The position numbers and the translations under genes are program-made. From contig DIXU01000017.1 in the NCBI GenBank assembly GCA_002436105.1, positions 26,015 to 90,014 of the forward strand: a stretch of DNA of 64,000 bases. The letters are read 5' to 3'. How positions within the stretch are numbered: position 1 is the first letter of the stretch; every line of letters begins with the position of its first letter. The notes beneath the pieces were generated by a model. That model was not told where the DNA came from, ran no database searches, and worked only from the letters and a program-made list of their open reading frames with translations. Below, piece by piece: positions 1 through 64,000 of the stretch. This DNA comes from Candidatus Aminicenantes bacterium UBA6072. Lineage in GTDB: Bacteria; Acidobacteriota; Aminicenantia; UBA2199.

Positions 1-1
1 G

Positions 2-1072
2 GTGGTGTTCCGGCAGCTGCGCTTCATCCAGGACAAAAACCTGGGCTTCGAGAGAGACCAGGTGCTGGTGCTGCAGAACGCCCATCTGCTGGACAAGCAG
101 GCCGAAGCGTTCAAGAACGAGATGCTGAAGCATCCGGGTGTGGTCAGCGCCACGATATCGGGATTTCTCCCCGTGCCTCCTTCCAACCGCGACAACAGCG
201 CTCTGTTCCCCAAAGGCGCCATAGAAAGCAGCCGCACGGTCATGGCCCAGAATTGGCGCATCGATCCCGACTACATCAAAACCATGGGCATGAATATCGC
301 GGCCGGCCGGGATTTCGCCAAGGAGCGCCCCGCCGACCGGGAGGCCGTGATCATCAACCAGGCCGCGGCCCGCCAGTTCGGCTGGCGGGAGCCGCGGGGC
401 CGGCAGATCAGCTTTCCCCAAGACAGCCAATTAAAGTCATTCCGCGACCGGACCGTGATCGGCGTGGTCGAGGATTTCCACTTCGATTCCCTGCGCAGCC
501 CCATCGGCCCGCTGGTGATGTTCCTGGGCGAGAGCAACGACCGGATATCGTTTCGCTTCCAGGCCCGCCAGACCACCGCGGTGCTCGCCGGCTTGAAGCG
601 GCTATGGCAGCGTTTCGCTCCCGGTCAACCCTTTGAATATGCTTTCATGGACGAGCGTTTTGCCGAGCTCTATGGCGCGGAACTACGCCTGGGCACGATC
701 CTCGGCGTGTTCTCAGCCCTGGCCATCCTGGTCGCCTGCCTGGGCCTGCTGGCCCTGGCCTCGTTCATGGCCGAGCGCCGCACCAAGGAGATCGGCATCC
801 GCAAGGTCCTGGGAGCGAGCGTTGCAGAAATCACTCTCCTGCTCTCGCGCGAATTCGTCAAATGGGTAGTCATCGCCGCCCTGATCGCCTGGCCCTTGGC
901 TTTTTATGCAATGAATCGCTGGCTCCGGGGATTTGCCTACCGCACCGACGTCAGTATCGGCTTGTTCATGCTTTCCAGCCTATTGGTCCTGCTGATCGCC
1001 CTGTTGACAGTAAGTTTCCAGGCCGTCCGCGCCGCCCGCGCCAACCCGGTCGACAGCCTGAGGTACGAGTGA
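2..1072 (+). CDS. ABC transporter permease, FtsX/MacB family (C-terminal part; 5' end lies outside the window)
   Basis: ORF runs off the window start. Ends with the ANPVDSLRYE tail and FtsX-type TM helices shared with the downstream paralogs. Confidence 0.8.
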   Translation: MVFRQLRFIQDKNLGFERDQVLVLQNAHLLDKQAEAFKNEMLKHPGVVSATISGFLPVPPSNRDNSALFPKGAIESSRTVMAQNWRIDPDYIKTMGMNIAAGRDFAKERPADREAVIINQAAARQFGWREPRGRQISFPQDSQLKSFRDRTVIGVVEDFHFDSLRSPIGPLVMFLGESNDRISFRFQARQTTAVLAGLKRLWQRFAPGQPFEYAFMDERFAELYGAELRLGTILGVFSALAILVACLGLLALASFMAERRTKEIGIRKVLGASVAEITLLLSREFVKWVVIAALIAWPLAFYAMNRWLRGFAYRTDVSIGLFMLSSLLVLLIALLTVSFQAVRAARANPVDSLRYE

Positions 1073-1085
1073 CCCGAGGTGAAAT

Positions 1086-3497
1086 ATGTTCAGAAACTAT
1101 TTACTGACCGCCTGGCGCAACATCGTCCGCCACAAGGGGTACTCCCTGATCACCATCGCCGGGTTCGCGCTGGGACTGGCCTGCTGCCTGACGATCATGC
1201 TGTACATCCTGGACGAGATGTCCTACGATCGTTTCTATCCCAACGCCGACCGCACGGTCCGCATCGACGTCGACGCATCCTGGGCCGACAACACGGCGAG
1301 CATGGCCACCACCAGCGCGCCCCTGGCCGCCCTGATCCGGCGCGAGATCCCCGAGGTCGAGGCCGTCACCCGCTTCCGATACTATGGGGCTCCGGTGCTG
1401 CGCCACGGTGAAAAGTGCTTCAGCGAAGAGCGCTTTTTTTTCGCCGACCCCACCTTCTTCGACGTGTTCTCCGTTTCCTTCATCCAGGGCGACCCCCGGC
1501 ATGCCCTCGCGCAGCCCAATGCCGTCGCCATCAGCCTTTCCATGGCCCGCAAGTATTTCGGCTCCGCTGAAGCGCTGGGCAAGGTGCTGACCGCCGACAA
1601 CCGCCGGGACTACATCGTCAGCGGGGTTTTCGCCGACCTGCCGCCGCAGACCCACTTTCATTACGACTTCATCGCTCCCTTCGGCAACCGCAGGGACACT
1701 CAGGTGGACAGCTATGCCACCAACAACAATTTCAGCACCTATCTCAGGCTGCGGCCCGACATCACCATCACCCGGTTCGCGGCCAAACTCGACCGCCTGG
1801 TACAAACCTTCGCCCACCCCGAGCTCGAAAAGCTGTTCGGCAACAGCTGGGCGAAGCTGACGCAAGGGGGGGCGTATTTCCGCTGGCTGCCCCGGCCCCT
1901 GACCGATATCCACCTGCGCTCCCACCGCGATTTCGAGATCGAGACCAACTCGGACATCCGTTATGTTTATGTCTTCAGCCTGATCGCTTTCGCCATCTTC
2001 GTGCTCGCCTGCGTCAACTTCATCAACCTGACGACCGCCCGCGCCACCACCCGGGCCCGCGAGGTGGGCATCCGCAAGAGCATCGGCTCTAGCCGCGGCG
2101 AGCTGGTGCGGCAATTTTTCAGCGAGATCCTGCTGCTGGTGTTCCTGGCCGTCCTGATCGCCGTGGTCCTGGCCCAGCTGCTTTCGCCGTATCTTGGCCT
2201 GTCCGCGGAAAAAGGCGCGCCGACGGCCGTTCTCGCCAACCGCTCCCTGCTGCCGCTGCTGGGCGGGCTGCTGCTCCTGAGCAGCCTGCTGGCCGGCGCG
2301 TATCCCGCTTTCCTGCTGTCGTCATTCAAGCCGGCGGCCGTGCTGAAAGGCGACCCGCTCATGAGCAAGAAGTCGACCCTGCGCGGCCTGCTGGTCGTCC
2401 TGCAGTTTTCCGTTTCGATCATCATGATCATCGGCACGCTGGTGGTCAGCCGGCAGCTGCATTTCATGCAGGACCGCGATCTCGGCTTCGGCAAGGAGCA
2501 GGTGCTGGTCATTCGCAAGGCGAACGACCTGGGCAAGGGGGTTCGCGCCTTCAAGCAGGAATTGCTGGCCCGCCCGGACGTCGTGTCCGTCAGCTCCGCG
2601 AGCCATTTGATGGGCGATCCCGAGTTCGGCGATGAGCTTTACAAGAATCCCGACGCTCCCGCCGCCCAGCTGATGAAACTGCAGCGGCTGTTCTGCGACG
2701 AGAATTTCGCCAGGGTCTTTCAGCTGCGCCTGGCCGGCGGCCGCTTCTTCGACAAGTCCCGGCCGGCCGACCGCAAGGGCATCGTCATCAACGAGGCGGC
2801 GGCCCGGGCCCTGGGAATGAGCGATCCCGCGGGAAAGCAACTGATCTCGATGGGCGGGGAGAGGATCCCCGTCCTGGGCGTGGTCAAGGACTTCCATTTT
2901 CAATCCCTGCGCCAGAGAATCCTGCCCATGGCCATCAATTACTGGGGCGAAGACGCCTTCGGCCCGCTGCTGGCGGTGCGCATCGCGACACCCGACATGC
3001 GGCAAGCGCTGGCGGGCATCCGGCGCATCTGGGAACGCCACAGCCGCGGCCAGTCCTTTGATTTCCAGTTTTTCGACGATCGCTTCGCCAGGGTCTATGC
3101 GGCCGAATCGCGGCTTTCCGGGCAGCTGCTCGCTTTCTCGATCCTGGCCATCGTCATTGCCTGCCTGGGGCTCCTCGGGCTTTCAATCTTCATCGTCCGC
3201 CAGCGTACCAAGGAGATCGGCATCCGCAAGGTGCTGGGCGCCTCCATGACGAGGATCAGCTGGCTGCTGTCGGGGGAATTCCTCAAGCATGTCCTCCTGG
3301 CCAGCGTCATCGCCTGCCCCATCGCCTATTTCCTCATGAAGCGCTGGCTGGGCGACTTTGCCTTCCGCATCGGGCTCGATGCCGGGCCCTTTGCCTTGGC
3401 TGTCCTGATCACCGTGGGCGTGAGCCTCGCGACCATCGGCGTGCAGGTCGTGCGCGCGGCGCGCGCCAACCCCGTCGACAGTCTGAGATATGAATGA
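1086..3497 (+). CDS. MacB-like ABC transporter permease with duplicated FtsX domains (~800 aa)
   Basis: 803-aa ORF. N-terminal motif M-x-NYLK/LTAWRNI-x-HKGYS, two FtsX-like 4-TM blocks each preceded by a large extracytoplasmic domain, C-terminal ANPVDSLRYE. A 13-nt gap separates it from the upstream paralog. Confidence 0.85.
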   Translation: MFRNYLLTAWRNIVRHKGYSLITIAGFALGLACCLTIMLYILDEMSYDRFYPNADRTVRIDVDASWADNTASMATTSAPLAALIRREIPEVEAVTRFRYYGAPVLRHGEKCFSEERFFFADPTFFDVFSVSFIQGDPRHALAQPNAVAISLSMARKYFGSAEALGKVLTADNRRDYIVSGVFADLPPQTHFHYDFIAPFGNRRDTQVDSYATNNNFSTYLRLRPDITITRFAAKLDRLVQTFAHPELEKLFGNSWAKLTQGGAYFRWLPRPLTDIHLRSHRDFEIETNSDIRYVYVFSLIAFAIFVLACVNFINLTTARATTRAREVGIRKSIGSSRGELVRQFFSEILLLVFLAVLIAVVLAQLLSPYLGLSAEKGAPTAVLANRSLLPLLGGLLLLSSLLAGAYPAFLLSSFKPAAVLKGDPLMSKKSTLRGLLVVLQFSVSIIMIIGTLVVSRQLHFMQDRDLGFGKEQVLVIRKANDLGKGVRAFKQELLARPDVVSVSSASHLMGDPEFGDELYKNPDAPAAQLMKLQRLFCDENFARVFQLRLAGGRFFDKSRPADRKGIVINEAAARALGMSDPAGKQLISMGGERIPVLGVVKDFHFQSLRQRILPMAINYWGEDAFGPLLAVRIATPDMRQALAGIRRIWERHSRGQSFDFQFFDDRFARVYAAESRLSGQLLAFSILAIVIACLGLLGLSIFIVRQRTKEIGIRKVLGASMTRISWLLSGEFLKHVLLASVIACPIAYFLMKRWLGDFAFRIGLDAGPFALAVLITVGVSLATIGVQVVRAARANPVDSLRYE

Positions 3498-3569
3498 AGT
3501 TGCAGAGCGCAAAGCGCTTCTTTGCTATGCGCTATGCTCTCTGCGCTATGCAATTGCTAGAGGCAACCC

Positions 3570-6005
3570 ATGTTTAATAACTATCTGAAAGTCGCCTGGC
3601 GGAATATCATCCTCCACAAAGGCTATTCATTCCTGAATGTCTTCGGCCTGGCCGTGGGCATGGCCTGCGCCCTGTTCGTCCTATTCTGGGTCCAGGACGA
3701 ACTGAGTTTCGACCGCTTCCACGCCAACGCCGGCACCCTTTACCGGGTCGAACAGGATCAAGCGACCGGCCAGGGAAAGTTCCACGTCAACCTCACGCCG
3801 TATCCCCTGGGGCCGGCCTTGAAGGCGGAGATCCCTGAAATAAAGGAAGCGACGCGGGCCGCCTTTCCGGGGGATTTGCTGGTTCGCTACGGGGAGAACG
3901 CTTTTTTCGAGAGCCGGGTGCTCGCCGTCGACCCCCAGGTTTTCCGGATGTTCACCTTTCCGCTGCTCAAGGGCGACCCGGCGACCGTCCTCAACCGGCC
4001 CGCTTCCCTGGTGATCAGCGAAAACATGGCCAGGAAATATTTCGGCTCCGCCGAACCCATGGGCAAGAACGTGACCATCAACAACGCCCATGCCTTCACG
4101 GTCACCGGCGTCATGAAGAACCTTCCCCTGAACTCCTCATTGTCGTTCGACATGCTGGTCCCCTTCGATTTCGTCAAGACCCTGGGTCAATACAACGATT
4201 CCTTGGGGAGAAATTTCATCTGGACCTTTGTCCAGCTTCATCCTCAAGGCCATGCCGCCACGACCGGAGCAAAGATCTCCCGGCTGGTCACGAACCGGAT
4301 CGTCGCCGAAATCGGAAGCGACCCCGAACTGCAAAAGCGGATGCAGGGCGATCCGGCCCTGCGAAAACGTTTTGAGAATTACCGCGGTCCGGACTTTTCG
4401 CTCATGCCCCTGGTCGACCTGAAGCTGTTCGCTCATTTCGGCTTCAGCCGCAATAACATGGGCATCCAGTACGTGGTGGCCTTCAGCATCATCGCCCTCT
4501 TCGTCCTGCTCATCGCCTGCATCAACTTCATGAACCTGGCCACGGCCCGCTCGGTCAACCGGGCCAGGGAGGTCGGTCTGCGCAAGGTCGTCGGCGCCCG
4601 GCGCAGAAGCATCATCGGCCAGTTTTACAGCGAATCGATCCTGACCGCCCTCCTGGCCGCGGCGGCCTCGTTCGTTCTCGTGCTTCTTTTTTTGCCGGTT
4701 TTCAATGGCCTTTCCGGAAAAACGATGACGCTCGCATCCCTGTGGCAGGGGAAATCCCTGCTGGGAATCCTGGCCGTCACCCTTTTTACCGGGATCGTCG
4801 CCGGCAGCTACCCGGCCCTTTTCCTTTCCTCATTCCAGCCCGCCAAGGTCCTGAAAGCCGGCAGGAGCGGCGGCGCCAAGGGCGCCTTGCTGCGCAAGAG
4901 CCTGGTCGTTCTCCAGTTCGGCATATCCATCCTCCTGCTCATCGGCATGGGGGTTGTCGCGCGCCAGGTCGACTATATGAGAAACAAGAAGCTCGGCTAC
5001 GACAAGGATCAACTGATCTACCTGCCGCTGCGCGGCGAGACATTTTCCTCCTACGCCGCCCTCAAGGAGCAGCTGCTCCGCAATCCCCGGGTCATGAACG
5101 TAACGGCGACCCACCAGGAGCCGACATCCATCGGCAGCAACGGCGGCGGGGCCGACTGGGACGGCAAGGACCCCGGCCAGAAATTCCTGATCGGCAATGC
5201 GTCGGTCGATTTCGATTATCCCGAGACCCTGAAGATCGAGATGGCGGCCGGCAGAACGTTTTCCAGGAAATTCGCCATGGACAGCGGCAAGTCCTGGATG
5301 GTCAATGAAGAGGTGACGAAGCTGATGGGGCTTGACCCCGCCGCGGCGGTCGGGAAAAGATTCACTTGGGGAGTGGAGGGAACGATCGTCGGGGTCATGA
5401 AAAATTTTCATTACCAGTCGGTCCGCAGCGCCATCGAGCCGCTGGCCGTGATCGTCGCTCCGGAAAATTTCCGTTTTGCCATCGTCCGCCTCAAGGCGGG
5501 AGAGGTTCCGGCCTCCCTGCAGGACGTCAGGAAAACCTGGCAACGCGTGTTCCCGCAGTACCCTTTCGAATACCGTTTCTTCGATGAAGATTTCGGCCGG
5601 ATGTACCAGGCCGACGAAAGCATGGGCTCGCTGCTGAAGGCATTCGCCGGCCTGGCCGTGATCATCGCCTGCCTGGGGTTGTTCGGCCTGGCTTCCTACA
5701 CGGCGGAGCAGCGGACCAAGGAGATCGGCGTGCGCAAGTTTTTGGGGGCGTCTTCCCCGGGCATCGTCCTGCTTTTTTCGAAACAGTTCGCCAAATGGGT
5801 CCTGCTGGCCAACCTGCTGGCCTGGCCTTGCGCCTATATCCTGACAAAAAACTGGCTCCAGGGATTCGCCTACCGGTCGACCGTCGCCTGGTGGCTGTTC
5901 GCCCTGACCGGTGCCGGGACCCTGATCATTGCCCTGCTGACCGTGAGTTTCCAGGCCGTCCGCGCCGCCCGCGCCAACCCGGTGGACAGTTTGAGGTACG
6001 AATAA
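3570..6005 (+). CDS. MacB-like double-FtsX ABC permease (paralog)
   Basis: 811-aa ORF with the same N-terminal (MFNNYLKVAWRNIILHKGYS) and C-terminal (ANPVDSLRYE) signatures. Confidence 0.85.
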   Translation: MFNNYLKVAWRNIILHKGYSFLNVFGLAVGMACALFVLFWVQDELSFDRFHANAGTLYRVEQDQATGQGKFHVNLTPYPLGPALKAEIPEIKEATRAAFPGDLLVRYGENAFFESRVLAVDPQVFRMFTFPLLKGDPATVLNRPASLVISENMARKYFGSAEPMGKNVTINNAHAFTVTGVMKNLPLNSSLSFDMLVPFDFVKTLGQYNDSLGRNFIWTFVQLHPQGHAATTGAKISRLVTNRIVAEIGSDPELQKRMQGDPALRKRFENYRGPDFSLMPLVDLKLFAHFGFSRNNMGIQYVVAFSIIALFVLLIACINFMNLATARSVNRAREVGLRKVVGARRRSIIGQFYSESILTALLAAAASFVLVLLFLPVFNGLSGKTMTLASLWQGKSLLGILAVTLFTGIVAGSYPALFLSSFQPAKVLKAGRSGGAKGALLRKSLVVLQFGISILLLIGMGVVARQVDYMRNKKLGYDKDQLIYLPLRGETFSSYAALKEQLLRNPRVMNVTATHQEPTSIGSNGGGADWDGKDPGQKFLIGNASVDFDYPETLKIEMAAGRTFSRKFAMDSGKSWMVNEEVTKLMGLDPAAAVGKRFTWGVEGTIVGVMKNFHYQSVRSAIEPLAVIVAPENFRFAIVRLKAGEVPASLQDVRKTWQRVFPQYPFEYRFFDEDFGRMYQADESMGSLLKAFAGLAVIIACLGLFGLASYTAEQRTKEIGVRKFLGASSPGIVLLFSKQFAKWVLLANLLAWPCAYILTKNWLQGFAYRSTVAWWLFALTGAGTLIIALLTVSFQAVRAARANPVDSLRYE

Positions 6006-6020
6006 GTCAAGGAGGATCCC

Positions 6021-8423
6021 ATGAGCAGAAATTATTTGAAATTGGCCCTGCGCGTTATCCGCCGCCAGAAGGGGTATTCGCTCATCAACACGATCGGCCT
6101 GGCCATCGGCATGGCCTGCTGCCTGCTGATCATGCTCTGGGTGCAAAACGAGCTTTCATATGATCGCTTCCATGATAAAGGAGACCGCATCTTCCGGGTG
6201 TTCCAGGAGCTCACCCTGAATGACCGGGTACGAACCGCCCCTGAAACTGGCGCCATGATGGGCCCGGCCGCAATCCAGTCGATTCCCGAGGCCGAAGCGG
6301 CCGCTCGCATCCTTCCCATGGCGGACACCACCGTCAAGTACGGCGAGAAGGAATTTCGCGAGAATCATATCCTGTTCACCGACTCGGAGATATTTTCCGT
6401 TTTCAGTTTTCCCCTGGTCTCCGGACATTCTGCTACGGCGTTGACGGCGCCCTATACGGTTGTGCTTTCCGAAAAGACGGCCCGCAAGTACTTCGGCGCC
6501 GAAAACCCGCTCGGTAAAGTGCTTCAATTTGGGGGCGGCCACGCGTATTCCGTCACCGGCGTCATGAAGGATGTGCCCCGCAATTCTCATTTGACGTTTG
6601 ACATTCTCTGCTCGTTCGCCAGCTATGCGAAAGAGAACGAATACAATGCGTCCTATTGGGGGAACATGGAGACGTATACCTATTTCTTGCTGGCTCCGGG
6701 GGCTGACAGCCGTTCTTTTCTGGCCAAGCTGAACCGCCTGAGCGACGAGAATATCGGCAATAAATTGAAGAAGATCAACGGAGGCCTGAAGGTATTCCTG
6801 CAGCCACTGCGCGACATTCACCTGCATTCGGGTTTTGAATCCGACATGGCCGAGATCAACGACATAAAGACCGTGATCCTGTTCTCCGGAATCGCCCTGT
6901 TCATCCTGCTTATCGCCTGCATCAATTTCATCAATCTCGCGACCGCCCGCTTCGCCAACCGCGCTTTGGAAGTGGGACTGCGCAAGACCATGGGCGCCAG
7001 CCGCAGCTCCCTGGTCCTGCACTTTTTCGTCGAGACGTTCGTTGTCGCCATGCTGGCCGCCGTACTGGCCATCCTGCTGACAGCCCTGGCCCTGCCCGTG
7101 CTGAATTCCATTGCCGGCCAGGAGTTCCCTTACTCCGCCCTCTCGCAGCCCCTCTTTCTCCTGAGCGTCTTCCTCTTCACGGCCATGGTCGGCGTTCTCG
7201 CCGGCAGTTATCCGGCCTTCTTCCTTTCCTCTTTCGCCCCGGTGCAGACCATGAAGGGCAAGCTCAAGGCCGGCGCGGCCAGCGCCACCTTCCGCAGGAT
7301 CCTGGTGGTCGGGCAGTTCACGGTCTCCATCGCCCTGATCATCGGCACCCTCACCGTTTTCAAGCAGCTCCGTTTCATCCAGAACAAAAATCTGGGATTC
7401 ACCAAGGAGCAGGTGATGGTGCTGCCGCTGCCCGATAGAATGGCGGTAACGCGGGAGACGGTGCGGGAGGAATTCGCCGCCGTAAATGGGATCACAAACG
7501 CGGCGATATCATCGGACGTACCGGGCGTTGACATCAACATGAACAATTACATTCCTCAAGGAAAAACCGAAAGCGAAGGGGTGCTGATGCAGACGATGGC
7601 TGTGGATGACCATTTCCTGACCACCTTGGGGATGACAATCGTGAAAGGCCGGAATTTTTCTGGGGACATGAAAACAGATGCCAACGAAGCCCTTCTGATC
7701 AACGAGACCGCCGCGGACCGCTTGGGCTGGCAGGACCCCATCGGGAAAATCGTGACCCGCCCCGCCTTCTCGAATGGAAAACACGTTTCTATTAAAAGGA
7801 AGATCGTGGGGGTGGTGAAGGACTTCCACACCCTTTCCCTGCATCAGAAGATCGAGCCCCTGGTCATGGACAACTCTTCTTGGGGATTGCGCTTTTTATC
7901 ACTGCGTTTTGAAGGCCAACGCCTTCCTGAACTCATCACTGCTGTGAAGGCAAAGTGGCGGCAATTCTTTCCCGCGATAGGTTTCGATCCTTTCTTTCTG
8001 GATGAGGCTTTCGCCCGGAGATACCAAGCCGAGGAACGGCTCAACAAGATCTTCAGCTCTTTTGCCATCCTGGCCATCTTCATTTCCTGCCTGGGATTGT
8101 TCGGCCTGGCCGCTTACATGACGGAGAGGCGGACCAAGGAGGTGGGCATCCGCAAGGTGCTCGGGGCGCCGGTTTCCGGCATCGTGCTTCTGTTGTCGCG
8201 TGAATTCAGCATATGGGTGCTGGCCGCCAACCTCGTCTCCTGGCCACTGGCCTATCATTTCCTCACCCGCTGGCTGGAAGGCTTCGCCTACCATGCCCGC
8301 ATCGGCATCGGCATCTTCCTGGTATCTGGCTTTTCCGTCCTGCTCATCGCCCTGCTGACCGTGAGTTTCCAGGCCATTCGCGCCGCCCGCGCCAACCCGG
8401 TCGACAGCCTGAGGTACGAATGA
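6021..8423 (+). CDS. MacB-like double-FtsX ABC permease (paralog)
   Basis: 800-aa ORF with the same architecture. GGAGG RBS upstream (caaggaggatcccATG). Confidence 0.85.
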   Translation: MSRNYLKLALRVIRRQKGYSLINTIGLAIGMACCLLIMLWVQNELSYDRFHDKGDRIFRVFQELTLNDRVRTAPETGAMMGPAAIQSIPEAEAAARILPMADTTVKYGEKEFRENHILFTDSEIFSVFSFPLVSGHSATALTAPYTVVLSEKTARKYFGAENPLGKVLQFGGGHAYSVTGVMKDVPRNSHLTFDILCSFASYAKENEYNASYWGNMETYTYFLLAPGADSRSFLAKLNRLSDENIGNKLKKINGGLKVFLQPLRDIHLHSGFESDMAEINDIKTVILFSGIALFILLIACINFINLATARFANRALEVGLRKTMGASRSSLVLHFFVETFVVAMLAAVLAILLTALALPVLNSIAGQEFPYSALSQPLFLLSVFLFTAMVGVLAGSYPAFFLSSFAPVQTMKGKLKAGAASATFRRILVVGQFTVSIALIIGTLTVFKQLRFIQNKNLGFTKEQVMVLPLPDRMAVTRETVREEFAAVNGITNAAISSDVPGVDINMNNYIPQGKTESEGVLMQTMAVDDHFLTTLGMTIVKGRNFSGDMKTDANEALLINETAADRLGWQDPIGKIVTRPAFSNGKHVSIKRKIVGVVKDFHTLSLHQKIEPLVMDNSSWGLRFLSLRFEGQRLPELITAVKAKWRQFFPAIGFDPFFLDEAFARRYQAEERLNKIFSSFAILAIFISCLGLFGLAAYMTERRTKEVGIRKVLGAPVSGIVLLLSREFSIWVLAANLVSWPLAYHFLTRWLEGFAYHARIGIGIFLVSGFSVLLIALLTVSFQAIRAARANPVDSLRYE

Positions 8424-8496
8424 TGGAGACCGGAGGCCGGAGACCGCAGACCGGAAGATGAAGGAAATCCAAAAAAGCTTGAGTCGTTAGGAGGCA

Positions 8497-8766
8497 ATGA
8501 TGAAAGAGATCACGTTGCAAATCCCCGTGCTGGAGGCCGAACAGAACGTCGAGATCGACGTGCGCATCAACGGCCGGCGCCAGGTGATGAAATACCGCGT
8601 CGAGATCGTGGAGTTCGAGCCCGACGCCGCGGAAAAGAAGGACACCGTCTCCATGCTCAAGCAGGTGATCCGCGAGCACGATCCCGACTGGCAGCTGGTG
8701 CAGATCGGCGCCCCGCTCGACCACAAGATCCCGGTCACCTTCCGCCGGAAGCAGTCTTCCCAGTGA
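8497..8766 (+). CDS. small acidic hypothetical protein (89 aa) inside the ABC cluster
   Basis: Strong RBS (taggaggcaATGATG). No signal peptide or TM helix. Normal amino-acid composition, unlike the GC-artefact ORFs elsewhere. No family recognised. Confidence 0.5.
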   Translation: MMKEITLQIPVLEAEQNVEIDVRINGRRQVMKYRVEIVEFEPDAAEKKDTVSMLKQVIREHDPDWQLVQIGAPLDHKIPVTFRRKQSSQ

Positions 8767-8959
8767 GCAACGAAGCCAATGTCCGGAAGCGGACACCCAT
8801 TGTCCCGATTGCGGACAAGCCGGGGCAACGGGAAACGGCCGCCCCGGAAGCGGGCCGCAAACCTTGCGCCCTGAAGGGTTTTCATCGCCGATTCCCGCTC
8901 CGAATTGGCATGCTTATTGCATGACAATGATTGGGAACGATCCCCAAGGAAGGTGGCGG

Positions 8960-9177
8960 ATGAGCCTTAAGGAAATACTCATGAAGCTGGTCGAACAAAA
9001 GAGCCCGCTATTGCTTTGCGACAGCCAGAGCGAATGGGAGGCCGAGTCGCTGCTGGGTTCATTGCCCGCGCCCAGGCTGTCGGCCTCCGCCTACCTGCAG
9101 CCGGGCCTGTATATCGCCGAGATCAACGAGGGCGGCTACCTGGGGCGGGTGCTGTACAAGCTCAAGGAGAAGCCGGC

Positions 9178-9181
<4 letters not shown>
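8960..9181 (+). CDS. small hypothetical protein (73 aa), translationally coupled to the ABC ATPase
   Basis: In-frame ATG at 8960 preceded by GGAAGGTGG. Its stop (9179-9181) overlaps the ATG of the ATPase gene as ATGA. The ORF track gives a longer 8864 start. Confidence 0.45.
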
Positions 9182-9912
<731 letters not shown>

Positions 9913-10086
9913 AACAGCTCCTTTTCTTCCTGCTGCTGCTCATTGTCCTGCTGAGCACGTCCGCCTGAGGAGGCCTGAAGCATAATGAACCGCAAAACAG
10001 AGAATCGGTCTGCCGGCCGGACCGGGCCGCGGTCCCAAGGCTCACGACCCGAATCGCTCGGCCGCCGGGGCTACTGGAAGCTGCTC

Positions 10087-12540
10087 ATGCTGAAGAACAC
10101 CCTGGGTATCACGCTGCGCAGCCTGATAAAGAACAAGGGGATCTTTCTGATCAAGGTATTCGGCCTGGCGGCGGGCATCGCCTGCAGCATGGTGGTCATC
10201 CTCTACGTGGTGAACGAGCTGACCTACGACACCTACCATCCCGACCACGAGCGGATCTTCCGCATCGCCTGCCGCCGCGTCCACGACGGGGGCGAATTCA
10301 CCAATGCCTCGACCCAGGGGCCCCTGGCCGCCGCCATCAAGGAGCAGATCGGCCAGACTGAAACCGTGGCCCGCATGATCCCCCCGCTCGAGAACGCCAA
10401 GCATGTCCTGGTGGCCCGGGGCGAGAGACGCTTCTTCGAGAAGCGCGCCTGGTTCGCCGATCCCGACATTTTCAGCATCCTGAGCATTCCCTTCGTGGCG
10501 GGAAACGCCGGGAACGCCCTGGCGCGCCCGAGAACGGTCGTCATCAGCGAGAGCACGGCCCGGAAATACTTCGCCGGCCTGCCGCCGCTGGGCCGCCGCC
10601 TGACCATCGAGCTGGACTACGACACCGGAGCGGCCGTCACCGAGGATTTCGAAGTGACCGGCGTGGTCCGCGACGCCCCGGCCAACACCCACCTGAAGTA
10701 CGACATGCTGCTCTCCATGGCCACGCTGCTGACGTATGTCCCCACCCTGAACCAGGATTGGGGGGAATATCACCCCAAGTATACCTACGTGAAGCTCCGG
10801 CGCCACGTCAAGCCATCGGCCTTCACAAAACTGCTGCGCCCCTATGCGGAACGGATACGCCAGGCGTTCGCCAGGCGGGCGGGATCCCCGATGCACAAGC
10901 TCGATTTTTTCCTGCAGCCCCTGGCGTCGCTGCATATGGGCTCCAACCTGCCCGACGAGATCGAGCCGGCCGGCAATATCCTTTATGTGTACATCTATTC
11001 CTTCGCCGCCCTGCTGATCCTGCTCATCGGCGCCACCAATTTCGTCAACCTCTCCGCCACCCTCTCCACGACGCGCAGCCGCGAGGTCGGCATCCGCAAG
11101 ACGCTGGGCGGCAGCCGCGGCGACCTGGTCTGGCAATTCCTCGGCGAATCCCTGGTCATCACTCTGATCGCATTCCTGGCCGCGTTCGCCTTCCTGTCGC
11201 TGCTGCTGCGCTTTTTCAACCGCATGGCCGGCACCGCCATCGATTTTCAGGCGCTCGGCCAACCCCTGGTCCTGGCGATGCTGCTGGTTCTTTTCCTGCT
11301 GCTGGGGATCAGCGCCGGCCTGTACCCGGCCATGGTCCTTTCCCGCTTCCAGCCCGTCAGCGTCCTGAAGAACCAGGTCTTTCCCGGGATGCACGGTCAC
11401 GCCGCGCAACGCCTGCTGATCCTGGGGCAGTTCGCCATCGCCATCTTCCTGGTGGTGTGCACGCTGGTGGTGTTCCGCCAGCTGACGTTCATCAAGGGCA
11501 AGGCCCTGGGATTCGACCGCGAGCAGAAGCTGATCCTGGAGATCAAGAGCAACCAGAGCTATTTCCGCCGCAATTATGAAGCCATCAAGAGTGATTTCCT
11601 GAAAGCTCCCGGAATCGGCGCGGCCAGCGTATCCTCGACGGTGCCGGGGGAGGCCTTCGCCGGCGGCTATTCCCTGCAGAAGGGAAGCTCGTTCGGCATC
11701 CTGAACTCGAAGAGGCTGAAGGTCATCACCGTGGACCACGATTTCATCCCCACCTATGGCATCCGCATGACGGCCGGACGGGCGTTTCAGAAAGCGTCGG
11801 GAAACGACGAACAAGGCGCCTACATCGTCAACGAGGCCGGCGCCCGTGAACTTGGCCTGACGCCGGAAAGAGTCCTGGGCACGCAGTGGACCTCGCATTA
11901 TCACCGCAAGACCAAGACGATCGTCGGCGTGACCGCCGATTTTCACTTCCTGGGCATGAAGGACGAGGCTGAACCCCTGGTCCTGGACATCGAAAAATCA
12001 CTGCTGCGGGTCATGACCCTGTCGCTGGACGCGCGGCGCGTTTCCCAAAGCCTGGCCGCCGTAAAGGAAACATGGCGCCGTCATTTTCCCGGCGTCCCGT
12101 TCGAATATTCCTTCCTGGACGAAGCCTTCGGCCGGGTCTACCAGTACGAGGAGCGCATGGGCAACCTGCTGGGGCTGGTCTCCGGCCTGGGCATCGCCAT
12201 CGCCTTCCTCGGGTTGTACGGCATGATCGCGTTCACCATGCGCATGCGGAGGAAAGAGATCGGCATCCGCAGGGTCCTCGGCGCGACATCGACATCCGTC
12301 GCCCTGCTGCTGACCCGGCAATTCGTCTCGCTGGTGTTCCTGGCGGGCTTCCTGGCGGTCCCCCTGGCCTGGATGGCCACGATCCTGTGGCTGCAGGGCT
12401 TCGCCTACCGCATCCAACCGGGATTTGCCGTATTCGCCTTCGCCTTTCTCGCCACCTTCGCGATCGCCATGGCCGCGGTGCTGCTGCAGGCGCTGCGCTC
12501 CGCCCGCGACAACCCGGTGGACGCGCTGCGCAGCGAATAA
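10087..12540 (+). CDS. MacB-like double-FtsX ABC permease (paralog). An alternative start at 9985 is possible.
   Basis: Same architecture; ends DNPVDALRSE. M35 (MLKNTLGITLRSLIKNKG) matches the paralog N-terminal motif better than the Arg/Gly-rich 9985 extension. Confidence 0.8.
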   Translation: MLKNTLGITLRSLIKNKGIFLIKVFGLAAGIACSMVVILYVVNELTYDTYHPDHERIFRIACRRVHDGGEFTNASTQGPLAAAIKEQIGQTETVARMIPPLENAKHVLVARGERRFFEKRAWFADPDIFSILSIPFVAGNAGNALARPRTVVISESTARKYFAGLPPLGRRLTIELDYDTGAAVTEDFEVTGVVRDAPANTHLKYDMLLSMATLLTYVPTLNQDWGEYHPKYTYVKLRRHVKPSAFTKLLRPYAERIRQAFARRAGSPMHKLDFFLQPLASLHMGSNLPDEIEPAGNILYVYIYSFAALLILLIGATNFVNLSATLSTTRSREVGIRKTLGGSRGDLVWQFLGESLVITLIAFLAAFAFLSLLLRFFNRMAGTAIDFQALGQPLVLAMLLVLFLLLGISAGLYPAMVLSRFQPVSVLKNQVFPGMHGHAAQRLLILGQFAIAIFLVVCTLVVFRQLTFIKGKALGFDREQKLILEIKSNQSYFRRNYEAIKSDFLKAPGIGAASVSSTVPGEAFAGGYSLQKGSSFGILNSKRLKVITVDHDFIPTYGIRMTAGRAFQKASGNDEQGAYIVNEAGARELGLTPERVLGTQWTSHYHRKTKTIVGVTADFHFLGMKDEAEPLVLDIEKSLLRVMTLSLDARRVSQSLAAVKETWRRHFPGVPFEYSFLDEAFGRVYQYEERMGNLLGLVSGLGIAIAFLGLYGMIAFTMRMRRKEIGIRRVLGATSTSVALLLTRQFVSLVFLAGFLAVPLAWMATILWLQGFAYRIQPGFAVFAFAFLATFAIAMAAVLLQALRSARDNPVDALRSE

Positions 12541-12704
12541 TCTCGGGCCGGGACCGGAAAACGGTCGGCCGGCAGGCCCGTTCAGTTGGTGCGGTTGTTG
12601 TAATCGGGGACGTTTCAAGAAACAGGCGGCTGCCGGACAGGTCCAAAACCGGAACGGTCACGCCCTGGGCGGAAATTACTTTCCAGCGTCGCGCCGGGGG
12701 CGGG

Positions 12705-13346
12705 TCAGAAGGAGATGCCGGCGCAGAGGAAGGTCTTGAACAGGTGGTAGCGCGCCTTGGGATCGTCGTTGCGCTCGTGGTTGCTGAAGGGCATGAAGAA
12801 GTGGAGCCCCAGGCTGGCGTCGACGGCGCGCAAATATTTCTTGAATTCCTGCAGCCGCAGGCGGGCGGTCGCGTACAGCCCGTATTGCACGCGGTGCAGG
12901 ATGCTGGCCTTCTCGACTTCCTCCTTGTACACGCCCGAGACGTGGGTATAGCGGTTGCTCAGAAAGAGATAGAAGAAGGGGCCGGCCGAAAAATCAAGGG
13001 CAAAGGCCAGCGACTGCCTGGGCAGCGACAGGGGAATCGTCAGCACCTTGCCGACGCCCATGCCCAGGGTGGTTTTTTTCGTGTCCCAAATCCCGTTCTC
13101 GATCGCCAGCCCCTTCCCCGAGATGATGTTGCCGAAGACGAGGAACTCGTGGCGGTGGGGATGGAACGAGGAGAGGACCAGCAGCGTGTCGCGGAAAGAG
13201 GGCTGCGGCTCCTTGTTCCAGATATCGCCGCTGGTAAAGACCGTGAGGCGCTCGCTGGAAAGGAACGAGAGGGAAAGGCCCAGGTCGGCGAACAGCGAGG
13301 CGGCCAGACCCAGCCCCAGGAACAGAAAGACGGTTTTCTTGCTCAT
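12705..13346 (-). CDS. small outer-membrane beta-barrel-like protein (hypothetical)
   Basis: Signal peptide MSKKTVFLFLGLGLAASLFA. Alternating amphipathic strands. C-terminal aromatic residue (…GISF). The ORF track's longer N-terminus is an extension. Confidence 0.5.
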   Translation of the reverse strand: MSKKTVFLFLGLGLAASLFADLGLSLSFLSSERLTVFTSGDIWNKEPQPSFRDTLLVLSSFHPHRHEFLVFGNIISGKGLAIENGIWDTKKTTLGMGVGKVLTIPLSLPRQSLAFALDFSAGPFFYLFLSNRYTHVSGVYKEEVEKASILHRVQYGLYATARLRLQEFKKYLRAVDASLGLHFFMPFSNHERNDDPKARYHLFKTFLCAGISF

Positions 13347-13362
13347 CGTTCTCTCCTTTGCC

Positions 13363-14478
13363 TCAAAGCTCCCGCACGGCAAGCTTGACGCCGATCCGGG
13401 AGCGGGCCAGGGCCAGGTCACGCTCCAGCGCCTGGTTGGTTTCCCGCGCCCCGGGCAGGTCGCGGGTGGTTTCCTCGGTCTTTCTTTCGCGCTTGAAGAC
13501 CTTGGGCAGCTTGCTCAGCGCCGACAGGCTGAAGCCGATGCCGGCCAGGTTGAACACCCGCCGCGTACCGTAGAGCGAGGACTTGGCGAACAGCGACGTG
13601 TCGGCGCTGTCGATGGTCGAAGTGATCAGGGTGGCGTTGACTACGAAGAAAGCGGCGCCGATCAGCAGGTCCTTGAGCACCGTCTTCTTGAAGAGTCCCT
13701 TGTCGAAACGCGTGCGCTGCGAAATGACTTTCGTCTCCGTCTCTTGTTCGGGCTGCGGCGCGCGCCCCTTGAGCGCCAGCGTCCCGGACAGGGGGTCGAA
13801 CTCGACTTCGGCCGGGACGTCGTATTCGAGCTCGACAACGAAGTACTTCTCGATCGTCCGCTCCGGGGCGCCGCGCGGAGTCAGCAGCAGGCGGAACGGG
13901 TGGCTGGCACTGTGAAAAAAATCGCTGCCTGCCGGCAGCCGCACCGTCTCGATGCCGGCACCCAGCACACCCTTGGCCAGCAGCGCGCCGTCCCGGGCCA
14001 GGAGCTGAAAGTCGCAGGGCATCGAGGCCTGCAGCCGCAGCTTCAGCTCGGCAGGGGGATCGAAATAGGCGACCGAGGTATGCTCCGGCGCCAGCGAAAG
14101 CTCCCACAGGACGGGAAAATCCCTCCTCCACGACAACCGGAAATCGTTGATCTTTCTGCGGTCCGGGCCGGGCAGGAACGCCAGGTTGACCTCGGTGGCG
14201 CGGAATTCGCCGAGATACTTGTTCATCCAGAACAGCTCGGCCTGGGCATTGCCGGTCCGGGAATGGCAGTAGCCGATGATCAGGCTGGCCGCCGCCTTGT
14301 CCTTGTCGCTCAACAGCGGGAATCGCCCCTGCAGGGATTCGATCAGCCGCGGATGGTCGCTCTCGCTGGCGATGAGCCGCCGGGCCTCCGCCTTCCATTC
14401 CGCAGCGGGCGCCGCGGCCCAGGCAGCCTGGAACAGAAGAAGGGCCGAAAGGAACAGGATCGATCGTTTCACGGCCAT
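13363..14478 (-). CDS. secreted hypothetical protein (371 aa)
   Basis: Cleavable signal peptide (MAVKRSILFLSALLLFQAAWAAAPA) and normal composition. Lies directly upstream of and co-oriented with the OMP-like gene. Confidence 0.5.
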   Translation of the reverse strand: MAVKRSILFLSALLLFQAAWAAAPAAEWKAEARRLIASESDHPRLIESLQGRFPLLSDKDKAAASLIIGYCHSRTGNAQAELFWMNKYLGEFRATEVNLAFLPGPDRRKINDFRLSWRRDFPVLWELSLAPEHTSVAYFDPPAELKLRLQASMPCDFQLLARDGALLAKGVLGAGIETVRLPAGSDFFHSASHPFRLLLTPRGAPERTIEKYFVVELEYDVPAEVEFDPLSGTLALKGRAPQPEQETETKVISQRTRFDKGLFKKTVLKDLLIGAAFFVVNATLITSTIDSADTSLFAKSSLYGTRRVFNLAGIGFSLSALSKLPKVFKRERKTEETTRDLPGARETNQALERDLALARSRIGVKLAVREL

Positions 14479-14579
14479 CGGGTCCTCCTTGCGGGATCGG
14501 AAAAATCATAGCACAGGGAAAAAACAAATCAAACCGTGGCTGGAGTTTTCCCCGGGAGGACGCCTCGCGTCCGGGAAGT

Positions 14580-15515
14580 TCACCCGTTCAACATGCCGCG
14601 GACCACGGCATTTCCCGCACCGCTACCCGGCGTCTGATGCGTGCCGGCGAGGACATTGCCGCTGGGATCCTGCCCGTAAAATTCCTCCAGCAGCGAGAAA
14701 AGCCGCGGGCAGGAAGCGCCGAGGCGGATCGGGTCTTCAAAAAACAACTCGCTGGCGCAGGCGAAGAACTCGGCTTCGTTCCGGGCGGCATAGTCGGGCA
14801 GTGGCGAAGCGGCAAAATCGTGCCGTTCGTACGCCTTTTCGATGGCCACGCTCCAGGGAATGGGGCGCACCGAGTCCGCGACGATACGCAGGCCGCCCTT
14901 TCTCGCCTCCAGGTCGAAGTAATGCGCCAGCTCGTGGATCATGACGTTGATGCCGTCACGTTCGCCGGCGAACCCCTCCAACAGGCTTTTTTCCGCCACC
15001 AGCAGCGGCCCGCCCGCCGGGGCCTGCCCGGCGATGCTGCCCCGGCCGGGGCGATAGTTCCTGTCAAAGGCGAACCCGGGATAAACCGTCACCCCGTCGA
15101 GCAGCGGCGGCTCCCAATCCGGGCGTCCGTGAAGCATGGTCGCGGCGCCGGCGGCGACCAGCAGCTCCGTCGGCCAGGAGACCGGGGCGCCGCCGCTGCC
15201 GGCAATGCGCGTCTCGGCCAGGAACAGGCGCACGTCGCGTTCAAAGCGCTGCCGGCCGCTATCGTCCAGGCCGCGATAGAAGGGCGATCGGGACAGCAGG
15301 AACTCGCGCCACTCGCCGGGGAAAGGGGCATGGACCGCCTGGCGCCGGCGCAGGGGACGGCGCAGGGCCAGGAGCAAATAGGCGGCCAGCATGGCCAGCG
15401 CCAGGGCGAACAATGCCGGGATGCCGGTGACAAGCCAGGCAACGAGGCCGACCAGGGGGATGAGCAGGGCATACAGACCGATGAAAAACAGGTCGAAGCC
15501 CGGGACGATGCGCAT
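14580..15515 (-). CDS. membrane-anchored zinc metallopeptidase, MtfA/M90-like
   Basis: Two N-terminal TM helices, then an HEXXH motif (MIHELAHYFD) in an MtfA-like context (…FFACASELFFE). Confidence 0.55.
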   Translation of the reverse strand: MRIVPGFDLFFIGLYALLIPLVGLVAWLVTGIPALFALALAMLAAYLLLALRRPLRRRQAVHAPFPGEWREFLLSRSPFYRGLDDSGRQRFERDVRLFLAETRIAGSGGAPVSWPTELLVAAGAATMLHGRPDWEPPLLDGVTVYPGFAFDRNYRPGRGSIAGQAPAGGPLLVAEKSLLEGFAGERDGINVMIHELAHYFDLEARKGGLRIVADSVRPIPWSVAIEKAYERHDFAASPLPDYAARNEAEFFACASELFFEDPIRLGASCPRLFSLLEEFYGQDPSGNVLAGTHQTPGSGAGNAVVRGMLNG

Positions 15516-15530
15516 GGCTGGCGGCCGCCT

Positions 15531-16925
15531 TCAGCGCACCCGGCCGCGCGCCAGCGAAAAGAAGACGCCGGTGGAGCACAACAGGAAGAAGATGATGAAT
15601 GACACGCGCATGCTCTTGAGGAAGAGCGCGTGATTGGCCGGGACGATGCTCGCCTTGCCGATGAACAGGGAGAAGACCAGGGTGGCCACGCCCATGCTCA
15701 GCATCTGGCCGACCATGCGCATGGTCCCCAGGGTGGCCGAGGCCACGCCGTACTGCCGGCGCCCGACGGCACCCATGACGGCGTTGGTGTTGGGCGAGGA
15801 GAACAGGGCGAAACCGAAGCCGACCAGCATCAGGTTGGCCACGATGGACGTCAGCCGGCTGGCCGGCCCCAGCCAGGTGAAGAAGAACAGGCCCAGGGCG
15901 CACAGGCCCATGCCCAGTGAGGCGACCACCCGCGGCTCCAGCCGGTCGGAAAGGCGGCCGGCGGCGGGGGAAAAGAGGGCCATGACCAGCGGCTGGGCGA
16001 TCAGCACCAGCCCGGCGTCGCGCGGGGTGAAGCCCATGACATACTGCAGGTAAAGGCTGAGCAGGAACGAGATGGCGAACGTGGCGCTGTAATTGACCAG
16101 CGCCGCCAGGTTGGAGAAGGCGAAAACGGTATTGCCGCGCACGAGCCGGGCCTGGAAAATGGGATGGGCATGGCGCGACTCCCAGGCGATGAAAACCGGG
16201 AGCGCCGTGGCCGCGGCCAACAGCATGGTCGCGCCGCGCCAGCCCGGCAGCCAGGTGAAACCGAGCATGAAGGCGGTGAGCATGGCGCTGTAGATCAGCG
16301 AGCCGATCCAGTCGAAAAGCTCGCCCCGGGAATCGGCCCATTCCGGCTTGAGCTTCCGGTGGACGACGGCCAGCACCAGCAGGCCGACGGGGACATTGAG
16401 CAGGAATACCCAGCGCCAGCCCAGATAGTGGGTCAGCAGACCGCCGACGAACGGGCCGAGCGAAAGGCCGGTATAGGTCGCGCCCACGTTGATGCCCAGC
16501 ACCCATCCGCGCCGCCGCGGCGGGAAGACCGAAGTGAGGATGGCCACGCCGGTGCCGAAGATCATGGCCCCGCCCGTTCCCTGCAGCAGGCGGGCCAGGA
16601 GGAGGGTGACCGTGCCGGGCGCCAGGGCGGCCAGCAGCGAGGCGGCGCTGAACACCGCCGTGCCGACGGTGAACACCTTCTTGCGGCCATGAATATCGGC
16701 CAAACGGCCGAAGGGCAGGAGGAAGACGGCCGCCGCCAGCAGGTAGGCGCTCGCCACCCAGCCCAGGGTGACGGCGCTCATGGCGAACTCGGCGCCGATG
16801 GCCGGCAGGGCGACGCTGATCGCCGAGGCCATCAGTGGCGTCAGCAGGGAGCTCAGTGTCGTGACCAGGAGCGTGGTGCGCTGCAGGGAACGGTCTTCGT
16901 TGCGGCTTTTTTCCATGGGCGGCAA
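15531..16925 (-). CDS. MFS transporter, DHA2 (EmrB/QacA-like, 14-TMS) family
   Basis: 464 aa. Conserved MFS motifs (GRLADIHGRKKV; LLQGTGGAMIFG) and 14 predicted TM segments. Confidence 0.8.
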   Translation of the reverse strand: MPPMEKSRNEDRSLQRTTLLVTTLSSLLTPLMASAISVALPAIGAEFAMSAVTLGWVASAYLLAAAVFLLPFGRLADIHGRKKVFTVGTAVFSAASLLAALAPGTVTLLLARLLQGTGGAMIFGTGVAILTSVFPPRRRGWVLGINVGATYTGLSLGPFVGGLLTHYLGWRWVFLLNVPVGLLVLAVVHRKLKPEWADSRGELFDWIGSLIYSAMLTAFMLGFTWLPGWRGATMLLAAATALPVFIAWESRHAHPIFQARLVRGNTVFAFSNLAALVNYSATFAISFLLSLYLQYVMGFTPRDAGLVLIAQPLVMALFSPAAGRLSDRLEPRVVASLGMGLCALGLFFFTWLGPASRLTSIVANLMLVGFGFALFSSPNTNAVMGAVGRRQYGVASATLGTMRMVGQMLSMGVATLVFSLFIGKASIVPANHALFLKSMRVSFIIFFLLCSTGVFFSLARGRVR

Positions 16926-17149
16926 TCGATTCTATCGCGCCGGATCATGGGTGTCAATGACTTGAATGGATCGAAGCGGGACGCCCCCGGTTGCCGCAGG
17001 ACGGAGGCAGCCAAGGAAGGATCTATCGTTATGCGTCAGGCGAAAGAACAAAAGAATGAAAAAAGCCTTGGGCGAGAGGCAAGGGGTGAGTGGCTAGAGG
17101 AAAGAAAGGCAATCGGTGTAAGGCGCAGGGCGGAGGGAAGATGACATTC

Positions 17150-17600
17150 CAACATAAAAGTTTAAAGTTTAAAGTAAAAAGTTTAAAGTAAGAAAAATTA
17201 CTTCATGGAAAAAAGGCGCTGAAAGGGCTTTTGTTTTAAAAATTGATATTCAGATCTGCATGCTCGATTGGAGAATACCTTTGCACAAAATTCCATTCTT
17301 CACTATCACTACCACTATCACTACCACTAAGACCTGTTAAGACCCATCAGGGGCATCACCACCTATCAGGCCTCCTGCTAACACTATCACTAACACTAAC
17401 ACTCGACTTTGTATTGCCCTGCTGACACTGACACTGTCACTGACACTTGCCTTGGCTTTCGTTTTGAAAATTGGAATTTGGATGTTGTTTGTTATTTGGT
17501 ATTTGGGATTTGGTATTTTAGTCTTCGTATTGCTTCTTCTCTTGCCGTAAACCGTCAACCGTCTACCTTAAACCGATTTCAATTCAAGACGATTGACGTT
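17150..17600. repeat. intergenic repeat island A: degenerate tandem 6-12-mers
   Basis: Tandem arrays read directly: AAAGTTTA x4 (17155-17195), CACTATCACTAC x2.5 (17301-17330), CTAACA/CTATCA (17378-17403), TGACAC/TGTCAC x4 (17423-17447), ATTTGGN array (17461-17520), AACCGTC-like module (17545-17580). Confidence 0.8.
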
Positions 17601-17607
17601 GCCTCGC

Positions 17608-18387
17608 CTATTCCGCTTCGCGGATCGCCTGCTCCAGCCGGGGATTGATCCGGGCTTTCAGCTTCCCGGCCCGCTCGAGCCACTCGCGCGCCTTGTCCAG
17701 TCGCCGGGTGACGAAATAGACGTTGATCAGGTTGTTCAGGCAGCGCTCGTGGGCGGGCTCAATGGCCAGCGCCAGCAGGTACTGGGCCTCGGCCTCGTCC
17801 AGGCGCCGCAGCTTGAAGAGGAGGTTTCCGTGCAGGGCATGAAACTCGGCCGGGATCTCGAAGGGGGAAGCGCCGTCCCCGATGACGTCGGCGGTGGCCC
17901 GGCCGGTCTTCTTGCTTTCATAGGCGCGATCCACGGAAACGCAGGCCAGGCTGCTGGTGCTGCCGCCGATGCTTTGGGCGGCGAGTTCGCGCATGCGTTT
18001 CTCGTCCTCCCTGGACATGGACAGCCAGTTCGTTTTCTGGTTCTTCCACACCTGCTGCATGGCGAGACAGCCATTCTCGGCCCGCTCGATCCAGGCCAGC
18101 GCCGCGGCGATCTCTCCCGCCTGGTTGGCGACCACTGCCTTTCCATAGGCGGCGTTGGGGTGCCCGGGCAGGATCGCCAGGCAACGGTCGAGTTCCTTCC
18201 CTGCCTGCTCCCAGTTCCCGGCCGCCGCCAGCTCGAGCCCGCTGTTCGCCGCCGGCAGGACCGAATGGTACTTGCGCAGCATCTCGATGTCCTGCTCCAG
18301 GCTGGTGTTCTTCTGGGCCGTGAGGGCCAGCGCGAGCAGGAAACACGCGCCGCCGGCGGAAACGAGCCGATGCTTGCCTTTCATCAT
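17608..18387 (-). CDS. TPR-repeat protein, secreted or periplasmic
   Basis: Signal peptide from MMKGKHRLVSAGGACFLLALALTA (alternative ATG at 18450 in the ORF track). TPR-like helical repeats. Confidence 0.6.
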   Translation of the reverse strand: MMKGKHRLVSAGGACFLLALALTAQKNTSLEQDIEMLRKYHSVLPAANSGLELAAAGNWEQAGKELDRCLAILPGHPNAAYGKAVVANQAGEIAAALAWIERAENGCLAMQQVWKNQKTNWLSMSREDEKRMRELAAQSIGGSTSSLACVSVDRAYESKKTGRATADVIGDGASPFEIPAEFHALHGNLLFKLRRLDEAEAQYLLALAIEPAHERCLNNLINVYFVTRRLDKAREWLERAGKLKARINPRLEQAIREAE

Positions 18388-18877
18388 GATCTCACCTGAA
18401 TGAATTATACCATACATTAGGTTCAAGCCAACCGCGGCAGCAGGAATCAAGACGATCCAAAAGTGCCAGAGATAGTGGTAGCGTTAGCGGGAACCAAGGA
18501 AATCGGTTTACGGAGGACGGTTTCCAAAGCAAAGAACAAGCGATTGTTGATGGGTAGAAGAGTAGAAGGGTTGATGGGTCAGCAGCCCTTGATTGGGCCA
18601 TGCCTGAACCCTTCAACTCTTGAACTCTTTAACTCTTCAACTTTTTTGTTTGGGTCAAAGTCCCTGCCCGGGGAAATGTTAGTGACAGTGTCAGCAGGAA
18701 ATGAAAGGAATCAATATGCGGTAGACGGTTGACGGGAAGAGAGGAATTTCACCTTCAACCTTACGCCCTGAACCTTACGCCAAGTTCCGTTCTGCCTCGT
18801 CACGCGTTTCGCGTTACGCGTCACGAAGATTTATTTTTTTTTCCTTCGCGTCACGCGTCACGATTTACCCTGGGGAG
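18388..18877. repeat. repeat island B (core 18525-18712), inverted partner of island D
   Basis: Core is near-identical (about 3 mismatches by eye over ~188 bp) to the reverse complement of 26634-26820. Flanked by GGTTTACGG/GACGGTT modules. CGTCACG heptamer arrays at 18800-18860. Confidence 0.85.
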
Positions 18878-19828
18878 TCAGAACAGCCGCTTCTGCTCCG
18901 GGGCTTCCCTGGCCGCCGCGGCGCGGATGACCGCAACGACCGGCCCGGCGCCGGCGGCGGGGTCCCAGGACACCGCGCCCCTGCGGATCAGCTCCCGGTT
19001 CCCCTCGGCAGGGCAGGAGAAGCAGGCGGGCGCGGCCGCGAACACGGGGATGCCGAGCTGGAAAGCAGCCCGGGCGGCGTTGAAGGAGCCGCTCATGCGC
19101 CGGTCGGCGTCGCGCTCGGGACCGGAGATGACCACGACCAGCGCGTCGGAGAGGGCGGCGACGATCCGGTTGCGCGCCATGGCCTGGAAGGCGGCCCACC
19201 TGGCGTCAGGGGCGAACTGGGAGACCACCAGGATGTTGTCCACCGCCAGATGCTCCTGCAGCTCGGGCCGGGTCTGGAAACGGTGCAGCCCCTCGGCCAA
19301 GACCAGGGTGGTCGTGCCGCCGGCGCGCAGGGCGGCCGCGTGGGCGGCGCTGTCGATCCCGGCGGCATAGCCCGAGACGACATTGGCTCCCCGCGCGGCC
19401 AGTCCGGCGGCCAGGGCAGCGGCGGCCGCCAGGGCATCCTCCCCGGCCTGGCGCTTGCCAACGATCGCCGCACCCGGTTGCTCCAGCAGGGCGACGTTGC
19501 CCCTCACGTACAGCAGCGCCGGCAGGGCGAGCTTTTCCTCCAGGATCCTGAGCCGTCGCGGGAAGTCGGGATGGAGAGGGTGCAGCAGGGTCACCTCCCG
19601 CCCGGGGAAACTCTCTCCGCCATCGCGCTCATGGAGAGTAAGATCGGGAATGGCGAAGCCCGCCCGGCTCACTCCCAGCGCTTCGCCCAGTTTTTCGGGG
19701 TGCTCGACAAGCCAGGAGGCCGCCAGACCCCTGCCTTCCAGGAAGGCGGCGATGCGCCACAGCGCCCTGGGCCCCAGCCCCCTGACGGCGGCCAAAGCGC
19801 GCCAGGCCCGGCCTTCGGGGGTGTTCAT
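18878..19828 (-). CDS. dprA: DNA processing protein DprA (Smf)
   Basis: N-terminal SAM-like region and Rossmann-fold core (GxAxGIDxxAH, VVISG-like motifs). Start MNTPEGRAW overlaps the upstream stop as ATGA. The ORF-track 529-aa version carries an Arg/Pro-rich artefactual extension. Confidence 0.8.
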   Translation of the reverse strand: MNTPEGRAWRALAAVRGLGPRALWRIAAFLEGRGLAASWLVEHPEKLGEALGVSRAGFAIPDLTLHERDGGESFPGREVTLLHPLHPDFPRRLRILEEKLALPALLYVRGNVALLEQPGAAIVGKRQAGEDALAAAAALAAGLAARGANVVSGYAAGIDSAAHAAALRAGGTTTLVLAEGLHRFQTRPELQEHLAVDNILVVSQFAPDARWAAFQAMARNRIVAALSDALVVVISGPERDADRRMSGSFNAARAAFQLGIPVFAAAPACFSCPAEGNRELIRRGAVSWDPAAGAGPVVAVIRAAAAREAPEQKRLF

Positions 19829-20421
19829 GACCTCGACCGCGTGTACGTCGCGGTGAGCACCGACACGCTGCCGGCCCGGCCGGCGAAGAGCAGGACGGCG
19901 GTCGCCGCCTTCAGAGTCTCGCCCGAGCGAAAGAGGTCGTCGAAAAGCAGCAAGTGCATGCCGGCGTAGCGTTGGTCGGCGACGGCAAAGGCTCCGTCCA
20001 GCTCCGAGCGGCGCTCGCGCGTATCCTCCATGTTCTTCAGCGCCGGCGTGGCCTTGGCCTTCAGCAGGTAGTCGTCGGGGGCGGGCAGGGAGAGCCCGGC
20101 GCCGATGGCCACCGCCAGCTCCGCGACGGGCTGGAATGCGCGATCCATGTTCGACGGCGGCACCGGCAGCACGGCGCGGATGCCGGCGAACTCGAGCCGG
20201 TTGCGGACGAAATCCGCCGCGGCGCGGGCGATGGGCTCGAGCTGGCCCCGATCCAGGCGGTATTTCAGGCGGTAGAGCGCCTCGCCGATCTCGCTGCGCT
20301 CGGTCGCGAAACGGTCGTACTTCGAGCGTTCGCCGTCCCCCGAGCGGCTGCTGAGCGTGTGCCGGTCGAGGGCCCAGCCATGGGCCCAGTTGCCGTAGAT
20401 CGGTTTGGGATTCAGTTCCAT
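19825..20421 (-). CDS. ComF/GntX-like phosphoribosyltransferase-domain protein (no zinc finger)
   Basis: PRTase motif LLLFDDLFRSGETLKAA near the C-terminus. Start MELNPKPIYG. Translationally coupled to dprA. The N-terminal Cys4 finger of canonical ComFC is absent. Confidence 0.6.
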   Translation of the reverse strand: MELNPKPIYGNWAHGWALDRHTLSSRSGDGERSKYDRFATERSEIGEALYRLKYRLDRGQLEPIARAAADFVRNRLEFAGIRAVLPVPPSNMDRAFQPVAELAVAIGAGLSLPAPDDYLLKAKATPALKNMEDTRERRSELDGAFAVADQRYAGMHLLLFDDLFRSGETLKAATAVLLFAGRAGSVSVLTATYTRSRS

Positions 20422-20589
20422 CTTGTCGCCAGGGATACATGATAATGGAATCGCTGCCGGGTGACAAGCGAGGGGGAACGGAAAGGAGAAGGCGATCGGT
20501 GCGAGGCGCAGGGCGACCGGTTCAGGGCCAGGGGGAAACATGGTCATGGCGGAAGGATGGAGGCGATTGGAAAAGACAAGCCAGGCCGG

Positions 20590-20898
20590 CTAATCTTCCA
20601 GCTGCACCTTGATTCCGCCGGTGATCGTTGTTACCAGGTTGAACAGGGCCGCGCCGATGAGGCCGGTGACAAAGCCGATCACGGCGTACATGACGGGCAG
20701 GATGATCAGCGCCGCCATGCCCAGGCCGGCACCGAAGGCGGGCAGGGCTTCGCTTCCTTCGATGAAGCGGCCGGCGAAAGCCTGCCAGAGGAAGCCGAAA
20801 AAGGCGATCATGACGCCGACCAGCAGGCCGACCATGGCCAGCAGCACGGTCTGGAACTTGGCGAACGACAGCACGTCGATCTTCTTCAATGTCTTCAT
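20590..20898 (-). CDS. small integral membrane protein (hypothetical, 3 TM)
   Basis: 102 aa. Three hydrophobic helices with Gly-zipper-like segments. No family recognised. Confidence 0.5.
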   Translation of the reverse strand: MKTLKKIDVLSFAKFQTVLLAMVGLLVGVMIAFFGFLWQAFAGRFIEGSEALPAFGAGLGMAALIILPVMYAVIGFVTGLIGAALFNLVTTITGGIKVQLED

Positions 20899-21026
20899 TT
20901 CAATTCCTCCTCGATGAAGTGAAACAAAAGGACCGCGGCGGCGTACGGCGAAGCGGATATCGCGAACGACTTCGGGGAAAATGACTGCGGCCGTTCGCCG
21001 GGTTCATTTCGCTGCGGCATGGAACC

Positions 21027-21743
21027 TCATTTTACAAAGCGATTGAAGGCCCGTTCTGCCCCGATGGTCGTCGCCGGGCCGTGGCCGGGAAGAACCCGGG
21101 TCAGCGGGGGCAAAGGCAGGAGGCGCTTGCGGATACTGTCGATTTCCAGCTGCAGGCTCGCCCGGCGCTGCCGGGGCGTACCGCCGTGGCCCTTGCCGAT
21201 GCCACCGGCAAAAAGGGTATCGCCGGAAAATAGTATGTTTCCCATCCTGAGGCAGACGCTCCCCGGTGAATGCCCGGGCGTGCGGATGATCTCGACCTCC
21301 AGCCCGCCCAGCCGCAGGCGGCCATCCTCGGGATAATCGCTGAAAACGATCGCCGGGCCGGTGGTTTTCGCCGCCAGGGAGTGGTCGGCGCGGTGCAGGT
21401 AAAAAATTGTCTCCAGCCTGGCGGCGATGTAGGCGTTGCCGCCGACATGGTCGAAATGGCCGTGGGTGTTCAGGACGGCCAGCACGCGGAGCCCCTGCTT
21501 CTGGACGAAGTCCAGCAGCCCCGGGGCGGGGGCGCCGGGATCGATGACCAGCGCCTGCCTTGTGCCGGGGTCCCAGGCCAGGTAGCAGTTCATCTCCCAG
21601 CCGCCGTCCAGGGGCAGGGCAAAGGCCTTGACTTGCGGGCCGGCCGCCGCTTCCTCGAAGAACCCGAGAGCGGGGTCGGTTTGGGCCGCGAGGCCCGCTT
21701 CCAGGAAGCCCAGGAGCGGAACGATCCACAATAACCGCATCAT
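21027..21743 (-). CDS. MBL-fold metallo-hydrolase (hydroxyacylglutathione hydrolase-like), secreted
   Basis: HGHFDHVGG metal-binding motif and TPGHSPGS. Signal peptide from MMRLLWIVPLLGFLEA. The ORF-track N-terminal extension is rejected. Confidence 0.75.
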   Translation of the reverse strand: MMRLLWIVPLLGFLEAGLAAQTDPALGFFEEAAAGPQVKAFALPLDGGWEMNCYLAWDPGTRQALVIDPGAPAPGLLDFVQKQGLRVLAVLNTHGHFDHVGGNAYIAARLETIFYLHRADHSLAAKTTGPAIVFSDYPEDGRLRLGGLEVEIIRTPGHSPGSVCLRMGNILFSGDTLFAGGIGKGHGGTPRQRRASLQLEIDSIRKRLLPLPPLTRVLPGHGPATTIGAERAFNRFVK

Positions 21744-22258
21744 GGCAGGTATGTACCACGGCGGCGCCCGGTTGTCAAAAAATGGAATCGACCGGGCACT
21801 TGAAAAACGACCCATGAATCGTGAGGCGATATTTTGGCCGAGCTGTTGTCCGTTTCTGTGCACTTCCGCTTTTGACCTTTCACCATGCTGGCTGCCGTCC
21901 ACCGCCGGCCATGCGCTGCAAGCCAGGCTCGAATCTTCCCGGTCCGTTGCATTTTCATCCCCGTCCTCCTACAATACAGCCATGGACGAAAACAACAAGA
22001 ACTTCTTCTGGGGCGTGCTCCTCGGCGCCGTGGCGGCGGCTTTGGCCGGAGCCGTGGCATTGTCCAGATCGTTCCGCGGGTCCAAGGACGGCGCGAAGAC
22101 ATTCGCGCCTGCCGCAGGGAGAAAAGGCGGGCCGGCTCCGCGCCGTTCCAGGTCGTCAACGGGCCCGGCGAAAAAAAACGTCCGCCGCAAGGCCTAGCCG
22201 GAAAGCACCGCAACGGCCGGGCGGCGGGATAATTTCATTCAAAAAACTCTGACCGTCA

Positions 22259-22288
22259 TTAACCCTTTGGCCGCCGGGGCCGTATTAT
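22259..22288 (+). promoter_or_regulatory. possible promoter of the tricorn-like gene (TTAACC-18-TATTAT)
   Basis: Weak -35, good -10, 43 nt upstream of ATG 22332. Confidence 0.3.
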
Positions 22289-22331
22289 GGACAATGGCTC
22301 CGAAAACCACATCACTTCTTGGAGGACACCC

Positions 22332-25300
22332 ATGAGACCATCCATCAACAAGGCCCTGAGATCATTCTGCGCTGCGTTCCTTTTCGCCTGGATCCTGGGG
22401 GCGCTGCCGCTCCCGGCGCAGGACCAGCCCCTGTGGCTGCGTTACCCGGCGATCTCCCCCGACGGTTCCAGCATTCTCTTCTGCTACCAGGGCGACATCT
22501 ACAAGGTGCCCGCCGCCGGCGGCCAGGCCGTGCCCCTGACCATCGGCGAATCCCACGAGTTCGCCCCGGTCTGGAGCCACGACGGCCGAACCATCGCCTT
22601 CGCCTCCGACCGCCACGGCAGCTTCGACGTCTTCGTCGTTTCCGCCGCCGGCGGCGAAGCCCGGCGCCTGACCTTTCATTCGCGCAACGATATCCCCAGC
22701 GGCTTCAGCGCCGACGACCGGAGCGTCCTTTTCAACCAGGTGCGCAAGGACCTGGCCAGCGACGCCCAGTTCCCGACCCCGGCCCTGCCGGAGCTCTACA
22801 GCGTCCCGGTGCAGGGCGGCGAGATCGCGCTGGTCCTGACCCACGCGGCGATCGCGGCCAAGGTCAGCCCGGACGGCAACAGGATCATCTACCACGACCA
22901 GAAGGGCTACGAAAGCGACTGGCGCAAGCATCACACATCCGCCGTGACCCGCGACATCTGGGTCCATGACCTGAAGGCCAACAAGTATACCCGACTCACC
23001 TCGTTCAATGGCGAGGACCGCAATCCCGTGTTCGCCGCCAACGGCGACGATTTCTACTACCTGAGCGAGCAGAGCGGATCGTTCAACATCCGCAGGAGCT
23101 CGCTGAGCAAGCCGGCGGAATCCCTCGCCCTGACCCACTTCACGAAAAATCCCGTCCGCTTCCTGAGCCGCGCCGATACCGGCCGCCTCTGCTTCGGGTA
23201 TGACGGCGAGATCTACACCCTCGATGCCGGGGCCATGCCGCACCGGGTCGACGTGCGCATCGCGCAGGACGGCCGGCAGGTCCTGGCCAAGCCCGTTCCG
23301 GTCGCCGGCGGCATCACGCAGATGCGCCTTTCGCCCAACGGCAAGGAGATCGCCTACGTCTTCCGCGGCGAGATCTTCGTCGGCAGCGTCGAGGGCGGCG
23401 TCGGCAAGCGCATCACCCATACTCCCGGGCAGGAGCGCAGCGTGAGCTTCAGCCCCGACGGCCGCAGCCTGGTCTACGCGGCCGAGCGCGACAACAACTG
23501 GAACGTTTACACCACCTCGATCGCGCGCAAGGAAGAGCCGTACTTTTACGCCGCCACCCTCCTCAAGGAGGAGCCGCTGGTGGCGACCGCGGCCGAGGAG
23601 TTCCAGCCCGAGTTCTCGCCCGATGGCAAGGAGGTGGCCTACATCGAGGACCGGGTCGTGCTCAGGGTGATCAACCTGGCCTCGCGGCAGACGCGGACGA
23701 TCCTGCCCGCCGAGCACAACTATTCCTATGCCGACGGCGACCAGGACTATGCCTGGAGCCCCGACGGCAAGTGGTTCCTGGTGCAGTTCGGCTACGTCCG
23801 CCTGTTCACCGCCCAGGTCGGGCTGGTCGCCAGCGACGGCAAGGGACAGGTCGTCAACCTGACCCGGAGCGGCTTTGACAGCATCGGCGCCCGCTGGGGC
23901 ATGGACGGCGCCATGATGTTCTACGGCTCCACGCGCGACGGCGCGGCCAATGTTTCCGGCTCGCCGGTGACCTACGACATCTACGGCATGTTCTTTACCC
24001 GCGAGGCCCATGACCGCTTCCTGCTCTCCAAGCCCGATTTCGCCCTGCTGAAGGAACAGGAGGACAAGGTCGCGAAGGACAAGGAGAAAGCCGGGGACAA
24101 AAAGGCGGCGACCGCCCGGGACGAGCCGAAGAAGGACATCGTCATCGAGCTGGCGGGCCTGGACCAGCGCAAGGTCCGGTTCACCGTCCGTTCCGCCGAT
24201 ATCGCCGGCGCCGCGCTCAGCCGGGACGGAGAGAAGCTCTTCTACCTGGCCCGGTTCGAGAAGGGCTACGACCTGTGGCAGGCCGAGCTGCGTGCGAAAG
24301 AGACTAAGCTTTTGACCAAGCTCAACGCCGAGCGGGCGGCCATGGAACTTAGCGCCGACGGCAAGGCCCTGTTCGTGCTGGCCGAAGGCAGGGTCAGCAA
24401 GATCGACCCCGAGAGCGGCAAGGCCGAGCCCGTCGCCATCGGCAATGAAATGTTCCTCGATGCCGGCGCCGAAAAGGCCTACATGTTCGATCACATGTGG
24501 CGGCAGATCCGGCAGAAGTTCCTGGTCGCCGACCTCTACGGCGCCGACTGGGATTTCTACCATGCGACCTATCGCAAGTTCCTCCCCTTCATCAACAACA
24601 ACTACGACTATGCCGAGATGGTCAGCGAGATGCTCGGAGAGCTGAACGCCTCACACACCGGATGCTACTACTCCCCGCCGCGCGCGCCCGAGGCCGATGC
24701 CACCGCCTCCCTGGGATTTTTCCGCGACTACGTCCACGCGAGCCCGGGCATCCGCATCGCGGAGATCCTGCCCGGCGGCCCGCTCGACAAGGCCGCCCTG
24801 CGCATCCGCGCCGGCCACGTGATCGAGAAGATCGACGGCGCGGCCCTGGACGGCAGCTTTGACCACGACCGGCTGTTGAACCGCAAGGCCGGCCAGCTCA
24901 CCCTGCTCTCGGTGTTCGATCCGGCCGCGAAGCAGCGCTGGGAAGAGACGGTCAAGCCCATTGCCCTGAACGAGGAGGCGCCGCTGGTGTACCGCCGCTG
25001 GGTGCGCGCCCGCCGCGCCGAAGTCGAGCGTCTCTCCGGCGGCCGCATCGGCTACGTCCACGTGCGCGGCATGAACGACGCCAGCATGCGCACTGTGATC
25101 GAGGAGGTGCTCGGCCTGAGCATCGACAAGGAAGCACTGATCGTCGACACGCGCTTCAACGGCGGCGGCAACCTCCATGACCAGCTGGCCGACTTCCTCG
25201 CCGGCAGGAAGGTCTTCGACATCGTCCCCCGCGGCCAGCTCGTCGGCTACGAACCCTACGACAAGTGGATCAAGCCCTCCATCGTCGTGATGGGAGAGGG

Positions 25301-25595
25301 CAATTACTCCGACGCCCACCTGTTCCCGGTGGAATACAAGATCCGCGGCATCGGCAAGACGCTGGGAATGCCCGTGCCCGGCACGGGGACGTTCGTCTGG
25401 TGGGAACAGCAGATCGACCCGACCCTGCGCTTCGGCATCCCCCAGGGCGGCTGGCGCACCCCGGAGGGTATACTCTGCGAGAACAACCAGCTCGAGCCCG
25501 ATATCCCGGTCAGGAACGATCCCGACGTCCTGGCGCTCGGGCGCGACCAACAGATCGAGGCGGCAGTAGCAGAGCTGTTGAAAGAAAAGAAGTGA
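22332..25595 (+). CDS. tricorn-protease homolog (TolB-like beta-propellers, PDZ, S41 C-terminal peptidase)
   Basis: ~1090 aa. Signal peptide. Repeated PD40/WD-like blades (SPDG…, IAF/YxS). C-terminal S41-like catalytic region. GGAGG RBS before ATG at 22332. Confidence 0.65.
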   Translation: MRPSINKALRSFCAAFLFAWILGALPLPAQDQPLWLRYPAISPDGSSILFCYQGDIYKVPAAGGQAVPLTIGESHEFAPVWSHDGRTIAFASDRHGSFDVFVVSAAGGEARRLTFHSRNDIPSGFSADDRSVLFNQVRKDLASDAQFPTPALPELYSVPVQGGEIALVLTHAAIAAKVSPDGNRIIYHDQKGYESDWRKHHTSAVTRDIWVHDLKANKYTRLTSFNGEDRNPVFAANGDDFYYLSEQSGSFNIRRSSLSKPAESLALTHFTKNPVRFLSRADTGRLCFGYDGEIYTLDAGAMPHRVDVRIAQDGRQVLAKPVPVAGGITQMRLSPNGKEIAYVFRGEIFVGSVEGGVGKRITHTPGQERSVSFSPDGRSLVYAAERDNNWNVYTTSIARKEEPYFYAATLLKEEPLVATAAEEFQPEFSPDGKEVAYIEDRVVLRVINLASRQTRTILPAEHNYSYADGDQDYAWSPDGKWFLVQFGYVRLFTAQVGLVASDGKGQVVNLTRSGFDSIGARWGMDGAMMFYGSTRDGAANVSGSPVTYDIYGMFFTREAHDRFLLSKPDFALLKEQEDKVAKDKEKAGDKKAATARDEPKKDIVIELAGLDQRKVRFTVRSADIAGAALSRDGEKLFYLARFEKGYDLWQAELRAKETKLLTKLNAERAAMELSADGKALFVLAEGRVSKIDPESGKAEPVAIGNEMFLDAGAEKAYMFDHMWRQIRQKFLVADLYGADWDFYHATYRKFLPFINNNYDYAEMVSEMLGELNASHTGCYYSPPRAPEADATASLGFFRDYVHASPGIRIAEILPGGPLDKAALRIRAGHVIEKIDGAALDGSFDHDRLLNRKAGQLTLLSVFDPAAKQRWEETVKPIALNEEAPLVYRRWVRARRAEVERLSGGRIGYVHVRGMNDASMRTVIEEVLGLSIDKEALIVDTRFNGGGNLHDQLADFLAGRKVFDIVPRGQLVGYEPYDKWIKPSIVVMGEGNYSDAHLFPVEYKIRGIGKTLGMPVPGTGTFVWWEQQIDPTLRFGIPQGGWRTPEGILCENNQLEPDIPVRNDPDVLALGRDQQIEAAVAELLKEKK

Positions 25596-25750
25596 AGACC
25601 TAAGTGACGAGTGACAAGTGACGAGGAACAGCCTGGTTCGAGTTCTTGCGGCTTTCTTCCCTTGTCCCTTGTTGCTTGGCACTTGTCACCAGGATTAGTC
25701 CCGATCAGGCGCTGGGTTGCCAATCGTTCTGCCGCCGGCTAGAATGAGCC
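25596..25750. repeat. repeat island C: AAGTGAC heptamer array with partial inverted partner
   Basis: taAGTGACgAGTGACaAGTGACgag at 25601-25625. Inverted cttGTCACc / ttgtcccttgttgc downstream. Confidence 0.7.
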
Positions 25751-26551
25751 ATGGAAAGAAAGCCCCTGGACGGCGGCATGCTATTCTTTGATGCCCGGGA
25801 CAATGAGGCGGCCGAATGGATGGGCGCCGCCGCCGAGGAGTCGCAGCGCCTGGCCCGCGAACTCTGGGGACTGGCGCCGCGGGGCGAGTTCCAGGTACAC
25901 GCCATGACCTCGTGGGCCGGATTTCTCTTCGCCGCCGCTCCCGGGGCTTGGCGCCCTTGGCTGCTCCTCACCCTGCCCCTGTGGGTCTCCCGGGTCACAA
26001 AGACCTGGAGAATGGCCGGAGGCTGGACGCAGCGCTTCGGCAGCAGGGTGGCGGTGGGTGTCAAGCCGCCGCGCCTGCTTCTGGCCGCCGACCGCTCCCT
26101 GGGCAAGCGGCTTTTCCTGTCCGAGCCCGACGTGCAGGGCAAGGTGCGGCAGATCACCTGGCACGAGACGGTCCATGCCTGCTCGCTCCATCACAAGCTC
26201 CCTGCCTGGCTGAATGAGGGGCTGGCCATGTTTGCCGTCGACCGGCTCGCAGGCATGCCGACCGTCCGTCCCGAGACCCTGTCCTGGATGACAACGGCCA
26301 ATGCCTCCGGCGGGCGCCGCTATCCCGCCCACTCCCATGACCGGGCCGGGACCTTTCTGCGTCTCTATGCCCAGGGATATTGGCGGGTACGTTTCCTGGA
26401 AGAGACGCGCCCGGGGCTGCTAAAGGAGCTCCTGTCGGCGAAATACGATTCAGACGAGTGGCTGCGGTCATTCGCCAAGGCCTGCGGGCTTGGTGATGGC
26501 GCCGGCTGGGCGGAAGTGGACCTGTCTGTGGCCAGGCACTTCGAGCAATAG
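25751..26551 (+). CDS. peptidase-MA-like zinc metalloprotease (HExxH…NEGLA)
   Basis: HETVH followed by LNEGLAMF, matching the gluzincin-like Peptidase_MA_2 motif pair. Confidence 0.5.
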   Translation: MERKPLDGGMLFFDARDNEAAEWMGAAAEESQRLARELWGLAPRGEFQVHAMTSWAGFLFAAAPGAWRPWLLLTLPLWVSRVTKTWRMAGGWTQRFGSRVAVGVKPPRLLLAADRSLGKRLFLSEPDVQGKVRQITWHETVHACSLHHKLPAWLNEGLAMFAVDRLAGMPTVRPETLSWMTTANASGGRRYPAHSHDRAGTFLRLYAQGYWRVRFLEETRPGLLKELLSAKYDSDEWLRSFAKACGLGDGAGWAEVDLSVARHFEQ

Positions 26552-26892
26552 CACCCGGTGTGCGTCGCGCGGCTTAAGGCATTAGGTGGAATTCCTTTCT
26601 TCCCTTAAACCGTAAGCCTTCTACCTTAAACCGATTCCTTTCATTTCCTACTGACACTGTCACTAACATTTCCCCGGGCAGGGACTTTGACCCAAACAAA
26701 AAAGTTGAAGAGTTAAAGAGTTCAAGAGTTGAAGGGTTCAGGCAGGGCCCAATCAAGGGCTGCTAACCCATCAACCCTTCTACTCTTCTACCCATCAACA
26801 ATCGCTTGTTCTTTGCTTTGAAAACCGTCGACCGTCAACCGATTTCTAGTACAGCCAATGACGCTGATACCGTTACTGGCACTTACTGCACG
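26552..26892. repeat. repeat island D (core 26634-26820), inverted partner of island B
   Basis: The reverse complement matches island B core almost base-for-base. Flanked on both sides by direct copies of the CTTAAACCG…AACCGATT(C/T)C module. Confidence 0.85.
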
Positions 26893-27975
26893 CTATGGCA
26901 ACTGCAATTCCTGCCGCAACAGCCTATGCAGCCGCCGGCGCACGACGTTGAAATCCTCCTTCTTCACCCTCGGGTGGACGCGGTTGCTGAGGATGATCCA
27001 CTGGCGCTCGCCCTCCGCCTCCAGCCACAGCGACGTGCCGGTGAAGCCGTTGTGCCCCACGGCAGCGGGCGGAAGGGCCCGGCCCGCCGAAGTGCGCGGG
27101 GTGGAGTTCAGCTGGAAACCCAGGCTGCGGCCGGCGCCCAGGCCGGGAGTCAGGTCGCGCCAGAAGAGGGCGACGGTCTCCGCCTTGAGCAGGGTGGCGG
27201 CGGCGGGGAAGAATTCCCTCCCCAGCCGGAAGAGGTCGCGGGCGCTGGCAAAGAGTCCGGAGTTGCCCGCGCTGCCGCCGGCGTAGAAGGAATTGGCGTC
27301 GTGGGTCTCGCCGCGGATCAGTCCGCAGCGCCAGCGGAAGCGGGCCGCAGCCGCGCCATGACCGATGCGGCACAGCCCCTTCTCGTAGCGGTTGCCGACC
27401 TCGGTGGGCGCGCAGCGCGCCTGCAGCCCGGGCGGCGATCCCAGGAAGGCTGCCCGCAATCGCAACGGCTCGAAGATCACCCGCGAGGCCAGCTCCGGGA
27501 AACGGGCGCCGGATACCTTTTCCAACAGGTGCTTCAACAGGATGTAGCCGACGTCGGAATAGGCCACCCGCGTCCCCGGGGCGGCGGCGTCGCAGAGCGG
27601 CGCCGCCTGGGCCGGGTCGTCGAGGGGGCGGTAGAGGTAGAAAGGATGCCAGGGCCGCAGCCCGGCACTGTGGGTCAGAAGCTGCCCCAGGGTGACCGGC
27701 AGCTCCCGCAGCTCCGGCAGGAAGCGGCGCGCCTCGTCCTCCAGCCGCCATTGCCCCCTTTCCAGGAAATGGGCGGCCAGGAATGCGGTGACCAGGGGCT
27801 TGGTCAGCGAGGCCAGGTCGTAGAGGGTATCGCAATCCAGCGGCTCGGGGTCGGGCCAGGAGGCGCGCCTGCCGAAGCAGCGCTCGTACAGGACGCGCTC
27901 GCCGGCGGCGGCCAGGATGGACACGCCCGGAAAGGTCCTTCTCTCGATCTGGCTCCGGATGAAAGGCTCAAGCAT
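26893..27975 (-). CDS. serine hydrolase, beta-lactamase/PBP (class C-like) family
   Basis: S-x-x-K motif (SLTKP) and class-C-like downstream motifs. Overlaps the upstream gene stop by 8 nt (ATGCTTGA). Confidence 0.75.
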   Translation of the reverse strand: MLEPFIRSQIERRTFPGVSILAAAGERVLYERCFGRRASWPDPEPLDCDTLYDLASLTKPLVTAFLAAHFLERGQWRLEDEARRFLPELRELPVTLGQLLTHSAGLRPWHPFYLYRPLDDPAQAAPLCDAAAPGTRVAYSDVGYILLKHLLEKVSGARFPELASRVIFEPLRLRAAFLGSPPGLQARCAPTEVGNRYEKGLCRIGHGAAAARFRWRCGLIRGETHDANSFYAGGSAGNSGLFASARDLFRLGREFFPAAATLLKAETVALFWRDLTPGLGAGRSLGFQLNSTPRTSAGRALPPAAVGHNGFTGTSLWLEAEGERQWIILSNRVHPRVKKEDFNVVRRRLHRLLRQELQLP

Positions 27976-28885
27976 CCGCGTGGGCCTGCAGCGCGGCGGA
28001 GATGTCCAGGGCCAGCTCGAGCGCCGCCCGGCCGTCGCGGCCGCTGACGACGAAATCGCCCTCGCCGGCGACGGTGCGCCGGAAATTCTGCCACAGGCTG
28101 GCCAGAGGCTCGATGTCCTCGATGCGCGGGTATTCCTCGACGATCCGCCCCTCGCGCAGCTGGAACATCTTCACGCTGCGCTCCTTGTAATCCACGGAGA
28201 GATACAGGTTTTTCTGGAACAGGCGCAGCTTGCGCGTCTTTTCCTGGGAAACGCGGCTGGCGGTCACGTTGGCCACCAGGCCGGAATGGAACTCCAGGCG
28301 CACGTTGGCGATGTCGATCCGGCGCGAGATGATCGGCACGCCGCTGGCGCGGATCTCCCGCACTCCGGAGCGGTCCCACTGCAGGATGATGTCCAGGTCG
28401 TGGATCATCAGGTCCATGATGACGTCAATATCCAGCGAGCGCGGCGAAAAGGAGCCCAGGCGCTGCACCTCGATGAACAGGGGGCTGGCGACCAGCCGCC
28501 CGGCATACTCCACCGCCGGGTTGAAGCGCTCCAGGTGGCCCACGGCCAGCACCAGCCGGTTCGCCGCGGCCAGGGCGATCAGCTCATCGGCTTCGGCCAG
28601 CGTGCGGCTGATCGGCTTCTCGACCATGACGTGCTTGCCGTTCTCCAGGAAGAGGCGGCAAAGGGCGAAATGCTCCAGGGTCGGCGCCGCCACGATGACG
28701 GCATCCACAAGCGGCAGGGCCTGGCAGGGTTCCTGCAACAGGGGAATGCCGTAGGACATGGCGTTCTTCTCCAGGTTCGCCGCCAGGACGTCGACGGCGC
28801 AGGTCAGCTGCAATCCGGGAGATTTCGCCAGCACGCGCAAGTGATTGGCGCCCATGGCGCCGGTCCCGATTACGCCGATTCTCAT
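27968..28885 (-). CDS. Gfo/Idh/MocA-family NAD-dependent oxidoreductase (GnnA-like candidate)
   Basis: MRIGVIGTGAMGANH Rossmann N-terminus, EKP motif and the GFO_IDH_MocA C-terminal domain. Start overlaps the lpxI stop (ATGA). The 526-aa ORF-track form is a GC-rich extension. Confidence 0.8.
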   Translation of the reverse strand: MRIGVIGTGAMGANHLRVLAKSPGLQLTCAVDVLAANLEKNAMSYGIPLLQEPCQALPLVDAVIVAAPTLEHFALCRLFLENGKHVMVEKPISRTLAEADELIALAAANRLVLAVGHLERFNPAVEYAGRLVASPLFIEVQRLGSFSPRSLDIDVIMDLMIHDLDIILQWDRSGVREIRASGVPIISRRIDIANVRLEFHSGLVANVTASRVSQEKTRKLRLFQKNLYLSVDYKERSVKMFQLREGRIVEEYPRIEDIEPLASLWQNFRRTVAGEGDFVVSGRDGRAALELALDISAALQAHADA

Positions 28886-29691
28886 GTTCTCCCCATCAGG
28901 ATGATCTTGTTTCGCCGCGCCCGCTCGGCCAGCGAGGCGGGATCGAGCAGAAGCGTCCTGCCTGCTTCCAGCACGAACGCCGCCGCTCGGGCCGCTGCCA
29001 GCACGTCCAGGGTGCGCGGGCCCGCCACCGGCAGGTCGAAGCGCATGTCCTGGCCCGGTCGGCTGACCTTGGCCACGACCAGCCCGGGGCCGGCGATGGC
29101 CGCGGCCCGCTCGATGGCGCGGTCGGTTCCCTCCATGGCCTCCACGGCCACGACGGCCCTGTCCTTGACGCACACCGTCTGGCCGATATCCAGGCTGGCG
29201 AGGCCCCAGGCCTTCTGCCAGGCGAAATCGATGTCGCCGCGCAGGGCCCTGGTCAGCCGCAGGCGCGGGGTGTAGTTCCTGGCCGCCACCAGGTGCTCCT
29301 TGAGAAAGAAGGAAGAGTCGATGATCTCGATGCCTTCGCCGGCCAGGAAGTCGGCCAGCGCGGCCAGCAGCGACGTGGTGGTGCGGTCGCGGACGCCGGC
29401 CAGAAAACGCAGGAACTTGGCGTCGGCCGCCATGGCCGAGAAGACCGACGCGTGAGGGACGCGGCCGATCATCAGCGCCCGCTTCACGCCGCGGCTCCTG
29501 AAAAAGCGGATGAGCCCACCCAGGCGGCCGAGAGGGAACTCGGCCCATTCGTCGGCTTCAGCGGCCAGGTCGGGGGCGGCGGCGCCGCGGACGGAGGCGA
29601 CCACGGTATGCCAGCCCAGGCGCCGCGCCGCCCGGCAGGTCAGCAGCGGCAGGGGCGGCTCGCCGGCGATGATGCCGATCGTCTCAGCCAT
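28882..29691 (-). CDS. lpxI: UDP-2,3-diacylglucosamine hydrolase LpxI-like (DUF1009)
   Basis: 269 aa with an LpxI-like N-terminal domain. Position directly after lpxA. 8-nt overlap with the lpxA stop. Confidence 0.6.
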   Translation of the reverse strand: MAETIGIIAGEPPLPLLTCRAARRLGWHTVVASVRGAAAPDLAAEADEWAEFPLGRLGGLIRFFRSRGVKRALMIGRVPHASVFSAMAADAKFLRFLAGVRDRTTTSLLAALADFLAGEGIEIIDSSFFLKEHLVAARNYTPRLRLTRALRGDIDFAWQKAWGLASLDIGQTVCVKDRAVVAVEAMEGTDRAIERAAAIAGPGLVVAKVSRPGQDMRFDLPVAGPRTLDVLAAARAAAFVLEAGRTLLLDPASLAERARRNKIILMGRT

Positions 29692-30490
29692 CGGAGCGGA
29701 AATTCTTCAGGATGCCTCGCTTGGTTTTGCTGATGAATTCGGTGATCACCCGGGCTTCCTCGCTGTTGGCGTGCTGCTCGCCGATCCGGTGGACGGCCTG
29801 GGTGGTGTTCAGGTCGGAGTGGTAGAGGATGCGGTAGATGTCCTTGACGTTCTCGATGAAATCGCGGCTGAGCCCGTTGCGCATCATGCCGATGGCATTG
29901 GGACCGTACAGGCTGAACGATTCGCGGCTCTGGGCCACCTTGGCGAACGGCAGGACATCCTGGCAGACCACGCTGTAGCCGCCGATGTAGGCGTTGCGGC
30001 CGATGCGCACGAACTGGTGCACGGCGCAGAAGGCGCTGAGCACGACATAGTCGCCGATCTCGACATGGCCGGCCAGGGTGGCGCCGTTGCTGAGGATGAC
30101 GTGGCTGCCGAGCTGGCAGTCGTGGGCGACATGAGCGTAAGCCATGAGATAGTTGTCGTCGCCCAGGCGCGTGTGGCCCCCTCCCTTCGGCGTGCCGCGG
30201 TTGATGGTGGTGAACTCGCGGATGATGTTGCGGTCGCCGATGTGCACGAAGGTCTCCTCGCCCTTGAAGGTGATGTCCTGGGGGTCGGTCCCCAGCGAGG
30301 AAAAGGGGAAGATATGGCATTCGCGCCCGATGACGGTGTTGCGGTCGATGGTGGCATGGTGCTTGACCAGCGTGCGGTCGCCGATGCGCACGCCGGGCCC
30401 GATGACCGAATAGGCGTCGACCTGGACTTCCCGGCCGAGCTCGGCCTTGGCGCTGATGACGGCGGTGGGATGGATCAGCTTCTGGCTCAC
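29684..30490 (-). CDS. lpxA: UDP-N-acetylglucosamine O-acyltransferase LpxA
   Basis: 268 aa. Hexapeptide-repeat left-handed beta-helix. N-terminus [13 protein letters not shown]…. Confidence 0.85.
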   Translation of the reverse strand: MSQKLIHPTAVISAKAELGREVQVDAYSVIGPGVRIGDRTLVKHHATIDRNTVIGRECHIFPFSSLGTDPQDITFKGEETFVHIGDRNIIREFTTINRGTPKGGGHTRLGDDNYLMAYAHVAHDCQLGSHVILSNGATLAGHVEIGDYVVLSAFCAVHQFVRIGRNAYIGGYSVVCQDVLPFAKVAQSRESFSLYGPNAIGMMRNGLSRDFIENVKDIYRILYHSDLNTTQAVHRIGEQHANSEEARVITEFISKTKRGILKNFRSDG

Positions 30491-30921
30491 TGGGTCACCA
30501 TGCAGCTCATGGTCGCTTCGACCGCCAGCTGACCGTCCACCGAGGCCTTGCCCTCGATGACGGCGAACTTGCCCCGGTCGCGGACCACCAGCACCTCGAG
30601 GTCCAGCCGGTCTCCCGGCACGACGGGCCTCTTGAAGCGGGCTTTCTCGATGCCGGCAAAATAGGCATACACCTTCTGGCCGATGAAGCGCTGCATCAAC
30701 AGCACCGCCCCCAGCTGGGCCATGGCCTCGATGATCAGCACACCCGGCATGACCGGGTTGCCGGGAAAATGGCCCTGGAAAAAATCCTCGTTGCCGGTGA
30801 CGTTCTTGTAGCCCTGGATGGTCTTGCTCCCGTCGCAGGCGGTCACGCGGTCGACCAGCAGGAAGGGATAGCGATGGGGCAGGATCCGCTTGATGCCCTC
30901 GATATCCAGGGGCAGGTTCAT
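30487..30921 (-). CDS. fabZ: 3-hydroxyacyl-ACP dehydratase FabZ
   Basis: 144 aa. Hotdog-fold motif [19 protein letters not shown]. Confidence 0.9.
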
Positions 30922-31436
30922 TTCTTGGCGGCGGCGGTGGACTGGGCGTCGTAGGACTTGACCACCTTCTCGGTAAGGTCGATGGCGGGATCGAAGAAGG
31001 TAACGCCGGCCGTGTTCAGGTCGAGGACCAGGGAGAAGCCGTTCTCCTGGGCGACCTTCTCGATGATCGGCATCAGGTCTTTCTGGATCGCCTCGAATTC
31101 CTTCTGCTGGGCGGCCATGCTTTCCTTCTGGGCGTCCTCGGCGAAGCGCTTGATCTCGGTGCGCTTGTTGGCCAGGTCCTGGGTCTTGCGGTCGCGGGCC
31201 TCGGCGTTCAGCGCCGGGGAGAGGACTTCCTTCTCCAGGGCCTCGATCGCCTTCTGCAGCGACTCGTACTTCTTCTGCTTGGCGATGGTCAGCGCCTGCA
31301 GGCGGCCGATGGCTTCCTTGCCCTTGACCGAGTTCTGCAGGACGACCTGGGGATTGATGATGCCGATCTTGAATTCGGCGAAGGCGAACGCGCTCAGGGC
31401 CACCAGGGCCGCGATCAACAACAGGTGTTTTTTCAT
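30918..31436 (-). CDS. skp: periplasmic chaperone Skp (OmpH)
   Basis: 172 aa. Signal peptide. Lys/Glu/Gln-rich coiled-coil body. Sits between bamA and fabZ. Confidence 0.8.
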   Translation of the reverse strand: MKKHLLLIAALVALSAFAFAEFKIGIINPQVVLQNSVKGKEAIGRLQALTIAKQKKYESLQKAIEALEKEVLSPALNAEARDRKTQDLANKRTEIKRFAEDAQKESMAAQQKEFEAIQKDLMPIIEKVAQENGFSLVLDLNTAGVTFFDPAIDLTEKVVKSYDAQSTAAAKK

Positions 31437-31457
31437 GTTCTTCTCCTTATTGAAAAC

Positions 31458-33773
31458 TTAATAGAATGACGGACCGACGGCGAACTTGAAGACGAAGTGC
31501 GAATCGCCGACATCCAGCAGGCGCGGGTTGTAGGCGAAGATCAGGCGGAAGGGGACGTTGAGCATGGGCACGAAGACCTTCAGCTCCAGGCCGGTCGAGG
31601 TGTAGACGTCCTTCAGCCGGATCGGCGTACCGGAGTCGTAGGAGTTGCCCATGTCGTAGAAAAAGACGAAGGAGAACTGCTGGGTCAGGGGGATGGCGTA
31701 TTCCAGGTTGAAGAGGAACGACTTGGTCCCGCCCAGGACATTGCCGCTCTTGTCGCGCGGCCCGATGGTGTAGATGTCAAAGCCGCGCAGCGAGCGCTCG
31801 CCGCCCAGGAAATACTTCTCGTAGAAGGGGACCCGGCGGTTGGCGAACGGCGCCAGCCCCTCGTAGGCCAGGTGCAGGCCCAGCACGTGCCGCTTCCACA
31901 GGGGCTGGAAGCGGACGAACTCCAGCTTCAGCTTGTGCAGGTAGATGTCCCCGCCCAGGAAGCCGCCGGAATAGCGGTAGGTGGCCAGGACCTTGCTTCC
32001 CTGGGAGGGGAAGATCGGCGAGTCCACGGTGGAATAGTACAGGGTGGGCGAAAGGGCCGAGACGCGCCGCTTGCCCGCGCTGTAATAGTACATGTAATAG
32101 GAGCTGATGTACTGGTAGCTCTCGTTGACGTCGCTGATCTCGATGTCCTCCATGCTGTACACCAGCTGGCTGCCCCAGTAGGTCCAGAAGCGGGCCGAGC
32201 TGGAGAGGTTGAAGCCCTGCCCCTTGCGCGTGTACATGTAGGGATACTCGTAAGTGGTCTTGAAGACGTCGATGCCGAAATTGGCCGGCAGGTTGAACAG
32301 GTAGGGCTCGGTGAAGGCGAACTGGTAGTTCTTGGCGCGCGTGCCCTGCTGCAGGTTGAGGGTGAAGGCCTCGCCCATGCCCAGGAAGTTCTGGGTGGAA
32401 TAGCCGGCGGCGATGAACCAGCCCTCGTAGCCGCTGTAGCCCACGTTGAAGTTGATCATCTGCCGGTTCATCTCCTTGACCTCGGCGATGACGTTGATCT
32501 TCTGGGGGTCCTGGGGGTCGGCCTTGATCTCGGGCATCTTCTCCACGGTAACCAGGCCCAGCTGCTTCATGCGCTTGATCGAGTCCTCCAGGGCGTTGAT
32601 GTTCAGGCGCTTGCCCTCGCGCAGGAACCACTCGCGGCGGATGACATGGTCCTTGGTGAAGGTGTTGCCGACGAACTCGAGCTTGCCCAGGTAGACGACC
32701 TCGTTCTCCTGGATGTGGATGGTCAGGTCGGCGACGCGCCGTTCCGGGTCCAGGTTCTCGCTGGGCACGACCTGGGCGTAGAAGTAGCCGATGCCGCCGT
32801 AGAACTTCTGCATGTTCTCGATGAACTTGTTGCGCTTCTTGATGTTGTACACCTGGCCCTTCTTGAAGCCGACCAGGCTCTTGAGGAAGTCGGTGCGGAT
32901 GACCTTGTTGCCTTCGACGGCGATCTCGCCCACGCGGTAGCGCGGGCCGAGCTCCACCGGGATGCTGAGCCGCAGCATGTCCTGCCGGTGCCCGAGGATC
33001 GTTTTCCGCTCCATGGTGGCGAACTCCGGCGTGCCGACCTTGGCCTCCAGGTAGCCTTTCTGCTGCAGGCGCAGGCGGACCTCCTCGAGGTCTTCCTCGA
33101 TCTTCTCGCGGTTGTAGACGTCCTTGCCGGCGACGGCCGAGAGGATGGCGTGCACCTGGTTGCTCTTCAGGCCGCGGCGCAGGAAAGCCGGCGAGACCGA
33201 GCCGGGGGTGAGGCCGGGGAAAACCACCTTGGCGATGCGCGTCTTGTAGCCCGCGTCGGCGCGCACGGTCAGGGCGATCTGCCCGTTCTCCTCCTTCTTC
33301 TCGTCGATGGTCACGTCGGCCTGGTTGTAGCCCTTCTCCAGGAGCATGTCGGTGACGAGCTTCTTCACCTTGCGCACCTTGGACGGGCTGTAGTAAGAGA
33401 AGGGCTGCAGCAGGATGTTGCTGCCCTGCAGCTTCTCGTTGATGTCGCTCTCCTTGACCTTCTTGCTCAGCTTGTAGGTGACCGAGGAGATCAGCGGGTT
33501 CTCGGCCAGCACCAGGCGCACGATCTTGCCGGCGGCGCCGTTCTCCTCCTCGATGCGGATGTTCTCGAAGAAGCCGGTGGCCCAGAGCGACTGGAAATCC
33601 TCCTTCAGCTTCTGCGGGTCATAGACGCCGCCCTCGCGTGATTTCATGTAGAACTGGATGGTTTCGCGCGAGACCTTGCGATTGCCTTCGACCTGGATCT
33701 TTTCGATGACATCGGCGCACAGCCATTGGGCGCCGAGCAGCATCAGGACCAGCCACGGCATTTTTTTCAGCAT
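31458..33773 (-). CDS. bamA: outer membrane protein assembly factor BamA
   Basis: 771 aa. Signal peptide, five POTRA-like repeats, C-terminal 16-strand barrel ending …GPSFY/F. Confidence 0.9.
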   Translation of the reverse strand: MLKKMPWLVLMLLGAQWLCADVIEKIQVEGNRKVSRETIQFYMKSREGGVYDPQKLKEDFQSLWATGFFENIRIEEENGAAGKIVRLVLAENPLISSVTYKLSKKVKESDINEKLQGSNILLQPFSYYSPSKVRKVKKLVTDMLLEKGYNQADVTIDEKKEENGQIALTVRADAGYKTRIAKVVFPGLTPGSVSPAFLRRGLKSNQVHAILSAVAGKDVYNREKIEEDLEEVRLRLQQKGYLEAKVGTPEFATMERKTILGHRQDMLRLSIPVELGPRYRVGEIAVEGNKVIRTDFLKSLVGFKKGQVYNIKKRNKFIENMQKFYGGIGYFYAQVVPSENLDPERRVADLTIHIQENEVVYLGKLEFVGNTFTKDHVIRREWFLREGKRLNINALEDSIKRMKQLGLVTVEKMPEIKADPQDPQKINVIAEVKEMNRQMINFNVGYSGYEGWFIAAGYSTQNFLGMGEAFTLNLQQGTRAKNYQFAFTEPYLFNLPANFGIDVFKTTYEYPYMYTRKGQGFNLSSSARFWTYWGSQLVYSMEDIEISDVNESYQYISSYYMYYYSAGKRRVSALSPTLYYSTVDSPIFPSQGSKVLATYRYSGGFLGGDIYLHKLKLEFVRFQPLWKRHVLGLHLAYEGLAPFANRRVPFYEKYFLGGERSLRGFDIYTIGPRDKSGNVLGGTKSFLFNLEYAIPLTQQFSFVFFYDMGNSYDSGTPIRLKDVYTSTGLELKVFVPMLNVPFRLIFAYNPRLLDVGDSHFVFKFAVGPSFY

Positions 33774-33795
33774 GAAAACCTCGCAAAATTCGAGT

Positions 33796-33824
33796 TGAAT
33801 GGTATTTTATAGCACAAAACGCCA
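33796..33824 (-). promoter_or_regulatory. sigma70-like promoter of bamA (TTGTAA-17-TGcTATAAA, read on minus strand)
   Basis: -35/-10 hexamers with 17-nt spacer and TG-extended -10, ~35 nt upstream of the bamA ATG. Shares TTGTGCTATAAAA with the divergent fmdB promoter. Confidence 0.4.
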
Positions 33825-33891
33825 TAAATTACAATTCTCATATAAAGGATAAGACGTACGGGATGCATGAGAAAGTTTCAGCGTTTTTTTA

Positions 33892-33920
33892 TTGACAGCC
33901 GGAATCGATTGTGCTATAAA
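33892..33920 (+). promoter_or_regulatory. sigma70-like promoter of the fmdB-like gene (TTGACA-17-TGcTATAAA)
   Basis: Consensus -35 TTGACA (33892-33897), 17-nt spacer, extended -10 TGCTATAAA (ending 33920), ~30 nt before ATG 33951 with GGAGGAAG RBS. Confidence 0.5.
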
Positions 33921-33950
33921 AAAAATATCCATCACGCGGAGGAAGTGGCC

Positions 33951-34196
33951 ATGCCGATCTACGAATACAAATGCTCGAAATGCGGCAGAGTTTTCGAGTG
34001 TTTGCAGTCCGTTTCGGCCTCGCCGCGCCGCAAGTGCATCCACTGCCGGGGCCAGGCCGAAAAGATCGTTTCCCAGAGCTCGTTCCAGTTCAAGGGCTCG
34101 GGCTGGTACATCACCGATTACAAGAAGAAGGGCGCCCAGAGCGCCGCCCCGGCCAAGCCCGCGGAAAAAACCGATAAAAATGCCAAAGCCAGTTAG
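33951..34196 (+). CDS. FmdB-family zinc-ribbon protein
   Basis: MPIYEYKCSKCG…CIHCRG: two CxxC pairs on the typical FmdB N-terminus. The ORF-track start at 33867 lies upstream of the promoter, so 33951 is preferred. Confidence 0.7.
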   Translation: MPIYEYKCSKCGRVFECLQSVSASPRRKCIHCRGQAEKIVSQSSFQFKGSGWYITDYKKKGAQSAAPAKPAEKTDKNAKAS

Positions 34197-34656
34197 CCTT
34201 TCCATCTCTCCCCCCTTAATATAACCATAACCCCCACCCTACAAAAACACCCCCCCCGCTACATGGGGGGGGCCCGCCTTTTGTCATTGCCAGCAGATGG
34301 AATCGGTTTACGGTAGACGGTTTACGGTAGACGGGAAGAGAAGAGGCAATAGGAAGACTAAAATCCCAAATCACAAATTCCAAATCCCAAATAAATTCCA
34401 AACTCCAAATTCCAATTTCCAAAACGAAAACCAAGGCAAGTGTCAGTGACGGTGTCAGTAGGAGCCTTGGAATACGTTCTTGCTCTTTCGTTTCAACGTT
34501 TTAACGCTGCAACACTTCAACGATTTATGTTCCATTGACCCTTCAATTCATCACCGAGTTCGGGATCTTCGTTTGGGTCATTTGGTAATTGAAATTTGGT
34601 GCTTGTTTGGGATTTGGAATTTGGTGCTTGGAATTTAATTCTTCACATGTCACGCG
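34197..34656. repeat. repeat island E: composite with internal long inverted repeat
   Basis: Left part (34298-34462) is the reverse complement of island A 17421-17585 at roughly 80-85% by eye. Right part carries ATTTGGN arrays that are the inverse of the left AAATNCCA arrays. CGTCACG heptamers at 34650-34680. Confidence 0.8.
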
Positions 34657-35160
34657 TCACGCGTTACGCGTCACGACAGATCCTCCCTTTGCTGCCGCTG
34701 ACCGCAAACAGCCGGGCTCGTCTCCTGTCTTTTCCAGGATAATGGTCACCGGCCCGTCATTGACCGAGCGCACCTGCATCATGGCGCCGAATTCCCCTGC
34801 CGCGACCGGGACGACGTCCCGCAGCAGCGAGTTGAAGCGCTCATAGAGCTCCCGGGCGCGGCCGGGCTCCTCGGCATGGGTGAAGTCTGGACGCCTCCCC
34901 TTCCTGTTGCGCGCTGCCAGGGTGAACTGCGAGACCGAGAGTACGCCGCCTCGCACCTGCCGGACATCGAGGTTCATCCTCCCCGCTTCGTCGGCGAAGA
35001 CGCGCAGGTGCAGGACCTTGTCGGCCATGAAGGCGATCTCCCCCTCGCCGTCGCCCTTTTCAATGCCCACCAGCAGGAGCAATCCCCGGCCGATGCGGGC
35101 GATCTCGCGCCCCACGACGTCGACGCCGGCCTCCGCGACCCGCTGGATCACTACGCGCAT
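34657..35160 (-). CDS. dtd: D-aminoacyl-tRNA deacylase Dtd
   Basis: MRVVIQRV… start, SQFTLAA motif and MQVxxVNDGPVT. The C-terminus runs ~20 aa into the repeat island. Confidence 0.8.
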   Translation of the reverse strand: MRVVIQRVAEAGVDVVGREIARIGRGLLLLVGIEKGDGEGEIAFMADKVLHLRVFADEAGRMNLDVRQVRGGVLSVSQFTLAARNRKGRRPDFTHAEEPGRARELYERFNSLLRDVVPVAAGEFGAMMQVRSVNDGPVTIILEKTGDEPGCLRSAAAKGGSVVTRNA

Positions 35161-35164
35161 GGCT

Positions 35165-36004
35165 TCACCAGGGGCTGCCAAGCGGAGGCAGTTCCCTCTT
35201 CTCGCCGCCCGGGGCGGGAAGCGGATCGACTTTTCGCAGCAGCAGGGGGGAATCAAGGTCGATCCGCAGTCCCTCGCCTTCCCCTTCTTCCCGGGGCAGA
35301 AGGGCGGGGTTGCGCACCCAGCCGGAGCTTCGGCAGACCAGCCAGGCCCGGGAGTGGGCAAGATCCGGCTCCAGGTGCAGGCGGACGATCTCCAGCCGGC
35401 TCTCCTCCCACGAGACATGATTGATGAACCCCAGCAATGCCGGCAGCGGCGCCATGGCGACGACGCAAGCGGAACGGTTCGCGGGCAGGCCAGGCAGCGA
35501 CGGCTGACCGGTGAGCAGGCCACGCCAGTAATAACGTTTCGGGTCATGGGCCCGTGAAAAACCCTCCTGGATGGCGACGTACTGACTGCCGATCCAGCCG
35601 CCGAGGGGATCTCCCCGTCCCGGCCCGGCGCTTCCCAGCTCGGGCGCATGGATCTTGTTGCCGGACAGGAACCGGGCATGGGGGATGGCATCCAGCAGGA
35701 CCCGTTGCTGCAGGCTGGTCAGGGCCACCGCCCGCCAGCCGGCGTCATCGTCCAGCAGCGGCAGCGCCTGCCGGGTCCGGGATTCCATTTGCGCCAGGCG
35801 CTCCTCTTCTACCGCGTCGGGAAATTCGAGGTCAGCGGCCATGGCGCCGTGGTCCCTGATCTTGCGTTCCCAGTCGCCGCGCTCGCGGCGCAGGCGGCCC
35901 AGGTCCCTGACGGTCGGGTACCAATCCAGGACGACGAAGGCAGCTGCGACGGAAAGCGCCGCCAGGGCGCGAAACAGGGAGCCAGCCAGCTTCCCCCAGC
36001 TCAT
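35165..36004 (-). CDS. hypothetical membrane-anchored protein (N-terminal TM plus periplasmic domain; PilO/GspM-like topology)
   Basis: Single N-terminal TM (LFRALAALSVAAAFVVL) followed by a coiled-coil segment. ATGA overlap with the upstream gene. No family recognised. Confidence 0.4.
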   Translation of the reverse strand: MSWGKLAGSLFRALAALSVAAAFVVLDWYPTVRDLGRLRRERGDWERKIRDHGAMAADLEFPDAVEEERLAQMESRTRQALPLLDDDAGWRAVALTSLQQRVLLDAIPHARFLSGNKIHAPELGSAGPGRGDPLGGWIGSQYVAIQEGFSRAHDPKRYYWRGLLTGQPSLPGLPANRSACVVAMAPLPALLGFINHVSWEESRLEIVRLHLEPDLAHSRAWLVCRSSGWVRNPALLPREEGEGEGLRIDLDSPLLLRKVDPLPAPGGEKRELPPLGSPW

Positions 36005-36510
36005 GGCTGCAACTCCACCCGGCCGCGGACAACGAAGAGACGCGATTCGCTCCCGGGGGCAGGCGCCGGCGATGACGTGACATCGAAAGCCGCGGTCGCA
36101 TCCGCCAGCCGCCCCAGGAAAGCGTCGAGCTCGCGCCGGGCGACGGCATCCGCGCCGACCGCCAGCTCGAAGTTCATGTCGTGCAGCCCGGGATCGATGC
36201 GGACGGAGACCAGCCGCAGGGGTGCCGCGATGCCGTCCAGGCGGCGGACGAGATCGGCGGCGGCGTAGGAGGCGTCCATGGGATAGCCGAGGAAATAGCG
36301 GAGCTGGTAGAAGCGGGCGCGCCGGGCCTTGGTCGCGGCGATCGGTTGCTCGCGCACCAGCGCGAGGTAGCTCCGCTTCATCTCCGCGGCCTCCCTGGCG
36401 CGGCTGAACCGGACCGCGTGCAGCAGCAGGGAGATGACGGCCAGGAGCAGAAACAGGAGCAGCGGCCGGCGCCGAGGCCGGCGCAGCGGGCGATCGTCTG
36501 GCTCGTTCAT
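36001..36510 (-). CDS. hypothetical membrane-anchored protein (PilN/GspL-like topology)
   Basis: Arg-rich N-terminus, one TM (LLLFLLLAVISLLL), periplasmic ~110 aa. Coupled to the downstream gene. Confidence 0.4.
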   Translation of the reverse strand: MNEPDDRPLRRPRRRPLLLFLLLAVISLLLHAVRFSRAREAAEMKRSYLALVREQPIAATKARRARFYQLRYFLGYPMDASYAAADLVRRLDGIAAPLRLVSVRIDPGLHDMNFELAVGADAVARRELDAFLGRLADATAAFDVTSSPAPAPGSESRLFVVRGRVELQP

Positions 36511-36519
36511 GGCCGGGGC

Positions 36520-36924
36520 TCAGCCGCCGATGAACTTCAGGAAGACCCGCCGCTGGCGCGGGCCGTCGAACTCGCAGAAAAAGATCCCCTGCCAGGAGCC
36601 GAGGATCGGTTCGCCGTTGTTCACCAGCAGGGTCTCGGAGGCGCCCACCAGGCTGGACATGATGTGCGCCGGCGAGTTGCCCTCGCCGTGCCGGAAATAA
36701 TCCTGCTGGGGCGCCAGGCGCCTGAGGAACTCGCCGATGTCATGGGGCACGGCCGGGTCGGCGTTTTCGTTGATGGTCACGGCGGCGGTGGTATGCGGCG
36801 TGTAGACCAGCAGGATGCCCGAGCTGTACTTGCCGCTGCGCAGCATCTCGCGCACCGGGACGGTGATGTCGATGAATTCGATCTTTTTCGTGCTCTTCAG
36901 CTCGATGGCATGGTAGGCGCTCAT
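36520..36924 (-). CDS. yjbQ: YjbQ/UPF0047 family (secondary thiamine-phosphate synthase-like)
   Basis: ITVPVREML…LVYTPHTTAAVTINENADPAV…SPAHIMSSL…GSWQGIFFCEFDG: motifs conserved along the whole length. Confidence 0.75.
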   Translation of the reverse strand: MSAYHAIELKSTKKIEFIDITVPVREMLRSGKYSSGILLVYTPHTTAAVTINENADPAVPHDIGEFLRRLAPQQDYFRHGEGNSPAHIMSSLVGASETLLVNNGEPILGSWQGIFFCEFDGPRQRRVFLKFIGG

Positions 36925-37520
36925 GCTTCCTCCGCGTGCTCCCTTTCAGCAAAAACTTCCGCCTGGAACGTCTCGATGCCCACTCCCCTTTTCCACTCGT
37001 CGGCGGCCAGCCCCGCCTTGCGGCAACCGCAGGAAATGTACTGCTCCAGGTCCCAGCGCTGCTCGAGCGGCACCTGGGGCAGCAGCAGGCCGCGATTCAG
37101 CCCCTTGCTGACGATGATGCCGTCTATGCCCACCCGCACGTCCCCCGGGCCGGGCACGGGCCGCGGAACGGTCAGGACCGAGATCTCGATATCGAGCCCG
37201 GGCAGTTCATCGCCGGAGACGGCGGGAAAGCGCGGGTCCTCGAAAGCGGCGGCCAGGGCCATCTCCCGCACGGCCTCCCAGAGCGGCTTGACGGGCAGCG
37301 GGTAGCCGATGCAGCCGCGCAGCTCGCCGTCGCGGTGCAGGGTGACGAAGACGCCGCGTCTCTCCAGGAATACCGGCGCCGGGGCAGGCGGGCCGTCAGG
37401 CCGCCGTCCCCTTGGAGGGACGGGTTCGCCGCCGCGCTCTCCCGAGGCCAGGTACCTGCGGATGGTCTCCCGGGCAAGCGCCAGGAGCGCTTTCCGTTCC
37501 GCTCCGCTCAATTCCGCCAT
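36921..37520 (-). CDS. AMMECR1-domain protein
   Basis: RGCIGY motif and AMMECR1-like length (199 aa). ATGA overlap with yjbQ. Confidence 0.8.
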   Translation of the reverse strand: MAELSGAERKALLALARETIRRYLASGERGGEPVPPRGRRPDGPPAPAPVFLERRGVFVTLHRDGELRGCIGYPLPVKPLWEAVREMALAAAFEDPRFPAVSGDELPGLDIEISVLTVPRPVPGPGDVRVGIDGIIVSKGLNRGLLLPQVPLEQRWDLEQYISCGCRKAGLAADEWKRGVGIETFQAEVFAEREHAEEA

Positions 37521-37888
37521 TGCGCCCCGGTTTCCTCCGCAAGCGGCGCCAGGAGCGCCTTCTTCACGGCCGGATCGAATTCACAGGTGAAAGCCTGGAT
37601 TTCCCTGAGGCGCACGGCGAGGATCAGGCAGCCGATGAACCATTCCAGGGCTCGCGGCGGCTTGCGGCAGAAGAACGCCCCCTGCAGCCGCTCGCCGTAT
37701 TGCCGGCAGGCGGCGGCATGGGCGGCGTCGTTGCCGGCGCTGCCGATATCCAGGGGCAGGAGCCGCTCGACCAGGATCGCGAGCCCGATCCGCGTCCCCA
37801 GCAGGAAGCCCGCCCCGCGGTAGCCGGCGGCGCGCAGGACCGCGATGTCCTCCAGCGCCGCCGGCAGCAGTTGCACGTTCATAAGCAA
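37508..37888 (-). CDS. hypothetical protein (126 aa)
   Basis: 13-nt overlap with the AMMECR1 start. Moderately natural composition. No motif recognised. Confidence 0.3.
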   Translation of the reverse strand: MLMNVQLLPAALEDIAVLRAAGYRGAGFLLGTRIGLAILVERLLPLDIGSAGNDAAHAAACRQYGERLQGAFFCRKPPRALEWFIGCLILAVRLREIQAFTCEFDPAVKKALLAPLAEETGAQWRN

Positions 37889-37895
37889 AAACTAG

Positions 37896-38095
37896 CACAA
37901 TTGCTGAAACAAAACAACTGAAAAAGACGTCAGACGTTAGATGTTAGACGTTAGATAAAAGAAGAAAAAATCTTAATGGCCTTTGCGAAATGACACGAAT
38001 TCTTTCTTTTCTAGCTAATCTCTGCCATTAGTTAGCAAATGATTTTTTCTTGCTGACGTCTAACGTCTGACGTCTAACGTCTATTTCTTTTTCAG
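37896..38095. repeat. repeat island F: ~30-bp inverted arms of GACGTTA/TGACGTC heptamers around a ~110-bp AT-rich spacer
   Basis: GACGTCAGACGTTAGATGTTAGACGTTAGAT … GCTGACGTCTAACGTCTGACGTCTAACGTCTA, read directly. Lies between the rarA 3' end and the next gene start. Confidence 0.8.
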
Positions 38096-39382
38096 CTCGT
38101 CCTTGATCTTCTTCCAATAGGCCATGCGCTCGCGGATGTGCTTTTCGAAGCCCATGGAGCCGGGCTGGTAAAAATCCTTCTCCCTGACCCCGTCGGGCAG
38201 GGTCTGGAGCAGCGAGGTCTTTTCGGGCAGGTCATGGGCGTAAACGTACTCCCTGCCCGCCCCCTTGCCGGCGGCGATGAAGTTGTCGGGATTGACGATC
38301 GCCAGCGGCACGGGCAGCATCTTGTACTTCTCGGCGAGCTTCTTCAGCTTGCCGTCGGCCACGTACAGGGCGTTGCTCTTGGGAGCCAGCGCCAGGTAGA
38401 CGGCCGCCTCGCCGAGGAACAGGTCGCCCTCGGGCGAGCCCAGGAACTCGTAGGCCTCCTTGGCGTTGAGGCAGACGCGCAGGGCGTCGGGATCGGCCAG
38501 GCCGATATCCTCCACGGCCATGCGCACCAGGCGCCGCAGGATATACAGCGGGTCCTCGCCCCCCTGCAGCATGCGGTACAGCCAGAACAGGGCGGCATCG
38601 ACGTCGGAGTTGCGCACGCTCTTGTGCAGGGCCGATATGAACTGGTAGCGGTCGTCGCCCGTGCGGTCGTAGCCGGCGACCTTGTTCTGGATGATATCGA
38701 GGACCGCCGCCTCGTCGACGGGCTTCCCCGGCTCGGCCGTCTGGAAAACGATCTCCACCAGGTTGAGCAGGCGGCGGCCGTCGCCGCTGCTGGTGCCGAT
38801 GACCATTGCTTCGGCTTCGGGGGTGAAGCGCAGCTCGACCCGGGCCCGGTCGCGGATGAAGGCCAGGGCCTTTTCCAGGATGCGCCGCAGGTCCGCGGGC
38901 TGAAGCGGGAACAGTTCCAGGATCTTCAGCCGCGACAGCAACGCGCGGTTGATCTTGTAGGCCGGGTTCTCGGTGGTCGTGCCCAGCAGGATGACGTCGC
39001 CGCGCTCGACATAGGGCAGGAAGGCGTCCTGCACGCTGCGGTTGAAATGGTGGATCTCGTCAACGAACAGCGCCAGGGGCTGCTTCGTTCCCAGGCGCGG
39101 CGTCTTGGCGCCGGCCATCATCTTCTTGATCTCGGCGATGCCCGAGACCGTGGCCGAGAACTCGGTCGACGGGTAGCCGGCCTCGCGCACCAGGATGCGC
39201 GCCAGCGTGGTCTTGCCCGTCCCCGGCGGCCCCCAGAGGATCATCGAGGCGAGGTTGCGGCCCTGCGCCAGGGCCTGGATGACCTTCTGCCGCCCGGTCA
39301 GGTGCTCCTGGCCGATGAACTCGGAGAGTTGCTGCGGCCGCAGCCGGTCGGCCAGGGGGAATATGTCGCTGCGCGGATCCAT
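38081..39382 (-). CDS. rarA: replication-associated recombination protein A (RarA/MgsA AAA+ ATPase)
   Basis: LRPQQLSEFIGQEHL…ILWGPPGTGKTTLA, sensor motifs and a C-terminal MgsA domain. Confidence 0.9.
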   Translation of the reverse strand: MDPRSDIFPLADRLRPQQLSEFIGQEHLTGRQKVIQALAQGRNLASMILWGPPGTGKTTLARILVREAGYPSTEFSATVSGIAEIKKMMAGAKTPRLGTKQPLALFVDEIHHFNRSVQDAFLPYVERGDVILLGTTTENPAYKINRALLSRLKILELFPLQPADLRRILEKALAFIRDRARVELRFTPEAEAMVIGTSSGDGRRLLNLVEIVFQTAEPGKPVDEAAVLDIIQNKVAGYDRTGDDRYQFISALHKSVRNSDVDAALFWLYRMLQGGEDPLYILRRLVRMAVEDIGLADPDALRVCLNAKEAYEFLGSPEGDLFLGEAAVYLALAPKSNALYVADGKLKKLAEKYKMLPVPLAIVNPDNFIAAGKGAGREYVYAHDLPEKTSLLQTLPDGVREKDFYQPGSMGFEKHIRERMAYWKKIKDELKKK

Positions 39383-39397
39383 GGCTCGCGGACGGAC

Positions 39398-40351
39398 TTA
39401 GGGGTGGCGGTTCAGGATCATGGCCGCCAGCAGCGGCACCAGGATCTCGTGCGGGCCGACGAAATAGAAGCCCTTGCCGCCGCGGGCCGTCGGCCGCCGG
39501 CAGACGTTCTCCTGGGGCCGGTAGAGGCGCTGGAAATCGAATACGGCGGTGTGGAATTGCTGCAGCGCGATCCCCTGGGCGGCGCAATAGGAGACGGCCT
39601 TGAGGAACACCTCGGGCAGGATGACCGCCGAGCCGATGTTGAGGAAGACGCCGCCGTCGCCCAGCTCGGAAACGATCGAGGCCAGCAGCTGGAAATCGCG
39701 CTCGGCCAGGGCGCCGCTGACCTCGCCGGAGAACATCGGGTGGTAATGGATGAAATCGGTGCCGATGGCCGGGTGGATGGTCACCGGGATGTTCAGCCGG
39801 TAGGCGTTGAAGAGCACGCTGTCCTCCAGGTGGGGGAACTGGGCCTGGATCAGGTAGTGCCCCACCGCCTCGCCGGCGCCCATGCCCTGCGACAGCCCGT
39901 CCTTCAGGGCCAGGTTCAGGAAGAGCCCCGTTTCTTCGGTATTGCCGTAGGTGCCCTGCAGCAGGTTGCCGTCGACGTCCTCGGAGGTGTGGCCGGCCAG
40001 GGCGAGCTCGAAGTCGTGGATCATCATGGCGCCGTTGCTGGCGATGGCCGACACCCAGCCGCGCTGCATCAGGTCGACGAGCAGCGGCCCCAGGCCCAGC
40101 TTGACCACGTGGGCGCCCATGGCCCAGATGATCGGCCGGTTCTTCTTCCTGGCCTGTCCCAGCAGGTCCACCAGCTCGCGCAGGTCGCGGGCGGCCAGGT
40201 AGGGGGGCAGGGAGTCCAGGAACTGGCGGAAGTCGGCGCCGGGCAGGCAGGGCCTGGGAAAATCCTTCAAATGGACCAGGGAATGCCGCTCCTTGATGGA
40301 GACGGTCTTCATCTTCCTGCGCTCCAGCGGCCGGTATTTCGGGTAGGGCAT
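39398..40351 (-). CDS. deoxyhypusine-synthase-like (DHS fold) protein, function unknown
   Basis: By-eye alignment of LMQRGWVSAIASNGAMMIHDFELAL to the DHS segment [25 protein letters not shown]. Catalytic-Lys context not confirmed. ATGA-coupled to pgsA. Confidence 0.35.
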   Translation of the reverse strand: MPYPKYRPLERRKMKTVSIKERHSLVHLKDFPRPCLPGADFRQFLDSLPPYLAARDLRELVDLLGQARKKNRPIIWAMGAHVVKLGLGPLLVDLMQRGWVSAIASNGAMMIHDFELALAGHTSEDVDGNLLQGTYGNTEETGLFLNLALKDGLSQGMGAGEAVGHYLIQAQFPHLEDSVLFNAYRLNIPVTIHPAIGTDFIHYHPMFSGEVSGALAERDFQLLASIVSELGDGGVFLNIGSAVILPEVFLKAVSYCAAQGIALQQFHTAVFDFQRLYRPQENVCRRPTARGGKGFYFVGPHEILVPLLAAMILNRHP

Positions 40352-40353
40352 GG

Positions 40354-40899
40354 CTATTTCCTGACGGGGCGGCTGAGGCGGATGATGTACTCGACGCCGC
40401 TGTAGACGGTCAGGAAAACGGCGATGTAGAGGATCGCATTCCCCAGCAGCCGCAAGTGGTCCGCGAACGGCAGCTTGCGGTGGATGATCAGGATGGCCAG
40501 GGCGATGATCTGGAAGGTGGTCTTGAGCTTGGCCGGCAGCGAGGCCGAGAAGGAGGCGTTATTGACCAGGTAGTAGAAGCGGAAGACCGAGATGAACAGC
40601 TCGCGCAGGATGATGATCGCCGCCACCCAGGTCGCCACCTCCTGCAGGTAGACCAGGGCGATCAGCGCCGCCGCGACCAGCAGCTTGTCGGCCAGGGGGT
40701 CGAGGAACTTGCCCAGGTCGCTGACCTGGTCGTACTTGCGGGCGACATAGCCGTCGATGGCATCGGTCACCGCGGCGATGACGAACACGGCGAAGGCGAT
40801 GATCTCCTTGTTCTCCATCTCGGTCAGCAGGATGACCAGCACGAAGGGGACCATGATGATGCGGATGATGGTGATGATGTTGGCCTTTGTCATATGCAC
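40354..40899 (-). CDS. pgsA: CDP-diacylglycerol--glycerol-3-phosphate 3-phosphatidyltransferase
   Basis: CDP-alcohol phosphatidyltransferase motif DAIDGYVARK…G…LDPLADK. 181 aa, 4-5 TM. Confidence 0.8.
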   Translation of the reverse strand: MHMTKANIITIIRIIMVPFVLVILLTEMENKEIIAFAVFVIAAVTDAIDGYVARKYDQVSDLGKFLDPLADKLLVAAALIALVYLQEVATWVAAIIILRELFISVFRFYYLVNNASFSASLPAKLKTTFQIIALAILIIHRKLPFADHLRLLGNAILYIAVFLTVYSGVEYIIRLSRPVRK

Positions 40900-40954
40900 C
40901 CCGGGCTATTGTACCGCGCGCCCGGGCGAATTGCAAACCGGGCGCGTTCGCCGC

Positions 40955-41575
40955 TCACAGGCCGAAGGGCTCGGTTGCGCCGGCGCCGGCGCGCAGCAGC
41001 ACGGGCGCCGGGCCGCTCAGGTCGATGATCGTGGACGGCACGTTGGCCAGCACGCCGGCATCCAGGACCAGGTCGATGTCATGCCGGAACGTGGCGGCGA
41101 TCTCCTGCGGGTCGGTGAAGTAGTCGTTTTCGCCCTGGGGCACCGAGGTGGAGAGCAGCGGCCGCCCCAGCTCGTGCGCCAGGCCCAGGGCCACCGCCGA
41201 GTCGGGGATGCGCACGCCGACCGTCGGCCGCTTCTGCAGCAGGATCTTGGGCACCTGCTTGCTGGCGCGCAGGACGAAGGTGTACTTGCCCGGCGTGACC
41301 CGGCGCAGGATGCGGTAGGAGCTCGTGGGCAGGTAGGCCCAGTCGGCCACGGCGGCCAGGTCGGGGCAGATGAAGCTGAGCAGCTTCTGCGCGGAGGCCT
41401 GCTTCAGCTTGAAGATGCGCGCCATGGCCCCCTTGTTGAACAGGTCGGCGCCCAGCCCGTAAATGGTGTCGGTCGGGTAGACGATCAGGCCGCCGCCCTC
41501 CAGGACGCGCGCGGCATGCTGCAGCAGCCGGCGGTGCGGATGCTCCAGGTCGATGTGCTGGATGTCGACGGCCAT
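40955..41575 (-). CDS. tsaC: L-threonylcarbamoyladenylate synthase (TsaC/YrdC)
   Basis: YrdC motif LIVYPTDTIYGLGAD. ~206 aa. Confidence 0.8.
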   Translation of the reverse strand: MAVDIQHIDLEHPHRRLLQHAARVLEGGGLIVYPTDTIYGLGADLFNKGAMARIFKLKQASAQKLLSFICPDLAAVADWAYLPTSSYRILRRVTPGKYTFVLRASKQVPKILLQKRPTVGVRIPDSAVALGLAHELGRPLLSTSVPQGENDYFTDPQEIAATFRHDIDLVLDAGVLANVPSTIIDLSGPAPVLLRAGAGATEPFGL

Positions 41576-41603
41576 GACGCCCGCTCCTTCTGCGCCGGCG
41601 GTC

Positions 41604-45137
<3,534 letters not shown>

Positions 45138-45330
45138 GATGGTTGTTCTCCTTTGTTGTTCGGGAAAAGCCCGGGAAACTCGTGCCATGGAACCCCGGCG
45201 GCCCTTCCGGGAAAAATCAAGAAAAATGGTAACATACTATTGCAAAGGCTGTCAAATGGCCATGCCGGTGCCGAAAGCAACCGGCGGAGACGCCCAGCCG
45301 TTGGCGGGCAGCAAAAAGGCGGACGGTTTC

Positions 45331-46500
45331 TCAAGCGCGGCGGAACAGGCGCTTCAGGAACCCGATGATGCCCTTTCCTGATTTTCTCCGCGAAGAGCCG
45401 CCGCCGCCATCCAGGGCCCTGAGGATCGCTTCGGCGTCCACCTGCCGCGTCACCATCTCGATGATCGAGGCGATCTTTTCATTTTCATCGGGTTCCGTTT
45501 TGAACAGGCGGCGGGAAAGTTTCAGCGCTGATCCCTCCAGGCTGCTCTCGGTGAAGTAGAGCGGTATCCCCGCCGCGCTGCAGGCGGCCTGCCGCCGATG
45601 ATCCGGAGCTCCCCCGCAGGCCACCATGACCGGGGGGCAGGGCCCTCCCGAGAGCCGCGACACGATCACGGCGTCCATCACATCGGGCCGGGTATGGCTC
45701 ACCAGCAGGGCCTTGCCCGCCTCGGATTCCAGTTTCCTGAGTACTTCCTCCGAAGAATCAAAGGCCGCGATGAATCCCGAGCCGCCGCCTGCGGGGGCGG
45801 CGGCGGAGCTGAAGAGGGGCGAGGCGCCGATCTCCCGGGTGATCGTGGCGATGGACGGCCGGGCGATCCGCTCCTCGAAGGGAAGTATGCCGAAGACGGG
45901 GATGCCCTGGCCGCCGAACCACATTCGCAGTACCGGGGCCACGGCCTCCATTTTGGCAGGGAGCACCCGGTTGATCACCACTCCGAGCAGGGGAACGCCA
46001 TGAGTTCTGAACAGCGCCTGGCAGAGGCAGAAACTGTCGATGGTGCTTCCCACTCCCCCATCCAGGACGAGCACGACCGGGATCCCCAGCCCGGAGGCCA
46101 CCCTGGCGTTTCCCAGGTCGAAAACCGACCCGACACCCGGGTGACCGGTTCCCTCCACCAGAACCAGGCCGCTGTTCTTCAGATAGTTCTTGAAAGACCG
46201 CTTCACGGCGTCCCGCATGCCGCGCGGCTCGCCGGTTCTCACATATCTCTCGGCAGCGCCCCGGGATGCCAGCAAAGGGGTCGATTCCATGTGGGAAAAG
46301 GAAAGCCCGAGGGCCTTGGAGATGAACCAGGCATCCTGTCCCACCGATTCGCCGTCGACCACCGTGATCTTCTGCCCCAGGGGCTTGAAGAAGGACACGC
46401 CGCCCTCGACCAGGTTGTTGAAGACTTCGGCGAGGCCCAGGCAGAGTGTCGTCTTCCCCGCGTCCTTGCCCGCACCCGCGATGTAGATCCCCCGGCTCAT
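45331..46500 (-). CDS. Pta-N-terminal-like protein (BioD-like P-loop domain plus DRTGG domain)
   Basis: GIYIAGAGKDAGKTTLCLGL P-loop. DRTGG-like segment LLVSHTRPDVMDAVIVSRLSGG. No acetyltransferase C-terminal domain. Confidence 0.55.
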   Translation of the reverse strand: MSRGIYIAGAGKDAGKTTLCLGLAEVFNNLVEGGVSFFKPLGQKITVVDGESVGQDAWFISKALGLSFSHMESTPLLASRGAAERYVRTGEPRGMRDAVKRSFKNYLKNSGLVLVEGTGHPGVGSVFDLGNARVASGLGIPVVLVLDGGVGSTIDSFCLCQALFRTHGVPLLGVVINRVLPAKMEAVAPVLRMWFGGQGIPVFGILPFEERIARPSIATITREIGASPLFSSAAAPAGGGSGFIAAFDSSEEVLRKLESEAGKALLVSHTRPDVMDAVIVSRLSGGPCPPVMVACGGAPDHRRQAACSAAGIPLYFTESSLEGSALKLSRRLFKTEPDENEKIASIIEMVTRQVDAEAILRALDGGGGSSRRKSGKGIIGFLKRLFRRA

Positions 46501-46700
46501 GCGCCGCCCGCGTCAGGGGAACCTTCACTGAACCTGGCGACAAGAGCGGAGGAACCGCTCCCGGTGCCGGCGATCGGACCGCAACGGCCGGCCATCCGGA
46601 ACGGCAGAAACGGCCACTTTTCGCCATGGGTGATCTCCAGGGTTTCGGCCATGAGGCACCTCCAGGACCCGATTCTAGCGCAAAAATCGGACTCCGGCAA
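46497..46700 (-). CDS. possible small ORF (67 aa), doubtful
   Basis: ATGA overlap with the downstream gene is the only support. Gly/Ser/Ala-rich composition. Confidence 0.2.
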   Translation of the reverse strand: MPESDFCARIGSWRCLMAETLEITHGEKWPFLPFRMAGRCGPIAGTGSGSSALVARFSEGSPDAGGA

Positions 46701-46733
46701 ACAGCCGGGAACTCTCCTCCACGGGCAAGGCGC

Positions 46734-49700
46734 CTATGACCGGACTTTGTCTTTTTTTCCCTCGAACAGCGAATAGACGACGGGAATGACGACCAGTGTG
46801 ATCAGGGCCGAGCTCAGCAGGCCGCCGACCACGGCGCGGGCCATGGGCGCCTGGGCCTCACTGCCCTCGGAGATGCCGATGGCCAGCGGCAGCATGGCCA
46901 GGATGGTGGTCGAGGCGGTCATCAGGATGGGGCGCAGGCGCCGCCGCCCCGCCTCCTCGATGGCCTCGCGCACCCCCAGCTTGTCGCGGCGGCGCAGCAG
47001 GTTGGTATGGTCCACCAGCAGGATGGCGTTGTTGACCACGATGCCGCCCAGCATGATGCAGCCGATGTAGGACTGCATGTTGAAGGTGGTGCCGGTGATC
47101 AGCAGCATCCAGATGACGCCGATGACGGCCAGCGGCACCGAGAACATGACGATGAACGGATCGCGCACCGACTCGAACTGCATGGCCATGATCATGTAGA
47201 CCAGCATCAGGGCCAGGAGGATGCTGACCAGCAGCTCGCGAAAGGCCTTCCGCTGCTCCTCGTAGTCGCCGGTGAAGGTGACGGAGAATTCGCGGGGCAC
47301 GGGGACGCGGCGCAGGCCGGAGCGGATGTCGGCCAGGACGGAACCGAGGTCGCGCCCCTCGATGTCGCCGGAGATGGTCAGCACGCGCTCTCGGTCGCGG
47401 CGCTCGATGCGCTGCGGGCCGCTGCGCGCCTTGACGCTGACGACGTTGCGCAGGCTGACCGGCTGGCCGTCGCTGTTGGTCAGCGTCAGATCGAGGATGT
47501 CGTCCATGGTCATTTGCTCGGCGTCCTTGACCTTGACCAGGATGCGGTACTCCTTGCCGCTCTCGCGGAACGTGCTGGCCTGGGTGCCGGAGAGCACGGT
47601 CTCGAGGGTGCCGCCGATCCGGCTCACCGAGAGTTTCATGTCGGCGGCCGCGTGGCGGTCGATGACCAGCAGTTCCTCGGGCTTGCCCAGGTCGCGGCTG
47701 AGGCGGACGTCGGAGACCCCGGGTACGCCCTCGACGACCCTTTTCACCTGCTGTCCCAGGGCGTCGCTCTTCTCCAGGTCGAAGCCGCGCACCTCCACCT
47801 GGACGCGCTCCTCGCCGCCGCCGCCGCGCATGAGGAAGAAGCCGCCGCCGGCGCGGGCGCGGATGACGGTGCCCGGAATGCCCTGCAAATGGCGACGCAG
47901 GCCCATGGCGACCTCCTCGCTCGAGCGCGAGCGCCGGCCGCGCGGAACCAGCTTGATGGTGAGGTCGCCGGTATGCGAGCCCGAGCGCCAGCCGCCGCCG
48001 CCGAAGCTTTCCTCGAGGCTGACCATCTCCGGCACCTGGCGGCGCACGATGGCGGCGATCTCCCGGAACTTTTCATCCAGGACCGCCAGGCGCGTGCCGA
48101 CCTCCATCTCGACGCTGAGGCGCACCTCGCCCTCGTCGGTGGCCGGCATGAACTCGCTGCCCACCAGGCCGACCAGGGCGATGCTGCCCAGCAGCAGCAG
48201 GGCCACCGCTCCCAGCACCTTCGGCCGGTGGTCGAGGGCCCAGTGCAGCAGTCGCTTGTAGCCGCCCTCGAGCCGGGTGAAGAAGACCTGTATGGAGGCG
48301 ACCGTCCGTACTTTCCATCTTTCCAGCTTCGAGCGCGGGGGCTGCGGCGCGCCCAGGAAACGGCTGGAGAGCATGGGCACCAGGGTGAGGGCGACGACCA
48401 GCGAACAGATCAGGGAGAAGCTGACCACGAAGGCCAGCTGCTTGAACATGATGCCGGCGATGCCGCGCACGAAGACCATGGGCATGAACACGGCCAGCGT
48501 GGTCAGCGTGCTGGCGATGACCGCCGCCCCGACTTCGTGGGCCCCGTCCAGCGCCGCCTGCATCGGCGGCGCGCCGCCGTCCCTCAGGCGCACGATGTTC
48601 TCCAGCACGACGATGGCGTTGTCGACCAGCATGCCGATGCCCAGCGCCAGCCCGCCCAGGGTCATGATGTTCAGGGTGAAGCCGTTGAAGTAGATCAGGG
48701 CGAAGGTGGCGATGATCGAGACGGGGATGGCGGTGGCGATGACCAGGGTGCTGCGGATGCTGCCCAGAAACACAAGGAGGACGAGAACGGCCAGCAGGCC
48801 GCCGTAGAGGGCGGTGGTGCTGACGTTGCCCATGGCCCGCTTGATGTACTCCGAGCTGTCGCGCACGGGGATGAGCTGGATCTGCGGCCGGTCCTCGCGG
48901 ATCCTTTCAAGCTCCCTGAGAACGCCGGCGGCCACCTGGACGGTGTTCTTTCCCGACTGCTTGTAGATGGCCAGGCGGGTGCCGGGGATACCGTTGACGC
49001 GGACGACGCGCGTGATCTTGCGGTGGGTGTCGATGATCTCGGCGATCTCCTTCAGGCGCACGGGGACGCCGCCGCGCACGGCCACGACCGTGTCGCGGAT
49101 CTCGTCCAGGTGGGCGAATACGCCGGGGATGCGCACCAGGATCTCGTAGTTGCCGCGCTCGATGACCCCGGCGGGAAGGTCGACGTTGCCCTCGCGGATG
49201 CCGCTGATGATCAGGTCCAGCGGCAGCCCCAGCGCCTTGATCTTGTCCACGTCGAGGTTGACCTGGATCTCGCGCTCGTGGCCGCCCCAGACGTCGACCG
49301 AGGCCACGCCGGGGACGCGCTCAAGGCGGTAGAGGATCTGCTCGTCGATGATGCGCCGCGTCTGGATGGGATCCAGGTTGCTGAGGGCGCCGACCAGCAG
49401 GATGGGCATCATGGCCGGGTCGAACTTGCGCAGCATCGGACGTTCGACGTCGTCGGGCAGGCGCCCGATGACGCGGTCGAGGCGCTCGCGCACGTCGTCG
49501 GCGGCGGCGTCCAGGTCGACGCCCCAGTCGAACATGACGCGCACGCTGCTGCTGCCCTCGGAGGATACGGAATACACCTCCTCCACGCCGGGCACGGCGC
49601 TCATGGCCTCCTCGATCGGCCGGGTGATGATCTGCTCGATCTCTTCCGGCCCGGTGTTCTCGTAGCTGGTCATAATGGCCAGGGTGGGAAAAGTGATCTC

Positions 49701-49814
49701 GGGCATGAGGTCGATCGGCAAACGGCTGACCGCCACCAGGCCGATGGCCACGATGGCCAGGGTGAGCATGACGGTGAAAACGGGCCGGCGGATGGAAAAC
49801 CCGGAAATGTTCAT
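46734..49814 (-). CDS. RND efflux transporter permease (AcrB/HAE1 family)
   Basis: 1026 aa. 12-TM RND architecture. N-terminus [22 protein letters not shown]…. Confidence 0.9.
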
Positions 49815-51034
49815 TTGCCGCCTCCGGCTTTTTTGCCCGCCGCGGCGGGCGGCTTGCCGTTTTTCGCTTCCGGCAGAATGATCCGGCCCTCGGCCTCGAG
49901 CAGGTAATGCCCCAGGACGACGACGCGACCGGAAATGTCCCTGGGCTCCAGGACCTCCACCCGGCCCGACTCCACGATGCCGGTGCGCACGGGAAGGAAG
50001 CGCGCCATCTGGCTGTCTTCACTGACCAAGAAGATCCCTTCCTGCCCGCCCCGCTTGGCCAGGGCGTTGTAGGGGACGACCGTGACGCCGCTGCGGCGGG
50101 CGAATTCGATCTCGACCGTGACGAACATGCCGGGCTTGAGCAGGCGCTCGGGGTTATCGACCTCGATCTCCACCCGCGCCTGGCGCGATGCCTCCTGCAG
50201 CAGCGGGGCGATGCGCACGATGCGTCCGGAGAAGTTCTTGCCGGGGAAGGCGCTGCCGCTGACCGCCGCCGGCTGCCCGGTCTTCAGGCGGAAGTACTCG
50301 CGGTCGGTGACGTGGATGACGGCCGTGATCGGCTGCAGCTCGATCACGGAAAGGATGGGCGTGTTGGCCGCCAGCAGCGCCCCCTCGTCGGCGAAGCGCT
50401 CGCCGACGTAACGCACCGGCCGGCCGCGCTCCCAGGTCGCGGCGATGCGGGTGTAGGAAAGACGCACCCGGGCGCTTTCGAGCGCCGCCTCGCGGTTGGC
50501 CACCTGGGCCTCGGCCACGTGGAAACGGGCCTTCTGCGACTCATGGGCGGAGGTCACCTGGTCCAGCTGGGCGTCGCTTTGGATGCCGCTCTGGTGCAGG
50601 GCGCGCGCCCGCTCCAGGTTCCTCTCGGCCATGATCAGGGAGCTGCGCGCCTCCTCCAGGTTGGCCTTGGCCACGCGCAGGTCGGCCTCGGCCTGGAGTA
50701 CCTGCTGGCGGTACTCGTCATCATCGATCACGGCGAGCAGCTGGCCGCTGCGCACCGGGTCGCCGATATCGACCAGCAGGCGGTTCAGGCGGCCGGCGAT
50801 CTTGGGGGAGACGGTGACGTTGGTCTTGGCCGTCATCGTGCCGGTGTAGCTTCCCAGGTCGCGCAGGGCGCCGCGTGTGATCGGGGCGACCTCGACGGCC
50901 ACGGCAACGCCGCCGAAGCCCGGCCCGCCCGCGCTACTTTTTGCCTTCTGGTAGATCTTCCAGCCCAGAAAGACCGCGACCAGCGCGGCGGCGATGATCC
51001 ATTTCGTGTTCCTGCGCAAAAATATTTTTTTCAT
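49811..51034 (-). CDS. RND periplasmic adaptor (membrane fusion protein, AcrA/HlyD family)
   Basis: 407 aa. N-terminal TM anchor plus coiled-coil, lipoyl and beta-barrel segments. ATGA-coupled to the RND permease. Confidence 0.85.
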   Translation of the reverse strand: MKKIFLRRNTKWIIAAALVAVFLGWKIYQKAKSSAGGPGFGGVAVAVEVAPITRGALRDLGSYTGTMTAKTNVTVSPKIAGRLNRLLVDIGDPVRSGQLLAVIDDDEYRQQVLQAEADLRVAKANLEEARSSLIMAERNLERARALHQSGIQSDAQLDQVTSAHESQKARFHVAEAQVANREAALESARVRLSYTRIAATWERGRPVRYVGERFADEGALLAANTPILSVIELQPITAVIHVTDREYFRLKTGQPAAVSGSAFPGKNFSGRIVRIAPLLQEASRQARVEIEVDNPERLLKPGMFVTVEIEFARRSGVTVVPYNALAKRGGQEGIFLVSEDSQMARFLPVRTGIVESGRVEVLEPRDISGRVVVLGHYLLEAEGRIILPEAKNGKPPAAAGKKAGGGK

Positions 51035-51143
51035 GCTGATTTCCCTGCCTGCCCGCTACCGGCCGGAACGGCATGCCGGAGCACCCGGTGCGGCGCTGTC
51101 TGCGTGAGCTCTATGTACGGAAAATAAACCAAAAAGGTTATGC

Positions 51144-51188
51144 TGTCAACCGCTGCCGGTTGACAAAACGGGCGGCAAAGCCGAGAAT
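51144..51188 (+). promoter_or_regulatory. perfect 9-4-9 palindrome TGTCAACCG-ctgc-CGGTTGACA overlapping a TTGACA-17-GAGAAT promoter
   Basis: Palindrome 51144-51165. Its right arm is the -35 (51160-51165), with -10 GAGAAT at 51183-51188, 18 nt before the PAP2 ATG. Lies in the divergent region with the RND operon. Confidence 0.4.
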
Positions 51189-51205
51189 GGCGAAAAAACA
51201 GCGAG

Positions 51206-52228
51206 GTGCGCGCCATGTTCCAGACCGGGATTCATATCGCCCTGCAATCGCTCCAATCCGACCTGCTGACCTGGCTGATGCTCCAGGTGACGGCCAGCGG
51301 CTATTACTTTTTCGTCATCGCCACGGTCATCGCCGTCATGTTCGGGTTCAGCCTGCGCAAGGGCTTCCTGCTGTTCCAGATCATTGCCTGGACGGCAGCG
51401 GTCAGCGAGATCGCCAAGCAGGTATTCGGCCTGCCGCGCCCCTTTTTCACCGACAGCCGAGTCGCCCTCCTCGATACGCACTGGGAACCGGTCGCCCCAC
51501 TCCATGACATGGGCGGCAGGACTTTCTTTGACCTGCCGCGGCAGGCCGCCATCGAAGCTTTCCGGCAGCAGCACCTGTCGTTCGGCTTTCCCTCGGGCCA
51601 CACGACGGGGGCCGTGGCCATGTGGGGCGGCCTGGCCCTCGTTTTCCGCAAGCGGGCGCTGGCCTGGCTCGCCCCGTTCATGGTGGCGCTGATCGCCTTC
51701 ACCCGCCTCTACCTGGGCGTCCATTTCCTGGCCGACATCCTCGGCGGCATCCTGCTGGGCGGGTTGATGCTCCTTTCCGCCTGGCGCCTGATCGGCAGCG
51801 AAGCCAGCCGGGAACGCTTTTTCGCGGCCGCGCTCTCCGGCCTGTGCCGCTCCCTGCCGACCTCCCTGTATGCGCTGTTCCTTTTCATCCTGCCGCTGCT
51901 GCTGGCGGCTTTCTCCCTGCTCAGCCCCGCCATCGCCGGCTTCTATATCGGCCTGAACGCAGCCTTCACCATTTTGTTGCGTTCCGGGCTTCCCGGGGAC
52001 GACGGCAGTTTCTGGATCCGCCTGGCCCGCGTCCTGCTCAGCGGCCTCCTGTTCTGGCTGCTCAGCCTGCTGCTGCGCCAAGGGGCATCCCTGCTTCCGG
52101 CCATCGCCACCTCGCCATGGCGGCGGTTCCTGGCGGCCGGCCTGGGCTCGTTCCTGACCCTCTGGGGCGGCTTGCGGCTGTTCCAGCGCCTGGGACTCTA
52201 CCGCCAGGCAGCGCCCCCCATTGCCTGA
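51206..52228 (+). CDS. PAP2-superfamily phosphatase with extra C-terminal TM domain
   Basis: PAP2 motifs KxxFGLPRPFF, PSGHT, and TRLYLGVHFLADILGG (SRxxxxxHxxxD-like). 340 aa. Confidence 0.7.
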   Translation: MRAMFQTGIHIALQSLQSDLLTWLMLQVTASGYYFFVIATVIAVMFGFSLRKGFLLFQIIAWTAAVSEIAKQVFGLPRPFFTDSRVALLDTHWEPVAPLHDMGGRTFFDLPRQAAIEAFRQQHLSFGFPSGHTTGAVAMWGGLALVFRKRALAWLAPFMVALIAFTRLYLGVHFLADILGGILLGGLMLLSAWRLIGSEASRERFFAAALSGLCRSLPTSLYALFLFILPLLLAAFSLLSPAIAGFYIGLNAAFTILLRSGLPGDDGSFWIRLARVLLSGLLFWLLSLLLRQGASLLPAIATSPWRRFLAAGLGSFLTLWGGLRLFQRLGLYRQAAPPIA

Positions 52229-52304
52229 CCGGTTGGCGACCGGTAACCCGTCCGCAGTCCGGTTGACTTTTGTCCGGGCTTTGCCTACCATGAGCCGGCC
52301 ATCC

Positions 52305-54062
52305 GCGATGAAAAAAACAGCGGCGTTCCTTGCTTGCCTCGCCGGCATGATGCTGGCCGCCCCATCCTCGGATGACATCGCGGCGTTGAGACAGAAGCTG
52401 ACCCGGGCTCCCGGATCGGAACGGAGGGCCGTCGCCGGGGAGCTGGCGGCGGCGCTCACCATCCGCGGCGAGGTCGAGCAGGACCGGCACGATCACAAGG
52501 CAGCGCGGCGCACCTTCAATGAAGCGCTGGATATCCTGGCCGAGCATGGCGCGGCGCCCTCCGCGCGCCTGCTGAAAGACAGCGGCTTGAGCGAACTCGT
52601 CCTGGGCGACCATGACCGGGCCCTGGAATTCCTTCTTCGCGCCGAGGCGGCGGCCGAAAAGAGCGGCGACAGCGAGAACGCCTCGGCCAGCGCCTACCTG
52701 ATCGGCTACGTACATCGCGACCTGGAGAACTACGACCTGGCGCTGAAATACTTCACCAGCGCCTACGAGTCGGGAAAGGCGCTCGGCAACCGCCGGCGCA
52801 TCATCATGGCGCTCAACGAGATCGGCAACGTGCACCTATTCAAGAAGAATTACGCCGCCGCCCTCCCTTACAAGGAAGACTCGCTGAAGCTGGCCCGCGA
52901 GCATGGAGAACCCGACCTGCTGGCCAACGGCCTGCACGACATGGGGGAATTCTACCGCATGCAGGGGCAGCCGGAAAAGGCCCTGTCCATGCTGCGCGAG
53001 GCGCTGGCCATCGACCGCCGCATCGGCCAGGTGCGGGGCACGATCATTTCGCTGTACACCATCGCCGACTGCCTGCAGCTAATGGGCCGCTATCCGGCGG
53101 CGCTGGCCGCACTGGAAGAGGCGTTGCCCCTGGCCGAAAAGGCGGGACAGAACCGCGATCTGTCCAATATCCTGCTGCTCAGCGCGCTGGTCCACGAAAA
53201 GCTGGGCGAATTCCCCCGGGCACTGGCCGATCATCGCCGCTACCACGAGTTGTGGGAGAACCTGTTCAACGAGGAGAAAACCCGGCAGACGGTGGAGATG
53301 CAGACCCGCTACGAGGTGGAGAAGAAGCAGCGCGAGAACGAGCTGTTGAGGCGGGAAAGACAGATCGCCGCGCTGGCCTCAGCCAAGCAGCGCAGCCAGC
53401 GCAACTTCCTGTTCTTCGTGGCGCTGCTGGTACTGCTGCTGGCCGCGGTGCTCTATTACAATTTTCGCGCCAAGGCCAGGGCCAACCGCTGGCTGGAGGA
53501 GGCCAACCGCCGCATCAGCGCCCAGCAGGGAAAGCTGGAGAAGGCCTATCGCCAGATGGAGGGCCTTGCCCGATGCGACCAGCTGACCGGGCTGCCCAAC
53601 CGCCGCGCCGGCATGGAGGAAATCGTACGCGAGGAAAAGCGCTTCCAGCGCTCGCAAAAGCCATTCACCCTGGTCATGGCCGACCTGGACGGATTCAAGG
53701 AGGTCAACGACAGCCTGGGCCACGACGCCGGGGACTTCGTGCTCAAGGCCGCCGCCGCGCTGTTCTCCGGCTCCCTGCGCGCCCAGGACATGGTGGCGCG
53801 CTGGGGAGGCGACGAGTTCCTCTTCCTGCTGCCCGAAACCGACGCCGAGGGGGCGCGGGTGATCTGCGACGCCATCCGCCAGAAGGTCGCCCGCCACGAT
53901 TTTCGCTTCGACGGGCAGGCCCTGAAGGCGGCGGTAAGCCTGGGGGCGGCCACCTTCCGCCCGGGCGCGACCGTCGAGGAGTGCCTGCGCGAGGCCGACC
54001 AGGCGATGTATCGCAGCCGGGACAAGGCGGCGTCCCTGCCAGCGGACGCCCCGGAAAGCTAG
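52305..54062 (+). CDS. TPR-sensor diguanylate cyclase (signal peptide - TPR - TM - GGDEF)
   Basis: MKKTAAFLACLAGMMLAAPS signal peptide. TPR repeats. TM (NFLFFVALLVLLLAAVLYY). GGDEF domain with RxGGDEF context (ARWGGDEFLFLL). ORF-track start 52221 overlaps the PAP2 gene. Confidence 0.8.
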   Translation, partial: AMKKTAAFLACLAGMMLAAPSSDDIAALRQKLTRAPGSERRAVAGELAAALTIRGEVEQDRHDHKAARRTFNEALDILAEHGAAPSARLLKDSGLSELVLGDHDRALEFLLRAEAAAEKSGDSENASASAYLIGYVHRDLENYDLALKYFTSAYESGKALGNRRRIIMALNEIGNVHLFKKNYAAALPYKEDSLKLAREHGEPDLLANGLHDMGEFYRMQGQPEKALSMLREALAIDRRIGQVRGTIISLYTIADCLQLMGRYPAALAALEEALPLAEKAGQNRDLSNILLLSALVHEKLGEFPRALADHRRYHELWENLFNEEKTRQTVEMQTRYEVEKKQRENELLRRERQIAALASAKQRSQRNFLFFVALLVLLLAAVLYYNFRAKARANRWLEEANRRISAQQGKLEKAYRQMEGLARCDQLTGLPNRRAGMEEIVREEKRFQRSQKPFTLVMADLDGFKEVNDSLGHDAGDFVLKAAAALFSGSLRAQDMVARWGGDEFLFLLPETDAEGARVICDAIRQKVARHDFRFDGQALKAAVSLGAATFRPGATVEECLREADQAMYRSRDKAASLPADAPES

Positions 54063-54063
54063 C

Positions 54064-55158
54064 ATGGCCGTCTTCCCGGAAGTCCCCGGCTACGAGCTGA
54101 AGAAATTCCTGGGCAGCGGCGGCGCCGCCGACGTCTTCCTGGCCGTCGACCGGCGCCACGCGCGCCTGGTGGCGGTGAAGGTCCTGGCGCGGCGGCGCTT
54201 CGCCGAGACGATGGCCGTTCGGCGCTTCATCAAGGAGGCGCGCACCATTTCCAGCCTGCATCACCCCAACATCGTGCGCGTCTACGAGACCGGCCGCACC
54301 CCGGAGCTGCGCTTCATGGCCATGGAGTTCTTCCCCGAGAGCCTCAAGCGCCGCATCCAGGAGCGCGGCCGCCTCGTCCCCGACGAGGCGCTGACCATCG
54401 CCAACCAGGTGGCCGCGGCCCTGTTCTACGCCCACCGCAAGGGCTTCATCCACCGCGACGTCAAGCCCGACAACATCATGTTCCGCCCCGACGGCACGCC
54501 GGTGATCCTCGACTTCGGCATCGCCCGCGTGCTGGAATCGACCACCCAGCTGACGCGCTCGGGCATGAGCATGGGCACGCCGCGCTACATGAGCCCGGAG
54601 CAGCTCAACGCCAAGCGCGCCGACGGCCGCAGCGACGTCTACAGCCTGGGGGTGGTCCTTTACGAGATGCTGAGCGGCGCGCCCCCCTTCAAGGGCAGCC
54701 AGACCATGGCCGTCATCATGAAGCACGTCACCGAGCCGGTCCCCCGCCTGGCGGATGAACTCGCCGCTTACCAGCCGCTGCTTGACCGCATGCTCGCCAA
54801 GGAGAGGAACAAGCGCCCGGGGACGGAAAGGGAGTGGCAGGAACTGGTCAAGCCGCTGTTCAGGCCCTTCAAGCTGCCCAGGGCCGGCAAGCCGGAGTTC
54901 GGTGCCCTGCCGAAAACGGGCGACCGCGACAAGACGCGCCAGAGCGGCGCCGCCGCCGAGTCGGCCTCCCGCCGCACGCCCAGGCCCCAGCCGCGGCGCC
55001 GGAAAAAGAACCCGCGCCGCCTTTTTCTCCTGAACCTGCTGCTGGTCCTGGCCTTCGCCGCCTGGATCTTCTTCAACTACGAGAACATCCCGGGAATGCT
55101 GGCGTCATTGGCCCGCGCCGTTGGGTCTTGGATCTCGTCCTTGATCGCCAGGATCTGA
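54064..55158 (+). CDS. Hanks-type Ser/Thr protein kinase with C-terminal TM anchor
   Basis: HRDVKPDN catalytic loop, DFG, SPE motif. Pro/Arg-rich linker and TM LFLLNLLLVLAFAAWIFF. Confidence 0.85.
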   Translation: MAVFPEVPGYELKKFLGSGGAADVFLAVDRRHARLVAVKVLARRRFAETMAVRRFIKEARTISSLHHPNIVRVYETGRTPELRFMAMEFFPESLKRRIQERGRLVPDEALTIANQVAAALFYAHRKGFIHRDVKPDNIMFRPDGTPVILDFGIARVLESTTQLTRSGMSMGTPRYMSPEQLNAKRADGRSDVYSLGVVLYEMLSGAPPFKGSQTMAVIMKHVTEPVPRLADELAAYQPLLDRMLAKERNKRPGTEREWQELVKPLFRPFKLPRAGKPEFGALPKTGDRDKTRQSGAAAESASRRTPRPQPRRRKKNPRRLFLLNLLLVLAFAAWIFFNYENIPGMLASLARAVGSWISSLIARI

Positions 55159-55250
55159 TCGGATCTAAGTGACAAGTGACTAGTGACAAGTGACAAGTGA
55201 CAAGGAACATCAATCGAACGAGCGATTACCGTTTTTCGCCTCGTTACTCG
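55159..55250. repeat. repeat island G: AAGTGAC heptamer arrays forming a hairpin between convergent genes
   Basis: taAGTGACaAGTGACtAGTGACaAGTGACaAGTGACaag … cgttactcgttacttGTCACtcGTCACtg. Inverted arms with ~40-nt spacer, between the kinase stop and the mutM stop. Confidence 0.8.
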
Positions 55251-56075
55251 TTACTTGTCACTCGTCACTGATCTCATCTTCTGACAGTCAGGGCAATAAT
55301 GGCTGGAACGGCCATTGATGCGGATCTTATCGATGGCTGTGCCGCAGGCCGGGCAGGGTTCGCCGGCGCGGCCGTAGACGTTGAGATGCTCCCGGTTTTC
55401 GCCGCTCTCATCGGCTACGGTGCGGTAGTTGCGGAGGGTGGTTCCCCGACGGCGGATGGCCTGGCGCAGGACCTGGGGAATGACCGACGCCAATCGCCGT
55501 TGCTGCCCATCGCTCAGGGAGGCGGCGGGAGTCAAAGGATGCGTGCCGGCCAGGAACAATGCCTCGTCAGCGTAGATGTTGCCGATGCCGGCCAGGATGG
55601 TCTGATCGAGCAATGCGCTCTTGACGGGCCTCTTTGTTTTCAGATGCTTCAGAACCCGGCGCACGGTCTCCGCACGCAGCGGCTCGGGGCCCAGCCCAGG
55701 GCAGGACTCGCCGCGGCAGGGCCACAGGTGCAGTCGGCCGAACTTGCGGGCATCGACGAAATAAAGCTTCGTGCCGTCGGTGAAGGTGAATTGCAGGCGC
55801 AAATGCCTGCGGTCGGCCGCGCCGAGCTCCATCACCAGCTTGCCGGTCATGCGCAGGTGGACGGTGAAAAAAGTGCCGTCCGCGCCCTCGACGCCGATGT
55901 ACTTGCCGCGCCGGGCCACGGCAGCCACGGCCATGCCCCTGACGCGGTGGCGGAATTCCTTTGGCACGCCTTCGACCGAGCGCGGCCAGAACAGGCGCAG
56001 GGCGGAGATGGTTTTCCCTTCGATCTGCGGGCGCAGCTGGCGGACGATGGTTTCCACTTCGGGCAGCTCGGGCAT
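55251..56075 (-). CDS. mutM: formamidopyrimidine-DNA glycosylase
   Basis: MPELPEVETI N-terminus, H2TH region, C-terminal CxxC…CxxC zinc finger. Confidence 0.85.
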   Translation of the reverse strand: MPELPEVETIVRQLRPQIEGKTISALRLFWPRSVEGVPKEFRHRVRGMAVAAVARRGKYIGVEGADGTFFTVHLRMTGKLVMELGAADRRHLRLQFTFTDGTKLYFVDARKFGRLHLWPCRGESCPGLGPEPLRAETVRRVLKHLKTKRPVKSALLDQTILAGIGNIYADEALFLAGTHPLTPAASLSDGQQRRLASVIPQVLRQAIRRRGTTLRNYRTVADESGENREHLNVYGRAGEPCPACGTAIDKIRINGRSSHYCPDCQKMRSVTSDK

Positions 56076-56153
56076 CGGCGGCCAGTATAGTTCGATGGGT
56101 CATTCCTGTCAATTTTCCGCCTGCCGCGGGCTGAACGATCGGAAAATCCCTTA

Positions 56154-56182
56154 TTGAACCCATGCCGCTTATCTGCTAGAAT
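56154..56182 (+). promoter_or_regulatory. sigma70-like promoter TTGAAC-17-TAGAAT immediately upstream of guaA (near-leaderless)
   Basis: -35 at 56154-56159, -10 at 56177-56182. The ATG at 56193 is only ~4 nt past the expected TSS. Confidence 0.45.
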
Positions 56183-56192
56183 CGGGCCATCC

Positions 56193-57725
56193 ATGGGAAA
56201 CAAAATCCTGATCCTCGACTTCGGCTCGCAATACACACAGCTCATCGCCCGGCGCGTCAGGGAACTGGGCGTTTTCTCCGAGATCCAGCCCTTTCACTAC
56301 GACCTGAAGAAGATCCTCGCCGAGCCGCCGGCGGGCGTCATCCTCTCGGGCGGCCCGGCCAGCACCCTGGCGCCGGGGGCGCCGCGCGTGGACAAAAAGC
56401 TGTTCGCGGCCGGCATCCCCATCCTGGGCATCTGCTACGGCATGCAGCTGCTCACGCGCATGCTGGGCGGGCGCGTCGCGCGCTCGGCGCAGCGCGAGTA
56501 CGGCAACGCCCAGTTGCTCCTGGCGGGCGCCTCGCCGCTGTTCGCCGGCGTGCGCGACCGCAGCACCGTGTGGATGAGCCACGGCGACTCGGTGGCCGCC
56601 CTGGCGCCGGGCTACGCCGTGACCGCCCGCTCCGCCGACGGCGCCATCGCCGCCGTCGAGGACCGGCGCAACCGCATCTTCGCCGTGCAGTTCCATCCCG
56701 AGGTCGTTCACAGCCGGGAGGGGAAAAAGATCCTGGCCAATTTCCTCTTCGCCGTCTGCCGGGCTCCCCGCGCCTGGAGCATGAAGAACTTCGTCGAGGA
56801 GGAGACCGCCAAGCTGCGCGCGCAATGCCTGGGCAAGCGCGTGGTGCTGGGGGTGAGCGGCGGCGTCGACTCCACCACCCTGGCCGTGCTGGCGCGCGAG
56901 GCGCTGGGCGCGAAGGTCACGTCGATCTTCGTCAACAACGGCCTGCTGCGCCTGGACGAGGAGCGCGAGGTGCTGGACAACCTGCGCCGGCGCCTGAAGC
57001 TGAAGGTCGCCTACGTCGACGCCTCGCGCCGCTTCCTGGCCGGGCTCAAGGGCATCGCCGCGCCCGAGCGCAAGCGCAAGGTGATCGGCCGCACCTTCAT
57101 CGACGTTTTCTACGGCGGGCTGAAGGACTTCGACTTCCTGATCCAGGGGACGCTCTACCCCGACGTCATCGAGAGCAACCCCGTGCAGGGGCCGTCGCAG
57201 ACCATCAAGACCCACCACAACCGCGTGCGCGAGGTGCAGAAGCTGGAGCGCCAGGGGCGCATCATCGAGCCTTTCCGCTTCCTGTTCAAGGACGAGGTGC
57301 GCCAGGTGGCGCGGCTGCTCGGCATCCCGGCCGACATCCTGGACCGCCACCCCTTTCCCGGCCCCGGCCTGGCCGTGCGCGTGCTGGGCGCCGTCACTCC
57401 GGCCAAGCTGGCCGTGCTCAAGCAGGCCGACGCCATCTTCATCGAGGAGCTGCGGCGCAGCGGCTGGTACGACAAGGTCTGGCAGGCCTTCGCCGTGCTG
57501 CTGCCGGTGCGCTCGGTCGGCGTCATGGGCGATGAGCGCGCCTACGGCAACGTCGTGGCCCTGCGCGCCGTCACCGCCACCGACGGCATGACCGCCGACT
57601 GGGCGGCGCTGCCCGCCGAGGTGCTGGACGCCGCCTCGCGGCGCATCGTGCGCCGCATCCGCGCCGTCAACCGCGTCGTTTACGACGTCACCTCCAAGCC
57701 GCCCGCGACCATCGAATGGGAATGA
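56193..57725 (+). CDS. guaA: GMP synthase (glutamine-hydrolysing)
   Basis: MGNKILILDFGSQYTQLIARRVRELGV, GATase Cys-His motifs, PP-loop SGGVDS, C-terminal …PPATIEWE. Confidence 0.9.
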   Translation: MGNKILILDFGSQYTQLIARRVRELGVFSEIQPFHYDLKKILAEPPAGVILSGGPASTLAPGAPRVDKKLFAAGIPILGICYGMQLLTRMLGGRVARSAQREYGNAQLLLAGASPLFAGVRDRSTVWMSHGDSVAALAPGYAVTARSADGAIAAVEDRRNRIFAVQFHPEVVHSREGKKILANFLFAVCRAPRAWSMKNFVEEETAKLRAQCLGKRVVLGVSGGVDSTTLAVLAREALGAKVTSIFVNNGLLRLDEEREVLDNLRRRLKLKVAYVDASRRFLAGLKGIAAPERKRKVIGRTFIDVFYGGLKDFDFLIQGTLYPDVIESNPVQGPSQTIKTHHNRVREVQKLERQGRIIEPFRFLFKDEVRQVARLLGIPADILDRHPFPGPGLAVRVLGAVTPAKLAVLKQADAIFIEELRRSGWYDKVWQAFAVLLPVRSVGVMGDERAYGNVVALRAVTATDGMTADWAALPAEVLDAASRRIVRRIRAVNRVVYDVTSKPPATIEWE

Positions 57726-60700
57726 AGAGCTTCATCCACCTGCACCTGCACTCGGAGTACAGCCTGCTCGACTCCTCGCTGAAGATCGACGACCTGCTCC
57801 GCCAGGCCCGCGCCTTCCAGATGCCGGCCGTGGCCCTGACCGACCACGGCTCGATCCTGGGCGCGGTCAACTTCTACAAGAAGGCCCTGCAGAGCGAGGT
57901 CAAGCCCATCATCGGCTCCGAGCTCTACCTGGCTCCAGGCTCGCGCTTCGACCGTCCCAACCGCCGCGAGGACGAGCAGAACTACTTTCACCTGCTGGTG
58001 CTGGTGCGCAACGACCAGGGCTACCGCAACCTCTGCGAGCTGATCACCGCCTCCTACCTGGAGGGATTCTACCGCAAGCCGCGCATCGACAAGGAGCTGC
58101 TGGAGAAATACAAGGACGGCCTGCTGGTCATGTCGGCCTGCATCCAGGGCGAGCTGCCCCACTACCTGCTGCGCGGCCAGGCGGACAAGGCCAGGGCGGC
58201 GGCGCGCTGGTACCGCGAGACCTTCAAGGACAACTTCTTCATCGAGCTGCAGGACCACGGCCTGGCCGAGCAGCGGCAGGCGCTGCCGCTGCTGCTGGAC
58301 CTGGCCGCGGAGATGGACATCCCGCTGGCGGCGAGCAACGACGTCCACTACCTGACGCGCGAGGACGCCGACGCCCGCGAGATCCTCATCTGCCTGCAGA
58401 CCACCGACGTCATTAGCAATCCCGACCGGGCGATGAAAAAAGAGACCGACCAGATGTACTTCAAGTCCAGCGAGGAGATGGCCGAGCTGTTCGCCGCCCG
58501 GGCGCCGCAGGCGCTGGCCAACACCTTCGAGATCGCCTCGCGCTGCAACTTCGAGTTCAAGCTCAAGAAGTACTTCCTGCCCGAGTTCAAGACCCCCGGC
58601 AAACTGAGCGTCGACGATTTCTTCGAGAAACTGTGCCTGGAGGGCTTCGAGCGCATCCAGCACCAGTACCTGGCCAAGGCCAAGCACCTGAAGCACAGCC
58701 GCAAGGAGTACCAGGAGCGACTGCTCTACGAGATCGAGAAGATCCGCGACATGGGCTTTCCCAGCTACTTCCTCATCGTCTGGGACATCATCCGCCACGC
58801 CAGGGAAGCCGGCATTCCGGTGGGCCCCGGCCGCGGCTCGGTGGTGGGCAGCCTGGTGGCCTTCGTCATGGGCATCACCCACATCGACCCGCTGGAATAC
58901 GACCTGATTTTCGAGCGCTTCCTCAACCCCGAGCGCGTCTCCCTGCCCGACATCGACATCGACTTCGACGCCGAGCGCCGCGAGGAGATCATCGCCTACA
59001 TCCGCGCCAAGTACGGCGAGGACAACGTGGCGCAGATCGTCACCTTCAACCGCATGAAGGCCAAGCTGGCCATCCGCGACATCGGCCGCGTCATGGAGGT
59101 CAAGCTGGCCGACGTCAACCGCCTGGCCAAGCTGGTGCCCGAAGGCCCCAAGGTGGAGCTGCAGGACGCCATCGACAAGATCCCCGACCTGCAGCGCGAG
59201 ATCCAGCACAGCCCCGAGTTCATCAAGCTGGTCAACTACGCCCTGCGCCTGGAGAACAACATCCGCAACACCGGCAAGCACGCCGCCGGCGTGGTCATCG
59301 CGCCGCGCAAGCTGACCGAGTTCATGCCGCTGTACAAGACGCGCGAGGACATCACCACCCACTTCGAGAAGGAGGAAGTGGAGAACATCGGCCTGCTCAA
59401 GATGGACATCCTGGGCCTGAAGACGCTGACCATCATCCGCAACATCATCCAGGAGGTGCGCGAGCGCGAGGGCAAGGTCATCGACCTGGAGAACCTCAAC
59501 CTGCTCGACGCCAGGACCTTCAAGATCTTCCAGAAGGGGGAGACCGACGGCATCTTCCAGTTCGAAAGCTCGGGCATGCGCGATTACCTCAAGAAGTCCA
59601 AGCCGACCCGGATCGAGGACCTGATCGTGCTCAACGCCCTCTACCGCCCGGGCCCGCTGCAGTCGGGCATGGCCGATGTCTACGTCAACCGCAAGCTGGG
59701 CAGGGAAAAAGTGACCTACATCTTCCCCGAGCTGGAGGAGATCCTCAAGGACACCTGGGGCATCATCGTCTTCCAGGAGCAGGTCATGCAGATCTCGGTG
59801 CGCATCGCCGGCTTCTCCATGAGCGAGGCCGACGAGATGCGCAAGATCATGGGCAAGAAGGACGTCGCCAAGGTGCCGGCGCTGGAAAAGAAATTCCTGG
59901 AACGGGCGGCCAGGAAAGGCTACGACAAGAAGAAGGTCGAGGAACTCTTCGGCCAGATGAAGACGTTCGCCGAGTACGGCTTCAACAAGTCGCACTCCAC
60001 CGCCTACGCCTACCTGGCCTACCAGACCGCCTTCCTGAAGGCGCACTACCCCGTTTATTTCATGTCGGCGCACCTCAGTTCCGAGGCCGACAAGACCACC
60101 ACCTCCTCCAAGATCATCCAGTACATCTCCGAGAGCAAGAGGATGGGCATCGACATCCTGCCGCCGGACATCAACCGCAGCCGCGAGACCTTCCGCGTCG
60201 AGGGCGACTGCGCCATCCGCTTCGGCCTGATCGGGCTGAAGAACGTGGGCAGCGCCGCCCTAGGCATCATCCTGCAGGCGCGCGAACAGGGCGGCGAGTT
60301 CCGCGACTTCAACGATTTCGTCGAGCGCGTCGACCTGGCCAAGGTCAACAAGGGCGTGCTGGAAAGCCTGGTCAAGGCCGGGGCCTGCGACTGCTTCGGC
60401 CTCAAGCGCCGCGTCCTTTACGAAAGCGTCGGCGAGGTGCTGCGCCGCGCCGCCGCCCTCAGCCGCAGCCGCCAGAAAAACCAGCGGCCGCTGTTCTCCG
60501 AGGCGATCGCCGATGACTACATCCCCCGCGAGCTGCTGGCGCTGGAGGAATGGCCCGAGAGCGAGATGATCAAGGGCGAAAAGGAGATCGCCGGCATCTA
60601 CGTCAGCCACAATCCGCTGGAGAAATTCCGCAGCGAGATCCGCAAGGTGTCCAACACCAGCGTCCTGGCCGTCCAGACCCACGAGTTCAAGGGCGAGATG

Positions 60701-61207
60701 ATCAAGCTGGGCGGCGTGGTCACCGAGTTCGCCCGCCGCACCTCCAAGAAGGGCGACTCGTACGGCGAGATCTTCTTCGAGGACCTGACCGGGCGCATCA
60801 AGGTGCTGTGCTTCAAGGACCGCTGGCGCGAGCTGGAGAAGGTGCTGAAGGTCGACGTTCCCTACTTCATGGAGGGACGCAGCCGCTCGGGCGGCAGCGA
60901 CAACGACAGCGAGGAGACCGTCTACCTGGAGAACCTGCAGGAGCTGGAGGCCATGCTCAAGAAGAAGGCGCGCAAGATCGTCATCACCATCGGCTACGAG
61001 CAGATCGACGAGACCTTCAACGAACGGCTGCAGCAGAAGCTGGAAAAGAACCGCGATTCGGTTCCCTACATGGTCGTCGTCAACCACCCCGACGGCGCCC
61101 GCGTCGTGATCAACTCCGAGACCGGCCAGGGCCTGCGCGCCACGGCCGCCATGAAGAAGGATATCGAGAAGCTCACCGGCCCCGACTCCATCGAGATCAT
61201 GTTCTAG
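57716..61207 (+). CDS. dnaE: DNA polymerase III alpha subunit
   Basis: PHP domain HLHLHSEYSLLD. Pol III core, OB-fold C-terminus. An alternative ATG at 57722 overlaps the guaA stop as ATGA. Confidence 0.9.
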   Translation: MGMKSFIHLHLHSEYSLLDSSLKIDDLLRQARAFQMPAVALTDHGSILGAVNFYKKALQSEVKPIIGSELYLAPGSRFDRPNRREDEQNYFHLLVLVRNDQGYRNLCELITASYLEGFYRKPRIDKELLEKYKDGLLVMSACIQGELPHYLLRGQADKARAAARWYRETFKDNFFIELQDHGLAEQRQALPLLLDLAAEMDIPLAASNDVHYLTREDADAREILICLQTTDVISNPDRAMKKETDQMYFKSSEEMAELFAARAPQALANTFEIASRCNFEFKLKKYFLPEFKTPGKLSVDDFFEKLCLEGFERIQHQYLAKAKHLKHSRKEYQERLLYEIEKIRDMGFPSYFLIVWDIIRHAREAGIPVGPGRGSVVGSLVAFVMGITHIDPLEYDLIFERFLNPERVSLPDIDIDFDAERREEIIAYIRAKYGEDNVAQIVTFNRMKAKLAIRDIGRVMEVKLADVNRLAKLVPEGPKVELQDAIDKIPDLQREIQHSPEFIKLVNYALRLENNIRNTGKHAAGVVIAPRKLTEFMPLYKTREDITTHFEKEEVENIGLLKMDILGLKTLTIIRNIIQEVREREGKVIDLENLNLLDARTFKIFQKGETDGIFQFESSGMRDYLKKSKPTRIEDLIVLNALYRPGPLQSGMADVYVNRKLGREKVTYIFPELEEILKDTWGIIVFQEQVMQISVRIAGFSMSEADEMRKIMGKKDVAKVPALEKKFLERAARKGYDKKKVEELFGQMKTFAEYGFNKSHSTAYAYLAYQTAFLKAHYPVYFMSAHLSSEADKTTTSSKIIQYISESKRMGIDILPPDINRSRETFRVEGDCAIRFGLIGLKNVGSAALGIILQAREQGGEFRDFNDFVERVDLAKVNKGVLESLVKAGACDCFGLKRRVLYESVGEVLRRAAALSRSRQKNQRPLFSEAIADDYIPRELLALEEWPESEMIKGEKEIAGIYVSHNPLEKFRSEIRKVSNTSVLAVQTHEFKGEMIKLGGVVTEFARRTSKKGDSYGEIFFEDLTGRIKVLCFKDRWRELEKVLKVDVPYFMEGRSRSGGSDNDSEETVYLENLQELEAMLKKKARKIVITIGYEQIDETFNERLQQKLEKNRDSVPYMVVVNHPDGARVVINSETGQGLRATAAMKKDIEKLTGPDSIEIMF

Positions 61208-61210
61208 GCC

Positions 61211-62134
61211 ATGAAAGAGATCAGCGAAAACGAGCAGCTGGCGGCGGCGCGGCAGCGGATCGCCCTCCTGACCGCGGAGCTCGAGAACTTCAGCGGCCTG
61301 GCCCGCCACTTCGACCCGCCGCCCAGCGAGCTGCCCGAGGTGCCCTGGATCGACGTCTACGGCGAGTCCCTGCCGCGCAACGGCCAGGCCGGCGGCGACC
61401 ACATCATCTACGTCGACTTCAAGAAACGCTACAAGATGGACAAGCTCATCCGCGAGGCGCCCGAGGAACTGAAGGCGAAGTTGCGCGCGACCGCCGCCCG
61501 GGCCGGCATCACCGTCATCGACGTCGAGGGCCACGACTTCGGCGCCGCCTTCATCGCCTCGGTGTTCCACCAGGCGTTCCTGCTCGGCGTCTCCTACGAG
61601 CTGAAATTCTTCGGCGAGATCACCACCACCCTGTTCGAGAACATCAACACCCGCTTCTTCAACTCGTCAGGCATCAACAAGACCCTGACCATGGTCTACG
61701 GCGAGATCACCGAGCGCGGCACGTTCCGCTTCCTGTCGGCGGCCCACCCGCCGCCGCTGGTGTTCTCCAACAAGTTCGACCGCCTGGTGGCCATCAGCGA
61801 CGCGCAGCTCGTCTCCTTCCCCCAGATCGGCACCATGCCCTCGCGCGGCCACAGCGAGAAGACGGTGCCGCTGCTGGGCGTCAAGGAGAAGTACACGGTC
61901 AACGAGATCAGCCTCATGGGGCAGGGCGACATCCTGCTCCTCTACAGCGACGGCCTCTCCGACCACCGCGATCCCGACGGGAACCCGTATTTCCCCGAAC
62001 GTCTGGAGAGGGTACTCAAAGCCGGCAAGCACCTGCCGGCGCGGGCCATCTTCGCGAAGGTCAAGGCCGACCTGCTCGCCTTCAACCCCGCGCCCGAAGA
62101 CGACGTCACCGTGGTGATCATCAAGAAAACGTGA
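61211..62134 (+). CDS. PP2C-family (SpoIIE/RsbU-like) serine phosphatase with N-terminal coiled coil
   Basis: PPM motifs DVEGHDFGAA and LLLYSDGLSD, and C-terminal VTVVIIK. Starts 4 nt after the dnaE stop. Confidence 0.7.
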   Translation: MKEISENEQLAAARQRIALLTAELENFSGLARHFDPPPSELPEVPWIDVYGESLPRNGQAGGDHIIYVDFKKRYKMDKLIREAPEELKAKLRATAARAGITVIDVEGHDFGAAFIASVFHQAFLLGVSYELKFFGEITTTLFENINTRFFNSSGINKTLTMVYGEITERGTFRFLSAAHPPPLVFSNKFDRLVAISDAQLVSFPQIGTMPSRGHSEKTVPLLGVKEKYTVNEISLMGQGDILLLYSDGLSDHRDPDGNPYFPERLERVLKAGKHLPARAIFAKVKADLLAFNPAPEDDVTVVIIKKT

Positions 62135-62169
62135 ACCCCGGCGGCCCCGGGCCGCCTCCAGGAGGAAGC

Positions 62170-63201
62170 ATGGCAGTGGACACGACATTCGGCAGCGACA
62201 ATCATTCGGGGGTGCACCCGGCGGTACTGGAGGCCATCGCGGCGGCCAACGGCGGTCCGGCGGTGGCCTACGGCCTGGACGGCCACACCGCGGCGGCCCT
62301 GGAAAAGTTCCGCGCCCACTTCGGCAAGTCGGTCGACGCCTACATGGTCTTCAACGGCACCGGGGCCAACGTCATCAGCATATCGACCCTGGCCCGCTCA
62401 TTCCAGGCGGTGATCTGCTCCGAGCACGCCCACATCAACGCCGACGAGTGCGGCGCCCCCGAGAGCGCCACCGGCTGCAAGCTGCTCACCGTGCACACGG
62501 CCGACGGCAAGCTGACGCCGGAGCTGATCTCCCGCCATCTGCAGGGGCGCCTCGACCAGCACCGCGTGCAGCCGGCGGTCGTCTCCATCACCCAGGCCAG
62601 CGAGCTGGGGACGGTGTACAGCGCCGGGGAAGTGAAGGCCATCGCCGATTTCTGCCACGGCCACGACCTCTACCTGCACATGGACGGCGCCAGGCTCTGC
62701 AACGCCGCCGCCTCGCTGAACCTGGGGCTGGGCGAGATCTCGGGCGGGCTCGGCGTCGACATCCTCTCCTTCGGCGGCACCAAGAACGGGCTGCTGATGG
62801 GCGAGGCCGTGGTCAGCTTCCGACCCGAGCTGAGCCGCGACACGATCTTCATCCGCAAGCAGAAGATGCAATTGGCCAGCAAGATGCGCTTCATTGCGGC
62901 CCAGTTCTCCGCCTTTTTCACCGACGACCTGTGGCTGGAGAACGCCCGCCACGCCAACCGCATGGCCGGGCGGCTCGCGGAAAAAGTGAAGCCCATCCCC
63001 GCCGTGAAGATCGTCCAGCCGGTCCAGGCCAACGCCGTGTTCGCCTCCCTGCCGCGCCGGGCCCTGGACAAGCTTCTGGAAAAGTATTTCTTCTACACCT
63101 GGGACGAGGAAAAGTGCGAGGTGCGCTGGATGTGCTCGTGGAACACCTCGGAAAAGCAGGTCGACGACTTCGCCGCGGCGATCGCCGCCAGCTGCCGCTG
63201 A
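62170..63201 (+). CDS. ltaE: low-specificity L-threonine aldolase
   Basis: MAVDTTFGSDNHSGVHPAVLEA N-terminus and PLP-fold motifs. GGAGGAAG RBS. The ORF track merges it into an artefactual 883-aa frame. Confidence 0.8.
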   Translation: MAVDTTFGSDNHSGVHPAVLEAIAAANGGPAVAYGLDGHTAAALEKFRAHFGKSVDAYMVFNGTGANVISISTLARSFQAVICSEHAHINADECGAPESATGCKLLTVHTADGKLTPELISRHLQGRLDQHRVQPAVVSITQASELGTVYSAGEVKAIADFCHGHDLYLHMDGARLCNAAASLNLGLGEISGGLGVDILSFGGTKNGLLMGEAVVSFRPELSRDTIFIRKQKMQLASKMRFIAAQFSAFFTDDLWLENARHANRMAGRLAEKVKPIPAVKIVQPVQANAVFASLPRRALDKLLEKYFFYTWDEEKCEVRWMCSWNTSEKQVDDFAAAIAASCR

Positions 63202-63241
63202 GGCGAACGGAGATCCGCCAGGATCAGTCCCCCCGCTCCGC

Positions 63242-63982
63242 TCACGACCCGGCAAAAAGCAGGGCGTAGGAAAAGAACACCACCACGTCGGGGAGGAAAT
63301 GGATGATCCACGGGGCCAGCATGCCGCGGGTCTCGAGCATGCTGCGGGCCATGATCCAGGCCAGGAAGCCGGTCATGGCGCAGCCGACCAGGCCCGGCGG
63401 CGAGCCGTGCAGCCAGTGGCTCAGGCCGAAGAACACCAGGATGAGCGCCAGCGTGTGCCCCCTGCCGATCACCTCGTGCAGGGTGGAGAGGAGGCTGCAG
63501 CGGAAATAGGCCTCCTCGGTGAAGGCGTTCACCGCCGCCAGGAAGACGCATGCCGGCAAAAGCGGCAGCGCCTTCAGCAAGGCTGATCCCGAAGGGGAGA
63601 TGCCCAGGACGGTCGGGATGAAAACCGCCAGCGCCGCAACGCCGCCGAAGATCCAGGCGAATGCTTTCCAGGACTCCCCCGCCCTGATCCCCAGCCAGCG
63701 GATCGGTTCGACCGGCGCATCCAGCCTGCCCCTGGCCAGGAAGAACGCCCGGCGGTCGCGCTTCATGATCCAGAGGACGGCAAGCACCGCCAGGGCGACA
63801 AGGATATCCAGCACCATGACCGCCGCGAAGCCCTTGAAAAAAGGGACGCCGCGGTAATTGAAATGGCCCTGGAACCAGGCCGTGCCCCGCAGCAGCGAGG
63901 TCAGGCCGAGGGCCAGAAAAAGGGTAAAGAGCACCAGGGCATATTGCCAGAGAGGCCGCAAGGCCCTGCGCATCCGCGTCAT
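63242..63982 (-). CDS. CPBP-family intramembrane metalloprotease (CAAX protease / Abi)
   Basis: EExxxR motif (FTEEAYFRCSL), FxxxH (FFGLSHWLH) and downstream His. 6-7 TM. Confidence 0.7.
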   Translation of the reverse strand: MTRMRRALRPLWQYALVLFTLFLALGLTSLLRGTAWFQGHFNYRGVPFFKGFAAVMVLDILVALAVLAVLWIMKRDRRAFFLARGRLDAPVEPIRWLGIRAGESWKAFAWIFGGVAALAVFIPTVLGISPSGSALLKALPLLPACVFLAAVNAFTEEAYFRCSLLSTLHEVIGRGHTLALILVFFGLSHWLHGSPPGLVGCAMTGFLAWIMARSMLETRGMLAPWIIHFLPDVVVFFSYALLFAGS

Positions 63983-64000
63983 GACGAAGAATGCGGCCAG

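Follow-up and report, generated by a model that had tools for sequence, protein, structure and literature searches.

Five tandem double-FtsX permease genes clustered with two ATPase genes and an HlyD-type adaptor gene in a Candidatus Aminicenantes bacterium

The window, i.e. the whole 64-kb stretch of DNA that was analysed, belongs to an uncultured Candidatus Aminicenantes bacterium from sediment, and the gene cluster at its start is chromosomal. Five permease genes are found there on the forward strand, at positions 2-1072 (P1, partial), 1086-3497 (P2), 3570-6005 (P3), 6021-8423 (P4) and 9985-12540 (P5), and an ATPase gene (ATPase-2) lies at 9178-9912 within an ORF spanning 9016-9912. The ORF coordinates listed in an earlier note on this DNA, in which P5 was given as 10087-12540, were confirmed, and the intergenic distances from P1 to P4 are indeed 13, 72 and 15 nt; the 754-nt interval 8424-9177 before ATPase-2 is occupied by two small genes (s88 and s73), a sigma-54 promoter and two palindromes. 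Contig L001, which is 99.98% identical to the window and whose position 4078 corresponds to window position 1, extends the cluster upstream and ends 311 nt before an MFP adaptor gene. When L001 and the window were joined, the whole cluster spanned about 16.6 kb, of which the window block is the larger part. Its unit A comprises paired palindromes and a sigma-54 promoter followed by the MFP adaptor gene, ATPase-1, the relic of a deleted permease gene, a hairpin, P1-P2-P3-P4 and s88, and unit B comprises paired palindromes and a sigma-54 promoter followed by s73, ATPase-2, a micro-ORF and P5. Because the second promoter comes after s88 in this cluster but before it in the related loci L004 and L047, these operon boundaries are only tentative.

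The P1 segment in the window encodes the C-terminal 356 residues (Pfam FtsX and MacB_PCD) of a protein of 808 aa, whose start lies 1355 nt before the window, at L001 2723, and the joined sequences gave an unbroken ORF of 2427 nt. P2 (803 aa, with a duplicated MacB_PCD-FtsX arrangement and 8 TM), P3 (811 aa) and P4 (800 aa) have best orthologues of 52-53%, 86% (in L047) and 61-63% identity, respectively. P5 has 851 residues when read from the ATG at 9985, which is most likely its true start because it is preceded by a GGAGG ribosome-binding site and because the N-terminal extension aligned from residue 1 with the L090 orthologue (72% identity); position 10087 is then an internal Met. The full permeases show the Pfam domain order MacB_PCD-FtsX-MacB_PCD-FtsX, although a single MacB_PCD stretch was detected in P5 at the Pfam threshold used. 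Pfam and hydropathy, the latter giving eight hydrophobic segments in P2-P5, indicate an internal duplication of the form 2 x [TM - periplasmic domain - 3 TM], with 8 TM in all, and two coupling-helix motifs are present per permease.

Pairwise identities among the permeases were 34-47%, with E-values from 1e-71 to 0, far beyond chance. By region, identity was 31-34% with indels in the periplasmic domains, 42-52% in the TM blocks, 53-61% in the coupling helices and 77% in the C-terminal 21 residues; the periplasmic domains, in which the earlier note had seen divergence, thus vary most. At their 3' ends P1, P3 and P4 share 85% identity over the final 92 nt, and the permease relic lies just 3' of ATPase-1 on L001. 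The three frameshifts of L001 are 1-nt homopolymer insertions and over 1039-5975 the window and the independent contig L002 agree at 100% identity, so that the paralogs are intact rather than pseudogenised; the earlier description of five tandem double-FtsX paralogs is thus borne out, and their divergence is ancient.

The ATPase-2 gene encodes a MacB/LolD-type NBD of 244 aa (Pfam ABC_tran) that constitutes a distinct subtype, with an Arg to Leu change after LSGGQQQ and an Asp to Asn change in the D-loop. It is the single ABC_tran gene in the window, and no HlyD or OEP gene was found within the 64 kb. The earlier note had accordingly described a single ATPase without a periplasmic adaptor, and had proposed looking for further ATPase genes immediately upstream of the window start as evidence against that description. 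One such gene is present: ATPase-1 (229 aa) lies at L001 1601-2290, directly before P1, and the cluster is headed by a 418-aa HlyD-type MFP (L001 312-1568; HlyD_3 E = 3e-11, HlyD_D23 1e-7), so the single-ATPase, adaptor-free picture is an artefact of the window edge. The reported lack of an OMF gene was upheld for the cluster of this organism, since neither the 64-kb window nor L001 contains a TolC/OEP gene, and an unlinked genomic copy is possible. Both ATPases retain intact Walker A and B motifs, catalytic Glu and H-loop. In relatives, ATPase-1 is 95-96% conserved and the MFP 82-87% conserved in the closest ones and 41-58% in more distant loci. Both ATPase subtypes are kept across phyla, the ATPase-2 types always carrying Arg to Leu/Val after the signature motif and Asp to Asn/His in the D-loop.

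The small gene s88 (8500-8766, forward strand; GC3 = 0.91) encodes a conserved protein of 88 aa with neither signal peptide nor TM segment. It matched no known family, its 261 homologous clusters are all named hypothetical, and its AF2 model (pLDDT 80) had no PDB neighbour; homologues occur inside the permease clusters of L082, L084, L167 and L168. The conserved 73-aa product of s73 (8960-9181, forward strand), whose stop codon overlaps the ATPase-2 start (ATGA), has 163 homologous clusters, with members in the clusters of L170 and L171, and its AF2 model (pLDDT 94.5) likewise had no PDB neighbours. A hydrophobic micro-ORF of 19 aa (MKQLLFFLLLLIVLLSTSA; 9909-9968, forward strand), coupled to the ATPase-2 stop codon, is kept in frame in L090 and may not be expressed.

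A sigma-54 (-24/-12) promoter sequence, TGGCATGCTTATTGCA, is located at 8906-8921 on the forward strand; it is the sole match in the window, has the -24 GG and -12 GC at exact spacing, and is invariant in orthologous upstream regions. No sigma-70-like site was found in window positions 1-13500. Upstream of this promoter, at 8780-8817 on the same strand, lie the palindromes TGTCCGGAAGCGGACA and TGTCCCGATTGCGGACA, the sole two matches in 64 kb, which have the inverted-repeat form and the distance (about 100-150 nt before the promoter) of upstream activator sites and are candidate NtrC-type activator sites. The same palindrome pair and sigma-54 promoter recur upstream of the MFP gene, and the palindromes recur at orthologous loci of other genomes. 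When 10 upstream regions were aligned, the invariant columns fell within the promoter block, the palindrome blocks and the start codon, and 34 of 72 metagenomic loci show promoter and palindromes at fixed distances before the MFP gene. No GAFTGA protein (bEBP) is encoded in the 64-kb window, and the sequence of this organism, as far as the end of L001 at 311 nt before the MFP gene, shows neither the regulator gene nor rpoN. In relatives, an NtrC-type two-component system (response regulator and histidine kinase) adjoins the cluster, and in about 30 of 35 long loci, as well as in L082, L167 and L171, a Response_reg-Sigma54_activat-HTH_8 gene stands divergently upstream of the MFP gene, either next to it or separated from it by one or more permease genes.

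The earlier note had located possible regulatory sites in repeats in two of the intergenic stretches. The repeats exist at both places. The P2-P3 spacer (3498-3569, forward strand) holds three GCTATGC copies, with GCGCTATGC at 3529-3537 and 3543-3551 and the third GCTATGC at 3524, along with a weak 6-bp hairpin at 3505-3519; this repeat is not conserved in orthologues, the matching gap in L047 being 13 nt. The GGAGACCGGA-type repeat at 8425-8455 (forward strand) is a left arm standing alone, the hairpin element to which it belongs being found entire only before P1 (L001 2554-2705; -78 kcal/mol, z = -6.2), and the GAGACCGGA repeat in this region is unstructured (z = +0.47). A regulatory role was therefore not sustained for either, and the regulatory signals proper appear to be the sigma-54 promoter and palindromes at 8780-8921.

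A census of 79 related loci yielded about 265 permease ORFs and about 21 ATPases, which makes the rule of one permease to one ATPase, previously taken as the normal state, inapplicable to this ADOP-like family and supports the sharing of an ATPase by several permeases. Between ATPase-1 and the small genes, relatives carry two to five permeases. The permeases have best matches of 37-86%, as against a conservation of 95-96% for ATPase-1 and 82-84% for the MFP, which is in favour of a turnover of permease cassettes. The gene next after ATPase-2 encodes an OMF in L004, L023, L047, L073, L096 and L170, and in L084 and L168 an OMF gene comes after s88. L090 retains the MFP gene, ATPase-1, two array permeases, s88, s73 and a P5 orthologue, whereas an internal deletion has reduced its ATPase-2 to a stub, leaving a single intact ATPase. 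Many related arrays are orphan (ATPase-free) within +/-10 kb, and beside the five copies at this locus, the related MAG DATKZA01 has at least five separate arrays.

By profile comparison, the permease family is ADOP-like (TIGR03434), below the cut-off: P2-P5 scored 285-309 bits against a curated value of 622.3, with the profile aligned over its full length (about 5-803 of 803; 217-803 for P5). The ADOP architecture, a polypeptide of about 800 aa with two FtsX modules each following a MacB-like periplasmic domain, is present, as are large tandem paralog arrays with few ATPases. The permeases described here differ from ADOP in not being orphan, since the cluster includes two ATPase genes and an MFP gene. 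Acidobacterial ADOP genes are partnered by PadR-type regulators, which are absent here, where sigma-54 control is indicated instead. In the ADOP-like family it is usual for an array to have up to 9-10 paralogs accompanied by few ATPases or by none, and such arrays are already in the literature, as in the 42-kb cluster of Psychroflexus torquis, with ten ADOP paralogs and other transporter genes (PMC3914696), and in Dyadobacter genomes, with 28-33 ADOP copies (PMC11573002). The cluster is hence a real yet ordinary instance of a known array type, and the new leads that it offers, namely sigma-54 control, two ATPase subtypes and two fold-orphan small proteins, are modest.

With MacAB-TolC the cluster shares the 4-TM FtsX-type module in which a periplasmic domain separates TM1 from TM2, the MacB/LolD-type NBD, the HlyD-type adaptor and, in relatives, the OMF; PDB sequence matches of the permeases were mostly MacB chains, and the nearest solved structures for P4 were MacB chains only. 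In contrast to MacB, the NBD is a separate polypeptide rather than fused to the permease N terminus, the permease is an internal duplication with 8 TM and two unlike periplasmic domains rather than a homodimer, and the permease exists in five alternative versions and the NBD in two subtypes, with no OMF in the cluster. The same component types are found in the darobactin exporter DarBCD, annotated as tripartite ABC-type, in which DarB is a duplicated FtsX permease of some 780 residues, DarD a separate ATPase and DarC an MFP (PMC8442675). Among NCBIfam models, those for Dar proteins were second-best for the permeases and best for ATPase-2, at scores far below the equivalog cut-offs (DarB, 103-151 bits versus 700; DarD, 238 versus 375). 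DarBCD has one permease, whereas five are present here, and neither a RiPP precursor gene nor a radical-SAM gene was detected within the cluster, among the five genes that follow P5 or on the short piece of L001 before the MFP gene. YbbAP(-TesA) and BceAB resemble the cluster in having a single pseudo-symmetric duplicated permease, two separate NBD copies and two coupling helices (PMC12646458, PMC5985334), and BceAB also in its two-component system linkage. YbbP and BceB, however, have 10 TM plus two linker helices, as against the 8 TM found here by hydropathy; the YbbP model NF041854 matched P5 only, at a marginal 16 bits against a cut-off of 999. Both systems lack an adaptor and permease arrays. 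Group II ECF transporters share one EcfAA'T module, and MsiK/MsmK-type ATPases multitask, so that different membrane components draw on a common ATPase module, as proposed here; unlike the present cluster, these systems are importers of unrelated folds in which sharing occurs across unlinked loci and not within a tandem array.

Taken together, these data suggest that the cluster probably encodes a MacAB-like (type VII ABC) envelope efflux/extraction system with interchangeable membrane subunits, sigma-54 control and shared ATPases. An NtrC-family response regulator would act at the palindromes and switch on both transcription units together. Internal duplication gives each permease eight helices and should make it a complete membrane domain by itself, pseudo-dimeric in form, whose pair of coupling helices would serve as docking points for two NBD subunits. 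By analogy with YbbA2:YbbP, solved by cryo-EM as one duplicated permease with two NBDs (PMC12646458), and with the reported BceA2:BceB stoichiometry (PMC5985334), the expected unit should be one permease with two NBDs, an analogy drawn from 10-TM relatives and applied here to 8-TM permeases. If each permease is thus self-sufficient, the five would compete for a shared ATPase-1/ATPase-2 pool and for the single adaptor; since orphan status is part of the ADOP definition, some of the permeases may depend on ATPases from other loci or on no ATPase at all. The divergent periplasmic domains would give each complex its own substrate range, with substrates taken from the periplasm or the outer leaflet, for which antimicrobial peptides and other amphipathic toxins are the most plausible candidates, and unequal recombination at the conserved gene ends would add and remove permease cassettes. 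Efflux across the outer membrane is only putative in this organism, given that no OMF gene lies in the window or L001.

That the permeases would instead be mechanotransmitters or extractors like FtsEX-EnvC, YbbAP-TesA and BceAB-BceS, their periplasmic domain pairs controlling or feeding different partners or reporting flux to the inducing two-component system, is unlikely. Type VII ABC systems often serve non-transport roles (PMC12646458, PMC5985334), and both the missing OMF gene and the tight linkage to a two-component system in relatives, as in Bce modules, would fit; nevertheless, the MFP gene at the head of the cluster, joined in many relatives by an OMF gene at its end, is a tripartite-pump signature, no conserved candidate periplasmic partner enzyme is encoded in the clusters, and the linked regulator is a cytoplasmic sigma-54 activator, unlike the BceRS-type pair.

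It is similarly doubtful that the five permeases share one motor that is obligatorily an asymmetric ATPase-1/ATPase-2 heterodimer, in which each coupling helix of a pseudo-heterodimeric permease receives one of the two subunits and s73 and s88 act as cytoplasmic regulators of the non-canonical ATPase-2. The conservation of both subtypes across phyla with the ATPase-2 substitutions, the adjoining of the two ATPase genes in L118, L119, L129, L141, L147 and L082, the overlap of s73 with the ATPase-2 start codon and the position of s73 and s88 before ATPase-2 in relatives argue for it, but L090 has lost ATPase-2 while its other ORFs look intact (the second promoter excepted), Gracilimonas arrays have only the ATPase-2 type within 10 kb, the motifs listed above are intact in both ATPases, and s73 and s88 homologues are sometimes away from any array (L166, L169).

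A broader reading, to which we give little credence, sees in the cluster one example of a so far undescribed "multi-head" type VII ABC machine that spans phyla and is shared by Aminicenantes, Zixibacteria, KSB1, Calditrichota and some Bacteroidota. It would be under NtrC-type two-component control via sigma-54, with one adaptor and, in most lineages, an OMF; the two dedicated NBD subtypes would constitute an asymmetric motor matched to pseudo-heterodimeric 8-TM permeases, the fold-orphan cytoplasmic proteins s73 and s88 would gate or assemble this motor, and recombining permease cassettes would diversify substrate recognition, like a variable receptor array against antimicrobial peptides.

The model of the earlier note, in which one ATPase (9178-9912) serves five permeases as homodimers or heteromers and no adaptor takes part, is very improbable. 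The gene content of the window agrees with it and the variant locus L090 truly has a single intact ATPase, but the second ATPase and the MFP on L001 refute its ATPase number and its lack of an adaptor, and homodimers or heteromers are unneeded because each permease already has two FtsX modules and two coupling helices and duplicated relatives bind two NBDs per single permease (PMC12646458, PMC5985334).

Finally, rapid cassette gain and loss and the permease relic after ATPase-1 would suit a view of most paralogs as redundant or decaying duplicates with no separate function, but this is scarcely credible given five full-length ORFs with third-position GC of 0.75-0.86, like neighbouring genes, conserved coupling helices and C-terminal motif, paralogs nearer to orthologues elsewhere (52-86%) than to one another (34-47%), which indicates old duplications and maintained copies, and the abundant translation of ADOP paralogs in Psychroflexus (PMC3914696).

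The ORF table reproduced the gene positions proposed earlier for the five tandem double-FtsX permeases (P1 to P5) and their ATPase, with P1 to P4 at 2-1072, 1086-3497, 3570-6005 and 6021-8423, a gene matching Pfam ABC_tran, here called ATPase-2, in an ORF at 9016-9912 with its ATG at 9178, and P5 inside an ORF at 9985-12540. From this stretch the earlier note had concluded that a single ATPase serves all of the permeases and that no adaptor accompanies them. An exact-protein look-up of P2 identified a JGI metagenome contig, L001, which shares 99.98% identity with the window; window position 1 corresponds to its position 4078. Upstream of the window, L001 carries a gene encoding a HlyD-type membrane-fusion protein (MFP) of 418 aa (312-1568), a second ABC ATPase gene (ATPase-1, 229 aa, 1601-2290), a 50-aa ORF between ATPase-1 and P1, and the start of P1 at 2723, which gives this permease a full length of 808 aa. 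The presence of ATPase-1, an outcome that the earlier note had itself named as refuting, disposes of the single ATPase, and the MFP gene supplies the adaptor believed to be missing. The cluster contains five permeases, two ATPases and one adaptor, and the "single ATPase, no adaptor" headline is an artefact of the window boundary; the sequence-level observation was correct, and its interpretation was right only in part.

The sole differences between L001 and the window are three 1-nt homopolymer insertions, at L001 4112, 8473 and 14292, which break P1, P3 and P5. The window is intact at these sites and, over 1039-5975, 100% identical to a second, independent contig, L002; the frameshifts of L001 are therefore homopolymer errors, and pseudogenisation of the paralogs was rejected. 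In the gene calls of L001 (public contig Draft_10002563, JGI 3300001567), these insertions leave P1, P3 and P5 fragmented. As for contigs reaching further upstream, the P2 look-up returned only L001 and L002, and searching the metagenome collection for an exact 38-nt match returned none.

The third-position GC of all these genes is high, as in real genes (window sequence 62-67% GC), and identity among the five permease proteins is 34-47% from end to end. Each full-length permease shows the Pfam domains MacB_PCD and FtsX twice, P5 having one MacB_PCD stretch, and hydropathy indicates eight transmembrane (TM) segments per permease in the order (1 TM - periplasmic domain - 3 TM) x2. The periplasmic domains are indeed the most diverged parts, being 31-34% identical and holding all of the indels; identity amounts to 42-52% in the TM blocks, 53% and 61% in the two coupling-helix regions, each with its E-[IV]-G-[IL]-R-K motif kept, and 77% in the C-terminal 21 residues. 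P5 has an N-terminal extension of 34 residues, and in the P4-family match list roughly one third of the best full-length members carry an extra N-terminal extension of 70-95 residues. The genes located 3' of P5 are convergent and unrelated, encoding two hypothetical proteins, an M90 peptidase and an MFS transporter.

The supposed 754-nt "gap" that separates P4 from ATPase-2 holds two well-supported small genes, s88 (8500-8766), which has a ribosome-binding site of its own and a GC3 of 0.91, and s73 (8960-9181), whose stop codon overlaps the start of ATPase-2. They have 261 and 163 homologous clusters, respectively, those of s88 being all annotated as "hypothetical" and devoid of Pfam domains. 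AlphaFold gave confident models for both proteins (pLDDT 80 for s88 and 94.5 for s73); neither protein has a Pfam or NCBIfam match, Foldseek against the PDB returned only noise (best E = 0.08 with TM < 0.45 for s88, best E = 1.5 for s73), and signal peptides and TM segments are absent from both. Six of the eight genomic contexts anchored on s88 or s73 lie inside permease clusters (L082, L084, L167, L168, L170 and L171). The other two indicate that these genes are not strictly limited to such clusters, the s73 homologue of the Bacteroidota locus L166 (10001-10216) adjoining DmsABC-like genes and the s88 homologue of L169 (6001-6273) having housekeeping genes around it and a 69-aa ORF as its neighbour. 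A 19-aa hydrophobic micro-ORF, MKQLLFFLLLLIVLLSTSA (window 9909-9968), overlaps the stop codon of ATPase-2 and looks like a free-standing signal peptide; its counterpart in L090 (10857-10916), the only other locus with a P5 orthologue, is in frame and shows conservative changes (MKRILFLLLLLIFLLSTSA).

A common gene order was observed in orthologous loci (L004, L047, L015+L023, L003, L073, L089, L090 and many metagenome contigs), in which a divergent two-component system is followed by an optional permease, MFP, ATPase-1, two to five permeases depending on the locus, s73/s88, ATPase-2 and an outer-membrane factor (OMF). Conservation in these loci is 95-96% for ATPase-1, 82-87% for MFP and 80-84% for ATPase-2, and the best permease matches are 86% for P3, 77% for P1, 72% for P5, 61-63% for P4 and 52-53% for P2. 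Because the orthologue of each paralog elsewhere is closer than any paralog within the locus, the duplications are old. The OMF gene, 76-80% identical to that of L170, lies directly 3' of ATPase-2 in L003, L004, L023, L047, L073 and L096/97; the L084 OMF was too divergent a query to detect these genes, which the closer L170 query did. Neither the window nor L001 has an OMF homologue, the OMF position being taken by P5; the window ORFs scanned include no OEP-family gene, and two OMF queries found none by tblastn in the whole window. Elsewhere in the window, an AcrB-type RND pump of 1026 aa (46734-51034, minus strand) has its own HlyD-type adaptor and no adjacent OMF, and a BamA - Skp(OmpH) - FabZ - LpxA cluster (29684-33773, minus strand) marks the organism as a diderm with lipid A synthesis. 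In L082, a 23S_rRNA_IVP-family gene (3851-4210) is inserted between the two ATPase genes.

A sigma-54 consensus, TGGCATGCTTATTGCA, is located at 8906-8921, between s88 and s73, and is the sole match in the 64 kb; about 90-125 nt upstream of it lie the palindromes TGTCCGGAAGCGGACA and TGTCCCGATTGCGGACA, whose pattern matches nowhere else in the window. The same trio precedes the MFP gene of L001 (palindromes 126-163, promoter 271-286). When ten upstream regions of both promoter classes, from four to six genomes with a protein identity of only 52-86%, were aligned, the invariant columns lay in the palindromes, the promoter and the start codon, the rest being essentially unconserved. In 34 of 72 metagenomic loci the MFP gene is preceded by the palindrome-promoter arrangement at fixed distances, and in L082, an AT-rich relative, TGTACG-N4-CGTACA stands upstream of a GG-N10-GC promoter. 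Moreover, about 30 of 35 long loci have, upstream of the MFP gene and divergent from it, a gene of Response_reg-Sigma54_activat-HTH_8 architecture, usually accompanied by a histidine kinase; this gene adjoins the MFP gene or is separated from it by at least one permease gene, and is present also in L082, L167 and L171. L089, for one, has a further permease as well as the divergent regulator and kinase upstream of its MFP gene. Within the window, GAFTGA-type motifs revealed no sigma-54 activator, and positions 1-13500 contain no sigma-70-like promoter versus 2.5 expected. Sigma-54/NtrC-type control of two co-regulated units is predicted, and is well supported by these sequence features, with the regulator gene itself seen in the relatives. 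PadR-type regulation was discarded, as none of the small ORFs gave a PadR match.

The small genes have the order s88-s73 both in the window and in its nearest relatives, L089 and L090. In L090, ATPase-2 is an internal-deletion stub (10789-10860; MIRLNGG..FKKLNREG..), the MFP, ATPase-1, permease, s88 and s73 genes and the P5 orthologue are kept, and the s88-s73 spacer, of only 60 nt, lacks the palindromes and the -24 element. L090 represents a naturally occurring form of the cluster with one ATPase and one promoter, and its stub in an otherwise kept cluster is evidence from nature that a single ATPase type can be sufficient. Alignment revealed two ATPase subtypes. ATPase-1 is canonical (signature LSGGQQQRVA, D-loop GNLDS); in ATPase-2 the Arg after the signature LSGGQQQ is changed to Leu or Val and the Asp of the D-loop to Asn or His, both changes being conserved across Aminicenantes, KSB1 and Gracilimonas, and the Walker A/B motifs, catalytic Glu and H-loop are intact in the two proteins. 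A heterodimeric ATPase-1/ATPase-2 motor is a possibility.

In the YbbAP structure two YbbA subunits serve one pseudo-symmetric YbbP, each on one of two coupling helices (PMC12646458), a 2:1 ratio is reported for BceA:BceB, and a review of MacB counts fused double permeases among the organisational variants of the family (PMC5985334). The permeases studied here have 8 TM helices rather than the 10 of YbbP, but both coupling motifs are kept, from which, together with the 2:1 precedents, we infer that one permease and two nucleotide-binding domains would form each complex. The five permeases may serve as alternative heads that have the ATPases and the one adaptor in common, their substrate range being probably set by the divergent periplasmic domains. 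We infer a role in efflux, to which a mechanotransmitter or sensor role for the permeases is a live rival. The nearest functionally studied analogue, not a family match, is the darobactin exporter DarBCD, which is annotated as tripartite and pairs a duplicated permease with an MFP and a separate ATPase (PMC8442675). A RiPP or darobactin-like export cluster was rejected, since the cluster, the five genes 3' of P5 and the short L001 stretch preceding the MFP gene contain no precursor or radical-SAM gene and the DarB/DarD scores are sub-threshold.

A scan of one genome per species located relatives in Aminicenantes (some labelled "Chrysiogenales"), Bacteroidota (Algoriphagus, Spirosoma, Chitinophaga, Gracilimonas and others), Gemmatimonadota, Latescibacterota, KSB1, Calditrichota and Zixibacteria. 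The analysis identified the full cluster in no cultured organism. Across these 79 loci, ATPases number about 21 and permease ORFs about 265, with arrays as large as those of L051 (nine permeases in 22 kb, no ATPase), L046 (eight, one ATPase) and L061 (seven, none), and P4 matches 22,151 clusters (50% identity) at E <= 1e-30. The best curated model, ADOP ("acidobacterial duplicated orphan permease", TIGR03434), aligns end to end with the permeases, which score 285-309 bits versus a cut-off of 622 bits. In Psychroflexus torquis, a 42-kb cluster of ten ADOP paralogs and transporter genes is abundantly translated, its role being not known (PMC3914696, which attributes the first observation to a 2009 acidobacterial genome paper), and Dyadobacter genomes have 28-33 ADOP copies each (PMC11573002). 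These published arrays show that the phenomenon was already known and is typical for the family; the locus is a further member of a known, widespread kind, and its arrangement is routine. Searches of the literature on sigma-54, FtsX arrays and Aminicenantes transporters found nothing specific, and we could not find an earlier description of the sigma-54 switch, the ATPase-2 subtype or the two fold-orphan small proteins. ADOP-like duplicated permeases, with dozens of copies in single genomes, are among the largest transporter families that lack a tested function. The present cluster type offers a compact, testable model for how such "orphan" permeases are energised, combining an ATPase pair, one adaptor and, in relatives, one OMF common to one to six permeases with an identifiable on-switch (NtrC-type regulator, sigma-54 promoter and palindromic sites) and two conserved small partner proteins.

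The short repeats between permease genes are present as described earlier, and the regulatory role suggested for them did not hold. The GAGACCGGA repeat after P4 is no structured or regulatory element by itself (z = +0.47), its only three matches in the window overlapping within the repeat, and the GCTATGC repeat was rejected as a conserved site because the P2-P3 spacer that carries it is missing in the orthologues. Between ATPase-1 and P1, L001 2318-2550 (1528-1760 nt upstream of the window start) holds the 50-aa ORF, which resembles the N-terminal extension of P5, and, about 45 nt past it, a frame ending in RARPVDSLRYE and a stop codon, the DNA of which is 89% identical to the P4 3' end plus its downstream repeat. 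These two frames are the ends of a deleted permease. After the relic and before P1 there is a hairpin with 41-nt arms (L001 2554-2705; -78 kcal/mol, z = -6.2), and the GAGACCGGA repeat (window 8425-8455) is the unpaired left arm of this element; similar hairpins lie 3' of the last permease in L023 and L073. Finally, the 3'-terminal ~92 nt of P1, P3 and P4 (981-1072, 5915-6005 and 8333-8423) are 85% identical in DNA versus 63-65% in the preceding 300 nt, which is consistent with recombination between cassette ends and suggests gene conversion or a recombination handle by which cassettes may be gained or lost.

What the first reader, a model, noticed from the sequence alone, without database searches (positions are those of the whole stretch)
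8497..9181. Two small acidic cytoplasmic proteins inserted between permease 4 and the ATPase, the second ATGA-coupled to the ATPase
The 89-aa (8497-8766) and 73-aa (8960-9181) proteins have good RBSs, no signal peptide or TM, and ordinary composition. They are separated by a 190-bp untranslated gap. They sit exactly where regulators or accessory subunits of ABC systems are usually encoded, but match none I know (PadR, GntR, anti-sigma, lipoprotein). They could be accessory subunits, substrate-like peptides or immunity components of this transporter family.
Basis: inference. Interest (0 to 1): 0.6.

Follow-up and report, generated by a model that had tools for sequence, protein, structure and literature searches.

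The report
Two orphan small proteins of an efflux pump
Two small, soluble, strongly conserved proteins of unknown family are regular parts of a sigma-54-controlled MacB-type efflux pump cassette in Aminicenantes and related phyla; no cytoplasmic helper protein has been described for this pump class, so they are good candidates for experiments.

Summary
Both ORFs are real genes. Each is conserved across phyla, substitutions fall mainly at third codon positions, and neither has a TM segment or signal peptide. "Acidic" is overstated (pI 6.1 and 5.3), and ORF A probably starts at 8500.

Neither matches Pfam, NCBIfam, PADLOC, PHROGs or PDB sequences. ORF B folds confidently (pLDDT 93) with no Foldseek neighbour in the PDB. 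The ORF A model is poor (pLDDT 62).

- 64 of 80 ORF B copies, from distinct species genomes, lie within 1.5 kb of a MacB-type permease or ATPase.
- 61 of 82 ORF A copies lie within 500 bp of one.
- The two are often an adjacent b-a pair, 15-27 nt apart.
- 13 of 14 complete cassettes (MFP-ATPase1-[a, b, permeases]-ATPase2-OEP, usually beside a divergent kinase and sigma-54 activator) carry both.

The 190-bp "untranslated gap" is a conserved internal sigma-54 promoter (8906-8921) with two palindromic activator sites (8780-8818).

Best reading: they are cytoplasmic accessory or regulatory components acting on the pump's cytoplasmic side, similar in logic to MlaB. This is inferred, not shown. Cargo or immunity roles are unlikely.

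Verdict: a new variant of a known kind, of moderate interest.

The parts
2..1072 (+). C-terminal part of a duplicated MacB_PCD/FtsX permease, cut by the window start
   Evidence: Pfam FtsX 1.3e-13 and MacB_PCD 1.9e-07
1086..3497 (+). Duplicated MacB-type permease, 803 aa (paralogue 2)
   Evidence: Pfam MacB_PCD 4.5e-33 and FtsX 6.5e-27, two stretches each
3570..6005 (+). Duplicated MacB-type permease, 811 aa (paralogue 3)
   Evidence: Pfam MacB_PCD 1e-35 and FtsX 8.7e-19
6021..8423 (+). Duplicated MacB-type permease, 800 aa (paralogue 4, 'permease 4')
   Evidence: Pfam MacB_PCD 3.1e-37 and FtsX 3.3e-18. NCBIfam ADOP scores 307.6 bits, below the 622.3 cut-off.
8489..8494 (+). Shine-Dalgarno AGGAGG of ORF A
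   Evidence: Read directly from the sequence. It is 5 nt from ATG 8500.
8497..8766 (+). ORF A: small soluble protein of an unnamed family, 89 aa (probable true start 8500, 88 aa). The low-confidence model shows five beta strands, with little regular structure between residues 38 and 64.
   Evidence: 1009 relatives, 17 invariant residues; pLDDT 62; neighbourhood; third-position substitutions
8780..8795 (+). Palindrome TGTCCG-N4-CGGACA, candidate upstream activator site 1 for a sigma-54 enhancer-binding protein
   Evidence: only match in 64 kb, expected 0.19. The same motif is conserved upstream of the ORF B promoter in related loci.
8800..8818 (+). Palindrome TTGTCC-N7-GGACAA, candidate upstream activator site 2
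   Evidence: A second ...GCGGACA half-site is conserved in related loci.
8906..8921 (+). Sigma-54 (-24/-12) promoter TGGCATGCTTATTGCA, ending 38 nt before the ORF B start
   Evidence: Only exact match in the window, expected 0.13. The same motif lies 38-49 nt upstream of ORF B in 13 species genomes and in further metagenome loci. Across all loci, 114 of 121 matches are on the cassette strand.
8946..8956 (+). Shine-Dalgarno region AAGGAAGGTGG of ORF B
   Evidence: Read directly from the sequence. It is conserved as ccaaggaaggtg in close relatives.
8960..9181 (+). ORF B: small soluble alpha/beta protein of an unnamed family, 73 aa. Its stop overlaps the ATPase start (ATGA).
   Evidence: 20 invariant residues; pLDDT 93.1, pTM 0.81; no PDB neighbour; 38 representative clusters in 1.84 billion; neighbourhood
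9178..9912 (+). MacB/LolD-type ABC ATPase of class 'T2', with D-loop GNLN
   Evidence: Pfam ABC_tran 3.2e-32. The best NCBIfam models (DarD, LolD, MacB) all score below cut-off. D-loop class.
9985..12540 (+). Duplicated MacB-type permease, 851 aa (paralogue 5)
   Evidence: Pfam MacB_PCD 5.8e-24 and FtsX 1.3e-23

Best explanation
ORF A and ORF B are two unrelated, conserved, soluble cytoplasmic proteins. They are regular, co-regulated parts of a sigma-54 and two-component-controlled, MacAB-TolC-like (Type VII ABC) efflux cassette.

The cassette contains a periplasmic adaptor (MFP), two different ATPases (T1 and T2), one to many duplicated permeases and an outer-membrane factor (OEP). In this window, ORF A ends the upstream transcription unit. 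An internal sigma-54 promoter with two activator sites in the 193-nt gap then drives ORF B, the translationally coupled ATPase T2 and the fifth permease.

The most likely mechanism is inferred, not shown. A and B, probably acting together, would dock on the cytoplasmic face of the pump, either on the ATPase subunits or on the conserved cytoplasmic parts of the permeases. There they would control assembly or ATPase activity. This would let one ATPase set serve several permease paralogues or would gate its activity. MlaB does this kind of job for MlaF in the MlaFEDB transporter.
For: SHOWN
- Both are coding and under purifying selection.
- Both are soluble, with no TM segment or signal peptide.
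- ORF B has a confident globular model.
- Linkage of ORF B: 64 of 80 copies, from distinct species genomes, lie within 1.5 kb of a MacB-type permease or ATPase. The 16 'lone' loci (about 270 kb in total) contain only one such gene.
- Linkage of ORF A: 61 of 82 copies lie within 500 bp of a permease or ATPase, and 38 lie directly after a permease.
- The linkage reaches Marinimicrobia and Stygibacter.
- A and B are adjacent in 36 of 82 ORF A loci. In 24 the order is b then a, and in 23 of these the gap is 15-27 nt.
- 13 of 14 complete MFP...OEP cassettes carry both.
- In the minimal form, b and a sit between the two ATPase genes: MFP-T1-b-a-T2-OEP.
- In the window and its closest relatives, ORF B abuts or overlaps the ATPase start.
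- Co-regulation: the sigma-54 motif and palindromes in front of ORF B are conserved. A divergent sigma-54 activator lies within 800 bp of 33 of 41 MFP genes (Pfam domains of one example).

INFERRED
- There is a single a and a single b per cassette but several permease paralogues. This points to a shared partner, either the ATPases or a conserved cytoplasmic surface.
- MlaB is a precedent for a small cytoplasmic auxiliary protein needed for assembly and activity of an ABC transporter (PMC5016091).
Against: - There is no direct evidence of physical contact with any pump component.
- The positions of a and b inside the array vary: after T1, between permeases, or before T2. No single fixed neighbour points to a partner.
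- About 20% of ORF B copies (16 of 80) and 9 of 82 ORF A copies sit in unrelated contexts. This is unusual for a stoichiometric subunit and fits a factor that acts in trans.
- There is no sequence or fold similarity to MlaB/STAS or to any known ABC regulatory domain.
- The ORF A model is unreliable.
Confidence: 0.4

Rival explanations
1. A and B are regulators of expression, not pump subunits. As a small partner pair they would feed back on the sigma-54 activator or its kinase, acting as anti-activator and anti-anti-activator as PspA does on PspF or HrpV and HrpG do on HrpS. Alternatively, they would relay transporter activity to the kinase, as in Bce-type flux sensing.
For: - The cassette is sigma-54-dependent, with an adjacent kinase and activator in 33 of 41 cases.
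- ORF B is often the first gene behind a sigma-54 promoter (33 promoters).
- A and B form a pair.
- About 20% of ORF B copies act from unlinked sites, as a trans-acting regulator could.
- One singleton protein fuses a TrmB winged-helix domain to the C-terminal two-thirds of ORF B.
- The PspA and HrpV/HrpG precedents are from my own knowledge.
Against: - The activator has a receiver domain, so control by phosphorylation already explains its regulation.
- A and B are embedded among structural genes, most often next to permease or ATPase genes and not next to the regulator genes.
- No DNA-binding or known regulator domain was found.
- The TrmB fusion is a single 839-bp contig and may be an assembly chimera.
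Confidence: 0.2
2. A and/or B are cytoplasmic binding or protection proteins for the pump's substrate or inducer. They would sequester a toxic compound or act as chaperone or immunity factor, and would be co-expressed with the pump but not attached to it.
For: - They are co-regulated with an efflux cassette.
- They are soluble, globular and strongly conserved.
- They can occur away from the pump.
Against: - MacB-type pumps act on periplasmic or outer-leaflet substrates and not cytoplasmic ones (PMC5985334).
- No resemblance to any known binding or immunity family was found.
- ORF B keeps 46-100% identity across its homologues, and 20 of its residues are invariant in the 35-sequence alignment. 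That fits a conserved protein partner better than a variable small molecule.
Confidence: 0.1
3. A and B are exported cargo or precursor peptides (substrate-like peptides) of the pump.
For: - They are small and encoded inside an exporter cassette.
- The best NCBIfam model for the ATPase is the darobactin exporter DarD, although below cut-off (238.7 against 375 bits).
Against: - They have no signal peptide, so they cannot reach the periplasm, where MacB-type pumps pick up substrates (PMC5985334).
- They are conserved over their full length, with no leader and variable-core pattern.
- ORF B is a confidently folded 73-aa domain.
- They have 0 and 1 cysteines.
- No modification enzymes were found in any cassette.
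Confidence: 0.05
4. A and B are unrelated passenger genes, for example a small toxin-antitoxin-like or mobile pair, that happen to sit in the array.
For: - They are a pair of small adjacent genes.
- There are weak sub-threshold Pfam hits of two ORF B homologues to PhdYeFM antitoxin (E 0.047).
Against: - The linkage holds across phyla and across many different gene orders.
- They share the pump's sigma-54 control.
- They have no PADLOC or PHROGs hit.
- A and B also occur singly inside arrays.
Confidence: 0.03

Closest known systems
MacAB-TolC and DevBCA-HgdD tripartite Type VII ABC efflux systems (context of the two ORFs)
   Same: - The permeases have MacB_PCD and FtsX domains, and the ATPase is of the MacB/LolD/DevA type.
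- Related loci have an MFP gene in front and an OEP gene behind.
   Different: - Each permease is a duplicated (2 x FtsX) polypeptide of about 800 aa with no fused ATPase, and is present in 1 to more than 5 paralogues.
- There are two distinct ATPase classes.
- Control is by sigma-54 and a two-component system.
- There are two extra soluble small proteins, which none of the MacB-type systems I know of has.
E. coli YbbAP(-TesA), a Type VII ABC system with a duplicated FtsX permease and a separate ATPase
   Same: - It has an ~800-aa permease with two FtsX halves plus a stand-alone ATPase.
- NCBIfam YbbA hits the ATPase at 8.9e-51, and YbbP hits a permease at 0.0016. Both are below cut-off.
   Different: - It has no permease array, no MFP/OEP partners, no sigma-54 control and no A- or B-like genes (architecture from PMC12646458, abstract).
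- The window proteins fail the YbbA and YbbP cut-offs.
MlaB, the small cytoplasmic STAS-domain auxiliary subunit of the MlaFEDB ABC transporter
   Same: It is similar in logic only. MlaB is a small soluble protein encoded in the transporter operon, and it is needed for assembly and ATPase activity (PMC5016091).
   Different: - There is no sequence or fold relationship: no STAS or other Pfam hit and no PDB neighbour.
- It belongs to a different ABC class.
- Contact with the ATPase has not been tested here.
ADOP family (TIGR03434, acidobacterial duplicated orphan permeases), often found with PadR regulators
   Same: - It has the same duplicated MacB_PCD/FtsX architecture.
- ADOP is the best NCBIfam model for the permeases (1.6e-91).
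   Different: - The scores of 307.6 and 285 bits are far below the 622.3 cut-off, so this is a sister group and not ADOP proper.
- These permeases are not orphans: they have ATPase, MFP and OEP genes.
- Sigma-54 control replaces PadR.
NtrC/NifA-type sigma-54 promoters with upstream activator sequences (for the intergenic gap)
   Same: - The TGGCAY-N5-TTGCW -24/-12 element is present.
- Two dyad-symmetric sites lie about 90-125 nt upstream of the -24 element. The first site has the form TGT-N10-ACA.
- A receiver-AAA+-HTH_8 activator lies next to the cassette in relatives.
   Different: - The site consensus TGTCCG-N4-CGGACA is not one I can assign to a characterised activator.
- No transcription start has been mapped.
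- The activator gene is not in this window.

Membership tests
Type VII (MacB-type) ABC tripartite efflux cassette (the system the ORFs belong to) | Permease with a MacB periplasmic core domain and an FtsX 4-TM module | tested here: met
   Pfam MacB_PCD and FtsX hit all five permeases, with two stretches each in the four complete ones.
Type VII (MacB-type) ABC tripartite efflux cassette (the system the ORFs belong to) | Cognate MacB/LolD-type ATPase | tested here: met
   ABC_tran 3.2e-32. The best NCBIfam models are DarD, LolD, MacB and FtsE. Walker A, signature, Walker B and H-loop motifs are intact.
Type VII (MacB-type) ABC tripartite efflux cassette (the system the ORFs belong to) | Periplasmic adaptor (MFP) and outer-membrane factor (OEP) genes | tested here: inconclusive
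   They are present in related loci, and 14 complete MFP...OEP cassettes were found. They were not found next to the array in this window. The array runs off the window start, so the MFP and T1 genes are probably upstream of position 1.
ADOP family, TIGR03434 | Score at or above the curated NCBIfam cut-off of 622.3 bits | tested here: not met
   307.6 and 285 bits
   No Pfam or NCBIfam hit at E <= 1 beyond noise for the window proteins or for 26 + 35 family members.
MlaB / STAS-domain ABC auxiliary proteins | STAS fold or sequence signature | tested here: not met
   No STAS hit in Pfam. No PDB sequence or Foldseek match.
MlaB / STAS-domain ABC auxiliary proteins | Binds the ATPase subunit and is needed for complex assembly or activity | not testable with these tools
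Myb/SANT-like helix-turn-helix (lead from a PDB profile hit for ORF A) | Three-helix repeat with a recognition helix; match to the Pfam Myb model | tested here: not met
   The profile of ORF A hits MYB21 at E 8.3e-4, but only as the sum of two weak stretches (12.8 and 8.4 bits, i-Evalues 0.9 and 22). These cover helices 1-2 only. No Myb or SANT model was hit by any of 26 members.
Exported peptide, bacteriocin or RiPP precursor | Signal or leader peptide, variable core, nearby modification or processing genes | tested here: not met
   No hydrophobic N-terminus. Conservation covers the full length. ORF B has a folded domain. No modification enzymes appear in the neighbourhoods.
Sigma-54-dependent promoter (for the 193-nt gap) | -24 GG and -12 GC elements with canonical spacing (TGGCAY-N5-TTGCW) | tested here: met
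   8906-8921 is the only match in 64 kb, against 0.13 expected.
Sigma-54-dependent promoter (for the 193-nt gap) | Conserved at the same position in orthologous loci, and strand-specific | tested here: met
   The motif lies 38-49 nt upstream of ORF B in 13 species genomes and in further metagenome loci. 114 of 121 matches are on the cassette strand, lying in front of MFP, ORF B or permease genes.
Sigma-54-dependent promoter (for the 193-nt gap) | Upstream activator sites and a cognate enhancer-binding protein | tested here: met
   The palindromes at 8780-8795 and 8800-8818 are conserved in relatives. A Response_reg/Sigma54_activat/HTH_8 protein lies next to the cassette in L009, and a divergent activator lies within 800 bp of 33 of 41 MFP genes. 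The activator gene itself is not in this window.
Sigma-54-dependent promoter (for the 193-nt gap) | Mapped transcription start that depends on RpoN | not testable with these tools
   This needs 5' RACE or dRNA-seq, or an rpoN mutant.

The most novel reading that the evidence does not exclude
A and B would be the first cytoplasmic accessory subunits described for the MacB/Type VII ABC superfamily. As a two-protein module, with ORF B having a fold with no Foldseek neighbour in the PDB, they would bind a heterodimeric ATPase pair. That pair is T1 with D-loop GNLD and T2 with D-loop GNLN. The module would decide which of several interchangeable permease paralogues is powered, or would couple pump activity to the sigma-54 two-component regulator.
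Probability: 0.3. Interest if true: 0.65.

Novelty: new variant of a known kind. Interest (0 to 1): 0.5.

Why it matters
MacB-type (Type VII) ABC systems drive antibiotic and toxin efflux, lipoprotein trafficking and cell division. All described members are built from an ATPase, a permease and periplasmic partners.

A pair of conserved cytoplasmic proteins that travels with a large family of multi-permease MacB-type cassettes would add a regulatory or assembly layer on the cytoplasmic side. That family spans Aminicenantes, Acidobacteriota, Marinimicrobia, KSB1, Calditrichia and Ignavibacteria/Bacteroidota-type MAGs.

It would also give a handle on why these bacteria keep arrays of near-identical permeases served by only two ATPases.

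Practical outcomes:
- Two protein families of roughly 160 (B) and 1000 (A) database proteins can be given a context-based annotation.
- The internal sigma-54 promoter and the TGTCCG-N4-CGGACA sites define a testable regulon.

Tried and rejected
- **Family assignment.** Pfam, NCBIfam, PADLOC and PHROGs gave only noise for the window proteins and for every alignment member. Examples are HMMR_N, HAB, HobA and PhdYeFM, all with E >= 0.003 in single members.
- **PDB sequence profiles.** Nothing for B. For A there was a MYB21 hit at 8.3e-4. I rejected it because it is the sum of two weak partial matches that lack the recognition helix, and no Pfam Myb model supports it.
- **Fold search.**
  - ORF B (pLDDT 93): best PDB hit E 1.5 with TM <= 0.36; best BFVD hit E 0.19.
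  - ORF A: best hit E 0.89, and the model is too weak to trust in any case.
  - The low-ranking Hfq and SH3-like hits for ORF B were considered as a possible Sm-like fold and rejected (TM 0.24-0.30).
- **A and B related to each other?** No. hhalign probability is 0.3%.
- **Domain fusions as a functional clue.** The exhaustive search with the ORF B profile found only stand-alone proteins. The exceptions were:
  - one TrmB fusion, a singleton on a short contig;
  - one gene-call run-on into a permease;
  - one repeat artefact.
- **RNA element in the gap.** There is no Rfam hit above noise, and the fold z-score is -1.8. The sigma-70 scan found nothing, and the single terminator-like hairpin is no more than chance.
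- **Common alternative neighbour in the 'lone' ORF B loci.** None was found. Neighbours include DmsC, MFS, HTH-M78/Cas3, UvrA-like, DUF5916 and a histidine kinase.
- **Literature.** Nothing was found on these proteins or on small proteins in such arrays.
Full report
**1. What is at the coordinates**

Positions 1-12540 of the window hold a same-strand array of duplicated MacB_PCD/FtsX permeases of about 800 aa:
- 2-1072 (cut by the window start)
- 1086-3497
- 3570-6005
- 6021-8423

These are followed by, in order:
- ORF A, 8497-8766
- a 193-nt gap
- ORF B, 8960-9181, whose stop overlaps the start of the ATPase as ATGA
- a MacB/LolD-type ABC ATPase, 9178-9912
- a fifth permease, 9985-12540

The genes beyond 12540 are on the other strand and unrelated (an M90 peptidase and an MFS transporter). 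The rest of the window is ordinary chromosome, with BamA, PFOR, DnaE, an RND pump and a tricorn-like protease. The closest genomes are Aminicenantes MAGs. ORF B is 100% identical in UBA2199, although that locus has a different number of permeases.

**2. Both ORFs are real genes**

ORF A has 41 homologues by single-sequence search and 1009 by profile search. All are 85-99 aa long and all are labelled 'hypothetical'. ORF B has 163 homologues.

The alignments show 17 invariant residues in A and 20 in B. The B alignment includes the N-terminal MSLKEIL and a QPGLYIAEI...GYLG.VLY block.

Against close relatives, substitutions pile up at third codon positions in the annotated frames. Against L098, for example, the counts by codon position are 10/5/26 for A and 15/10/30 for B. 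The long antisense ORFs listed are therefore GC-rich shadows.

Neither protein has a hydrophobic segment. The pI values are 6.1 and 5.3, so 'acidic' is an overstatement. ORF A most likely starts at the second ATG (8500), as in its 88-aa homologues.

**3. What they are not**

No model in Pfam, NCBIfam, PADLOC or PHROGs matches either protein or any of the 61 aligned family members beyond noise. A and B are unrelated to each other.

*ORF B*
- It folds confidently (pLDDT 93.1, pTM 0.81). The order of elements is helix, two short strands, two short helices, then a three-stranded sheet.
- It has no Foldseek neighbour in the PDB (best E 1.5, TM <= 0.36) or in BFVD.
- An exhaustive HMM search of 1.84 billion representative proteins returns only 38 clusters, essentially all stand-alone 50-90-aa proteins. 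ORF B is therefore a tight, isolated family.

*ORF A*
- Its model is poor (pLDDT 62), so its fold search is uninformative.
- A PDB profile hit to MYB21 (E 8.3e-4) is the sum of two weak partial matches and has no Pfam support. I reject it.

**4. The neighbourhood test**

A scan of one genome per species with the ORF B profile gave 79 loci and 80 copies.
- 64 of 80 copies lie within 1.5 kb of a MacB-type permease or ATPase, detected with HMMs built from the window's own proteins.
- 29 of 80 copies also have ORF A in the same locus.
- The 16 'lone' loci (about 270 kb in total) contain only one such ATPase and no permease. The background rate is therefore of the order of a percent.
- The neighbours of the lone copies have nothing in common.

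A metagenome scan with the ORF A profile, plus two look-ups, gave 82 loci.
- 61 of 82 copies lie within 500 bp of a permease or ATPase.
- 38 lie directly after a permease.
- 36 lie next to ORF B.
- 9 have none of these nearby.

The order b then a with a gap of only 15-27 nt recurs 23 times. A and B are thus a gene pair as well as array members.

The linkage holds in Marinimicrobia and Stygibacter. Submitters' labels also place it in Acidobacteriota, KSB1, Calditrichia, Melioribacteraceae, Bacteroidetes and Zixibacteria.

**5. The cassette**

I added single-sequence searches for the adaptor, outer-membrane factor, activator and kinase. The recurrent architecture is a divergent histidine kinase plus receiver-type sigma-54 activator, followed by MFP - ATPase T1 - (a, b and one to many permeases, in variable order) - ATPase T2 - OEP.
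- Of 14 loci that show the whole MFP...OEP span, 13 carry both a and b. The minimal form is MFP-T1-b-a-T2-OEP.
- 33 of 41 MFP genes have the divergent activator within 800 bp.
- The two ATPase classes differ consistently in the D-loop: T1 has GNLD in 63 of 68, and T2 has GNLN in 51 of 53. All catalytic motifs are otherwise intact. The window's ATPase is T2.
- The window shows only the distal part of such a cassette. Its MFP, T1 and regulators presumably lie upstream of position 1. The 97%-identical locus L013 has T1 three permeases upstream of ORF A.

**6. The 'untranslated gap' is a regulatory region**

- TGGCATGCTTATTGCA at 8906-8921 is a canonical sigma-54 -24/-12 element. It is the only one in 64 kb, against 0.13 expected, and it ends 38 nt before the ORF B start.
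- The same element sits 38-49 nt upstream of ORF B in 13 species genomes and in many metagenome loci.
- Across all 1.96 Mb of fetched loci there are 121 matches. 114 are on the cassette strand, and they lie in front of MFP (38), ORF B (33), permease (22) or ORF A (4) genes.
- About 90-125 nt upstream of the -24 element lie two dyads: TGTCCG-N4-CGGACA (8780-8795, unique in the window, expected 0.19) and TTGTCC-N7-GGACAA (8800-8818).
- The same pair of sites is conserved in relatives: 23 of the 33 ORF B promoters have the palindrome within 200 nt.

This is the classical enhancer layout of sigma-54 promoters (established knowledge). ORF A therefore ends one unit, and ORF B, T2 and permease 5 are driven by an internal activator-dependent promoter. 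No Rfam family, significant RNA fold, sigma-70 promoter or convincing terminator was found in the gap.

**7. Mechanism**

*Shown*
- A and B are soluble, strongly constrained proteins.
- They are co-inherited and co-regulated with this pump cassette.
- They are often paired, often lie between the two ATPase genes, and in this lineage ORF B is translationally coupled to T2.

*Inferred*
- Each cassette has a single a and b but several permease paralogues, and both proteins are cytoplasmic. They most likely act on the shared cytoplasmic machinery, meaning the ATPases or the conserved cytoplasmic face of the permeases. There they would control assembly or ATPase activity.
- The precedent in logic is MlaB, a small cytoplasmic auxiliary protein required for assembly and activity of MlaFEDB (PMC5016091).
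- I put this at about 0.4.

*Main rival (about 0.2): a regulatory pair feeding back on the activator or kinase*
- For: the sigma-54 context, the trans-acting 'lone' copies, and a single TrmB-ORF B fusion.
- Against: the receiver domain of the activator, and the placement of a and b among structural genes.

*Other rivals*
- Cargo or precursor roles are close to excluded. The proteins have no signal peptide and are conserved over their whole length. ORF B has a confident folded model. MacB-type pumps do not move substrates across the cytoplasmic membrane (PMC5985334).
- Immunity or sequestration roles, or passenger genes, are possible but have no specific support.

**8. Comparison with what is known**

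The context is a MacAB-TolC/DevBCA-like Type VII ABC cassette. Its permeases resemble YbbP and the ADOP family in being duplicated, but they fail both curated cut-offs.

As far as I know, none of the described MacB-type systems has cytoplasmic accessory proteins. Three full-text searches found nothing on these families.

I therefore rate this as a new variant of a known kind. The pump is familiar. The two added orphan components are not, and one of them has a confidently predicted fold with no detectable PDB neighbour.

**9. Limits**

- There is no evidence of physical interaction.
- The ORF A fold is unresolved.
- The more sensitive fold libraries were unavailable.
- Some fetched loci are redundant (for example L006 and L018 are the same contig).
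- Taxon labels are those of the submitters.
- The extra cassette components were detected with single-sequence queries, so absences are soft.

Noticed in passing
window 9178-9912; related loci L004-L172: The cassettes carry two ATPase classes. T1 (next to the MFP gene) has the canonical D-loop GNLD in 63 of 68 cases. T2 (the window's ATPase, next to a/b) has GNLN in 51 of 53. All other catalytic motifs are intact. This suggests a differentiated, possibly heterodimeric, ATPase pair serving single-polypeptide duplicated permeases.
   Followed up: partly
L045:4281-4343 (also L050 and L077, same relative position): A conserved 20-aa hydrophobic mini-ORF (MKIVLWILAVLLGLLFLAFG) lies between the sigma-54 promoter and ORF B in three loci. 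The nucleotide sequences differ while the peptide is largely kept. It may be a small membrane peptide.
   Followed up: partly
P0269 / L173:72-434: A 120-aa protein fuses a TrmB winged-helix domain (Pfam 2.8e-18) to the C-terminal ~46 residues of ORF B. It is known from a single 839-bp contig, so it could be a true fusion or an assembly chimera.
   Followed up: partly
L007:8001-8216 and L023:3539-3751: Two 'lone' ORF B copies, from a Bacteroidota MAG and a Melioribacteraceae MAG, sit directly downstream of a DmsC gene. In L007 the full DMSO-reductase-type set (molybdopterin, 4Fe-4S and DmsC subunits) is upstream. No ABC genes are nearby.
   Followed up: partly
L001-L003:10317-12064; L010:15785-16222: In an Acidobacteriota lineage, ORF A at the end of the permease array is followed by a Kinase-PPPase (PF03618) gene and, where sequence extends, a LytTR response regulator.
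   Followed up: no
window 8497 vs 8500: ORF A has a double ATG. Homologue lengths (88 aa, starting MKEI) and the spacing from the AGGAGG at 8489-8494 favour 8500 as the start.
   Followed up: yes
window 9178-9912, C-terminus: The window's ATPase ends in a ~25-residue low-complexity tail rich in Gly, Pro and Lys (…GENPGTGKRKKKHPEGT) beyond the ABC domain. Its conservation was not examined.
   Followed up: no
window 12705-13421 (-) and 13418-14527 (-): Two long, 4-nt-overlapping minus-strand ORFs (238 and 369 aa) just downstream of the array have no Pfam hit at 1e-5. They overlap other long ORFs in this GC-rich region, so their reality is unchecked.
   Followed up: no
window 46734-52462 (-): A separate RND efflux operon is present: AcrB-type pump 46734-49814, HlyD-type adaptor 49811-51034, and a 438-aa ORF at 51146-52462 in the outer-membrane-factor position with no Pfam hit at 1e-5.
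   Followed up: no
L006:6253-7809 (= L018): A 518-aa TPR protein is inserted between the last permease and the sigma-54 promoter of ORF B in one Aminicenantes lineage. Similar proteins were seen in 4 loci.
   Followed up: no

Follow-up and report, generated by a model that had tools for sequence, protein, structure and literature searches.

Among described systems, the closest to the repeats of this locus are the REP/BIME sequences of enterobacteria and the REPINs of Pseudomonas (Bertels & Rainey 2011, PMC3116915), which are likewise extragenic, present in many copies and in both orientations, enriched between convergent genes and at the 3′ ends of genes in general, and dominated by hairpin-forming inverted doublets, with singlets in the minority, with mosaic clusters, and with a family sequence that is conserved while the occupancy of single sites varies. 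A REP unit is a single short imperfect palindrome of ~20–35 nt, whereas the arms described here are ~130 nt long and consist of degenerate heptamer tandem arrays; many more module types are also chained here than in REP/BIME/REPIN elements, and no fixed termini were found.

Heptamer repeats are a further point of comparison. TAACTGA repeats occur in Beggiatoaceae, cyanobacteria, and Bacteroidetes (PMC4679880), and intergenic heptamer SSRs include GGGAATC in Xanthomonas and GGGGAYT in Nostoc (PMC4692102). Like cyanobacterial STRR and other heptamer SSRs, the arrays at this locus are intergenic 7-nt tandem arrays whose inverted pairs can form stem-loops and whose length differs between close relatives. 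Unlike the homogeneous, single-unit STRR1–3, they are degenerate and belong to ordered multimodule elements, in which dozens of units are joined by conserved nonrepetitive connectors into recurrent modules. Their unit sequences are not those published for cyanobacteria, Xanthomonas, and Beggiatoa, their host is a high-GC Aminicenantes lineage, and they favor gene 3′ ends, whereas TAACTGA repeats lie just upstream of start codons. Neisseria NIME/dRS3, Correia, and pneumococcal BOX elements are also intergenic mosaics drawn from a small module library, and the repeats here are like them in variable internal repeat number, hairpin potential, and association with rearrangement sites. The internal repeats of NIME/Correia/BOX measure 45–150 nt, in contrast to the 6- to 8-nt arrays here; there is no sequence relationship, and a phage/integrase link was not seen here.

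Islands A and E, the outer of two concentric inverted pairs in the window (the whole stretch of 64,000 nt that was analyzed), are probably opposite-orientation copies of a dispersed, noncoding chromosomal repeat family that is specific to Aminicenantes-type bacteria and is both REP/BIME/REPIN-like and STRR-like (Table 1). This family appears to be so far undescribed, and full-text literature searches gave no paper mentioning Aminicenantes.

Table 1. Repeat modules and related features of the window
Feature	Position	Strand	Remarks
GTGTCAG/GTGACA hexamer-heptamer module CCAAGGCAAGTGTCAGTGACAGTGTCAGTGTCAGCAGG	17411..17455	−	Joined to arm A; common to E, B, and D
Island A arm	17456..17578	−	Complete solo arm; nhmmer profile positions 1–130, E=4.8e-30
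Remainder of island A	17011..17410	−	Between TPR gene stop and MFS promoter
Island B (inner pair)	18499..18735	+	Start and end modules as in A/E
CCTTACG and GTCACGC heptamer arrays	18736..18877	+	Between B and dprA stop codon
AGTGACN and TCCCTTG heptamer arrays	25596..25750	+	Immediately 3′ of tricorn-protease stop codon
Island D (inner pair)	26610..26846	−	Paralogue of B, between convergent genes
G/C-rich hairpin and T-run, canonical terminator	34249..34273	−	Follows island E immediately when read in the direction of the flanking genes
Island E arm	34301..34429	+	Complete; left arm of hairpin doublet; nhmmer 1–129, E=2.3e-37
E hairpin loop module	34431..34580	+	GTGTCAG array, small hairpin, CTTCAACG octamer array
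Partial partner arm of E	34567..34672	−	ATTTGGN arrays; nhmmer positions 16–129, E=7e-13
AGACGTT/ACGTCTA heptamer-array hairpin island	37883..38080		Replaced in UBA2199 (40%)
(AAGTGAC)n ... (GTCACTC)n hairpin	55159..55270		Between convergent genes; inverted repeat I13

Islands A and E and the inner pair

The inverted pair reported in the first-pass annotation is real: island A (17411–17585, minus strand) is colinear with island E (34298–34475) at ~87% over ~175 nt. An inverted-repeat search of the window returned the pair as 17464–17581/34298–34415 (118 nt, 84%) and as 17411–17518/34368–34475 (108 nt, 81%), which are one diagonal in two registers, shifted by a 7-nt indel. When the reverse complement of A was aligned with the plus strand of E in MAFFT, colinear identity was unbroken from GAATCGGTTT to GTGTCAGT (mean 87%, with a single 7-nt gap), and no similarity was found beyond that stretch. 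A self dot plot (word 11), a check of the kind that the annotation had proposed, contained 25 reverse-strand matches in the bins (17400, 34200/34400). The local alignment score of A and E is 205, against shuffle maxima of 29 (mononucleotide) and 49 (7-mer block), and thus the similarity does not reflect low-complexity composition alone; nonrepetitive connectors such as GAAGAGAAGAGGCAATAGGAAGACTAAAAT and CCAAGGCAAGTGTCAGTGAC are shared, the latter being the longest exact run (20 nt). The strings quoted in the annotation are present in the sequence, exactly or nearly. Its orientations, A(+) B(+) D(−) E(−), were wrong, and the shared terminal modules instead give A(−) B(+) D(−) E(+). Independent assemblies of the same strain reproduce islands A and D (JGI 3300001567 contigs at 99.94–99.97% and Logan contigs at 100%).

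Both A and E contain a full copy of the 131-nt family arm. Arm A is ordered as an ACGGTNN heptamer array, a connector, an AAATNCC heptamer array, and CCAAAACGAAAGC; no partner arm was found facing it, and it is 95% identical to its UBA2190-like orthologue, with two 7-nt indels. For the GTGTCAG/GTGACA module joined to it, the pattern AGTGACRGTGTCAGYAGG matches six times in the window, against 0.02 expected. The remaining 400 nt of the island (17011–17410) contain a C-rich tract as well as GTGTTAG, TAGTGGT/GATAGTG, and AAACTTT arrays, and these modules are also found at other loci. In the hairpin doublet of island E, which includes inverted repeat I4 (34353–34415/34582–34644), the loop carries an insertion specific to the window: the module, which includes the “tgacacttgccttgg” string used in the annotation, is missing from the orthologous UBA2199 and UBA2190 loops and recurs at nine other loci. 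The partner arm of E runs on into a GTCACGC heptamer array adjoining the dtd stop codon. Folded as RNA, positions 34290–34690 reach −131 kcal/mol when the minus strand is used (z −6.7), compared with −116 kcal/mol for the plus strand (z −3.1). The hairpin and T-run after the island is the sole convincing terminator-like site within 16.8–35 kb and is conserved in three lineages.

Islands B and D are 94–95% identical, and their longest exact run is 94 nt. At the core of B lies a hairpin made of octamer arrays (GGGTAGAA/AACTCTTC), with T6 after it. The transposase-encoding repeats of a composite transposon or insertion sequence pair are not seen at A and E, which are 175-nt noncoding arrays with spurious short open reading frames only.

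The repeat family and its possible mobility

The family arm comprises an (ACGGTNN)3–5 array, the connector GGGAAGAGAAGAGGCAATAGGAAGACTTA, an (AAATNCC)7–9 array, and the same terminal sequence as in arm A, and module order is the same in the family copies compared. That modular elements occur in both orientations, as the annotation had supposed, is borne out by 143 matches to the arm profile (nhmmer) in 471 kb of related Aminicenantes DNA and by the presence of the 22-nt start module at 79 loci, of which ~57 belong to Aminicenantes or to look-alike MAGs (UBA2190 accounts for 26 matches and UBA2199 for 22), although the loci behind these statistics were picked for containing the repeat and densities are therefore biased upwards. 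The window is 86–95% identical to the MAGs UBA2199 and UBA2190. A facing partner lies within 350 nt of 92 of 119 arms (77%), and the commonest form of the family is a head-to-head arm pair that makes an imperfect palindrome or hairpin of 270–300 nt; a single arm is not palindromic in itself. The 16 complete doublets listed span 229–544 nt, mostly 270–300 nt. Doublets open with AATCGG and close with CCGATT, solo arms having one such end. Arms and further array modules (GTGTCAG, GTCACGC, AGACGTT, AAAGTTT, GGGTAGAA/AACTCTTC, and others) follow one another in chains that form low-GC intergenic mosaic islands, whose tandem units of 6–8 nt include at least 40 heptamer families. With this family, the long-standing puzzle of over-represented 7-nt tandem units in the intergenic DNA of bacteria reaches a new phylum-level group, where a richer grammar is available for testing it. 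The ACGGTTN unit also occurs elsewhere, in simple (TTGACGG)n...(CCGTCAA)n hairpins of Microcoleus, Desulfobacterales, and Bacteroidetes MAGs.

It is conceivable, although we consider it unlikely, that the arms are MITEs or REPIN-like nonautonomous mobile elements, that solo arms, A among them, represent halves left by decay, and that a transposase encoded elsewhere (e.g., a RAYT/IS200-type Y1 enzyme) mobilizes the hairpin doublet. Such an origin would fit the many dispersed copies in both orientations, the sharp 5′ boundary at AATCGG in many of them, the differences in presence and absence at orthologous sites, and the prevalence of doublets, which also holds for REPINs (PMC3116915). However, no direct repeats that could be target-site duplications surround the 16 complete doublets, and palindromy often runs past the supposed ends into the next module, so that the ends do not appear to be fixed. 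Scanned window genes contain no transposase domain, and the 27 genes that have arrays both before and after them appear ordinary from their first 60 residues, with no obvious transposase in common. No RAYT or other mobilizing gene was found among the Pfam-scanned window genes or was obvious by eye among the 27 array-flanked genes (~5% per MAG sampled). The viral contigs, phages, and plasmids searched gave no match to the repeat.

Genomic position, conservation, and possible function

Period 7 is the dominant period in the TRF output, and 350 of 365 period-7 arrays are intergenic, though intergenic DNA makes up 13% of the total. Arrays are carried by 74% of convergent intergenic regions, compared with 27% of divergent and 19% of co-directional ones; islands lie mostly at gene 3′ ends, as the annotation had suspected they might. 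The repeat family fills much of the intergenic space in this uncultured lineage, and short-read assemblies break there.

If the islands act like REP/BIME/REPIN sequences, they would be hairpin-forming extragenic DNA that, transcribed from either strand, may supply 3′-end stem-loops for termination, insulation, or mRNA protection. A terminator or stabilizer role is proposed here only as an analogy. Canonical intrinsic terminators are not enriched (13 found versus 17 expected). That the islands encode strand-specific structured small RNAs or cis-regulatory RNA elements is very improbable. The B/D core does fold far better on one strand (in B, −74 kcal/mol on the plus strand versus −58 kcal/mol for the reverse complement) and has a U-run at its end, the transcribed strand gives the better fold at island E, and conservation is high. 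Against this, Rfam gave nothing at gathering scores for the whole window and only chance miRNA-hairpin matches at E≤1, no preference for folding of the transcribed strand was detected over 64 co-directional intergenic regions (31 versus 33), solo arms showed no orientation bias (3 versus 4), and the diverged homologues found were too few for covariation analysis. Furthermore, the best-conserved part is unstructured.

That part, 17011–17410, is the most conserved stretch at the locus: it is 98.8% identical to the UBA2190-like contig L089, compared with 79–93% for the flanking genes and 72–88% for their third positions (P ~1e-16). These 400 nt are less structured than shuffled sequence (z +1.1 and +1.4), and hence a hairpin role cannot account for their conservation. 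Similarly, the core of B is 98.6–99% identical to UBA2199, where the flanking genes are 90–91% identical. Alternatively, recent recombination between lineages that was confined to the islands could have produced such conservation.

Some islands are thus better conserved than the adjacent genes, while others are replaced outright. Repeat presence and absence vary at orthologous sites, and UBA2199 lacks the island beside the TPR and MFS genes, indicating that islands are dispensable at given loci. At the D-locus, UBA2190 has an A/E-type arm in place of the B-type core. Just 53% of 18736–18877, whose modules have homologues at 20 other sites, can be aligned to the UBA2199 orthologue, and this module has therefore been replaced; 25596–25750 is unconserved in the UBA2190-like lineage (16%). 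The E arm shares 94% identity with the arm that UBA2190 carries at the D-locus but just 87–88% with its own orthologues, a pattern that suggests conversion. Orthologues are more alike than paralogues, arguing against simple concerted evolution. Indels of 7 nt separate A from E, B from D, and both A and B from their orthologues, and from these we propose that array length may be altered by replication slippage. Exchange between copies, through recombination or gene conversion, may reshuffle module content, as suggested by the B-type and E-type forms of the D-locus, the window-specific E loop, and the similarity of the E arm to a paralogue in another genome. Fast module turnover, coincidence with synteny breaks, and substitution far below that of synonymous sites together are not explained by neutral junk.

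Island sequence could be maintained by selection or through recognition by a trans-acting protein. In a rival reading, to which we assign little weight, an abundant protein reads the heptamer arrays at ~7 nt per unit and uses them as a binding platform; candidates are nucleoid-associated or termination factors, if it acts on DNA, and Csp/S1/CsrA-type proteins, if it acts on RNA. That would make the islands cis-acting sites selected for sequence and not for hairpin formation. The almost total conservation of an unstructured 400-nt array region, the strict 7-nt periodicity with indels of whole units, and the fixed polarity of CpG-containing heptamers at island edges (38 of 39 read away from the nearest gene) are consistent with such a role, and similar proposals have been made for TAACTGA repeats in Beggiatoaceae (PMC4679880). 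However, a single reader protein is hard to square with the existence of at least 40 heptamer families, no candidate for it was found, and islands are dispensable, as at the TPR and MFS genes of UBA2199. More broadly, and still speculatively, the islands might be an undescribed class of sequence-constrained chromosomal cis-elements in Aminicenantia, read by a dedicated heptamer-recognizing factor with a role in termination, insulation, or nucleoid organization. Some members of such a class surpass adjacent essential genes in conservation, part of their sequence is unstructured, and their edges have a fixed polarity. If so, they would be neither junk nor merely selfish DNA, and the principle may extend to the unexplained heptamer arrays of cyanobacteria, Beggiatoaceae, Desulfobacterales, and Bacteroidetes.

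The concentric layout and inversion

Concentric inverted pairs had been considered unusual in the first-pass annotation, a view that the family as a whole does not sustain. In a family that has at least dozens of copies in each genome, the A/E identity of 81% is ordinary, as the family median is 78% and 36% of all family pairs exceed 81%, and if copies are oriented at random, one inverted pair nested within another should turn up about one time in four. The concentric arrangement of A/E and B/D follows from the presence of many copies in random orientation and is no inversion device; as an accident of a dense repeat family, such pairs predict no special inversion switch.

The annotation had also seen potential for two chromosomal inversions. 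That potential is weak for A/E, with its identical run of at most 20 nt, and better for B/D; neither inversion was seen in the three related lineages compared (UBA2199, UBA2190, and UBA2190-like contigs), whose sequences run colinear through B, D, and E. It is accordingly highly unlikely that A/E and B/D are dedicated inverted repeats of segments inverted by homologous or site-specific recombination, even though both pairs are truly inverted, B/D share 94 identical nt, and inversions between lineages are known from this neighborhood. The enclosed 17 kb is housekeeping in content (bamA, skp, fabZ, lpxA, lpxI, tricorn protease, and dprA), and a Pfam scan of 20 proteins between and around A and E found no recombinase domain. 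The inversions that are seen have other endpoints, with no inverted repeats at their breakpoints. Rearrangements between lineages at the locus include nested dprA-MBL inversions, the insertion or deletion of a gene, and a break in synteny at A, and several of them adjoin islands.

Arms, doublets, and a library of shared modules

The window is a chromosome segment of 65% GC whose intergenic gaps hold islands of 42 to 49% GC. The repeat islands A, B, D, and E share a start module (AATCGGTTKAMGGNNGACGGTT), which matches five times in the window (0 expected), and an end module (AGTGACRGTGTCAGYAGG), which matches six times (0.02 expected). When 185,579 species genomes were scanned once for the start module, 79 loci were obtained, approximately 57 of which came from Candidatus Aminicenantes MAGs or from high-GC MAGs bearing the same elements, two of these being labelled "Clostridia" and one "Acidobacteria." The related Aminicenantes MAGs UBA2190 and UBA2199, whose genes are 86 to 93% and 88 to 95% identical to those of the window, contain 26 and 22 matches, respectively. 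The family unit is a 131-nt arm that proceeds from (ACGGTNN) units through GGGAAGAGAAGAAGCAATAGGAAGACTTA and (AAATNCC) units to AATTTCCAAAACGAAGGC. Searching 471 kb with a profile of 37 arms gave 143 matches, four of them in the window, and an inverted partner facing the arm within 350 nt was present for 92 of 119 substantial arms, the paired arms forming hairpin doublets mostly of 270 to 300 nt. The loop of the E doublet contains a 150-nt module that includes tgacacttgccttgg, a string used in the first-pass annotation; UBA2199 and UBA2190 lack this module in their orthologous loops, and it is found at nine other loci. All other island pieces likewise have homologues at non-orthologous sites (the B/D octamer-hairpin core, GTCACGC arrays, CACTAT/CTAACA arrays, the AGACGTT hairpin, and AGTGACN hairpins). 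Since every piece recurs elsewhere, the islands are concatenations from a module library, in agreement with the original proposal as far as a modular family with copies in both orientations is concerned.

Features of the window, with positions in window coordinates
Feature	Position	Strand	Detail
ABC permease genes	2-12540		five MacB_PCD/FtsX-type paralogues, ~800 aa each, four in tandem
Single-base indels	10214, 15939, 15955		inside genes
UBA2199 synteny break	16917-17607		exactly at island A; L058 1-2304 and L072 6600-7457
Conserved island	17011-17410		98.8% identical to UBA2190-like contig L089
Island A	17411-17585	-	
Island A arm	17578-17456	-	profile E=5e-30; solo arm (without partner)
A/E repeat, register 1	17464-17581/34298-34415	inverted	118 nt, 84%
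A/E repeat, register 2	17411-17518/34368-34475	inverted	108 nt, 81%; overlaps register 1
Island B	18499-18735	+	
B core	18499-18706		~99% identical to UBA2199
Replaced island	18736-18877		53% identity
Nested-inversion region	18878-21950		L089 10001-15342; L008 7000-7223
Ordinary intergenic DNA	20422-20589		49-70% conserved
Replaced island	25596-25750		16% identity
266-aa ORF	25751-26551		no Pfam match; weak coding score
Island D	26610-26846	-	profile match at end; replaced (44%), UBA2190 having an E-type arm in place of the B-type core
Terminator	34249-34273	-	C8 run pairing with G8 run, then T-run
Island E	34298-34475	+	
Island E arm	34301-34429	+	profile E=2e-37; left arm of doublet
Partial partner arm of E	34672-34567	-	profile match
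Segment aligned with L065	34529-36852		83%
Replaced island	37883-38080		40% identity

The family is a new variety of known extragenic repeat types. Its closest functional analogy is with REP/BIME and REPIN elements (PMC3116915), inverted doublets that lie outside genes, at their 3' ends, and form hairpins in ssDNA or mRNA; the heptamer arrays are STRR-like, a property combined here with the REP/REPIN analogy (PMC4692102, PMC4679880). None of the papers obtained in full-text literature searches mentioned Aminicenantes, so no account of these repeats in that group came to light.

Related arrays were also observed outside recognized Aminicenantes genomes. Typical arms occur at loci deposited as "uncultured Clostridia bacterium" with 62 to 69% GC (L015, L017, L030, L033, L044, L055, L062, L065, and L070), and these MAGs are probably mislabelled Aminicenantes relatives. 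Soil and sediment metagenome contigs (L084 to L088) carry octamer arrays of the GAACTCTT type and heptamer arrays of CGAACGT or CCTTACA, built in the same mosaic style; their hosts are other organisms (55 to 59% GC), indicating that this style reaches beyond the UBA2190/UBA2199 group. In addition, the ACGGTTN unit forms simple (TTGACGG)n ... (CCGTCAA)n intergenic hairpin arrays in bacteria of distant lineages, of which many are low in GC and some are filamentous: L018, L025, L056, L057, L075 (Desulfobacterales HSG2); L014, L061 (Bacteroidetes); L028, L034, L031 (cyanobacteria); and L019 and L022. This cross-phylum spread echoes that reported for TAACTGA repeats.

The A/E inverted match

The similarity between islands A and E is real and extends beyond low-complexity runs, given a local alignment score of 205 against a maximum of 49 with A shuffled in 7-mer blocks and a longest exact run of 20 nt; the refuting outcome named in the first-pass annotation therefore did not occur. 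In MAFFT, the reverse complement of A and the forward strand of E form a single colinear match of ~175 nt with ~87% identity, starting sharply at GAATCGGTTT and ending at GTGTCAGT; because its single 7-nt gap splits the match, an inverted-repeat search of the window reported two registers. A word-11 dot-plot placed 25 reverse-strand matches between the 17.4-kb bin and the 34.2- to 34.4-kb bins. Islands A and D were recovered in separate assemblies of the same strain (JGI 3300001567 contigs, 99.94 to 99.97%; Logan contigs, 100%), and contigs from short reads usually stop within the islands, which is the expected behaviour of multi-copy repeats.

The first-pass annotation had assigned the orientations A(+) B(+) D(-) E(-) and regarded such concentric pairs as unusual. 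The strands of the shared start and end modules correct this to A(-) B(+) D(-) E(+), which leaves A/E and B/D as inverted pairs and makes A/D and B/E direct pairs. The concentric geometry itself proved to have no special significance. In the family alignment, A and E are 81% identical, compared with a median of 78% over all pairs; 36% of family pairs are more similar, most of them between different genomes, and the closest relative of E is an arm at the UBA2190 D-locus (94%). Thus, A/E is no special pair within this dense family, in which, under random orientations, four neighbouring copies would be expected to contain nested inverted pairs about one time in four.

The suggested potential for inversion was also unsupported. 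Colinearity holds across B and E in UBA2199, and across A, D, and E in both the UBA2190 contigs and those of a third related lineage (UBA2190-like); no A-E or B-D inversion was seen in any of the three. Considering RecA substrate requirements, the 20-nt maximum identical run of A/E is close to, or shorter than, the least that efficient homologous recombination needs, and B/D, with a 94-nt identical run, would be the better substrate. The 17-kb segment enclosed by A and E contains housekeeping genes (TPR protein, dprA, MBL hydrolase, tricorn protease, beta-lactamase-fold protein, lpxI, lpxA, fabZ, skp, and bamA), and a domain scan of 20 proteins between and around A and E turned up no recombinase or transposase.

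Placement and polarity at gene ends

With genes called by a codon-log-odds caller and tandem arrays by TRF, 350 of 365 period-7 arrays were intergenic, and intergenic DNA makes up only 13% of the total. The share of intergenic regions with arrays was 74% for convergent, 19% for co-directional, and 27% for divergent gene pairs, in line with islands sitting mostly at gene 3' ends; arrays in the window follow a stop codon and precede the next promoter-like site. Polarity is fixed in the CpG-containing arrays at island edges (GTGACGC, CGTGATT, ATGCGTT, AAGTGAC, and others): the GTGAC-type strand pointed outward from the closest gene in 38 of 39 cases (57 Aminicenantes-like loci plus the window), often beginning a few bases from the stop codon.

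By analogy, doublets may serve as orientation-independent 3'-end stem-loops, a proposal to be set beside the lack of enrichment of canonical intrinsic terminators (13 found, 17 expected). The palindromy of doublets often extends into the adjoining module, and no target-site duplications were found around 16 complete doublets. Strand-specific RNA structure was rejected, as the sense strand folded more stably than the antisense strand in 31 of 64 co-directional intergenic regions and less stably in 33 (Wilcoxon p=0.61). Solo arms were oriented without bias relative to transcription (3 against 4), leaving a rut site or other transcript-level polarity unsupported. A mobile-genome origin was likewise rejected: the start module had 0 matches in IMG/VR, and A/E-type and B-type elements had none in plasmid and phage collections. 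Rfam gave nothing credible at gathering scores or E<=1, a tRNA scan found none, and candidate small ORFs in island A were only spurious frames through arrays. A metagenome scan with a 21-nt B-core word returned only six loci, a number insufficient for covariation, and none of the six was an orthologue.

Within 18 kb, a single intrinsic terminator was convincing; it lies immediately downstream of island E and is kept in all three lineages.

Replacement, conservation, and rearrangement

Island evolution is bimodal, consisting of either outright replacement between lineages (16 to 53% identity) or striking conservation. Two repeat islands, both non-coding, are better conserved than the rest of their loci. 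The 400-nt island adjoining A exceeds its flanking genes (79 to 93%; third codon positions, 72 to 88%) with a P of about 1e-16, and arm A is 95% identical to its UBA2190-like orthologue; the B core similarly exceeds its flanking genes (90 to 91%; third positions, 82 to 83%). Concerted evolution could have produced such conservation, but orthologous copies are closer than paralogous ones (B-B, 98.6% versus B-D, 94 to 95%; A-A, 95% versus A-E, 81 to 87%), so within-genome homogenisation does not explain it. Structured RNA was also rejected, since 17005-17415 is less structured than shuffled sequence (z-scores, +1.1 and +1.4); hairpin selection alone is therefore not the answer. Purifying selection, recognition by a trans-acting factor, and island-restricted exchange between lineages are possible causes. 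In UBA2199, the MFS and TPR genes are on different contigs with short, repeat-free spacers and no adjoining island, indicating that the island is dispensable at the A locus. Array lengths shift in 7-nt steps among both paralogues and orthologues; arrays may lengthen and shorten ("breathe") through replication slippage, and modules may be swapped through recombination between copies.

Islands coincide with several structural differences, an association for which no causal role is claimed. The UBA2190-like gene order is TPR(-) / MBL(+) sulfatase(+) / DUF3566(-) / X(+) dprA(+) / small gene(+) tricorn(+), and that of the window is TPR(-) / B / dprA(-) X(-) / DUF3566(-) / MBL(-) / small gene(+). 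Thus, dprA with X and MBL are swapped and inverted around the DUF3566 gene, whose orientation stays, which amounts to an outer inversion with inner re-inversion of that gene; the sulfatase gene is found only in the UBA2190-like lineage. A repeat-mediated origin was rejected, as repeats lie at only one junction in either arrangement and no inverted repeats are present at the breakpoints in either.

At the UBA2199 synteny break, the TPR 3' end adjoins a permease gene, and the MFS start adjoins a gene that by eye looks GGDEF-type. The 266-aa ORF, which has heptamer arrays to its left and right, is missing from the UBA2190 and UBA2190-like contigs, where only repeat arrays part the tricorn and beta-lactamase-fold genes.

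The JGI 3300001567 contigs differ from the window only by single-base indels inside genes, including the tricorn gene of L092. The window has intact MFS and tricorn genes, and both are split in the JGI contigs, a pattern suggesting that one of the two assemblies contains indel errors. The five permease paralogues, with an ABC ATPase gene among them, are the source of most direct repeats in the window.

Follow-up and report, generated by a model that had tools for sequence, protein, structure and literature searches.

A 64-kb stretch of DNA (hereafter, the window), a housekeeping segment of the chromosome of a Candidatus Aminicenantes bacterium, carries an inverted pair of repeats that is two copies of a ~190-bp non-coding hairpin cassette, one of them gained in the window's own lineage. 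The cassette is flanked by short modules, M1, that already stand at the corresponding empty site of related genomes. We favor, with moderate confidence, the view that it is a low-copy, portable, terminator-like element, copied non-reciprocally by way of M1 microhomology within a modular system of intergenic repeats.

An inverted pair in a conserved gene neighborhood

A sequence-only reading of the window had proposed a near-identical inverted repeat bracketing a block of genes, and the repeat is real: its arms, at 18499–18735 (plus strand; copy A, which defines the sense orientation of the element) and 26610–26846 (minus strand; copy B), are 237 nt long, 94% complementary and, by repeat search, 7874 nt apart. 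The cores had been judged by eye to differ at about three bases. A MAFFT alignment of 18525–18712 (copy A, plus strand, 188 nt) with 26634–26820 (copy B, minus strand) gives three mismatches (98.4% identity), at 18580 (C/T), 18600 (A/C) and 18695 (C/T); the other mismatches of the arms all fall within the flanking M1 modules. A 27-mer of the core has just two occurrences in the window, one on each strand, and none in 100 shuffles. An assembly artifact was rejected, as independent JGI contigs (L001, L002) span copy B at 100% identity; another JGI contig (L017) runs into copy A from the side of the TPR gene and bears the copy-A alleles.

The arms enclose a 7.7-kb gene block (18878–26551) that extends from dprA to a peptidase-MA-like gene, with dprA, a ComF-like gene, a DUF3566-like small membrane protein and an MBL hydrolase on the minus strand and a tricorn-like S41 protease and the peptidase-MA-like gene on the plus strand. 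Copy B stands where the peptidase-MA-like gene and a beta-lactamase-family gene converge, between their 3′ ends. Pfam confirms the labels dprA, MBL hydrolase and tricorn-like S41 protease, together with that of the beta-lactamase-family gene; the 'ComF-like' and 'peptidase-MA' genes have no Pfam match at 1e-3, so these two labels are motif-based only. Comparison of synteny across strains, which the earlier reading had recommended, finds the order and orientation of the block's genes to be the same in three relatives (L009, L012, L013).

Anatomy of the cassette

Each arm consists of a module M1a, the core and a module M1b, and the core of a 45-bp, strand-asymmetric hairpin and a 60-nt tail. The direct AACCGTC...AACCGATTTC modules claimed for both sides of each core are indeed there: these are the M1 heptad modules, of the form GAAATCGGTTKACGG-NN-GACGG with 2–5 GGTnnAC units, and the window has six occurrences of the AATCGGTTKAMGG pattern, where 0.24 would be expected. 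On the plus strand, copy A has its M1a (GAAATCGGTTTACGGAGGACGGTTT, made of GGTnnAC-type heptads) at 18499–18523 and a degenerate M1b (GGAATCAATATGCGGTAGACGGTTGACGG) at 18707–18735; on the minus strand, copy B has M1a at 26822–26846 and M1b at 26610–26638. Further M1 modules lie at 17557–17580 (minus strand), inverted with respect to M1a of copy A and separated from it by the TPR gene, and at 34299–34335 (plus strand), at the head of a 'family-2' modular element.

The hairpin predicted for copy A (18537–18652, plus strand) is long and imperfect, with 45 bp and five G-U pairs, and its arms are built of 8-nt units (GTTGATGG GTAGAAGA GTAGAAGG GTTGATGG on one side and ...CTTCAAC TCTTGAAC TCTTTAAC TCTTCAAC on the other). 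It has an A-rich stretch on its 5′ side and T6GT3 (18642–18651) directly 3′ of the stem. The predicted energy is −58.3 kcal/mol for the sense strand versus −41.9 for the antisense strand, the z-score of the sense-strand fold is −3.6, and the C/T variant at 18580 retains its pairing with G18606 as a G-U pair. The conserved tail follows (18652–18706, plus strand), composed of GGGTCAAAGTCCCTGCCCGGGGAAATG and the M3 palindrome TGACAGTGTCA (18683–18693); M3-like sites number seven in the window, with 0.7 expected. The corresponding features of copy B are the hairpin at 26693–26808, the T-run at 26694–26703 and M3 at 26651–26663, all on the minus strand. Similar heptad-armed hairpins lie behind other genes in the window.

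The only long ORF of the core is interrupted by TAG in two of the three copies (copy B and the copy of the related genome UBA2199), and a six-frame pseudo-protein of the element matched none of 5.8 billion proteins. The Rfam 15 covariance models matched nothing in the whole window at the gathering threshold and, at E ≤ 10, returned hairpin-type noise alone, of at most 22 bits. In L014, the tricorn gene is closely followed by a diverged homolog of the hairpin (nhmmer E = 2e-6), which still folds, with five pairs altered on both sides.

Filled and empty sites in related genomes

Genomes of the UBA2199 lineage (L005, L009, L010, L011) carry copy A at the orthologous site, from which it is missing in the close relatives L012 and L013; copy B is confined to the window's strain, being absent from L009–L013. 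In L009 and L012 the empty site B reads M1a, 14 nt (GACTGCCTTGAGAT-like) and M1b; in the window the native M1a and M1b are the same as those of the relatives, and the core replaces the 14 nt. M1a of copy B, an anchor that adjoins the stop codon of the beta-lactamase-family gene, is kept at the same position in L009, L012, L013 and L015, and M1b matches the M1b of the L009 empty site in sequence type. Since the M1 modules are already at the empty site, they constitute the slot itself and were not created by insertion; copy B is inverted because this slot is inverted. The relatives that lack the core carry a native GGCTTAAGG...CCTTAAGCC hairpin at site B, so the cassette is dispensable there. 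By identity of the tricorn gene, L009 and L012 are closest to each other (94.3%), followed by the window, and a gain in the window's lineage is therefore parsimonious. The suggestion of recent copying or gene conversion is thereby upheld, copy B being a lineage-specific gain with an empty site in two relatives.

Between species, conservation of the core also far exceeds that of the neighboring genes. Copy A differs from its UBA2199 counterpart at 1 of 188 positions, versus 14.1% of four-fold sites (146/1036; P ~1e-11), and the core is the best-conserved 200 nt of the 10-kb UBA2199 alignment (198/200, versus ~90% in genes), in which other intergenic DNA is 10–66% identical.

Copy number is low in the sequence covered: the core is found twice in the 64-kb window and once in the UBA2199 MAG, mid-contig in 124.8 kb. 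A 21-mer of the core has one location among 185,579 GTDB species representatives, a scan that misses multi-copy cases in fragmented short-read MAGs; as far as it reaches, there are not the hundreds of identical copies that, on the sequence-only reading, would have made this an ordinary dispersed repeat. Short-read MAGs lose multi-copy repeats. Logan contigs (k = 31) end at 18554, 26680 and 26791, exactly 30 nt beyond the last base that distinguishes A from B, and these break points fit two copies; extra copies would yield identical ones.

Origin and role of the cassette

The likeliest origin of copy B would be a recent non-reciprocal copying event in the window's strain (gene conversion, template switching or break repair), with a copy-A-type sequence as donor and the pre-existing slot of two M1 modules 14 nt apart as recipient. 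The junctions fall within M1, where imperfect homology spans ~23 nt at one end and ~11 nt at the other, and the reversed slot at site B leaves the new copy inverted, which alone yields an inverted repeat bracketing a gene block. A stretch of 11 nt is little homology for RecA-type recombination, so a dedicated enzyme may still be involved. The copying model by itself does not account for the near-identity of the core between species, which, at 99.5%, points to recent lateral spread more readily than to ordinary vertical descent. An extension that we hold only tentatively, and consider unlikely, would treat M1 modules as recombination slots and the core as one of several interchangeable cassettes, moved within genomes and between related species by an M1-directed mechanism. 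The family-2 hairpin elements, which L013 and L015 carry at the same sites, would be further cassettes of this kind. If this were true, the core would belong to a cassette-exchange mobile element, non-autonomous, of very low copy number and without terminal inverted repeats or target duplication, and its 99.5% identity at 14% neutral divergence would be accounted for.

As for function, the cassette would most probably act through RNA, either as a portable terminator of transcription, effective largely in both directions, or as a 3′-end stabilizer. It would act on the convergent peptidase-MA and beta-lactamase/lpx/bamA transcription units at site B, and at site A it would be placed between the dprA operon and the promoter of the TPR gene. 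On the strand of the beta-lactamase-family operon, the site B hairpin (−58 kcal/mol) is followed by U6GU3; a simple consensus terminator scan makes no call here, because the loop and stem are beyond the limits of the scanner. Both genes that neighbor site A are on the minus strand, so that the stabler sense strand of the hairpin has no gene upstream of it there and would be outside known mRNA. A terminator leaves unexplained why the 60-nt tail is conserved to the level of the hairpin.

Could the core instead be a structured small RNA gene, or a cis-acting RNA, under strong purifying selection, with the second copy a functional duplicate? Its top rank in the UBA2199 alignment, the strand asymmetry and G-U pairs of the hairpin with one pair-preserving variant, the sense-strand z-score, the U-run after the hairpin and the retention of the hairpin in L014 with some compensatory changes are all in keeping with this reading, but the core is dispensable (L012 and L013 lack it at site A, and every relative lacks it at site B), no promoter-like site was found on the sense strand upstream of either copy, and it matches no Rfam family. 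The covariation is anecdotal because a single diverged homolog is known, and an identity of 99.5% that includes the loops and the tail exceeds what RNA selection usually maintains at 14% neutral divergence, so that recent common ancestry fits better; we regard a selected RNA as doubtful. Less probable again, and to our minds distinctly so, is a REPIN-, PATE- or MITE-like element moved by a transposase encoded elsewhere (RAYT or IS200/IS605-type Y1) that targets M1 (...GGTTTAC). Such an element would explain the presence/absence polymorphism at sites A and B among close relatives, the near-identical cores in two species, the junctions at a fixed motif with TTAC and the diverged hairpin at another locus in L014, and the build resembles that of a REPIN as defined in PMC3116915 (two inverted arms forming a ~110-nt hairpin in extragenic DNA). 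Against it, both ends are direct M1 copies and no terminal inverted repeats were found; nor was a target-site duplication, both M1 modules being present at the empty site with 14 nt replaced, which is not a simple insertion. A MITE was rejected on these two counts. The low copy number, two in 64 kb and one in the UBA2199 MAG, also speaks against a transposable element, as do the lack of matches in plasmid, phage and IMG/VR collections and the lack of RAYT, Y1 or other transposases in the screened ORFs and precomputed Pfam annotation of the 64 kb, a screen that covered the block and its surroundings and part of the long permease/efflux ORFs. The earlier statement that this is not a classical composite transposon, no transposase or integrase lying between the repeats, agrees with that screen, which found no recombinase either; a composite transposon was likewise rejected because the two ends of the segment carry no IS element, the arms being 237 nt long and non-coding, with their long ORF broken in two of three copies.

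The sequence-only reading had also raised inversion of the enclosed segment. With 237 bp per arm and a core of 188 bp at 98.4% identity, the inverted repeat is long enough for RecA-mediated inversion, which would break no gene because the arms are intergenic, and on an evolutionary time scale rearrangement has occurred nearby, the dprA-ComF-DUF3566 segment being inverted in L015. That the pair exists to invert the 7.9-kb segment, or regularly does so, is nevertheless very hard to credit. All of the few junction-spanning assemblies of the strain (L001/L019, L002, L017 and the window) have the reference orientation with arm alleles unmixed, and the syntenic relatives L009–L013 share that orientation whether or not they carry the repeat; the Pfam annotation of the block and flanking genes contains no invertase, integrase or recombinase; and the L015 inversion has different end points. 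Relatives with one copy or none share the gene order, so the orientation of the block is independent of the pair, and copy B is a recent accident in a single lineage. Under the preferred reading of M1-mediated copying, recombination between the repeats might in principle invert the block, as a side effect and not as the purpose of the pair.

Comparison with known intergenic repeats

BOX elements of Streptococcus pneumoniae and Correia/NEMIS elements of Neisseria are short intergenic repeats of modular build, predicted to form strong RNA structure, which can be co-transcribed with neighboring genes and influence termination or mRNA stability. Both are high-copy (~100 or more), and those of the Correia type have inverted repeats at their termini and a duplicated TA, two features not seen in the Aminicenantes cassette. 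The REP, BIME and REPIN sequences of Proteobacteria have proposed roles in termination and in protection of mRNA 3′ ends. Like the cassette, they are extragenic and non-coding, have two inverted arms that fold into a long hairpin when single-stranded, as ssDNA or mRNA, occur in mosaics with other short motifs and are frequent between convergent genes. They differ in numbering tens to hundreds of copies with a cognate RAYT, whereas here one or two copies are seen and no RAYT in 64 kb, and the Aminicenantes element differs further in arms of 8-nt periodic units, direct heptad modules as bounds and a spacer that is replaced on gain. REPINs consist of two inverted REP units (PMC3116915, Bertels and Rainey, 2011), and the 45-bp hairpin likewise consists of two inverted arms in extragenic DNA.

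STRR sequences of heterocystous cyanobacteria and TAACTGA repeats of Beggiatoaceae are intergenic heptamer arrays, the latter mostly just upstream of start codons (MacGregor, 2015, PMC4679880). Tandem 7-nt direct repeats of this type, confined to intergenic DNA, are found in the flanking modules and not in the core, and the window as a whole has short tandem arrays of 6–8 nt with the same confinement: GGTnnAC (M1), ACGCGTC, CCTTACG, GTGACNA, ATTTGGN and the hexamer CACTAN. The Aminicenantes heptads are distinct in being many and coexisting, in often forming the complementary arms of long hairpins and in bounding exchangeable cassettes.

Ectopic gene conversion transfers a tract non-reciprocally to a second locus via flanking homology and leaves, as here, near-identical copies against a diverged background. 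In the present case the flanking homology is very short (~11–23 nt, imperfect), and ordinary intragenomic conversion does not explain a near-identical cassette in another species. With Rho-independent (bidirectional) terminators the cassette shares a stable predicted hairpin, a T-run directly after it, an A-rich tract before it and a placement between convergent units (site B) or between an operon end and the next promoter (site A); the stem of the putative terminator is far longer (45 bp) and lower in G+C than the canonical form, and the 60-nt conserved tail is extra.

Implications

The inverted pair thus appears as a by-product of a recent small duplication and not as a device for flipping dprA, the tricorn-like protease and adjacent genes. 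Beyond this locus, the intergenic DNA of the uncultured phylum Aminicenantes appears to draw on a small alphabet of 6–8-nt periodic modules and long hairpins, exchanged at fixed slots between species that are still ~90% identical; a full-text literature search on Aminicenantes intergenic repeats found no description of such a mosaic. Because short-read assemblies break at cassettes of this type, and at predictable positions, such repeats are under-represented in MAGs. If the exchange is driven by an enzyme, it would constitute a new mode of movement for small non-coding DNA. If it is driven by microhomology-based repair only, it would be a clean natural case of short dispersed repeats seeding larger inverted repeats, which would in turn be substrates for later chromosomal inversions.

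An inverted pair of near-identical non-coding cassettes

A repeat search confirms a near-identical inverted pair at 18499-18735 (copy A, plus strand) and 26610-26846 (copy B, minus strand), with arms of 237 nt that are 94% complementary and a spacing of 7874 nt. The sequence-only reading had counted about three differences between the central cores of ~188 nt (18525-18712 and 26634-26820), and alignment finds exactly three: C/T at 18580, A/C at 18600 and C/T at 18695. The remaining arm mismatches are confined to the short terminal modules. One 27-mer of the core has exactly two occurrences in the 64 kb, one on each strand, and none in 100 shuffles. An assembly artefact was rejected for both copies: copy B is spanned at 100% identity by JGI contigs of the window's strain from two metagenomes (L001/L019 and L002), and another JGI contig (L017), which covers part of the TPR side and reaches into copy A, has the copy-A alleles.

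Read along copy A, the element begins with M1a (18499-18523, GAAATCGGTTTACGGAGGACGGTTT), a module built of GGTnnAC heptads. An A-rich stretch (~18524-18545) lies 5' of the stem, and its last bases (18537-18545) supply the basal pairs of a predicted 45-bp hairpin (18537-18652), whose arms are composed of four 8-nt units, GTTGATGG GTAGAAGA GTAGAAGG GTTGATGG, and which includes five G-U pairs. A T-run (18642-18651, TTTTTTGTTT) is followed by a tail of ~60 nt (18652-18706) that contains GGGTCAAAGTCCCTGCCCGGGGAAATG and the palindrome M3 (TGACAGTGTCA), and by a second, degenerate M1 (M1b, 18707-18735). Predicted hairpin stability is -58.3 kcal/mol on the copy-A strand versus -41.9 kcal/mol on the opposite strand. 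The C/T difference at 18580 turns a G-C pair into G-U; position 18600 is unpaired in the predicted hairpin.

The element is non-coding. Copy B and the related UBA2199 genome both have a TAG that breaks the 89-aa open reading frame of copy A, and the joined six-frame translations of the core, searched as a pseudo-protein against 5.8 billion proteins, gave no match at E≤1. No Rfam family reached its gathering threshold anywhere in the window, and relaxing the cutoff to E≤10 on 16900-18900 returned miRNA-like hairpin noise only.

Gene setting

The window represents ordinary chromosomal DNA. Upstream of copy A lie MacB/FtsX permease paralogues, a peptidase M90, an MFS transporter and a TPR lipoprotein. 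Next after copy A come dprA and the genes for a ComF-like protein, a DUF3566-like membrane protein and an MBL hydrolase, all on the minus strand; these are followed, ahead of copy B, by plus-strand genes for a tricorn-like S41 protease and a peptidase-MA-like protein. Beyond copy B, again on the minus strand, are genes for a beta-lactamase-family hydrolase and a GFO/IDH oxidoreductase, then lpxI, lpxA, fabZ, ompH and bamA. No transposase, integrase or invertase was found among the scanned ORFs or the Pfam-annotated called genes (long permease, RND-type and 57716-61207 ORFs excluded). The permeases form a tandem array of 4-5 paralogous MacB/FtsX-type ABC genes at 1-12540, each of ~800 aa and with patches of 60-85% identity; an ABC ATPase gene is interspersed.

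Copy A has the 3' end of dprA on one side and the promoter of the TPR gene itself on the other (site A), and copy B is flanked by the two convergent 3' ends of the peptidase-MA-like and beta-lactamase-family genes (site B). A promoter role for the element was rejected at both positions: the sole sigma-70-like site (TTGGCT-16-TATAAT, 18431-18404, minus strand) is that of the TPR gene, beyond the limits of the element, and copy B stands between two 3' ends.

Filled and empty sites in relatives

We retrieved the orthologous loci of relatives via their tricorn homologues. A UBA2199 MAG is syntenic with the window at ~89.5% nucleotide identity, and three independent assemblies of its lineage (L009-L011) have the core at site A. 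At the same site, one relative (L012) has a short unrelated spacer and no core, and another (L013) has, in place of the core, a modular element of a second type ('family 2') resembling window 34460-34690.

Site B has no core in any relative compared. In L009 and L012 it reads M1a, 14 nt (GACTGCCTTGAGAT-like), M1b; in the window, the core substitutes for the 14 nt, and the native M1a and M1b are retained, identifiable by their own substitutions. The M1 adjoining the stop codon of the beta-lactamase-family gene is a conserved anchor in L009, L012, L013 and L015, and the sequence beyond it is different in each lineage; in L015 it too is a family 2 element. The empty form of the site could in principle derive from the filled one by simple deletion, but recombination between direct M1 modules would leave a single M1, and because M1, the conserved 14 nt and M1 are found in two lineages, we rejected this origin. 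Tricorn gene identity places L009 and L012 closest to each other, with the window next, which makes copy B most simply a gain in the window's lineage. Its junctions fall within M1 (imperfect identity over ~23 nt on the left, ~11 nt on the right, GAATCGGTTTA), and neither terminal inverted repeats nor a target duplication was found at them. Copy B was very probably copied into a pre-existing slot. This supports the recent copying or gene conversion proposed from the sequence alone, an event now resolved base by base.

Inverted arms of such length and identity are able to recombine, and RecA-mediated inversion of the enclosed 7.9-kb block had been proposed on that ground. We find no support for an invertible block: all junction-spanning assemblies show the reference arrangement with arm alleles unmixed, relatives with one or no copies share the gene order and orientation, and no recombinase was found near the block among scanned ORFs and Pfam-annotated called genes. 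The inverted pair itself is a by-product. In the more distant L015 (tricorn 83% identical at the amino acid level), the segment with dprA, ComF and DUF3566 has the opposite orientation with respect to the MFS and tricorn genes, and there is no TPR, MBL or peptidase-MA gene. This inversion (L015 7480-9498 versus window 18877-20911) has one end at site A and indicates that the region has been rearranged at intergenic repeats over longer times, though with other end points. Further evidence for gene-content turnover at the block's intergenic repeat sites comes from L012, in which three extra genes (Rce1-like protease, flavodoxin and TetR regulator; 5600-8450) lie between the ComF-like and DUF3566-like genes.

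Copy number and conservation of the core

Two cores lie in the window, and for the source genome the count covers these 64 kb. In the UBA2199 MAG there is one, located within a 124.8-kb contig whose assembly would have failed had near-identical copies been common in that genome. A core 21-mer had a single match among GTDB species representatives (UBA2199) and no further copies, in a scan that is biased to single-copy instances, because fragmented short-read MAGs drop repeats present at least twice. A 20-mer gave three chance matches in unrelated sequence in a metagenome contig collection (evidently without the JGI samples of the window's strain); IMG/VR, and plasmid and phage collections searched by blastn with the arm, gave none. 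Logan contigs of the window's strain stop at 18554, 26680 and 26791, each exactly 30 nt past the final position at which copies A and B can be told apart. This fits a two-copy k=31 graph but sets no bound on copy number, since extra copies would yield the same break points. A Logan contig in 7 samples begins at 18771, where a two-copy model predicts 18665. Position 18771 opens the second AACCTTACGCC copy in a local direct repeat (18753-18781), and an 18-nt slippage (repeat-number) polymorphism in the population would give a graph branch exactly there. M1 is truly dispersed, with 6 occurrences in the window versus 0.24 expected, and occupies conserved as well as variable positions in relatives.

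Between the window and UBA2199, 146 of 1036 four-fold degenerate sites in four flanking genes differ (14.1%), and the copy-A core differs at 1 of 188 positions (P about 1e-11); other aligned intergenic DNA is 10-66% identical. None of the three known core copies is more than 1-2 substitutions away from a shared sequence, that of UBA2199. Such near-identity would reflect either unusually strong constraint on the whole 190 nt or an ancestor much younger than the genomes, in which case the cassette would have moved recently both between lineages and within the window's lineage. The two readings could both hold. We favour recent spread over constraint because close relatives can do without the cassette and because loops and tail are identical as well.

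Possible function of the hairpin

The predicted hairpin is preceded by an A-rich stretch and followed by T6GT3, and the opposite strand also ends T-rich (CGCTTGTTCTTTGCTTTGG), the predicted architecture of a bidirectional intrinsic terminator with an unusually long and G+C-poor stem. Such a role is compatible with the convergent transcription units on either side of site B and with site A, where the dprA operon ends, before the TPR promoter. Comparable heptad-armed hairpins are found after other genes of the window, and a diverged homologue directly after the tricorn gene in L014 still folds, with five pairs changed on both sides and two G-U pairs kept. Against it, the ~60-nt tail is left without explanation, a smaller hairpin was already present at site B, and the favoured strand has no upstream gene at site A; a terminator scan did not call the hairpin. 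Hairpin strand preference across the window mostly concerns convergent sites, and the only two informative hairpins conflict, the post-tricorn hairpin agreeing with its upstream gene and copy A not. A terminator or 3'-end role for the cassette is put forward tentatively, at somewhat less than even chances.

The post-tricorn hairpin (25585-25694, directly after the stop codon) and another at 55165-55274, between convergent Ser/Thr kinase and fpg genes, are long, with similar arms of GTGACNA heptads (36 nt, 83%); the former is stabler on the strand of the upstream gene (-41.9 versus -32.8 kcal/mol). A C8/G8 hairpin just 3' of a Zn-ribbon gene (34246-34275, CACCCCCCCCGCTACATGGGGGGGGC) looks like a canonical G+C-rich terminator stem, unlike these long A+T-rich heptad hairpins.

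Other intergenic repeats and known systems

Family 2 elements, made up of M1, GGGAAGAGAAGA, hairpin arms of 7-nt CCAAAT/ATTTGG units and M3, form an outer inverted pair (17411-17581 and 34298-34475; 108-118 nt, 81-84%). The inverted repeats are nested, since this pair brackets ~16.7 kb containing the whole block between copies A and B. The TPR lipoprotein gene (17608-18387) is enclosed by inverted M1 modules (17557-17580 and 18499-18522; 24 nt, 88%) and is absent in L015, as if M1 modules also marked the boundaries of gene-sized presence/absence differences. Intergenic G+C (16930-17600, 18740-18870 and 34340-34700) is 40-50% versus ~68% in genes, and these stretches are largely degenerate tandem arrays of 6-8 nt (AGTTTAA, CACTAY, GACACT, ATTTGGN, ACGCGTC and CCTTACG). 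We found no published account of such arrays for the phylum, nor, in a literature search on Aminicenantes intergenic repeats, any description of repeats like the cassette.

Like the REP/BIME/REPIN and BOX-type mosaic repeats, the cassette lies outside genes, forms a hairpin, is modular and varies in presence. It is apparently too rare for a REPIN (PMC3116915), and the 64 kb yielded no RAYT. It is not a MITE, since both terminal inverted repeats and a duplication are lacking. Its flanking modules resemble the intergenic heptamer arrays of cyanobacteria and Beggiatoaceae (PMC4679880). The slot-and-cassette behaviour of these heptad-bounded elements, together with the cross-species near-identity of the core, is worth following up genome-wide.
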